A stretch of DNA of 27,763 bases from Nanopusillaceae archaeon (GCA_049974095.1 JBMFJD010000011.1:1-27763), one strand, 5' to 3'. Shown: positions 1 through 27,763, counted from the first letter of the stretch. The notes: a model not told the origin generated them from the letters alone. Made by a program: numbers and translations.

Positions 1-75
1 AATGGAAATGTAGAGCAAATAGTAGATATAAGGCCATGGTGGTGGTTCTTAGTATTTGGCTATAAAGTTCAGTAA
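1..75 (+). CDS. 3' end of an upstream ORF cut by the window edge (…NGNVEQIVDIRPWWWFLVFGYKVQ*)
   Basis: Frame 1 is open from nt 1 to the TAA at 73-75. That stop overlaps the next ATG (TAATG, 73-77). The aromatic/hydrophobic tail resembles the C-terminal anchors of neighbouring glycoproteins. Confidence 0.4.
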   Translation, partial: NGNVEQIVDIRPWWWFLVFGYKVQ

Positions 76-3000
76 TGAAAAAAGCTAAACTATTAGGCGT
101 ATTTTTATTATCTTTATTCTTAGTTAAATCTATCTTCTCTTTTGATCCATCTCAATGGGCAGGTAATTATACAATTTTTATACAAAATAATGCTAATGTA
201 TCTGTATGGAATTATGATTTAATGTATCAATTTAATTCTACTCAATTAATTTCCCAAGGATTATTACAACCTACATGTAATGATATCAGGTTTATTGGTC
301 CAAATGGACAAGAATTAAATTACTATTTAGCCTCATGTGGATATATATCTGTAAATTTATCATATAATACTGGAACATCATGTATATATTTACAAAATAA
401 TCCTGCTTTTCCTGCAACTCCTAACACTCCTTCTGGTTCCTGGTACTTTACTTTTAGTAGCGATGCATATGAAACACTTAATTTATATGAATCTTCAACT
501 ATTGTACCTGTTATATTAAATATTCAAACTAATGCTTTAGTTGCTATATGGGTAAATGGGCAACTAGTATATGAAAATAATCCATTTACTTTCTCATGTA
601 ATGATAATGATGTCGATCAAGTAGATACTTCACAATCATTTGATATTACAAATTATCTACATCAGGGAAATAATGTAATATACATATGGGCAACAGGTAA
701 TTCTCCAGGATTATATATTAATACATCTATTTATTTACCATCAGATAATTTAACAATAAATCAGAATGGAGTATATAATTTACCAGGTATTGTATTTGTA
801 CAAATACCTTACCTTCCAGCATCAGGAAATACATCTATGTATATGTACTATGGTAATCCAAATGCTGTATCTAAAAGTACTTTAAATGCATTTATACAAG
901 GATCTTATCCCGCATTACAAAATTTGATAAATAGTCAATCTCAAGTATTTGCAAATAATTATGACGTATTTGATGTTCAAACTGGTAGTGCATCTAACTT
1001 TGTAGAATTATTACCTCAATACTTTAATAATAGTGGTTCATATTTAGTTCCATTTATAATAAATTCAATAACTGTACCTATAGCAAAAGGATATAACTTT
1101 GTAATACCTGGCTTATCTGTTGGATACTCTTTATTATCTAATATTATATCTACTCAACCATCTAATAATCAGGTTTCTTTTGTAGCACAAAATCAATATT
1201 ATGGTGTATTAAGTGCTGGACAAAATTTAACTATAAATTTGAATACTCCAATATACTGGGTACCTGGATATAATTTAGGAATATATATTGTAAGGGCAGG
1301 AAATCAACAAAAGTATCCAATATGTAAACCATCAGGTGGAACGGGATGTACTGTTTTACCATCAGGAACATATGCAGTACCATTAAATAATGTAGGATTA
1401 GTATCATATTATGGAAATGGACCAGCATATAGTAATTACCCATATTTTGATAAAACTGCATTAGCATTTAATTTACTACCAATATACTATTATAATGGTT
1501 ATTATATGTATTACCTAAATCCAGCTCCTACTTATACTACAATAGTACCTCCACCAATTACAAATACAACTAATGTAACATTAACAAATGGTACTAATTC
1601 TATTGTATTGACAATAAATTATCCATCAAATGGATCTATAGAATACGTAAGTAAAACTAATTATTTACTATATGTAGGATATTCAGTATTATCTAATTAT
1701 ACAATAAATTCATGTAATATATCTATAACATCTGGAAATATAACTTATTATTTCGGAAATTGTTCTACAGCAATTAATGTAAGTGGAATAAATCCTGGTT
1801 GGTATACATTAACAATAAATGTATCTAATATAGCAGGAGGAAATACAACAGCAAATACAATATTTTATTTAGATTATCCTCCAGGTACATATAACTTTAC
1901 AATAGTACAAACTCCAAGTTATATTAATGGAGAATCAGAATATATTAATACATCTTTTGTATGTACAGGTGGAGAATGTGATTATGGATCTGTACAATTA
2001 AATGTACCATCTTATTGTGCTGTATTAAATCCTGTAGTTAATATACCAATGTTAAGTTCTGGACAACAGTATAATGTATCATTCTTAATCGACTGTATAT
2101 ATAATACAAGTTATCCATTTACAATTAACTATTATATAGCTGGAAGTTTAATTAATAGTACATCATTTAGTATACCTCCAGCATCTTTATCAATATCTTA
2201 TACATTATCTACTAATAATCTAACAATTTATGCAAATCCAACAGGATTTTATAATAATGTTACATTATATACAGTAATAAATCAAGGATGGGTAATAAAT
2301 AGTACTGCAAATCAAATTGTATATAATATAACTGTACCTCCAAATCAAAATGATATAATATATACAACAAATGTTACACCTGGACAAACATTTGCTATAT
2401 ATGTAGGAATACAATCTCCTAGTTTATTTACATTCTATCCAGTTCAAAGTATATATCTAGTTGTACAGGCAACTCAACCCCCAATAATATATAGTGCTAC
2501 AATACCTCAAATAAATTACCAGGGGCTACCTGTTAATTTATGTTATAATATAACAGATCAAGTTGCAGTAACCAATGTAACAATTAATTTAATATATAAT
2601 AATGTACAACAAACAATTGTAGAGAATTATTTCTCTCCAAACGTAAGTGCATGTGTACCATTAAATGTAACACAACTAGGTAATTATTCTGTATTATTAC
2701 AAGCATGTGATTATTCGGGATTATGTATTAGCTATCCAACAATTAATTTCCAGGTTGTTCCATACCCACCATATAATATAACAATATATCCAAATACTAC
2801 TATAGTTACGCAATCATCTCCAGTATATGTAACAATTTACTTCTATCATCCATTACAAAATTCTGTTCAGTGTGTTATAACAAATAGCCAAGGAACCTTG
2901 AATTTAAGGGAAACATTATATAATAATACAAATGTAACAGTTCCACTCTCATTTAGTTCATATGGTGTATATAATTTATATCTATCATGTGTATCTCCAT

Positions 3001-3950
3001 ATACAGCAATAACTGTTCCATTTACAATAATATATAGTAATTTACCACCATTAATAGAAGGAATAAATATTACTAATGATACAATAAATCTATATTTGTA
3101 TGATCAAGTTGGATTAGAAGGCGCAATATATAATATTACAATTGGAAATAGTACTCAAATATATAATGTTTCCTTATCTGGTAATTATGGTGTATTGCAA
3201 TTACCTCTTATATTATCTCAATCAGTGATAATAAAAGGATATATCTATGATCTAGCGGGATTATCTACACCATTTACATATTCATATACTTTGGCTCAAC
3301 CAATTGCATTTGGTCCATCACCTGGAACACCTACATATATTGGATATCTAAATGTATCATCTACAAATTCAACAAATATTACAAATATAACAATATCTGG
3401 ATCTCCATCTAATTATATTGCATTATTGATACCAACAATAAATGCTACGGTAATACCTAAAGGTATACAAATAACAGCATCAGTTATTGCTAAATATTAT
3501 CCTGTAAATTGTACAATATACCCATTTAATACAACTATGATAATACAAACATCTGCACCATATACTGCAATAATTACACCAAATATAACACCAGGTACAT
3601 ATATTATATATGCAACCTGTACAGATAGTGTTGGAGATATGGCTACATCAAATATGGTTGTATTAAATGTTACACCTCAAGATATCTATATGTTTGGAAC
3701 ATCTGCATTTGTTGGAACAGAAAATGGAATATATAGTATATTACTATTAGGAGGTGTGGTAGCATTACTTGGATATTTAATGAGATCTAAGATACTTGTT
3801 TTAATTGGAGCTGGATTGGCAGCATCACTTGCACCATTATATACAGGTGTGATATCAGGACAGCCAGTATTTGCAACAATAGAGACAGGAGCGATATTAG
3901 TTGGCTTATATATATTACATAAATATTTATTATATCATGCCTTCGAATAA
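75..3950 (+). CDS. Giant secreted, heavily N-glycosylated surface protein (1291 aa) with a DUF2341-like N-terminal module, nested lectin-like jelly-roll, beta-sandwich repeats and three C-terminal TM helices
   Basis: Uninterrupted 3.9 kb ORF. Signal peptide MKKAKLLGVFLLSLFLVKSIFS|F. About 50 N-x-S/T sequons by manual count. NDIRFIGPNGQELNYYL … VFVQIPYLPASGNTSMYMYYGNPNA matches the DUF2341 hallmark. PGTY-type beta-sandwich motifs recur. The last ~75 aa form three hydrophobic helices. Confidence 0.85.
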   Translation: MKKAKLLGVFLLSLFLVKSIFSFDPSQWAGNYTIFIQNNANVSVWNYDLMYQFNSTQLISQGLLQPTCNDIRFIGPNGQELNYYLASCGYISVNLSYNTGTSCIYLQNNPAFPATPNTPSGSWYFTFSSDAYETLNLYESSTIVPVILNIQTNALVAIWVNGQLVYENNPFTFSCNDNDVDQVDTSQSFDITNYLHQGNNVIYIWATGNSPGLYINTSIYLPSDNLTINQNGVYNLPGIVFVQIPYLPASGNTSMYMYYGNPNAVSKSTLNAFIQGSYPALQNLINSQSQVFANNYDVFDVQTGSASNFVELLPQYFNNSGSYLVPFIINSITVPIAKGYNFVIPGLSVGYSLLSNIISTQPSNNQVSFVAQNQYYGVLSAGQNLTINLNTPIYWVPGYNLGIYIVRAGNQQKYPICKPSGGTGCTVLPSGTYAVPLNNVGLVSYYGNGPAYSNYPYFDKTALAFNLLPIYYYNGYYMYYLNPAPTYTTIVPPPITNTTNVTLTNGTNSIVLTINYPSNGSIEYVSKTNYLLYVGYSVLSNYTINSCNISITSGNITYYFGNCSTAINVSGINPGWYTLTINVSNIAGGNTTANTIFYLDYPPGTYNFTIVQTPSYINGESEYINTSFVCTGGECDYGSVQLNVPSYCAVLNPVVNIPMLSSGQQYNVSFLIDCIYNTSYPFTINYYIAGSLINSTSFSIPPASLSISYTLSTNNLTIYANPTGFYNNVTLYTVINQGWVINSTANQIVYNITVPPNQNDIIYTTNVTPGQTFAIYVGIQSPSLFTFYPVQSIYLVVQATQPPIIYSATIPQINYQGLPVNLCYNITDQVAVTNVTINLIYNNVQQTIVENYFSPNVSACVPLNVTQLGNYSVLLQACDYSGLCISYPTINFQVVPYPPYNITIYPNTTIVTQSSPVYVTIYFYHPLQNSVQCVITNSQGTLNLRETLYNNTNVTVPLSFSSYGVYNLYLSCVSPYTAITVPFTIIYSNLPPLIEGINITNDTINLYLYDQVGLEGAIYNITIGNSTQIYNVSLSGNYGVLQLPLILSQSVIIKGYIYDLAGLSTPFTYSYTLAQPIAFGPSPGTPTYIGYLNVSSTNSTNITNITISGSPSNYIALLIPTINATVIPKGIQITASVIAKYYPVNCTIYPFNTTMIIQTSAPYTAIITPNITPGTYIIYATCTDSVGDMATSNMVVLNVTPQDIYMFGTSAFVGTENGIYSILLLGGVVALLGYLMRSKILVLIGAGLAASLAPLYTGVISGQPVFATIETGAILVGLYILHKYLLYHAFE

Positions 3951-4191
3951 AAAAGATAAAAAAAGAGAGGAAGTAGTTAAGATAATTGTTAAAAAATATA
4001 GATATGCAATGTTGGCGGAATATTTATATAAAAATAGATTAAACAATATTGCAAAATTCTTAGGAGTATCTCCTGAAGAAATTGAAAAGTCAGAAGCTAT
4101 TATTAATTTCTATGATCTGATAAAAGAAAAGAAATTTGAAATGGCTAAAAAATATTTGGATTGGTTGATGAAAAATTATGGAAAGAAATAG
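3937..4191 (+). CDS. Small basic protein (84 aa from ATG 3937), HTH-like, distant paralogue of the 21713-22453 trio
   Basis: The ORF track starts at TTG 3901, but the first ATG is 3937 (MPSNKKDKKREE…), overlapping the upstream stop by 14 nt. The motif NNIAKFLGVSPEEIEKSE resembles KKIAEFLQVSPDVVCQS of ORF 22226. Confidence 0.6.
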   Translation: MPSNKKDKKREEVVKIIVKKYRYAMLAEYLYKNRLNNIAKFLGVSPEEIEKSEAIINFYDLIKEKKFEMAKKYLDWLMKNYGKK

Positions 4192-4906
4192 ATCGATTGG
4201 TCTTGGTATAGATTTAGCAATATTTATCATATCTATAGTAGTACTTGCATATGCATGGTACTTTTTATCAGTATTAATATTACAAGGAGCAGTATTACAA
4301 TCAATAGTTCAATTACAGGAGCAACAACAAATATATCTATACTATATAGCATTAGCTCTTACAGCGATGATATACTATACAGCATCAGCATTATTAGATA
4401 AACCATATTCTCCGACATACCAACATTTATTCAATAAGAAGGAAATGTTCTGGGCTTTGCTATTCATATTAATATACGTACCTGGTTATATTGCTGGATT
4501 AATAAGAATGGGTATACCTCCAATTTTAACTGTAGTATATTCATTACCATTTGCAATCGTTGAGGGTGTAATGGGTTTAGTAGAAAACAGATTCTTTATA
4601 GGAACATTAGGATTTGGTATGAAGTATGAGTTACAGGAAAGAGATATAAGGGGATCCTATATACTAGCTGCAATATTGGTAGGATTAATTGCAACAGCCT
4701 GGCACTTATACATGTTTACTAGTTTATTAATAAACTCAGCATCATTATATGCAGTAATACAGGTAGCAATATCTGTGTTCGTATTCTTCTTCTTTGGTGC
4801 AATAATAAGCTTTGATTATGACAATACCTGGGCATGGGATATAGTACACTTCACTGTTAACTTTGCAGTAGGCTTATTAGGAGCAAAAGGATTTATTATA
4901 ATATGA
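4178..4906 (+). CDS. Polytopic membrane protein, possible CPBP/Abi-type intramembrane metalloprotease
   Basis: About 7 hydrophobic helices and no Cys. Ordered motifs: AIVEGVMGLVENRFF (cf. EExxxR), IATAWHLY (cf. FxxxH) and WDIVHFTVNF (HxxxN). The start overlaps the upstream gene by 14 nt; the stop overlaps the downstream ATG (ATGA). Confidence 0.5.
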   Translation: MERNRSIGLGIDLAIFIISIVVLAYAWYFLSVLILQGAVLQSIVQLQEQQQIYLYYIALALTAMIYYTASALLDKPYSPTYQHLFNKKEMFWALLFILIYVPGYIAGLIRMGIPPILTVVYSLPFAIVEGVMGLVENRFFIGTLGFGMKYELQERDIRGSYILAAILVGLIATAWHLYMFTSLLINSASLYAVIQVAISVFVFFFFGAIISFDYDNTWAWDIVHFTVNFAVGLLGAKGFIII

Positions 4907-6327
4907 AAGGAAGGTTTGGTATAATATTATTGGCTTTACTTATCTTGGGTTTTGTATTACCAATAGTAGTCTATAATGTTTTTGTTTTACATTCATTTAC
5001 GATATCGTGTAGTTATGAATCTAAAACTGTTAACGTTGGAAGTTCGGTAAATTATTTATGTTATGATGTTTATAATTTAACTCAAGGTGATAATATATTT
5101 ACTATTCCATTACCAGGAGCTGGTAATATACTTAGCTCATATATATCATTTATTAATGTTCAAACTCCAACTATAAACATAAATCTATCCGGAACTATAC
5201 CTTCAAATTCTCAACAGGTTCAACAGATATCTATTCCATCTAATGCATATAATATAAATATATATGGAATATTACAAGGTATACCTGTAAATAACCAATA
5301 TCCTTTTAATGCATCAATAACAGGTGGTAATATACCATTATATTGTAGTCCATCATGTATCTATAATCAAGGACTAATAATAAACCAATCTGGATCATAC
5401 CAATTAGTAATAAATTCTGGTTATGGAGGTGGAGGTGTTAATTATGATATATATGGATCATATAATTTACCAAATCCAACATATACAATATCTGTAAATG
5501 GTGTAAATGTATTTTCTGGACAAATAGCGTCTACACAGAGTATACCAATACCTATTAATCAGACATCTACTGTGAATATAAATGTAAATGGATACTCAAA
5601 TGCCCAAGCATTATTCTATATAGAACAAAAATGTTCATTAACAGGAGGATTTTGGAATTGTTCAGCATCCGTAAATCCACAGAATTTGTCTCAATCCCTA
5701 GTAGTATGTACAACTAATGTATATTCTACATGTTCATTATCTAATATTAATATAGAAGTTCCATTTAGTTCAGATTATAGTAAATATCTATCTAATGCAC
5801 AGAATTTAGAAATATCTGTAAATGGAGTTATAGTTAATGCTAATACACAGGGATTATCAAATTCTGCACCTTATTTTATAATATATAATCTAGATCAGGG
5901 AAATAATATAGTACAATTATCATTTACATTACCATATATTGTTCCTCAAGCACAAACACAGGTAGGAGTATGTCTAATATATCCGCCAAGTATTACTATA
6001 TATAGACTATTAAATCAAGCATCAGTAAGTACAACAATATATATTAAGAATACAGGTAATGCACCAATACAGGTAACTATATCTCCATCAGTATCTTTAA
6101 ATGCAAATATACAACCATCTAGTTTAGTAATACAACCAGGAGAGACAGCTAATACAACAGTTACAATAACCGGTGGAAATGGGTATCTTGAAATACAAGG
6201 ATGTTCAGAGATACCATATGATTTGCCGGTATCTGTTCAAGTAATATCATCATCTTTTATAGTATTGATAATAATAGTAGCTGGTTTAGCAGCACTAGTA
6301 TTGATGTTATTTACTAGAGGTAAATGA
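4903..6327 (+). CDS. Secreted N-glycosylated protein (474 aa) with N-terminal signal/anchor, lectin-like module, CARDB-like domain and C-terminal TM anchor
   Basis: N-terminus MKGRFGIILLALLILGFVLPIVV. Many sequons. EISVNGVIVNAN…YFIIYNLDQGNNIVQLSF. IYIKNTGNAPIQVTISPS is a CARDB-like signature. C-terminus FIVLIIIVAGLAALVLMLFTRGK. Confidence 0.8.
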   Translation: MKGRFGIILLALLILGFVLPIVVYNVFVLHSFTISCSYESKTVNVGSSVNYLCYDVYNLTQGDNIFTIPLPGAGNILSSYISFINVQTPTININLSGTIPSNSQQVQQISIPSNAYNINIYGILQGIPVNNQYPFNASITGGNIPLYCSPSCIYNQGLIINQSGSYQLVINSGYGGGGVNYDIYGSYNLPNPTYTISVNGVNVFSGQIASTQSIPIPINQTSTVNINVNGYSNAQALFYIEQKCSLTGGFWNCSASVNPQNLSQSLVVCTTNVYSTCSLSNINIEVPFSSDYSKYLSNAQNLEISVNGVIVNANTQGLSNSAPYFIIYNLDQGNNIVQLSFTLPYIVPQAQTQVGVCLIYPPSITIYRLLNQASVSTTIYIKNTGNAPIQVTISPSVSLNANIQPSSLVIQPGETANTTVTITGGNGYLEIQGCSEIPYDLPVSVQVISSSFIVLIIIVAGLAALVLMLFTRGK

Positions 6328-6749
6328 TCGTAAGATCAAATAATAAATATTTTTATATACAGAATAAAGTAGCTAGAGATATATTAAACAGATTATCTAA
6401 TAAGAAATACTATGATATATCTATATTACAAGATTTAACACAAAAATATAGTAGGAAAAAAATATATGATACTTTAAGATTATTACATAAGCATGGAATT
6501 ATTGAGATTAAGAAAACATATATTGGTAGAATATATTTTAAGAATAAGTCTAAGAGGACTAGGATTTTCGATATTTCTATATCTATAGCTACAATATCAT
6601 CAACCTTAATATATATCTTAGCTCAGCAAATCATAGGTTATTCTCATATATTATCTGTATATGGATTTTTAATAGGTATCTTATCAAGTATTAATATTCT
6701 ATTATTATTATTAATAAGAAGAATATATGACATCTCAATAAGGATATAA
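6324..6749 (+). CDS. Membrane-tethered winged-helix (wHTH) protein, 141 aa
   Basis: ARDILNRLSNKKYYDISILQDLTQKYSRKKIYDTLRLLHKHGIIEIKK…GRIYF has a MarR/PadR-like wHTH pattern. It is followed by two hydrophobic helices (ISIATISSTLIYILAQQII and VYGFLIGILSSINILLLLLI). ATGA overlap with the upstream gene. Confidence 0.6.
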   Translation: MIVRSNNKYFYIQNKVARDILNRLSNKKYYDISILQDLTQKYSRKKIYDTLRLLHKHGIIEIKKTYIGRIYFKNKSKRTRIFDISISIATISSTLIYILAQQIIGYSHILSVYGFLIGILSSINILLLLLIRRIYDISIRI

Positions 6750-6822
6750 TTTATAAATTTTTCTATTGTACAACACATGTACGCACATTATCAATATAAG
6801 GGAGGTCATAATATTATATATT

Positions 6823-7908
6823 ATGGTATTGAAAGGCCAAGCAAGAGGTAAGGAGATGGAATATCTATTAGCGGCAGTATTTATGGCATTGATTGGTTAT
6901 GCAATATACCACTATACAGCAACCACACCAACAGCAGTATCACAAGTACAATGTGGTCCAGTATTGGCACAAGTATATGGATTAGCAGGACAATCATTAA
7001 ACTTACCAGCAAAAGTAGTAAACTCATTAAACGGAAAACCAGTATCTGGAGCTAACATATATGTATTTAGCACAGTACCATATGGATGGGGACAATCCCA
7101 AGAATGGACATTAATACCATCAATGTTAGTAGGACAAACACCAGTAGCAACAACTGGATCATTAGGTAATGCAACAATTAGTGTAACAATGCCACAACCA
7201 AATCAAACAGAAACAGAATATATGGTATTAACAGATACAGGATTCTGGTCTGAATTATACACATTATCTGTAGGATATAATCCAAGCATAGCAGCATCTT
7301 CAGCTCAACAATGTATACAATTATTCCCATACTCAACAGTACAAAATATTATGACATCATTAATACAAGTTCAAGCTCAAGATGTATTAAATGGACAATC
7401 ATATACATTGAATAACTTACAAATGGAACCAGTAGGATCATTAATACCATCATTAAGCACACTATCATTCAATGTATCACAAACAGCATATAATGCACAA
7501 TTACAAGCATTCTATGCTGGAATTGTAAGCGGAGGATCATTAAGAGTTACAGGAATTAAATTCTCAGCATTAGGAAACTTACAACAAGAAGGTATACAAC
7601 AATTATCAGTACAAATAACAGCTGGAGGACAAACATTATACCAAGGAGTATTATACAATGCTGCTAACTCCAACTTACCATTAGGAAATGGACAAAATAC
7701 AACATATACAGTTAGCTTAGGAGGAAATACAGGATTAGTTGATTTACCACAAGGAACTACAATACAAATACAAGTATCAGCAGTAGCAAATACTAATACA
7801 AACCAAACAGCAGGATACCTATACTCAGGAGAACAAGTATTACAAGTACAATTCGAATTAGCAGATCCAATGGAAGGCCAACCAATAGCATTCACAGTAA
7901 CAGGATAG
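6823..7908 (+). CDS. Membrane-anchored or secreted beta-rich protein, candidate abundant structural protein (361 aa from ATG 6823; alternative ATG at 6856)
   Basis: The track start 6766 is TTG. In-frame ATGs lie at 6823 (GGAGGT at 6801-6806 upstream) and 6856 (MEYLLAAVFMALIGYAIYHY hydrophobic helix). VVNSLNGKPVSGANIYVF is a CarboxypepD_reg/prealbumin-like motif. Codons are strongly A-ending, with aac/tac preferred. An 8-T tract follows the gene. Confidence 0.75.
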   Translation: MVLKGQARGKEMEYLLAAVFMALIGYAIYHYTATTPTAVSQVQCGPVLAQVYGLAGQSLNLPAKVVNSLNGKPVSGANIYVFSTVPYGWGQSQEWTLIPSMLVGQTPVATTGSLGNATISVTMPQPNQTETEYMVLTDTGFWSELYTLSVGYNPSIAASSAQQCIQLFPYSTVQNIMTSLIQVQAQDVLNGQSYTLNNLQMEPVGSLIPSLSTLSFNVSQTAYNAQLQAFYAGIVSGGSLRVTGIKFSALGNLQQEGIQQLSVQITAGGQTLYQGVLYNAANSNLPLGNGQNTTYTVSLGGNTGLVDLPQGTTIQIQVSAVANTNTNQTAGYLYSGEQVLQVQFELADPMEGQPIAFTVTG

Positions 7909-7937
7909 ACCTAGAGGCTAACACATATTTTTAAATG

Positions 7938-7945
7938 TTTTTTTT
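7938..7945 (+). terminator. Oligo-T (T8) tract after gene 6823-7908
   Basis: A run of eight T starts 30 nt past the stop codon. Oligo-T tracts are known archaeal termination signals. Confidence 0.5.
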
Positions 7946-7956
7946 AATTATGTTTT

Positions 7957-8556
7957 ATGAGATGGGACAAGATAAAAGATAAAATAAAACATTTATTTAA
8001 ACCTGATAAAAAACATGAGAAGTATAATCTATTTTTAGGAGGAGTAGTGTTTGGTATGGGCTTGACAGTAGTTGTATATATATTTGCAGGATATCCATAT
8101 ACTTTGCCATATCTCAAACCATTTGTAGATATTAAACATTTACCACCCGGATCATTAAATTTCATATATACTAATGATTTATCCTATTATTCTGGCGTAT
8201 TGGATACATTATACTTCCAATTTAGTAATACATGGATTTGTAGATATAATAATCCACTTGTAGCAATGCAATATATAGCGGCAAATAAAGCATTCTATAA
8301 TTCGACAATATTCTTTATATTTGATGGTGATCATCTAAGAGTTGCAGTATATTATGATGATAATTTAACTTTCTTTGATGTAACAGACCCAACTTATATA
8401 TTTTATCCAAATGATACAGAGATAATGTCATGTAATATATCTCCAACTTATGGAATTGGAAGTAATTGTACTATAATATATGCAGATGGATTAACCGCCT
8501 ATAATGATCCCACATTAGATGAGTTAGTAGTAAAGGAGGCGTTTCATAGTTCTTGA
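7957..8556 (+). CDS. Type-II-like membrane-anchored protein, 199 aa, unknown function
   Basis: Basic N-terminus MRWDKIKDKIKHLFKPDKKHEK, then the TM helix LFLGGVVFGMGLTVVVYIFAG. The ectodomain carries sequons (NST, NLT, NDT, NIS, NCT). Confidence 0.7.
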   Translation: MRWDKIKDKIKHLFKPDKKHEKYNLFLGGVVFGMGLTVVVYIFAGYPYTLPYLKPFVDIKHLPPGSLNFIYTNDLSYYSGVLDTLYFQFSNTWICRYNNPLVAMQYIAANKAFYNSTIFFIFDGDHLRVAVYYDDNLTFFDVTDPTYIFYPNDTEIMSCNISPTYGIGSNCTIIYADGLTAYNDPTLDELVVKEAFHSS

Positions 8557-8676
8557 AATATAAATTTAATATATTGTAAGGTAATATATGGTAATGGATA
8601 ACCATGTAAATGTAGTTGGATAATTTCACAAAACATAAACTATAACCTTTTAATAAGTATATACATAATATATTTT

Positions 8677-10854
8677 ATGAGATATTTGGTCTTAAGTATA
8701 ATTGGTGTAATATCATTAGCTACGATATTCTTATTTAATATACATCTACAAGGGTCGAATAATATAATAAACGTAAAGCAAAATGATCAAAATTTATTAG
8801 TAATACCAGAAATTCTTCCTGTAGCTAATGTAAGTGGAAATTCATTATTATTTGCTTCAGGTACATTAACTATTAATGGGGAAACTGTTCCTATTTATAC
8901 ACCATTAGCATCATATCTTGATCTAGGTACTATTTCTCCAGGTAGTCCCCTGTATCCATCATCTGTAAATTTATTTGGAGAACAAGGTCCAAATTTAAAT
9001 TTTAATGCTAATCAATTAGGAACAAATGTATTTGGAACTGTAGCATATTCTTTTATAACAGGTTCTACTTATGATGCATTTGTTAATCCATATTCCTCAA
9101 TAATCGCATATGCACCCAATTCTGGTAATCTAGAGGTATATGCATATTCTATATTATCAACATATAATAATACAGTTACATCTCCTCTAAATAGTTTAGT
9201 ACCTGTATTAGTTGATGGCTTAGGAAATAATTATACATATTATGCACAAAATGCAATAGTTAGACCAATTGTACCTCCTAAATATCTTACAGTAACTCAT
9301 ATGATCTATAAGTTCGGTGTAGTTAATTTATTTGTATCTGGAATATCTAGCTCATCACCATTATCTCAATTATTATCTAATGATAATAAAGCTACAAGTT
9401 CATTTAACTCTTATTTTGGAATAAATCCTGGTTATAGCCCAACCACTAGCTTTAGTATACCATTTGTAGCATATCCATATCTTGCTAGTCAACAAATAAC
9501 AAACCAATATCCAATAACAAATTATGTTCTAAATCCAACATTTTCTCCATTATTCTTTGTACCTCAAAATAGTAATACATGGACTAATGATATAGTATAT
9601 ACTCCTTATGTTATACCATTATATGAAGTATATGGTGCTCTACCACCAAGTACTGTTTATGTTTATCAAAATGGAACATATAAAGCTACATATAACGGTA
9701 ATACACCTTATGAGATTAATATGCCAGTAATGATTGTTGCAAATGGTAAAATTATTCTATTATCTACTGCTATAACTGGTGTAGATCCAATGACGGGTTA
9801 TTTCTTAAGTCAAGAATATCCTGGACAACAAATAGGATGGTTTGCAGGTCCGGGTGTACAATGTAGTGTTGCAGAATTCAATAATTCACAAGTACAACAA
9901 TTATCTCCATATTCTGAAGTATTCTACTTATCTTCAACTGGTTATATAACATCTAATAGTGGTTCTGGTATATCATATACAGTTCCAGAACAAATATTTG
10001 TTGTAGATCCATATAATCAAGTTGCATATCTATTTAATATAGTATTAAATGTTACATCACCTTCATCTACTATTACCGGACCTGCTGCATGTGAAATCAA
10101 TGTACAGAAAACAGGAACAAGCATATCTGTAACTAAATATAATTTACAAGGAGTAATATCATTACAAAATATGAATAATGTATATATAGACACAGAATAT
10201 GCTAACCAAGGAATGATCTTATTCTACGAGATGAATAATCTAGGTACTGTTACTGTATACGAATTAAACTTAAACACAGGACAAATAACAACATATACAC
10301 AACAGATACCAATATCTGGAACTATAGTACAATATGCATATCCAGCATTAGAGGGAGCAACAGGTCAATTATTAAGTTACGTATCTGTGCTTAATGGAAC
10401 TTATTATATAACTACATTAAGACCTACATTTATACAAGGAAGTATACCAACATTAAACTCTACACAATTACCAAATAATTATACATTTGCATATTCATAT
10501 GGAGTATTACCAATTACGATATATTATAATGGTTCTCAATCTACATCAAATGTAGTTGTAATATTAAATATAACTAGTCCTCAAATATTATCTGCTATTG
10601 CAACTCCAACTGCTCAAGATATACGTATATTTATGAATAACACATATGGAACAGACTACTACGCATATCCTGGATTAGAATATTCAATATTGCAATATAC
10701 TCCAGGAAGTTTGTTATCTGTAGTAGTGTTATTACCATATATAAATCCAGGAAATAATACTATATATATGTATATGGGATATCCATATGCACAAAGTGTA
10801 ATGGTACCGGCCAATAGTTTGTTAAATCAATATTCTGTATTAAAGAATGGATAG
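8677..10854 (+). CDS. Secreted N-glycosylated protein (725 aa) with C-terminal DUF2341-like module
   Basis: N-terminal signal/anchor MRYLVLSIIGVISLATIFLF. Many sequons. C-terminal AQDIRIFMNNTYGTDYYAYPGLEYSILQY…VVVLLPYINPGNNTIYMYMGYPYAQS (nt 10576-10851). No C-terminal TM. 8-nt overlap with the next gene. Confidence 0.8.
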   Translation: MRYLVLSIIGVISLATIFLFNIHLQGSNNIINVKQNDQNLLVIPEILPVANVSGNSLLFASGTLTINGETVPIYTPLASYLDLGTISPGSPLYPSSVNLFGEQGPNLNFNANQLGTNVFGTVAYSFITGSTYDAFVNPYSSIIAYAPNSGNLEVYAYSILSTYNNTVTSPLNSLVPVLVDGLGNNYTYYAQNAIVRPIVPPKYLTVTHMIYKFGVVNLFVSGISSSSPLSQLLSNDNKATSSFNSYFGINPGYSPTTSFSIPFVAYPYLASQQITNQYPITNYVLNPTFSPLFFVPQNSNTWTNDIVYTPYVIPLYEVYGALPPSTVYVYQNGTYKATYNGNTPYEINMPVMIVANGKIILLSTAITGVDPMTGYFLSQEYPGQQIGWFAGPGVQCSVAEFNNSQVQQLSPYSEVFYLSSTGYITSNSGSGISYTVPEQIFVVDPYNQVAYLFNIVLNVTSPSSTITGPAACEINVQKTGTSISVTKYNLQGVISLQNMNNVYIDTEYANQGMILFYEMNNLGTVTVYELNLNTGQITTYTQQIPISGTIVQYAYPALEGATGQLLSYVSVLNGTYYITTLRPTFIQGSIPTLNSTQLPNNYTFAYSYGVLPITIYYNGSQSTSNVVVILNITSPQILSAIATPTAQDIRIFMNNTYGTDYYAYPGLEYSILQYTPGSLLSVVVLLPYINPGNNTIYMYMGYPYAQSVMVPANSLLNQYSVLKNG

Positions 10855-13738
10855 AAAAATATTATCAGTAATTGGAATTATCTTAATATCATCATTTAGT
10901 GTATTTTCTGCTCAATATATTACAGTAGCAAGTGGTCAATTAGGATCTGGAACACAAATGAATTTATGTTATAATACATCTATTGGTAAAATGTGTTATA
11001 GCGTACAGAATAATCCTAGTTATCCTTATTATGGATTAGTAAGTGGTATTTTTCCACTAAGTGTACCTACTTATTTACCTGTTGGGCAATATTTATACTT
11101 TAATGGATGGACGAATTCCTTAACAGGTCAACAATATGGAAATAGTATAGTTACATTTATTCATGAAGTAACCAGTAATAATACATACCTCCAATTTGTA
11201 GCACCAGGTGGAGTTGCATCATCTAGTGTATTAGATAATCCATATAGTATGCTCTCTGGAGTTAGTTTTCAATCAGCACCATTAATACAATTTACAGGAT
11301 CAAGTGCTACAATATCCTATATAGGTGTTGGTAATGCTCCAGGAATATATTCATATGAATTAGGTCAACCTGTTGGTATAACTCAACAAGTTTCTGTATG
11401 TCCAGGACCAATAGTAAATATAATATCTCCAGTTAATGGATCATCTTTCAATGTAGGTCAACCATTTACATTAGAAGTACAAGATATACCACAATATACT
11501 AATTTATCTATATCTGGAGTAGAATATATCATATACATAAATAACCAAGTATATACTCAAAATATTACAACACCATCACAACCTTATACAGGATCTATAG
11601 ATAATTTCTCAATAACATTAAATTCTGGAGGAAATATTACTATACAAGCAGTTGTTGCATATCAATATTCATCTGGATGTATAGGAATAAATGAAACCTC
11701 TATAAAATTATATTCAACAGCTCCACTTCAATTAGTAATAAATAGTATAGGGCCTCTCAATCCTGTACCAAATACATCTTTAGGATATCCTGTAGTAAGT
11801 AGTCCAAATATGTCAGTGCAATTTACATTGTCCGGTAATGTATTATATGCTACACAAACAACATGTACAGTATCTGCTAACTTATTAACAGCATGTGCTA
11901 GTGGAAGTCAGACTTCAGTAAGTTCAACTGCAGGACCATTTAGTTATACAGGACCATCATATACAACAGCATCATACTTAGATATGTCTAGTGCAGCACA
12001 AGGTATATATCAAGTAACAGTAACATGTAGTGTAGGATCTACTACATTATCAAAATCAGTACAAGTATTATATGCATACGATCCTAATGCATGTTCTCTA
12101 TACTGTTCTGCACAAAACGGATATTACAATGGTACATACTGTTGTGGTCTAAATGGACAACCATCACCAAGTCAGGTAACTGGATATCCAAATCCAACAT
12201 ATTACAATGCATCTACATGTTCATTAGTAAGTTTACAGCCAGGACAATGTGTAAATAACAATGATGTACCACCACCAGGATGGACATGTCTTAACTCTAC
12301 TACAGTAGCATATGTAACATATTCATGTAGTGTTAATTATCCATCAGTAAATCCACCAGGAGTTGGACAAGTAATACAGAATATAACTCAGGAATTTGGC
12401 TGTGGACAATATGCCTACTGTTCATATGGACAATGTGTACAATTTGGTCAAAATATTACACCATCATTAACAATAAATGTAATATATCCACAACAAGGAC
12501 AAACAGTATATGCACAAAATGGACAAATATATGTACAATTTATACCTAATGATACATTAGAAACACAAGTAGCATGTATGATATATGATAATGGACAAAT
12601 AGTAGGACAAGGACAATATACAAGTGGTAATGTAGCATCATTATCAATACCAGTTCAATCAGGACAGAATACATTGAACATAACATGTGCTGATATAAAC
12701 AACGTAACCAATTCTACAGTAGTACAGTTTACTGTATCAACAGGATATATAGTTACATCTCCAAGTGAATGTGGAATACCATATGTATGTCTATCACCAA
12801 CGCAAGCAGCATATGTACAATATAATGTAGTAAATGGAATATGTAATTATACAGTAATACAAACATATAATGCATCTACAGGACAATATTGTTTCGGAGG
12901 ATTCTTAATAAATGCAAATCAAGTAAATGTACAGCAACAATTATTTGGACAAACATGTGCACCAGATGCAATGACAATAGTAGAAGAACAATTAACACCA
13001 TCATCGCCAGGAGTTGCAGTTAATCTATATCCATTACAAGCAGCACCATTTAGATGTCTATTAGGATTATCAGTAACACCACAACAATTACAATCATTTA
13101 ATGGCATGATCATACCAGTATGTACTCAAAATAATACAATAGTAGAATATCAAATAATTGCACAAAATGGAACAATATATTTCCAGAATATAGGTCAACA
13201 AGCATGTAATAATCTATGTGTAGCTGGATTATGTGTACAACCAGGATATACTATACAACCACCAACAATACAATTAATAAATGTACCAACAAATGTATCA
13301 GTTGGACAGAGTGTAACAATAACATTTGAAGTAGGAAGTCCATATCCAACAGCATATGTACAACTATATATAATTACACCAACAAACCAAACATTAGTAT
13401 ACAGTGGAGTAGTAAATACTAATATACCTGTAAGCGTTTCATTTATAGTACCAGATCCTGAGCAAGCCCAATTATATGCTGTAGCTGAAGATCCATCAGG
13501 ATTAACGGGAACAGCTATACAACAAATAATAATATCATCTGTTACTCCTACAACAAATATAACCACACCATCAGCTCCTATAACTCCTTCAGTATCTGGA
13601 ATATCTGGAGTTGGAGCTGCACTAACTTCAGCATTTGTAACACCAACAGGAGCACCAAACTATACAATAATAATAATTATAATAGCAATAGTTGGTGGTT
13701 TGGCTGGTGCATATTTATCCTTAAAGAAAAAGAAATAG
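10847..13738 (+). CDS. Secreted Cys-rich N-glycosylated protein (963 aa) with Ig-like modules, Thr/Ser/Pro stalk and C-terminal TM anchor
   Basis: Signal peptide MDRKILSVIGIILISSFSVFS|AQ. Two Cys-rich knots each end in …G(Q/L)CVQ(F/P)G and are followed by an Ig-like module. The stalk is SSVTPTTNITTPSAPITPSVSG. The anchor is YTIIIIIIAIVGGLAGAYLSLKKKK. Confidence 0.85.
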   Translation: MDRKILSVIGIILISSFSVFSAQYITVASGQLGSGTQMNLCYNTSIGKMCYSVQNNPSYPYYGLVSGIFPLSVPTYLPVGQYLYFNGWTNSLTGQQYGNSIVTFIHEVTSNNTYLQFVAPGGVASSSVLDNPYSMLSGVSFQSAPLIQFTGSSATISYIGVGNAPGIYSYELGQPVGITQQVSVCPGPIVNIISPVNGSSFNVGQPFTLEVQDIPQYTNLSISGVEYIIYINNQVYTQNITTPSQPYTGSIDNFSITLNSGGNITIQAVVAYQYSSGCIGINETSIKLYSTAPLQLVINSIGPLNPVPNTSLGYPVVSSPNMSVQFTLSGNVLYATQTTCTVSANLLTACASGSQTSVSSTAGPFSYTGPSYTTASYLDMSSAAQGIYQVTVTCSVGSTTLSKSVQVLYAYDPNACSLYCSAQNGYYNGTYCCGLNGQPSPSQVTGYPNPTYYNASTCSLVSLQPGQCVNNNDVPPPGWTCLNSTTVAYVTYSCSVNYPSVNPPGVGQVIQNITQEFGCGQYAYCSYGQCVQFGQNITPSLTINVIYPQQGQTVYAQNGQIYVQFIPNDTLETQVACMIYDNGQIVGQGQYTSGNVASLSIPVQSGQNTLNITCADINNVTNSTVVQFTVSTGYIVTSPSECGIPYVCLSPTQAAYVQYNVVNGICNYTVIQTYNASTGQYCFGGFLINANQVNVQQQLFGQTCAPDAMTIVEEQLTPSSPGVAVNLYPLQAAPFRCLLGLSVTPQQLQSFNGMIIPVCTQNNTIVEYQIIAQNGTIYFQNIGQQACNNLCVAGLCVQPGYTIQPPTIQLINVPTNVSVGQSVTITFEVGSPYPTAYVQLYIITPTNQTLVYSGVVNTNIPVSVSFIVPDPEQAQLYAVAEDPSGLTGTAIQQIIISSVTPTTNITTPSAPITPSVSGISGVGAALTSAFVTPTGAPNYTIIIIIIAIVGGLAGAYLSLKKKK

Positions 13739-13747
13739 CATAGTTCA

Positions 13748-13754
13748 TTTTTTT
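13748..13754 (+). terminator. Oligo-T (T7) tract after operon ending at 13738
   Basis: A run of seven T starts 10 nt past the stop. Confidence 0.5.
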
Positions 13755-13794
13755 AGAAATTAACATTTTTATTAAAGAAATATAAATATTTATT

Positions 13795-14235
13795 ATGGTA
13801 TCAATACTGGATAGGATAAGCGCAAAGGAGACTTTAGTATTATTTATAGCATCGGCGGTTGCAGTATTCGTAGTAGCAGCAATAATATCAATGTTTGGAA
13901 TAAGCCAAACATTAGGATTAGTAGTATTAGCATTAGCAGGTATAGTAGTAGGATTTGTGTTAGCTAAGTATGCACCACAAACAGCAGAATACTTAAAAAC
14001 ACAGCCAATAACTGCAATTTTAGTGGTTGCAGTATTATTAGGAGTAGCTGGATTCGTAGCAGCATTCTTATCATTTATGCCAGCTCCATATGCAACAATA
14101 GGAACAATTGCAGTATCTACAACAGCAGTACAATCAGCAATTGGAAATGGAATCAATAATTTCATTACTATGGGCATTTCAGGATTCGTAATGGGCGTAG
14201 GAAGTTGGTTTGGGGTAGCATTCTCCAAGAAATAA
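13795..14235 (+). CDS. Small Ala/Val/Gly-rich integral membrane protein (146 aa, ~4 TM), candidate abundant envelope/virion membrane protein
   Basis: Own AT-rich promoter region (ACATTTTTATTAAAG, ~13765-13779), about 25 nt upstream of the ATG. Four hydrophobic helices. A-ending and ttc-rich codons resemble ORF 6823. The overlapping minus-strand ORF 13677-14228 is judged spurious. Confidence 0.7.
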   Translation: MVSILDRISAKETLVLFIASAVAVFVVAAIISMFGISQTLGLVVLALAGIVVGFVLAKYAPQTAEYLKTQPITAILVVAVLLGVAGFVAAFLSFMPAPYATIGTIAVSTTAVQSAIGNGINNFITMGISGFVMGVGSWFGVAFSKK

Positions 14236-14254
14236 CACGTGAGGCATCTCCTGG

Positions 14255-14965
14255 ATGGACTTAAAATATTTTTTGTTAATTATATCTTTTATATTTATAT
14301 TAGTTAATATTTTTCTAGCAGCATTTATATATAAATTTATTATAGTATCCCCTTCCTTTAGCGTATCTCTATCTGCTAATTATACATTTCCATATGTTGA
14401 TACAAAAAATTCTATAATATTACCTGGATCTATGGTGATTATAGCTACATCAAATACTCCTGGATTTTCAATAAATTTACAAAGACCATTTATTGTATTA
14501 TCTTCAGGATTGGGATACTTTTTATTATCATTATCTGTATTTTTAGTAATATTAGGCATTATAATGATAATAACCTATGAAGAAAGGAAAGTAATATATG
14601 GCGGATTATTGGTCATATTATCAGCAATAATATTTGCATTATCTATAGTCGCTAATGCTCCATCATATCCCGGTAATATTATATGTCATCAACAACAAGT
14701 ATCAGGATATTATTCAGATATATGTCACGAATTTATTTATGGAAATAGTACCGATGTAATGTTATTAAGAGTATATGATAATTCTACGGAGATAGTACCA
14801 ATACAAGATGTATCTGGAAAGATAGTTTATGATATACCACCACCAATAGGTACTTTATTATATATATACAAGTCTAGTCTAGATTTTGTATCAAATTTAT
14901 ACTATATAGTAACTCAGGGCAATATTCCTTTACAGTATAAGATAAGTTATATCTATGTTGGATAG
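14255..14965 (+). CDS. Membrane protein (236 aa, ~3 TM), unknown function
   Basis: N-terminal TM YFLLIISFIFILVNIFLAAFIY. Central helices GYFLLSLSVFLVILGIIMIIT and GGLLVILSAIIFALSIVA. A few sequons. Confidence 0.65.
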   Translation: MDLKYFLLIISFIFILVNIFLAAFIYKFIIVSPSFSVSLSANYTFPYVDTKNSIILPGSMVIIATSNTPGFSINLQRPFIVLSSGLGYFLLSLSVFLVILGIIMIITYEERKVIYGGLLVILSAIIFALSIVANAPSYPGNIICHQQQVSGYYSDICHEFIYGNSTDVMLLRVYDNSTEIVPIQDVSGKIVYDIPPPIGTLLYIYKSSLDFVSNLYYIVTQGNIPLQYKISYIYVG

Positions 14966-15001
14966 AGCAAACTTTATATTTATTAAATACATATTTACAA
15001 T

Positions 15002-15337
15002 ATGACGTTATACAGCGATAAGATTGTGATGGGATGTACAAAAAAAGAGGGAAAGTTAGTTTGTTACGCATACGATTTGAGTACACTGCCGCTTGGAGCT
15101 GATGATCCATCAATGGCTAGAAGAAAATGTGAAATAACATTTGAAGGAGTAGAACCACAGTTTACATTTAGTGGTGATAGTGGAATGAAATTGTGTAATG
15201 ATCTATTAGAGAACCTAGGAGACATTATAAAGAAATCATCTAACTTAGGTATACCAACAGCACAATTACAAAAGATTTCATCAAAATTGAGTCAATCTGG
15301 TAGTGTAGTAAATACGGAAGAAGGTCAATCATTATAA
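15002..15337 (+). CDS. Soluble protein, 111 aa, unknown function
   Basis: The ATG is preceded by CTTTATATTTATT about 25 nt upstream. No hydrophobic segment. The stop overlaps the next ATG (TAATG). Confidence 0.55.
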   Translation: MTLYSDKIVMGCTKKEGKLVCYAYDLSTLPLGADDPSMARRKCEITFEGVEPQFTFSGDSGMKLCNDLLENLGDIIKKSSNLGIPTAQLQKISSKLSQSGSVVNTEEGQSL

Positions 15338-15612
15338 TGTTGATGAATATTTTTGTTTTTCAAATATTTGTTATTTTAGATATTATCTTATTTGGTTCAG
15401 GTGTTTATATCGGATTTGCTAAAAGTGGTATAAGTGAGATTGCAGATAAGATTCATGCTATAATGATAGGTATATATTCAGCAGCTTTCTTTTCATTTAT
15501 TATGTTTCAAGTTAATCCATTATTTATTATAGGTACAGGGTTTGATCTATTCATATCTTATGTTAGTGGATGGTTAATGGGATTTGCAATAAATAGGATT
15601 ATTTCATCTTAA
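15337..15612 (+). CDS. Small membrane protein (91 aa, 3 TM)
   Basis: Translationally coupled to 15002-15337. Three hydrophobic helices. The 3' end overlaps the 3' end of the convergent MCM gene by 14 nt. Confidence 0.55.
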   Translation: MLMNIFVFQIFVILDIILFGSGVYIGFAKSGISEIADKIHAIMIGIYSAAFFSFIMFQVNPLFIIGTGFDLFISYVSGWLMGFAINRIISS

Positions 15613-16756
15613 CAATTTCTGATATTTTATCAAATACTTCATAAACTATTCTATCTGTAATATATGTTTTATTTAACTTTGCATAAGCATATGCAAATCT
15701 TAACCATCTCATAGATCCCCTTACACTATTCTCTCTAGTTTGTTCTATAATATCTCCTATAGCACTTTTTACTTTGTTAATATCTCTTATCTTTGGTATA
15801 AAGTTTTCAGTGGATTTAACATATGACCTTATCAGCTCATCACCTTTTCCATATAATTCATAATTTTGTGAATATTCAATTACATATCCAACAATTTCTT
15901 TTATTTCACTTTTAGTTGGAGTCTTGAAAGTAGCTACTAGATCAAACCTATCTAATAGTTCCGGTCTAAATTTTGTTCTGTTAGAAGATATCATTACCCT
16001 AACTCTAGCGTCATATCCTATACGCATCTTGGCTCCTGTTAATATTACCCTACCCTCTTCCATAGCAGATAATAAGGGATCAAGATCTCTATTATTTATT
16101 TTATCTGCTTCATCTATACATAAAATTCTTCCATTAGCAGCCATCAGTGGAGGAGGTGATGTTTCAAAATCATCTGGATTTAGCGATCCAGATAAACCTG
16201 CAGAAGTTGTTCTTAATGATACATATATTCCTTCTGATACACTTGATTGCCATTGCAATAATAATGTTTTACCTGTACCTGGATCTCCCAATAATGCTAT
16301 ATGTATTCTGGATCTAAAACTAGGATCACCGTCTGAAAATAATTGTAGTAACATAATTTTCTTTACTAATGGTATAATACCGGAATCTTTTACATGCGGG
16401 GCAACATATTGTAGTAAATCTTCAAATGGGTCTTTTAATAATAATTTTTGGTTTCCTATTTCTATATTTTTATATTTCTTATATTCATCTAGAATCTCTA
16501 TTAATTTATCTAATGATATTATTTCTATAATCCTAGGATAATATGGATTTCTTCTTGCGATATTATTAGTAAATAAAAATTTTATTGTATTATCATTTAC
16601 TAAGCTTCTTAGATCATCCTCAAATATGATAATATCTGAATATATAGGTATACCTATAGACCTTGTTCTATCTATATAGTATGGTAATGAGTATTCTAAG
16701 AATTCAAATAAATTTATCAAATCTTTAACAGTATCCTTAATTAACTCAATCGTCAT
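15599..16756 (-). CDS. mcm: Mini-MCM: MCM-family AAA+ replicative helicase core lacking the canonical N-terminal OB/Zn-finger domain (385 aa)
   Basis: VAPHVKDSGIIPLVKKIMLLQLFSDGD (cf. MCM iaPsIyG…vKkaillqLfGG). Walker A GDPGTGKT (nt 16265-16288). Walker B LCIDEADK (16100-16123). AMEEGRVILTGAKMRIGYDARVRVMISSN covers the pre-sensor and sensor 1. The Arg finger is LLDRFDL (cf. SRFDL). The sensor-2 region is VRGSMRWLRFAYAYAKL. There is no Cys cluster in the 110-aa N-terminus. Confidence 0.85.
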   Translation of the reverse strand: MTIELIKDTVKDLINLFEFLEYSLPYYIDRTRSIGIPIYSDIIIFEDDLRSLVNDNTIKFLFTNNIARRNPYYPRIIEIISLDKLIEILDEYKKYKNIEIGNQKLLLKDPFEDLLQYVAPHVKDSGIIPLVKKIMLLQLFSDGDPSFRSRIHIALLGDPGTGKTLLLQWQSSVSEGIYVSLRTTSAGLSGSLNPDDFETSPPPLMAANGRILCIDEADKINNRDLDPLLSAMEEGRVILTGAKMRIGYDARVRVMISSNRTKFRPELLDRFDLVATFKTPTKSEIKEIVGYVIEYSQNYELYGKGDELIRSYVKSTENFIPKIRDINKVKSAIGDIIEQTRENSVRGSMRWLRFAYAYAKLNKTYITDRIVYEVFDKISEIVKMK

Positions 16757-16778
16757 ATATAAATATTAATAAATGTTT

Positions 16779-16788
16779 AATATAAAAA
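16779..16788 (-). promoter_or_regulatory. TATA-like box for the mini-MCM gene (minus-strand TTTTTATATT)
   Basis: Its centre is about 27 nt upstream of ATG 16756, inside a 39-nt divergent intergenic region. Confidence 0.5.
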
Positions 16789-16795
16789 TTAATAT

Positions 16796-17086
16796 ATGGG
16801 TAAACACATGTTGAGAGGTGTGATGAGTGATTTGATATTAACATCATTGATAGCATTAGTATTAGCAGCAATAGTCTTCTTTCTTATAGCAAATTCTACA
16901 TATAATACAAAATCTGTAGAGATAATGCCTTTTGGTACAACTACATTATATATATATCATATAAATGGTAATACATATGCATGCACACAGAATATTACTG
17001 GAGAAACTTGTTTAGTAGCACATAATACATTGATATGTCCGGATACAACATGCCTACAAATATATAATATAGTAAATATAACATGA
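16796..17086 (+). CDS. Small secreted/anchored Cys-containing protein (96 aa; start may be ATG 16808 or 16823), possible class III (type IV pilin-like) signal
   Basis: MLRG|VMSDLILTSLIALVLAAIVFFLIA has a charged residue plus Gly followed by a ~22-aa hydrophobic helix. The ectodomain has sequons and 4 Cys. ATGA overlap with the downstream wHTH gene. Confidence 0.55.
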   Translation: MGKHMLRGVMSDLILTSLIALVLAAIVFFLIANSTYNTKSVEIMPFGTTTLYIYHINGNTYACTQNITGETCLVAHNTLICPDTTCLQIYNIVNIT

Positions 17087-17592
17087 AGTCAACATTCAAA
17101 TATACTAGGATGTTGATAGATGTTCTACAGGTAATATATAATAAGCCAGGTATTTCTATATCTGAACTAAAGGAAATATTTAATGTTCCTGCATCGACAA
17201 TGTCAATTATTATAAAAGAATTAAAAGATATGGGTATTATATTTACATCAGAAGATAGGAAGAAAATTATTGTAAATAGAAAAGATGGAGATAGTTATGA
17301 GAGAGTTGTTAAGATAAAGAAGGTTTATCCATTAGGAGTATCATGTAACAAGTTTGGTACTGTTATAGTACCATATGTTGTAAATTCAAATATTGGATTA
17401 AAAGTATTTAGTTGCCCATTTGTTAATGAGTGTCCATATGTAAATCAGAAAACTTTGATTCCTGGTTACTGTAAATTATATGATTATCTATCAGATGAAG
17501 AAAAGAAGGCGATTATTGATCTTATGGATAAGATAAATAATCTAGTAGAATCTACAAAAAGTAATAACACACTTCAAAAAAATGGAAACTAA
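17083..17592 (+). CDS. Winged-helix transcription regulator-like protein with Cys-containing C-terminal domain (169 aa)
   Basis: MLIDVLQVIYNKPGISISELKEIFNVPASTMSIIIKELKDMGIIFTSEDRKKIIV has a MarR/ArsR-like wHTH pattern. The C-terminal half contains CNKFG…CPFVNECPYVN…C. Confidence 0.65.
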   Translation: MKSTFKYTRMLIDVLQVIYNKPGISISELKEIFNVPASTMSIIIKELKDMGIIFTSEDRKKIIVNRKDGDSYERVVKIKKVYPLGVSCNKFGTVIVPYVVNSNIGLKVFSCPFVNECPYVNQKTLIPGYCKLYDYLSDEEKKAIIDLMDKINNLVESTKSNNTLQKNGN

Positions 17593-17603
17593 TATATAAA
17601 AGG
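17591..17603 (+). promoter_or_regulatory. TATA-like box AATATATAAAAGG for operon 17625-20886
   Basis: Its centre is about 28 nt upstream of ATG 17625. Confidence 0.5.
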
Positions 17604-17624
17604 TAGTACAATAATACTATAATT

Positions 17625-18170
17625 ATGGATAAAAGTATAGCACTATTGTTATTTGCAGTAGGTATGGGAGCATTATTGTATTTGTCATATAGAGGAAGCG
17701 CACTATTTTATACAGGAAATGGAGTAGTAATAAATAGTGTAAATACACCAAATATTAATGTCGGTCCAGCAGTTACAGGAGGATCTAGAGGAGTAACAGC
17801 TGTAATATACTATTATGATTATCAAAGTACTCAAGCATCATATCTACAAAGTTTATTACAGCAAATTGGATATACAGTTAATACAGTTGATGCAAGTACA
17901 TCTGTAGGATCAGCATTATTAAATAGATCTGCTGCATTTAACTATGGTTATACAACATTGCCTTTAGTACAAATAGGACACTATTATTTTGAAGTTTCTA
18001 TGACATATTTACCATATAATCAATGTCCAGGAACTATAGAAAATGTAAATGTAGATGGGATCTATATACCATTTTGTGTATATAATGGATTGTATTTATT
18101 GACAATACCTACAGCACAGGAACTATATCAAGCTTGTATAGAAACAGGCAGTCCATCTTGTTATGATTAG
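17625..18170 (+). CDS. Membrane-anchored extracytoplasmic protein (181 aa), possible thioredoxin-fold domain without CxxC
   Basis: TATA-like AATATATAAAAGG about 28 nt upstream. N-terminal helix IALLLFAVGMGALLYLSY. VTAVIYYYDYQSTQASYLQSLLQQIGYTVNTVDAS…TTLPLVQIGHYYFEV matches the beta-alpha-beta…cis-Pro-beta-beta order of glutaredoxin-like folds. 4 Cys in the C-terminal 50 aa. Confidence 0.6.
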   Translation: MDKSIALLLFAVGMGALLYLSYRGSALFYTGNGVVINSVNTPNINVGPAVTGGSRGVTAVIYYYDYQSTQASYLQSLLQQIGYTVNTVDASTSVGSALLNRSAAFNYGYTTLPLVQIGHYYFEVSMTYLPYNQCPGTIENVNVDGIYIPFCVYNGLYLLTIPTAQELYQACIETGSPSCYD

Positions 18171-20886
18171 AGATTTTTTTAAAAGATTTGTATATCTATT
18201 TGTACTAATATTTGGATTTATTTTAATTTCTCATAATATTCATTCTGCTGAAACTACTGTTTCATATAATTTCAATATAGCAGCTCAGAATGATTACTTA
18301 ATGATTAATTATAGTTATCAAGGATATAATTCATTCTGTAGTCCTATTACACAATTTGGTTGTGGTACAGGTTTATTCTTCAGAGTATTTGTATATAATC
18401 AACAAGGACAACAAATAGAGGCATTTAGAACAGGACAGAATGGATGTATTACCGATTTATCATCTACAATATGTGATATACCATATTCATTTAATAATGT
18501 TCCAATCTCTGGTTCTGATACTGTACCATTAAACCTACAGCCAGGTACTTATACTATAAAGGTAGATTTTGTAGTTGATTTAGCATGGTCGTCAGATTAT
18601 ACATTAGGAACACAGACAATAACATATACATTACAACCACAACAAATAACACCACCTCAACAAAACCAAACATTGTATTCATCTCCAACATTTACTATAA
18701 CTGCTGCTGGACCAATAGTAATACCACAAAATGTTCAAGTAGGCCAATACATCAATGTATCTATACCTATACAAGTAAAATCTAGTTCTAATCAAAATGT
18801 AGTATTTTGGGTAACTATTAAGAATCAAAATGGACAACAAGTATTATCAGAATTAGCAGGACCTTCTGGTACATCTGGAGCACCTACTAATGTATTTGGA
18901 AGTTATTATTCATCAACTGTTCCCGGTACATATTCTATAACAGCAAATGTACCTGAAGTATTAAATCTATCTTTAGTATTTTTACCATCCTCTCAAGGAT
19001 CGTATTATGTATATATATGGCCCATGACTACTACAATAAATACAGGGGTATTAGGAACAACTTTATCACCACTGACTACAGATCCAGTTCTAATAGGAAC
19101 ATTTAATGTAACAACCCAAGTACAAACTCCACCAACTGGTACTGTACTAGTAAATAATGGTCAAGTATTAATGGAGCTAGGAAATATTACTATTTCTCCA
19201 AATCCCGGTTCAGTAGGACAAACTATATATATAACATTCCCAGTATATGTAGAAGTATATTCAGGAGGAGCATATGGACCAGATCTATACATATATATAG
19301 AGAATGTTCAAGGACAACAGGTAGCATTCTATAGATTAGGATCACAGGGTTATACAACAGATTCTAGTGTTAATTATTACTTTCCAAATACACCACAAGA
19401 TGTATTACAATTCTATAATATAACAGTACCATTTGTTCCATCTCAACCTGGAACTTACTATATATATGCATTACCAAAATATGATATACAAGACTTACCA
19501 GATCAAAATCTTGGATCTCAAACGTTAGTAGCAGCATTTACTGTTAATACTAGTCAAACGTCAACTGGTATATGTGCTACAGGACAACCAACGCTAGTAG
19601 AAACAGCATGGATGCAAAATGGAGCAGTAATAACTACTGCAGGTGTTGGACAATCTATAACAGCATTTGCCGAATTTACTAATCCATCTACATGTACATA
19701 TGTAGGTTCAGTAGCTATAACAATATATACACCAGGATTATTTGGACCATCACAGTATGCTACATATACTACATCCATTAATTTACCACCAGGAAAAACA
19801 ACTAATGTTACATACCAAGTAACATTCCCCAACTCTGGAACATACTATTTTGGGGTAGCATACCAAATACCTTCATATACATATACATATAAACCACAAG
19901 ATGTTCAAACAATAGAAGGTACACCATCAAGTGCAGCAGGACCAGAGTTAACAGTAAAATCTCAACCAGCAGTATCATATAGTGTATCTTCATATTACTT
20001 TATGCAAAATGGAATGCAAACAACAAAATTATTAGAAGGACAAACAGCTGAAGCATGTGCTGTAATAACATCTAATGTACAATCACAAGCACAAGTAACA
20101 CTAGATGTATATTCTAATAACGTCTTGGGATTGCAAATGAGCGGAGGACCATTTGGTAACTTATGGTCCGTACAACAAGGAATATATACAATAATACCAA
20201 ATGGAACTGTGATATGTGCTAACTTCACTCCTTCTCAAACATCAGCATTACATCCAAATTGTTGGTATATGATAGTATATGTAAATGGACAAAACTTAGG
20301 AACATATCCACCAGATCAACAAGGAGCATGTATTATAACACAACAACAATATATACAAGCAAATGTACAATTATTAAGTTCAGGATGGTATACATCTAGT
20401 GGAATACAGGTAACTAAAGGATCCTGGTCTACAGGTATATATTATGTAAATGCTACATTTGCAAACTTAGGAAGTGTAGCAGCATCAGTACCTGTAGAAA
20501 TAGATATAGATACACCAGGAGGATTCTTTGGATTATTGTCACCAACAACAATACAGAAATGTTCTGATGTATTACAAATAACACCAAACTCTACAGCATC
20601 ATTCTCATGTAGTGCAAACTTAGGAGATGGTCAATATTATTATGTAATACTTGAAAATGGAAAAACTGTACAAACAGGACCAACAATAACAGTAGGATTC
20701 TTAGAATATGTAAAGCAATTCTTCAATAGAATATTAACAGCAGTGGGAGTAAGTGGTATAATAATGTTAGTACTATTTATATTCTTTGGACCATACATAA
20801 TTAGAGGACTTATATGGATGTTTGAAGCATGGAAGAATACTGCTGAATCAATAAAAGAAATTTTACAAAAAATAAAGAAGAAATAG
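18163..20886 (+). CDS. Secreted N-glycosylated protein (907 aa) made of ~6 tandem CARDB/Ig-like beta-sandwich modules, with a C-terminal TM and basic tail
   Basis: Signal FVYLFVLIFGFILISHNIHS|AE. Recurring motif sets: VYNQQGQQIEAF / IKNQNGQQVLSE / IENVQGQQVAFY, and QPGTYTIKV / VPGTYSITA / QPGTYYIYA / NSGTYYFGV. The anchor is VSGIIMLVLFIFFGPYII and the tail is …KEILQKIKKK. Confidence 0.85.
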   Translation: MIRDFFKRFVYLFVLIFGFILISHNIHSAETTVSYNFNIAAQNDYLMINYSYQGYNSFCSPITQFGCGTGLFFRVFVYNQQGQQIEAFRTGQNGCITDLSSTICDIPYSFNNVPISGSDTVPLNLQPGTYTIKVDFVVDLAWSSDYTLGTQTITYTLQPQQITPPQQNQTLYSSPTFTITAAGPIVIPQNVQVGQYINVSIPIQVKSSSNQNVVFWVTIKNQNGQQVLSELAGPSGTSGAPTNVFGSYYSSTVPGTYSITANVPEVLNLSLVFLPSSQGSYYVYIWPMTTTINTGVLGTTLSPLTTDPVLIGTFNVTTQVQTPPTGTVLVNNGQVLMELGNITISPNPGSVGQTIYITFPVYVEVYSGGAYGPDLYIYIENVQGQQVAFYRLGSQGYTTDSSVNYYFPNTPQDVLQFYNITVPFVPSQPGTYYIYALPKYDIQDLPDQNLGSQTLVAAFTVNTSQTSTGICATGQPTLVETAWMQNGAVITTAGVGQSITAFAEFTNPSTCTYVGSVAITIYTPGLFGPSQYATYTTSINLPPGKTTNVTYQVTFPNSGTYYFGVAYQIPSYTYTYKPQDVQTIEGTPSSAAGPELTVKSQPAVSYSVSSYYFMQNGMQTTKLLEGQTAEACAVITSNVQSQAQVTLDVYSNNVLGLQMSGGPFGNLWSVQQGIYTIIPNGTVICANFTPSQTSALHPNCWYMIVYVNGQNLGTYPPDQQGACIITQQQYIQANVQLLSSGWYTSSGIQVTKGSWSTGIYYVNATFANLGSVAASVPVEIDIDTPGGFFGLLSPTTIQKCSDVLQITPNSTASFSCSANLGDGQYYYVILENGKTVQTGPTITVGFLEYVKQFFNRILTAVGVSGIIMLVLFIFFGPYIIRGLIWMFEAWKNTAESIKEILQKIKKK

Positions 20887-21573
20887 CTAGTACTCTTCAG
20901 CTAGATCTATATTTTTAGTAGTAACCTCTTTTGTTTTATATATTATGATTGGTATACCTAAATCTTCAAACTTTTTTACTATATTATCTCTAGATACTTT
21001 GTAAAATATAATTCTATCCTCATAGTAAGGATCTTTCAATAATTTGTATCTTCTGAAATTCTCCTTTATCTTATTTATGTATTCCTCTTTAGCAGGAATT
21101 ACAATAGTCCAAAGTGTAATTTTATCCACATATGTTAATATTCTATCCATGACTAATCTAACATGATCTGGTGTTATATCATGGTTTCTTATATATTCGT
21201 ATAATATGTCATCTATAATATCATTAATATCTATCTCGACTATCTTACCAAAATATCCTCCTATTTGTTCCTTCTCTGTAAAAGATATATCCAATAATTC
21301 GGAGTCTCCTGTAGTTAGGTATCTATGTATAGCATATCGTAATCTATATGGGTCGTCTCCTAATACAGTTCTATAATATATATTTTCTAAAGGTGTAAAT
21401 CTACCGCGTATCTCTAATCTAAAACCTGTACCACTTGCACTTCTATATAGTCTAACATTATCCCTACCGAAAATCTTTACAGAATATAATAATGAGGCTG
21501 ATAGTTCTCTATAGTTGTCTATATCTACTGTAATCCTATCAATACAAAATTTGTTTATGTTTGGTACTTCCAT
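20887..21573 (-). CDS. Cytoplasmic protein (228 aa), possible archaeo-eukaryotic primase (AEP)-like replication protein
   Basis: RITVDIDN (hhhDhD, nt 21517-21534), then about 30 aa later SASGTGFRLEI (cf. AEP motif II SGxGxHh, with Arg in place of His; nt 21409-21441), then LGDDPYRLRY. Shares a 22-nt promoter with gene 24491-24799. By-eye motif call only. Confidence 0.35.
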   Translation of the reverse strand: MEVPNINKFCIDRITVDIDNYRELSASLLYSVKIFGRDNVRLYRSASGTGFRLEIRGRFTPLENIYYRTVLGDDPYRLRYAIHRYLTTGDSELLDISFTEKEQIGGYFGKIVEIDINDIIDDILYEYIRNHDITPDHVRLVMDRILTYVDKITLWTIVIPAKEEYINKIKENFRRYKLLKDPYYEDRIIFYKVSRDNIVKKFEDLGIPIIIYKTKEVTTKNIDLAEEY

Positions 21574-21584
21574 GAAAATTATAT

Positions 21585-21606
21585 TATAACAAATATTTAT
21601 ATGTGT
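21585..21606 (-). promoter_or_regulatory. Conserved 22-nt promoter element (minus-strand reading ACACATATAAATATTTGTTATA), copy 1, drives gene 20887-21573
   Basis: Exact 22/22 match with 24810-24831. It ends 11 nt from the ATG, placing the TATAAATA core about 26 nt upstream (leaderless geometry). Confidence 0.65.
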
Positions 21607-21683
21607 AATGGAAATTTAGGGGCTACTAATGTATAAATAATTTTAGAAAAACTATTTTACTTCAAAAAATATAAAGAATAGCT

Positions 21684-21693
21684 TTTTATATAA
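21684..21693 (+). promoter_or_regulatory. TATA-like box TTTTTATATA for paralogue 1
   Basis: Its centre is about 25 nt upstream of ATG 21713. Confidence 0.5.
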
Positions 21694-21712
21694 CCTTCTA
21701 TAATAATATAAT

Positions 21713-21919
21713 ATGGTAAAGACAATGCAAGAAGCAAAAGCCAAATATACAACAAAAATAAGAGCAGCAGGAGATAAATATGCAACTGATGTAGGAGCAT
21801 TCTTGGGAATGGATGTATCAGGATCATTTCCAGTAAGGAATTATAAAGAAGCAGTACAAGCACCAGATATAGCAGATAGATGGGAAAGGGGATATAGATC
21901 AGCTTTCTCAGTCAGATAA
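21713..21919 (+). CDS. Small helical HTH-like protein, paralogue 1 of 3 (68 aa)
   Basis: MVKTMQEAKAKYTTKI…DVGAFLGMDVSG…YKEAVQAPDIADRWERGYRSAF. Own TATA (21684-21693) and a T7 tract downstream. Confidence 0.7.
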   Translation: MVKTMQEAKAKYTTKIRAAGDKYATDVGAFLGMDVSGSFPVRNYKEAVQAPDIADRWERGYRSAFSVR

Positions 21920-21922
21920 ACC

Positions 21923-21932
21923 TTTATATTTT
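21923..21932 (+). promoter_or_regulatory. TATA-like box TTTATATTTT for paralogue 2
   Basis: Its centre is about 26 nt upstream of ATG 21953. It overlaps the T-tract that follows paralogue 1. Confidence 0.45.
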
Positions 21933-21935
21933 TTT
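21929..21935 (+). terminator. Oligo-T (T7) tract after paralogue 1
   Basis: A run of seven T starts 10 nt past the stop. Confidence 0.45.
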
Positions 21936-21952
21936 CCGTTTATATAGTTTTT

Positions 21953-22174
21953 ATGGTTAAAACTATAAAAGATGCAGTAAGAAATTATTATTTGGCTATA
22001 ACAAATCCCAAAACACCTGCTAAGTATATACAAGGTATTGCAAGATTCTTAAATAAACCTGCATCCGAGGTTGCAAAATCCAGAGCTGCAATGAATTATA
22101 TCTCATTTACTTATAATTCTCGTATAGATGCACAAAAATATATACAAGATCTAGAAAAGGCATTCGAAGAATAG
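21953..22174 (+). CDS. Small helical HTH-like protein, paralogue 2 of 3 (73 aa)
   Basis: MVKTIKDAVRNYYLAI…GIARFLNKPASEVAKSR…AQKYIQDLEKAF. Own TATA (21923-21932) and a T5 tract downstream. Confidence 0.7.
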   Translation: MVKTIKDAVRNYYLAITNPKTPAKYIQGIARFLNKPASEVAKSRAAMNYISFTYNSRIDAQKYIQDLEKAFEE

Positions 22175-22181
22175 TTCCATC

Positions 22182-22186
22182 TTTTT
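22182..22186 (+). terminator. Oligo-T (T5) tract after paralogue 2
   Basis: CTTTTTG lies 8 nt past the stop. Confidence 0.35.
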
Positions 22187-22196
22187 GAACTAAAAA

Positions 22197-22207
22197 TTTT
22201 TAATATA
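22197..22207 (+). promoter_or_regulatory. TATA-like box TTTTTAATATA for paralogue 3
   Basis: Its centre is about 24 nt upstream of ATG 22226. Confidence 0.45.
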
Positions 22208-22225
22208 TGAATACAATATCATAAT

Positions 22226-22453
22226 ATGGTAAAGTCACCGGAAGAGGCTATAAAAAAATATGAGGAAGATATAAGATCGCAACAAGCACTCAACAACTAT
22301 TGTAAAAAGATTGCAGAATTCTTGCAAGTATCGCCGGATGTTGTCTGTCAATCATTACCAGCAAAGGATTGGGAGGAAGCAGTAAAGCAATCAGGTATTG
22401 GACAAAGATGGTATGAAGATTATAAAGCAGCTTTCTTATCTAGAAGAGCATAA
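22226..22453 (+). CDS. Small helical HTH-like protein, paralogue 3 of 3 (75 aa)
   Basis: MVKSPEEAIKKYEEDI…KIAEFLQVSPDVVCQS…WEEAVKQSGIGQRWYEDYKAAF. Own TATA (22197-22207) and a T7 tract downstream. Confidence 0.7.
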   Translation: MVKSPEEAIKKYEEDIRSQQALNNYCKKIAEFLQVSPDVVCQSLPAKDWEEAVKQSGIGQRWYEDYKAAFLSRRA

Positions 22454-22459
22454 TTTTAA

Positions 22460-22466
22460 TTTTTTT
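22460..22466 (+). terminator. Oligo-T (T7) tract after paralogue 3
   Basis: A run of seven T starts 7 nt past the stop. Confidence 0.45.
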
Positions 22467-22476
22467 GATATAAAAA

Positions 22477-22489
22477 TTTTTATATAAAA
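22477..22489 (+). promoter_or_regulatory. TATA-like box TTTTTATATAAAA for gene 22507-24078
   Basis: Its centre is about 24 nt upstream of ATG 22507. Confidence 0.5.
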
Positions 22490-22506
22490 TATTTAATATA
22501 TATTTT

Positions 22507-24078
22507 ATGAATAGAAGAATAATATTAGGTCTGTTAATTATAGCATCTGTATTACCAGGAATTTATTCGCAAGTATACTATATAAACGCAACAGCAGGGT
22601 ATTATGTAACCAATTTAACATCATCTCCAACAAGCGTACCAGTAGATGCATCATATGTAACATATGGAAATGTATCTTGGAATAATAACAATTTATGGGT
22701 ATCTGGTAATAATGCATTCTTTGTAGAATTAAATCTTTCCATTGATCCAAACATATATCAAGCTATTATGAATTATGGTGGAATAAGTATTACAGCTTCA
22801 TCTTCTGGAGGTGTAGAAGGATGGGTAAATAACTTTAATAATGTATATAATTATACATTCGCATGTGGTATTGCATCTTCAGGAACTGTTTATGGTCAAA
22901 CATCATCATGTAGTGTAAACAACTTTAATTTATCTGCATATCTACAGTCTGGAAGTAATACAATAATATTATACTGTAATGCTGGGTCTGCTTCTTCACC
23001 TTACTGTAATTTCTATTTAACATTACCTGCAAATGTACAAATAAATATGAATTCTAATATATCAGTACTTTATGAGAACTTAACAGCACCAATAGATACA
23101 TATAACTATACACAGCAAATATGGCAAGTTTATAACACGTCTTACACGGAAACATTTAATTATACTTCACAAATATGGTATGTATATAATGCTTCATATT
23201 TAGAAACAGTACAAAGTAATGACGTAATAACGATGCAGAACTATACAGTAACTACTACAAATAATTCTAAGACAACATCAGTAACTGCGCAAATAACAGG
23301 ATCTCAAGCCTTACCAATATTATTAGTAGCTTATTTAGTTACTCAAAACAATACATTAGTAAATGTTACAAATTATGCACCAACAATAACAATAAATGGT
23401 GTAAGCTATGGAAATACTCCAATAGTTACATTTAATTATCAACCTCCACAAAGTACCTATTATATACAGATAACAGATAATTATCCTCAATATAAGACAG
23501 CAGTATTTATGTTTGCATGGAATCCTCAGCAAATAATAACTGTTGGTCTAGTACCACCATTGGGATCATATTCATATACTATAGGACAACCACAATTATC
23601 ATCATATACAAAAACAGTACAGTTCATATATGGAATACCATTATATCTATTTCCAACTGAAAATGAACAAAATCCAACTGTACCTGTATTGATAAATTTA
23701 CAACAATTATCTAATCAATTAGGAGTAAATATATCGGCACAAGGATTAATTGTAATGCAATATAATCCAATGACAGGAAACTTTAATATGGTACCATACT
23801 TTATTGATCCTAATATACAATATCCATATGCATTGATGTTTGTAAGGGTACCGCAATTCCAAGCAAATGTGCCAACAATACTATATATATTTGTAACAAA
23901 TTCACAATATTCTAACTTCCAACAACCAAATCTAGTATTTAACTTCTTCGTAAACTTCCAAATACCATCATATTATTCATTAATAAATCTATATACAACA
24001 TCTGGAGTAACATATCAACAAACACCATTGGGATTACAAGTTAACCTTAATGGTGGAACCTTATCATTATATACATAA
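22507..24078 (+). CDS. Secreted N-glycosylated protein (523 aa) with lectin-like module, internal 18-aa tandem duplication and C-terminal DUF2341-like module
   Basis: Signal MNRRIILGLLIIASVLPGIYS|QV. GWVNNFNN…FNLSAYLQSGSNTIILYC. YNYTQQIWQVYNTSYTET/FNYTSQIWYVYNASYLET. MVPYFIDPNIQYPYALMFVRVPQFQANVPTILYIFVTNSQY. Confidence 0.85.
   Translation: MNRRIILGLLIIASVLPGIYSQVYYINATAGYYVTNLTSSPTSVPVDASYVTYGNVSWNNNNLWVSGNNAFFVELNLSIDPNIYQAIMNYGGISITASSSGGVEGWVNNFNNVYNYTFACGIASSGTVYGQTSSCSVNNFNLSAYLQSGSNTIILYCNAGSASSPYCNFYLTLPANVQINMNSNISVLYENLTAPIDTYNYTQQIWQVYNTSYTETFNYTSQIWYVYNASYLETVQSNDVITMQNYTVTTTNNSKTTSVTAQITGSQALPILLVAYLVTQNNTLVNVTNYAPTITINGVSYGNTPIVTFNYQPPQSTYYIQITDNYPQYKTAVFMFAWNPQQIITVGLVPPLGSYSYTIGQPQLSSYTKTVQFIYGIPLYLFPTENEQNPTVPVLINLQQLSNQLGVNISAQGLIVMQYNPMTGNFNMVPYFIDPNIQYPYALMFVRVPQFQANVPTILYIFVTNSQYSNFQQPNLVFNFFVNFQIPSYYSLINLYTTSGVTYQQTPLGLQVNLNGGTLSLYT
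23101..23208 (+). repeat. In-frame tandem duplication, 2 x 54 nt (18 aa), inside gene 22507-24078
   Basis: YNYTQQIWQVYNTSYTET (23101-23154) and FNYTSQIWYVYNASYLET (23155-23208). Each unit carries two N-x-S/T sequons. Confidence 0.7.
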
Positions 24079-24494
24079 TGGATCTAGATACCTGTAATAA
24101 AATTGTAGATAATATATCTAAAAGATATAATATAATAGGAAGAGATTGGATACCTGATGGATCATGTGTTGTAAAGATAAGATTACCTGAAAAGTTTAGT
24201 CCTGTAGGAGGAAACATTGAGGTAGACTTTACCTTTGATGAAGTAAATGGGGTAGTATATTCAGATATGAAAGTAATAGTTCCATATAGTGAAAGACTTT
24301 GGATATATTATGCATCAAAGAAACCAACTATGTTTGAAGCGGATGTATATACAACAAAAGAGGATAATAATCTAGTATACAAATTTACTGTTGGAGAGGT
24401 ACATGATTATTCTAATAGTAAAACAAAATATGAGATAATGCAAGGTTGGTTTATAGATGATATGATAAATGGATTAATGATAGAAAAACGTTAA
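24078..24494 (+). CDS. Cytoplasmic protein (138 aa), unknown function; shares an N-terminal motif with ORFs 25066-25494 and 25511-25759
   Basis: TAATG coupling to the upstream glycoprotein gene. CNKIVDNISKRYNIIGRD compares with FQKIMDIIAKSYIRIIRD and CKDIVNKIQGVRLANRD. Confidence 0.65.
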   Translation: MDLDTCNKIVDNISKRYNIIGRDWIPDGSCVVKIRLPEKFSPVGGNIEVDFTFDEVNGVVYSDMKVIVPYSERLWIYYASKKPTMFEADVYTTKEDNNLVYKFTVGEVHDYSNSKTKYEIMQGWFIDDMINGLMIEKR

Positions 24495-24799
24495 GATTCT
24501 AGAGGGTAGAATTTATCCTTTTCTTTTTCATAGAAAGACCTTGCATATGCAACGAAATCTTCAAGGGATAGATTCTTTTCCTTTAATTTTTTGATTAAAT
24601 AACCCTTATATATAAATTGCCAACCTTTTTCCTTTAATTCATTTAATAATTCCTGTTCAAATTGTTCTATCTCTTCACTAATTTTATCCTTATCTTCATT
24701 TGTTTTTACATCACTAGCAGGTTTAATAGATAAAGCTTCCAATATTTTATCTAGTTTAGCACTAATTTCATCAAGATATTTCTTTAGTTCCTCATCCAT
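24491..24799 (-). CDS. Acidic coiled-coil protein (102 aa from ATG 24799)
   Basis: The track start 24817 is TTG and lies inside the conserved promoter 22-mer. The first ATG, at 24799, gives MDEELKKYLDEISAKLDKILEAL… and sits 10 nt from the promoter repeat, matching the geometry at gene 20887-21573. Confidence 0.65.
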   Translation of the reverse strand: MDEELKKYLDEISAKLDKILEALSIKPASDVKTNEDKDKISEEIEQFEQELLNELKEKGWQFIYKGYLIKKLKEKNLSLEDFVAYARSFYEKEKDKFYPLES

Positions 24800-24809
24800 T
24801 AATATATAG

Positions 24810-24831
24810 TATAACAAATATTTATATGTGT
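24810..24831 (-). promoter_or_regulatory. Conserved 22-nt promoter element, copy 2, drives gene 24491-24799
   Basis: Exact repeat of 21585-21606. It ends 10 nt from ATG 24799 and overlaps the stop codon of the upstream zinc-ribbon gene. Confidence 0.65.
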
Positions 24832-25079
24832 TATATCTTATACATTTCTTTTATTCTATTTATTTTTCTATTTCTAATAAAAACGCTTGCTTCTTTAGGA
24901 TTATCAAATTGGGCTATTATTACTTTCCAAGATGGCTCGTCATCCCTTATGATATTAAAGTATTTACCACAATATGGGCATCTCTTTACTTTTTTCTTAC
25001 CTTCTCTGACAGAATCATATAATGATAAGTTTCCGCAGTAAGGACATTCTAAAATCCAATATCTCTTAGAATTTACCAT
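24831..25079 (-). CDS. Zinc-ribbon protein, DUF1922-like (82 aa)
   Basis: YWILECPYCGNLSLY…KKVKRCPYCGKYFNI: two CxxC pairs with the spacing and flanks typical of the archaeal DUF1922 zinc ribbon. 14-nt overlap with the upstream gene. Confidence 0.6.
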   Translation of the reverse strand: MVNSKRYWILECPYCGNLSLYDSVREGKKKVKRCPYCGKYFNIIRDDEPSWKVIIAQFDNPKEASVFIRNRKINRIKEMYKI

Positions 25080-25494
25080 AGAAATCTGTAATTAGATCCT
25101 TAACGTCATCAGCAGTACCTATGTTTTTAACATTAAATGTTACAAGACTCTTAGCAGAATCCATTCCTATTTCACAATAAGCATCTGGATAATCTCTGCA
25201 TTGGTTTGGGAAAACCATTTCGAAATATCCTGATGGAACAATTCTATTAAATGATGCTGATTTTGTAAATCCTAAAATTGGATCGTAGTCTATATATGAA
25301 GATGCAAGCTCAGCTCCTGGTATAGTATTTTTTAGATAATCTGTTGTAGAATCTGTAAACTCTATATGACATACTACTCCTGAAGCAAATCCACCACTCG
25401 ATAATCTTACATCCTTTATTATTATATCTCTGTTTGCTAATCTTACACCTTGTATTTTATTTACTATATCCTTACATTCGTTAGGTATATCCAT
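25066..25494 (-). CDS. Cytoplasmic protein (142 aa), unknown function
   Basis: ATG start, in a minus-strand operon with 25511-25759 and 24831-25079. The N-terminal MDIPNECKDIVNKIQG…NRD motif is shared with 24078-24494. Confidence 0.6.
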   Translation of the reverse strand: MDIPNECKDIVNKIQGVRLANRDIIIKDVRLSSGGFASGVVCHIEFTDSTTDYLKNTIPGAELASSYIDYDPILGFTKSASFNRIVPSGYFEMVFPNQCRDYPDAYCEIGMDSAKSLVTFNVKNIGTADDVKDLITDFYGKF

Positions 25495-25510
25495 AATATA
25501 TAATTTCTTT

Positions 25511-25759
25511 TTATACTATATATATTTTATTATTATTTTCCTTAGATATTATTACTATTACGATATCTTTTATAGCATCTATAGTAATATTATCTTCTGG
25601 TATACCTACCTCTAAAAACATATCATAGAGATATTGAAGTTCATCCCAGCTCATCATACTACCATCAAATATAAATATTATTGTTTCATTGTCTCTTATA
25701 ATTCTAATATAGCTCTTAGCGATAATATCCATTATTTTCTGGAATTCTTTATAGTTCAT
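25511..25759 (-). CDS. Small cytoplasmic protein (82 aa), unknown function
   Basis: First gene of the minus-strand operon, with an AT-rich divergent promoter upstream. Carries the N-terminal KIMDIIAKSYIRIIRD motif. Confidence 0.55.
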   Translation of the reverse strand: MNYKEFQKIMDIIAKSYIRIIRDNETIIFIFDGSMMSWDELQYLYDMFLEVGIPEDNITIDAIKDIVIVIISKENNNKIYIV

Positions 25760-25775
25760 AATATTTAAACAATTG

Positions 25776-25788
25776 TATTATTAATAAG
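25776..25788. promoter_or_regulatory. Shared AT-rich TATA region of a divergent promoter (minus-strand operon 25759<- and hjc-like 25811->)
   Basis: TATTATTAATAAG lies about 23-24 nt from ATG 25759 on the minus strand and about 28 nt from ATG 25811 on the plus strand. The intergenic region is 51 nt. Confidence 0.4.
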
Positions 25789-25810
25789 TTTTGTATGCAT
25801 ATTTATATTT

Positions 25811-26149
25811 ATGAACAATTACAAAATAGGATACTATTATGAAAGGAGAGTAAGAGAGTATTTGGAATCGGGTGGTAAATATATAGTATGGAGAACACCT
25901 GGTTCAAAGTCTCCTATAGATATTATTGCCATAAATAAGGATACAGGAGAGGTATTATTAGTACAGGTTAAGAAGACTGATTATGAATCACCAGATGATA
26001 TATACGATAGGGTAAAAAAAGAATTAGAAGAATTTGCATCATCATTCAAAACAGATAATGTTAAAGTAGAGTTATGGGTATTTTCAAATAGAAGGCTATC
26101 TGTATACTCAATAAATAAAAACAATGGACAAGGAGAACAACAAAGATAG
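25811..26149 (+). CDS. hjc: Hjc-family (PD-(D/E)xK) Holliday junction resolvase homologue, 112 aa, with Q in place of the catalytic E of the ExK motif
   Basis: KIGYYYERRVREYLESGGKYIVWRTPGSKSPIDIIAINKDTGEVLLVQVKK aligns by eye with Sulfolobus Hjc (GSAVERNIV…GFAVVRAPASGS…PDIIA…ILIEMKS). E11, D37 and K54 are conserved. Position 52 is Q (CAG, nt 25964-25966). Confidence 0.75.
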   Translation: MNNYKIGYYYERRVREYLESGGKYIVWRTPGSKSPIDIIAINKDTGEVLLVQVKKTDYESPDDIYDRVKKELEEFASSFKTDNVKVELWVFSNRRLSVYSINKNNGQGEQQR

Positions 26150-26354
26150 TTGTAACAACAACAATAGAAGTTTTAGCATTATTATTTCCAAACAAGTTTC
26201 TATCAGAACCATATAAATATTTTGTTGGAATCATAATATCTCTAGACATCTTAGTACTTATAAATGTATTGAAGCAAATATAGTACGGTTAACGATAGTG
26301 TTATAATAGAAATCTTTAAATAATAATATATAATTTCATAATTCTTGAATATAA

Positions 26355-26368
26355 ATAAATATAAATAA
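26355..26368 (+). promoter_or_regulatory. TATA-like box (ATAAATATAAATAA) for gene 26389->
   Basis: Its centre is about 26-27 nt upstream of ATG 26389. Confidence 0.4.
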
Positions 26369-26388
26369 GTATCTTATATAATATAATT

Positions 26389-27763
26389 ATGGATAAAAGA
26401 AAGATACTTGTATTGTCTCTTTTAGGTTTAGGTATGCTAGGAATACCGGTGTTCTCACAAAATGAATTAACCGTGACGAACATGTCGGTATATACAGTAT
26501 CTGTATTAAACTTTACATATAATGGAACATATGGAGCAAATGTATTTGCTGTAAGTCACTATACTTACAATAATACTCCTTATATTTTAACAGTATTAGG
26601 AACTAATTATCCTATCTCTGTTGATCTATTTAACATTACTGGAGGATTAGTTACATCAGAGAATATTTCTAGTTTAGTACAAAACTTGATGAATCAGGGC
26701 TATTCTCTAGGTAATATATTCATCTATGAATATAATGATACTGCTTATATAGATATACCATTCTACCAATATTCAGGATCATTCTATACAGGTTCATATA
26801 CCGATTTATATTTATACCAAATGACAGTAAATGGTAATAACATTTCATCTCCTCAATTAGTATCTAATGCTACCATAAGTGGAAGCCTATCAAATATTTA
26901 TTTCATAGATACTCCTGAAAATACTCAATATATAATTACAAATAATGGAATATATTCTACAAATGGTACGGCATTATTGTCATTGGCAGCTCCTATAAGT
27001 AGTCTTTATTTACATATTTTACCTACAGAAAGTAATATCTATATGGATTATAGTTATTATATTTATAACAATAATTTCCTATTTTCTCTTGCTGACATAA
27101 ATCTTAATACTGGTCAACTTTATATATTTTACAATAATACGAATACTTTATATGGATTTACAGTATTTGTATCAACATATTATCCAAACGATTCTGCAAT
27201 CGCTGTAGATACTCCAGATTGGAATGATCTTATTGTAAATACTACTATGTATAGTTTATCTTCAACTTTCTGTACTACATTCGGTGGAGAACCTGCATAT
27301 ATATATAATAATTATCTTGGAATGTTTAGTAACTATCCAAATGTTACTATAACATTCAATATTTTCAATATTACTAATAATACCTTATATTGTTTTCCAT
27401 ACTCTTATAATGGTTCTATCGAGTTTATAATACCAAATCTATCCATGAGTATTCCTATTACATCTGTAATATATTCTGTAACACCAATTTATTATAATGG
27501 TTCCGATATATTCTTATTAGTTCCTTTAATAGACTCGGGATATCTATTTGATTTCAATTTAACAAATATTACAGTAGGTTATAATAACTTCACAGGTTCA
27601 TGTACAGCAGATAACTATTTAATATCATGTTCAAATAATGGAGAAACTGATATATATGTAGTATCTGGACAACCATTAACTCCAACCCCTACACAAATTT
27701 ATTATAGCCTTATTAACCAATATGCATGTTATCCACAACAATTTAATTATACTAACTTTACAG
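26389..27763 (+). CDS. 5' part (458 codons) of another secreted N-glycosylated protein, open to the window end; not in the supplied ORF track
   Basis: My own translation from ATG 26389 has no stop through nt 27763. Signal peptide MDKRKILVLSLLGLGMLGIPVFS|QN. Many sequons. Blade-like repeats (IYFIDTPENTQYIITNNG, LADINLNTGQLYIFYN) suggest a beta-propeller. A TATA-like box lies about 26 nt upstream. Confidence 0.75.
   Translation, partial: MDKRKILVLSLLGLGMLGIPVFSQNELTVTNMSVYTVSVLNFTYNGTYGANVFAVSHYTYNNTPYILTVLGTNYPISVDLFNITGGLVTSENISSLVQNLMNQGYSLGNIFIYEYNDTAYIDIPFYQYSGSFYTGSYTDLYLYQMTVNGNNISSPQLVSNATISGSLSNIYFIDTPENTQYIITNNGIYSTNGTALLSLAAPISSLYLHILPTESNIYMDYSYYIYNNNFLFSLADINLNTGQLYIFYNNTNTLYGFTVFVSTYYPNDSAIAVDTPDWNDLIVNTTMYSLSSTFCTTFGGEPAYIYNNYLGMFSNYPNVTITFNIFNITNNTLYCFPYSYNGSIEFIIPNLSMSIPITSVIYSVTPIYYNGSDIFLLVPLIDSGYLFDFNLTNITVGYNNFTGSCTADNYLISCSNNGETDIYVVSGQPLTPTPTQIYYSLINQYACYPQQFNYTNFT

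Follow-up and report, generated by a model that had tools for sequence, protein, structure and literature searches.

The DNA stretch analysed here is read as the major portion of an autonomous mobile element, belonging to an undescribed element family associated with Nanopusillaceae and most likely a virus with a membrane/glycoprotein particle; the probability given to this reading is roughly one half. The stretch, referred to below as the window, is 27,763 nt long and corresponds to the whole of a contig from a MAG deposited at NCBI as "Nanopusillaceae archaeon", with terrestrial hot springs as its source. That the element is a mobile-element-like unit, and not ordinary chromosome, is supported by the lack of housekeeping genes and tRNAs, by the confinement of its homologues to few hot-spring metagenome contigs and by the occurrence of three divergent copies in the MAG. 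The initial annotation had proposed a new virus family or a mobile island: the mobile-element-like unit was supported, while for the virus neither a capsid fold nor a match in virus collections was found.

A near-identical JGI contig lengthens the element to over 32 kb, and the resulting 32.3-kb composite contains about 36 genes, which suffice for that length because of the giant ORFs. Coding density is about 96% and genes frequently overlap by 1-14 nt, in agreement with the overlaps and convergent stops described initially: the convergent genes 24078-24494 (plus strand) and 24491-24817 (minus strand) have their stop codons in common, within a TTAA, and the pair 18163-20886 (plus) and 20887-21573 (minus) abuts as TAGCTA. 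The element goes on leftward, as indicated by a reading frame entering at position 1, which is lengthened by 104 nt in L021 and by about 80 nt in L024; assemblies repeatedly end just left of position 1, in three cases plus, by estimate, WOZZ01055038.1 as a fourth. On the right, a variant arm suggests that the full element exceeds 33 kb; this variant does not extend to the left end. The check for circularity or terminal repeats, proposed at the outset, gave no head-tail or terminal repeat in the 32.3-kb composite, and circular closure was not reached. The features of the window are the following.

1-72, plus strand: 3' end of an upstream ORF, ending in IRPWWWFLVFGYKVQ and a stop codon
75-3950, plus strand: 1291-aa predicted exported glycoprotein: Sec-like signal peptide, DUF2341, two C-terminal TM helices
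3937-4191, plus strand: 84-aa small helical protein with an HTH-like IAxFLGVSxxxV motif, fourth MVK-family paralogue
4178-4906, plus strand: 242-aa polytopic membrane protein, about 5 TM, no Pfam or PHROG match
4903-6327, plus strand: 474-aa type I membrane protein with signal peptide, C-terminal TM helix and basic tail
6324-6749, plus strand: 141-aa protein with a soluble N-terminal half followed by two TM helices, no significant Pfam match
6823-7908, plus strand: 361-aa protein with an N-terminal hydrophobic helix and a beta-sandwich C-terminal domain
7957-8556, plus strand: 199-aa sequon-enriched protein with a type II anchor, homologues in L010, L016 and L017
8677-10854, plus strand: 725-aa exported protein, homologues in L010, L016 and L017
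10847-13738, plus strand: 963-aa predicted type I membrane glycoprotein, Cys-rich in its central part
13795-14235, plus strand: 146-aa A/V/G-rich protein, about 4 TM, no family match in Pfam or PHROGs
14255-15612, plus strand: three conserved small genes, 54-60% identity in L016
15599-16756, minus strand: mini-MCM AAA+ helicase, 385 aa (Pfam MCM, PF00493)
16796-17086, plus strand: 96-aa protein, anchored or secreted, 4 Cys invariant
17083-17592, plus strand: 169-aa predicted MarR-type winged-helix regulator (Pfam MarR_2, E 1e-6), homologue in L017
17625-18170, plus strand: 181-aa N-terminally anchored protein (by hydropathy)
18163-20886, plus strand: 907-aa type I membrane protein, 44% identity in L016
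20887-21573, minus strand: 228-aa conserved enzyme-like protein with DxD … SxxG … DD…R motifs
21574-21712, no strand: predicted divergent promoter region with the 18-nt motif TATAACAAATATTTATAT
21713-22453, plus strand: three tandem MVK-family paralogues of 68-75 aa
22507-24078, plus strand: 523-aa predicted exported glycoprotein with a sub-threshold DUF2341 match
24078-25759, no strand: variable block of small cytoplasmic genes
25811-26149, plus strand: 112-aa predicted Hjc/Mrr-type PD-(D/E)xK nuclease (Pfam Hjc, PF01870)
26389-27763, plus strand: 5' part (458 codons) of a 764-aa predicted exported glycoprotein, full length in the JGI contig

The eleven ORFs for which signals or anchors and dense sequons had been claimed all exist, the last one running off the end of the window, and their coordinates sum to 18,565 of the 27,763 nt (66.9%), i.e. 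the two thirds originally estimated. A hydropathy scan detected the N-terminal hydrophobic segment in ten of them; the 361-aa protein is under threshold, but a long N-terminal helix is present in its predicted model. The same scan revealed a C-terminal TM helix also in the 1291-, 474-, 963- and 907-aa proteins. The claim about sequons stood only in part. In a shuffle test against each protein's own composition an excess was found in only five of the eleven proteins, i.e. those of 1291 aa (53 observed, 25 expected, z 6.6), 764 aa (36 observed, 17 expected, z 5.7), 963 aa (27 observed, 14 expected, z 4.0), 199 aa (5 observed, 1.6 expected, z 3.1) and 523 aa (17 observed, 11.5 expected, z 2.0); the 474-, 725-, 907-, 361-, 181- and 96-aa proteins are at composition level (z <1.5).

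Pfam DUF2341 is matched by the 1291-aa protein with 24.1 bits, against a cut-off of 23.4, and the 474-aa protein has a sub-threshold Pfam match to the Ig/PapD-like Cep192_D3. About 23 invariant Cys are kept in the 963-aa protein down to 23% identity (alignment A8), and its homologues occur only within the element family. The 361-aa protein is encoded by the best conserved gene outside the replication set (63% identity in L016), with only 8 homologues among 5.8 billion proteins; its AF2 model is confident at residues 195-361 only, and a Foldseek search returned weak matches to generic adhesin, pilin and tail-fibre sandwiches. The surface proteins are as similar to cellular adhesins and pilins as to virion proteins, an observation which counts against a viral nature of the element.

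The large proteins show no paralogy to one another; a conserved syntenic block comprises at least eight such exported proteins, together with several polytopic membrane ones. Being non-paralogous and one-to-one in synteny, they resemble the parts of one assembly more than a variable adhesin family, and the term "adhesin-like repertoire", by which they had first been described, is imprecise.

The element carries its own replication and recombination set, composed of the mini-MCM, the 228-aa DxD/SxxG protein, the Hjc/Mrr-type nuclease, and MarR and small HTH-like proteins. The P-loop domain of the mini-MCM matches Pfam MCM with an E value of 1.1e-19 (70.9 bits), and its motifs GDPGTGKT, CIDEADK and LDRFDL do not vary among 20 homologues, the invariant residues being K163, D215/E216 and R270. 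This is the element's only P-loop ATPase: its Walker A is the sole one in a substantial ORF of the 32.3 kb, where no second ATPase was found and a chance match falls in a 34-codon ORF. The protein has 385 aa versus about 650-700 aa of cellular MCM, and its score of 45.8 bits is below the NCBIfam cut-off (940); no Pfam match to MCM_N, MCM_OB or the lid was obtained and an N-terminal OB/zinc domain was not detected. The nuclease is above the Pfam Hjc cut-off (27.4 versus 21.1 bits, E 3e-6) and matches PHROG 6591, Holliday junction resolvase, with E 1.4e-6. It contains E11, D37 and Q52-x-K54, with Q52 located where the tetrad E…D…E-x-K has its third acidic residue; Q52 is invariant in 3 homologues, and the pattern is Mrr-like (D…QxK).

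Both enzymes had been recognized initially; for the third member of the set, described as AEP-like, the motifs were recovered, but not the fold. The 228-aa protein, which on its motifs is a putative primase-polymerase-like replication protein, has 39 remote homologues. The family consensus, from 35 homologues (alignment A5), is IxIDID / SxSGxGFHIxI / DDPxR, and motif II of the window protein is SGTGFR, with R instead of H. No match was found in Pfam, NCBIfam or PHROG; AEP-TOTE was matched by one of the 35 homologues (E 0.009), comparison to PDB profiles gave NrS-1 primase at a non-significant E of about 1.2, and hhalign against pRN1 ORF904 gave a probability of 0.1%. A Foldseek search with the AF2 model (pLDDT 92.7) did not find the AEP fold, retrieving ferredoxin-like folds only (E >5e-3).

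A winged-helix protein, of MarR type, and a zinc ribbon are confirmed by Pfam, whereas the winged helix attributed to the 141-aa protein has no Pfam support. The 84-aa protein, of the same length in the JGI gene call, aligns to A3 with an hhalign probability of 93.5% (E 2e-7), and each of the tandem MVK paralogues has a TATA-like box of its own, preceding the ATG by about 27 nt. The 18-nt motif of the promoter region has another exact copy at 24810-24827, with 8 matches versus 2 expected. The 146-aa protein may be a membrane or matrix component, and the three genes at 14255-15612 encode products of 236 aa (3 TM), 111 aa (soluble, 4 Cys) and 91 aa (2-3 TM). The variable block encodes proteins of 138 aa (plus strand) and, on the minus strand, of 108 aa, 82 aa (the zinc ribbon), 142 aa and 82 aa; the last three are missing in L010, where their place is taken by a ParB_N-like gene along with another 138-aa paralogue. 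Accessory genes are exchanged among the relatives. PKD/Big_7 domains are encoded in L017 and a glycosyltransferase in the right-arm WOZZ variant.

The three divergent copies in the source MAG lie on separate contigs, with MCM identities of 100% (window), 79% and 55%, while syntenic relatives in other hot-spring assemblies have MCM identities of 83%, 53% and 42%. The large proteins correspond one-to-one, with their order kept, in relatives whose MCM identity is as low as 53%, and in part also at 42%. Homologues in metagenomic protein clusters are 26 for the MCM, 8 for the 361-aa and 6 for the 963-aa protein, with none in cultured archaea, and homologues of the large and core proteins were not found outside element-family contigs. 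No relatives were found in INPHARED, IMG/VR (with four conserved proteins as queries), PLSDB and GTDB representatives.

The tRNA scan, Rfam and Pfam bear out the initial statement that the window holds no tRNA, Rfam RNA family, or ribosomal or metabolic gene; tRNAs are missing also from 7 related loci. Housekeeping neighbors, suggested as evidence against a mobile unit, are found neither in the 32.3 kb nor in three related contigs with lengths of 28-46 kb, of which about 20-21 kb apiece were examined, and no flanking core genes were seen at the loci examined. The seemingly cellular neighbors in L017, a primase and an 891-aa MCM, reach only about 40 bits where the curated cut-offs lie at about 140-940 bits; they are divergent, element-type genes. 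All these data, along with the restriction of homologues to element contigs, disfavour an ordinary, non-mobile region of the Nanopusillaceae chromosome, devoted to surface proteins and with few selfish genes nearby. This reading is improbable, even if the contig is binned in a Nanopusillaceae MAG, GC content is uniform (27-35%) and one relative copy in the MAG sits on a contig of 59,894 bp (59.9 kb), longer than the element as known. Genomes of the lineage are roughly 0.6 Mb in size, with densely packed core genes, and three divergent copies in one MAG would occupy over 15% of such a genome.

No capsid, nucleocapsid, portal or terminase/packaging gene was recognizable by Pfam and PHROGs in any ORF, in line with what had first been reported. 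When 50,697 virus records were searched by tblastn with 17 proteins (the MCM and, concatenated, 16 others), no capsid or packaging relative appeared, and Foldseek found no capsid fold in the model of the 361-aa protein, the single structural candidate modelled, which gave generic beta-sandwich matches. By Pfam and PHROGs no integrase domain was found in the window ORFs, as already noted in the initial annotation, and no conjugation gene in the element; the window's copy has no partition gene. The failure of Pfam, PHROGs, tblastn and structure prediction alike to reveal a virion hallmark speaks for a non-viral plasmid or integrative island, replicated by the mini-MCM and never packaged, whose glycosylated proteins would remodel the surface of the nanoarchaeal carrier, for instance to help it attach to its crenarchaeal host. 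Such an element is the main alternative to the virus, and a less likely one. Cell-surface-type domains (DUF2341, the sub-threshold Ig/PapD-like match, PKD/Big_7 in L017), the N-terminal helix and beta-sandwich of the 361-aa protein with its weak pilin/adhesin matches, the ParB_N-like gene of L010 and the fast evolution and heavy glycosylation of nanoarchaeal surface proteins (PMC6142677) argue for it. Conjugation, integrase and, in the window copy, partition genes are nevertheless missing, three divergent versions coexist within one bin, and two thirds of the coding capacity are taken by eight non-paralogous proteins in strict synteny, which is not what cargo usually looks like and is closer to a morphogenetic module.

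The contig was binned by NCBI as Nanopusillaceae (Nanoarchaeota), an ectosymbiont lineage of tiny archaea living on other archaea, a result fitting the "AT-rich thermoacidophile or its ectosymbiont" initially envisaged, and the element is associated with a Nanopusillaceae host by binning and co-occurrence. Fragments 99.7-99.8% identical to the window are present in a metagenome from the Uzon Caldera (Kamchatka). Ca. Nanobsidianus stetteri is among the most abundant rpS3 types in spring KAM3811 (PMC11145796, supplement); the Uzon study sampled two springs, and the sequencing run bearing the fragments may be from either, not necessarily from KAM3811. The host would unlikely be some other low-GC hot-spring archaeon, e.g. 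one of the Thermoproteota, co-binned by similar composition, an alternative which concerns the host only and is compatible with both a virus and a plasmid. It draws on the nature of the Nanopusillaceae link, which consists only of binning and co-occurrence, on the equally AT-rich genomes of many crenarchaeal viruses and on the size of the MAG, which appears excessive (locus tags to at least gene 874); pieces of the family are however found in two Nanopusillaceae MAGs (tag prefixes ACP5GJ and ACP5G1), and sequenced crenarchaeal viruses and plasmids show no similarity beyond distant MCM matches.

Among known systems, Nanoarchaeota virus 1 (NAV1), ascribed to Munson-McGee, Rooney and Young (J Virol 2020), is reportedly a 35.6-kb circular genome from Yellowstone, similar in size to the element (over 32-33 kb), with 52 ORFs versus the element's 36 or so. 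NAV1 also encodes a glycosyltransferase (PMC11437934), as does the right-arm WOZZ variant. Its host phylum is Nanoarchaeota, the one proposed for the element, and its habitat is likewise terrestrial hot springs. No record of a phage/archaeal-virus collection was matched by any of the 17 proteins, and a glycosyltransferase query of that collection did not retrieve NAV1; the two are compared by description only. An MCM-family AAA+ replicative helicase, as predicted here, is also encoded by Haloferax tailed virus 1, Haloarcula tailed virus 3, an Altiarchaeum virus, and Methanocaldococcus and haloarchaeal plasmids. Identity in the ATPase core is however only 24-32%, the element's protein is a mini form with no detectable N-terminal OB/zinc domain, and no other genes are shared.

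Pleolipoviridae and plasmid-vesicle elements (for the pleolipovirus morphogenetic module see bioRxiv 10.1101/2025.02.15.638363) resemble the element in having no capsid gene, polytopic membrane proteins, one AAA+ ATPase and spike-like proteins with signal peptide and C-terminal anchor. The element's genome is, in contrast, three to four times larger, with at least eight large exported proteins versus one spike in Pleolipoviridae, and PHROGs and tblastn found no homologue of the VP3 matrix, the VP4 spike, the ORF6/ORF7 module or any other pleolipovirus protein among its membrane and exported proteins. The 'hypothetical external' surface proteins of Nanoarchaeota, fast-evolving and with heavy surface glycosylation (Jarett et al. 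2018, PMC6142677), are, like those of the element, N-terminally anchored or exported, and come from an ectosymbiont. Their genes are chromosomal, whereas the element's sit in a self-replicating-type set without core genes, and no homologues of the element's proteins were found outside its family.

If the element is a virus of the kind favoured here, after entry it would be replicated by its own helicase and putative primase, and junctions would be resolved by the Hjc-like nuclease. The large proteins would be inserted into the cell membrane through the Sec and N-glycosylation machinery of the host, and the DNA would exit in a membrane-derived particle studded with glycoproteins, whose DUF2341, Ig-like and Cys-rich ectodomains may attach to the glycosylated exterior of the next cell.

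The window constitutes an entire contig of the MAG (locus tags ACP5GJ_03780 to _03925, the final gene being annotated as partial). It is AT-rich, with a GC content of 27-35% per kb, and about 96% of it is coding. No tRNA, ribosomal or metabolic domain was detected in it, as the initial annotation had stated, and no Rfam family. The main features are listed below; proteins are designated by their size, and z is the excess of N-glycosylation sequons over protein composition.

Features of the window
75-3950 (+), 1291-aa protein, z 6.6
3937-4191, 84-aa MVK protein (MVK, a family of small paralogues of 68-84 aa)
4903-6327 (+), 474-aa protein
6823-7908 (+), 361-aa protein
7957-8556 (+), 199-aa protein, z 3.1
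8677-10854 (+), 725-aa protein
10847-13738 (+), 963-aa glycoprotein, z 4.0
14255-14965, 236-aa membrane protein
15599-16756 (-), 385-aa mini-MCM
16796-17086 (+), 96-aa protein
17083-17592 (+), MarR, a 169-aa winged-helix regulator
18163-20886 (+), 907-aa protein
20887-21573 (-), 228-aa protein
21585-21602, exact copy of an 18-nt motif
21713-22453, three tandem MVK genes
22507-24078 (+), 523-aa protein, z 2.0
24810-24827, exact copy of the same motif
25811-26149 (+), 112-aa Hjc-like nuclease
26389 to the right end (+), start of the 764-aa protein, z 5.7

Pfam, PHROGs, NCBIfam and PADLOC scans, together with a tblastn comparison in which 17 proteins were set against 50,697 virus records, bore out the earlier statement that capsid, packaging and integration genes are not recognisable: they revealed no capsid, portal, terminase or integrase gene, and no conjugation or defence genes either. 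Only distant MCM matches were obtained from the virus collection, and likewise from a collection of 72,556 plasmids, for which the queries were the MCM, the 228-aa protein and the Hjc-like nuclease. Profiles of the MCM and of the 361-, 228- and 963-aa proteins detected no family member in IMG/VR. Among 5.8 billion proteins, 26 relatives of the mini-MCM, 8 of the 361-aa protein and 6 of the 963-aa protein were found, all of them metagenomic. Two further divergent copies are present in the MAG itself, on separate contigs of 59,894 and 10,084 bp (MCM identity 79% and 55%). Other related loci are reported below.

Related loci
L010: WOZZ01055038.1, 31 kb; MCM identity 83%; conserved block with identical gene set and order
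L016: JGI 3300039096, 28 kb; MCM identity 53%; conserved block with identical gene set and order
L017: ENA, 45.7 kb; MCM identity 42%; in common are the MCM, the 228-aa protein, MarR, homologues of the 963-, 725- and 199-aa proteins, and one MVK protein

With a probability of roughly 0.85, we assign the window to a family of mobile elements that is new with respect to the collections searched. That it should be a plain chromosomal locus is improbable, core genes and tRNAs being absent at every locus scanned. Integration beside cellular genes had been considered for L017, on account of a primase and a full-length MCM, and was rejected: the curated cut-offs lie at about 140-940 bits, and neither protein scores much more or less than 40 bits. 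The L017 primase gene also shares 23 nt with a gene of the element, which counts against its being a cellular neighbour. The region involved (L017 16193-20370) encodes a fused PriS/PriL-like protein of 435 aa and a second, divergent MCM-like protein of 891 aa; since both fall far below the family cut-offs, they are taken as a larger replication module of the L017 lineage. A 35.5-kb contig of P0024, considered as similar to Nanoarchaeota virus 1 (NAV1), proved instead to be an unrelated element, composed of numerous small genes and with only the MCM in common.

The relatives also differ by single accessory enzymes, found at variable positions.

Accessory genes of the relatives
L010 1249-1665: ParB_N/SerK-like protein
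L016 3566-4450: PALP enzyme, cysteine-synthase-like
L025 (WOZZ variant of the right arm) 6047-7315: GT4 glycosyltransferase
L017 1384-2607: radical-SAM/SPASM maturase

A near-identical sequence, contig Ga0453806_37478 of JGI 3300041912 (28,702 bp), matches the window with 99.8% identity over 24,172 nt (48 mismatches). It begins at window position 3592 and extends 4,530 bp past the right end. The additional sequence completes the 764-aa gene and contains six small genes, including one for a wHTH/UPF0175 protein. The mismatches are not evenly spread, being grouped in patches at 8193-8257, 14098-14214, 21829-21888 and 23976-24465, a pattern that recombination between co-occurring variants would be expected to leave. 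The ORF of the 236-aa membrane protein is intact in the window, L002, L010 and L016; in the JGI contig, with one mismatch at 14458, it is called as a 133-aa gene, accompanied on the other strand by a gene of 59 aa. Fragments 99.7-100% identical are present in a metagenome from Uzon Caldera (Kamchatka) and in run SRR6344961. In the Kamchatka study, the rpS3 types present at highest abundance in spring KAM3811, one of the two sampled springs from which the matching run may come, include that of Ca. Nanobsidianus stetteri (PMC11145796). Binning and co-occurrence indicate Nanopusillaceae as the probable host.

BLAST comparison of the head and the tail of the 32.3-kb composite, formed by the window and the JGI extension, revealed neither circular closure nor terminal repeats, and the right-arm variant L025 does not overlap the left end of the element. 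For the left flank, viral contigs scanned for exact patterns gave no match, a GTDB scan based on the 1291-aa protein led to unrelated MAGs that match in the DUF2341 motif only, and a metagenome scan yielded four short contigs. Contigs from three independent assemblies, namely the MAG contig and two ENA contigs (L021 1-104 and L024 1-154), end on this side within about 154 nt of one position, as does, by estimate, WOZZ01055038.1. The common break point (window 1-72) lies to the left of the 1291-aa gene, within the 3' coding end of an upstream ORF. The simplest explanation of the recurrent assembly break would be that co-occurring variants have in common, directly left of the window, a segment that is repeated or hypervariable.

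The replication and recombination genes largely correspond to those first proposed. The mini-MCM has the Walker A and Walker B motifs and the RFD arginine finger of an AAA+ core, lacks the N-terminal MCM domains, and is the sole P-loop ATPase in 32.3 kb. The 112-aa nuclease scores above the Pfam threshold for Hjc; in its signature, E11-D37-Q52-x-K54, Q52 replaces the second catalytic glutamate of Hjc. This glutamine is invariant in three homologues, and the D…QxK signature is Mrr-like. The 228-aa protein is conserved as well as any gene of the element (63% identity in L016). Its 39 remote homologues, of similar length, share a consensus (IxIDID, SxSGxGFHIxI, DDPxR) which resembles motifs I-III of archaeo-eukaryotic primases (AEP), and its model (pLDDT 92.7) comprises two alpha/beta modules. 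The AEP-like label initially given to it thus stands at the level of motif resemblance and was not confirmed by fold or profile: Foldseek returned only ferredoxin-like matches, hhalign against the pRN1 prim-pol was negative and matches to the NrS-1 primase were not significant. For these reasons the term primase-like is kept as a hypothesis.

An HTH-like motif, IAxFLGVSxxxV, is shared by four small MVK paralogues: the three tandem genes, each preceded at leaderless distance by a separate TATA-like box, and the 84-aa left-end ORF, recognized as the fourth member by hhalign (probability 93.5%). The three tandem proteins had been considered as capsid or nucleoproteins, and were rejected as such, having no PDB or PHROG relative; the motif and the existence of a fourth paralogue suggest DNA-binding regulators instead. 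An AT-rich motif of 18 nt, TATAACAAATATTTATAT, with palindromic core AAATATTT, occurs in the two exact copies listed and at six weaker sites. These 8 occurrences, allowing up to 3 mismatches, compare with about 2 expected, and several, including both exact copies, lie just upstream of gene starts. The motif may be an operator for the wHTH proteins of the element. Of the convergent genes said to share stop codons, one pair does overlap, in TTAA, while another only abuts, as TAGCTA.

All eleven ORFs of the predicted exported set were recovered; with a combined length of 18,565 nt, they take up 66.9% of the window. The expected N-terminal hydrophobic segment was detected by hydropathy in 10 of them; the 361-aa protein falls below threshold, though its model has a long N-terminal helix. 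In the large proteins, Sec-like signal peptides end in xFS|Q/A. A C-terminal TM helix is found in the 1291-, 474-, 963- and 907-aa proteins, followed in the last three by a short basic tail. Sequons are dense, as had been noted (the large proteins have 1.4-4.7 per 100 aa), but exceed what the N/S/T-rich composition predicts in only five of the eleven, those with a z value in the feature list. The DUF2341 domain is above threshold in the 1291-aa protein and below it in the 523-aa protein. About 23 cysteines of the 963-aa glycoprotein are invariant among homologues down to 23% identity, a conservation which implies a disulfide-rich extracellular core. Polytopic membrane proteins (242, 146, 236 and 91 aa) are interspersed among the exported ones.

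Outside the replication set, the most conserved gene encodes the 361-aa protein, modelled with a confident beta-sandwich in the C-terminal half, behind the N-terminal helix. Foldseek matched the model to adhesin, pilin, cannula and tail-fibre sandwiches, all with weak scores, and to no capsid fold. A type IV pilin or class III signal peptide, considered for the 96- and 361-aa proteins, was discarded for want of a conserved RG motif and of any pilin HMM match.

The large proteins had been described as an adhesin-like repertoire. No paralogy was found among them, and they are kept one-to-one and in order across relatives, a pattern more in keeping with parts of a single assembly than with an adhesin repertoire open to expansion. 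That the element is a virus, with a particle made of membrane and glycoproteins, has close to an even chance. A non-viral plasmid or island remodelling the nanoarchaeal surface, for which the ParB_N-like gene of L010 argues, is the main rival, of lower probability.

Nanoarchaeota are ectoparasites of other archaea. As a tentative model, somewhat less probable than the viral nature taken by itself, the family would consist of capsid-less envelope/glycoprotein viruses, or of self-packaging plasmid-vesicle elements, parasitising them. The surface of the particle would be made up of some eight distinct and conserved glycoproteins, serving attachment and fusion, and the 228-aa protein, representing a new DxD/SxxG enzyme family, would make up the replisome with the mini-MCM. 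NAV1 is the closest known system by biology; by mechanism, the closest are MCM-bearing archaeal elements and capsid-less pleolipovirus/plasmid-vesicle systems, whose defining proteins were looked for in the element and not found.

To our knowledge, a single nanoarchaeal virus has been described so far, and known mobile elements are very few for DPANN archaea as a whole. The family described here exceeds 32 kb, devotes two thirds of its genome to exported glycoproteins and is matched in virus and plasmid collections only through distant MCMs. Its well-folded and conserved 228-aa protein, a putative enzyme encoded beside the mini-MCM, is a tractable biochemical target. The family provides a handle on nested parasitism, i.e. 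on how parasites of ectosymbionts work, on the shape of virions or transfer vehicles devoid of a known capsid fold, and on whether mobile elements shape the cell surface which decides to what host a nanoarchaeon can attach.
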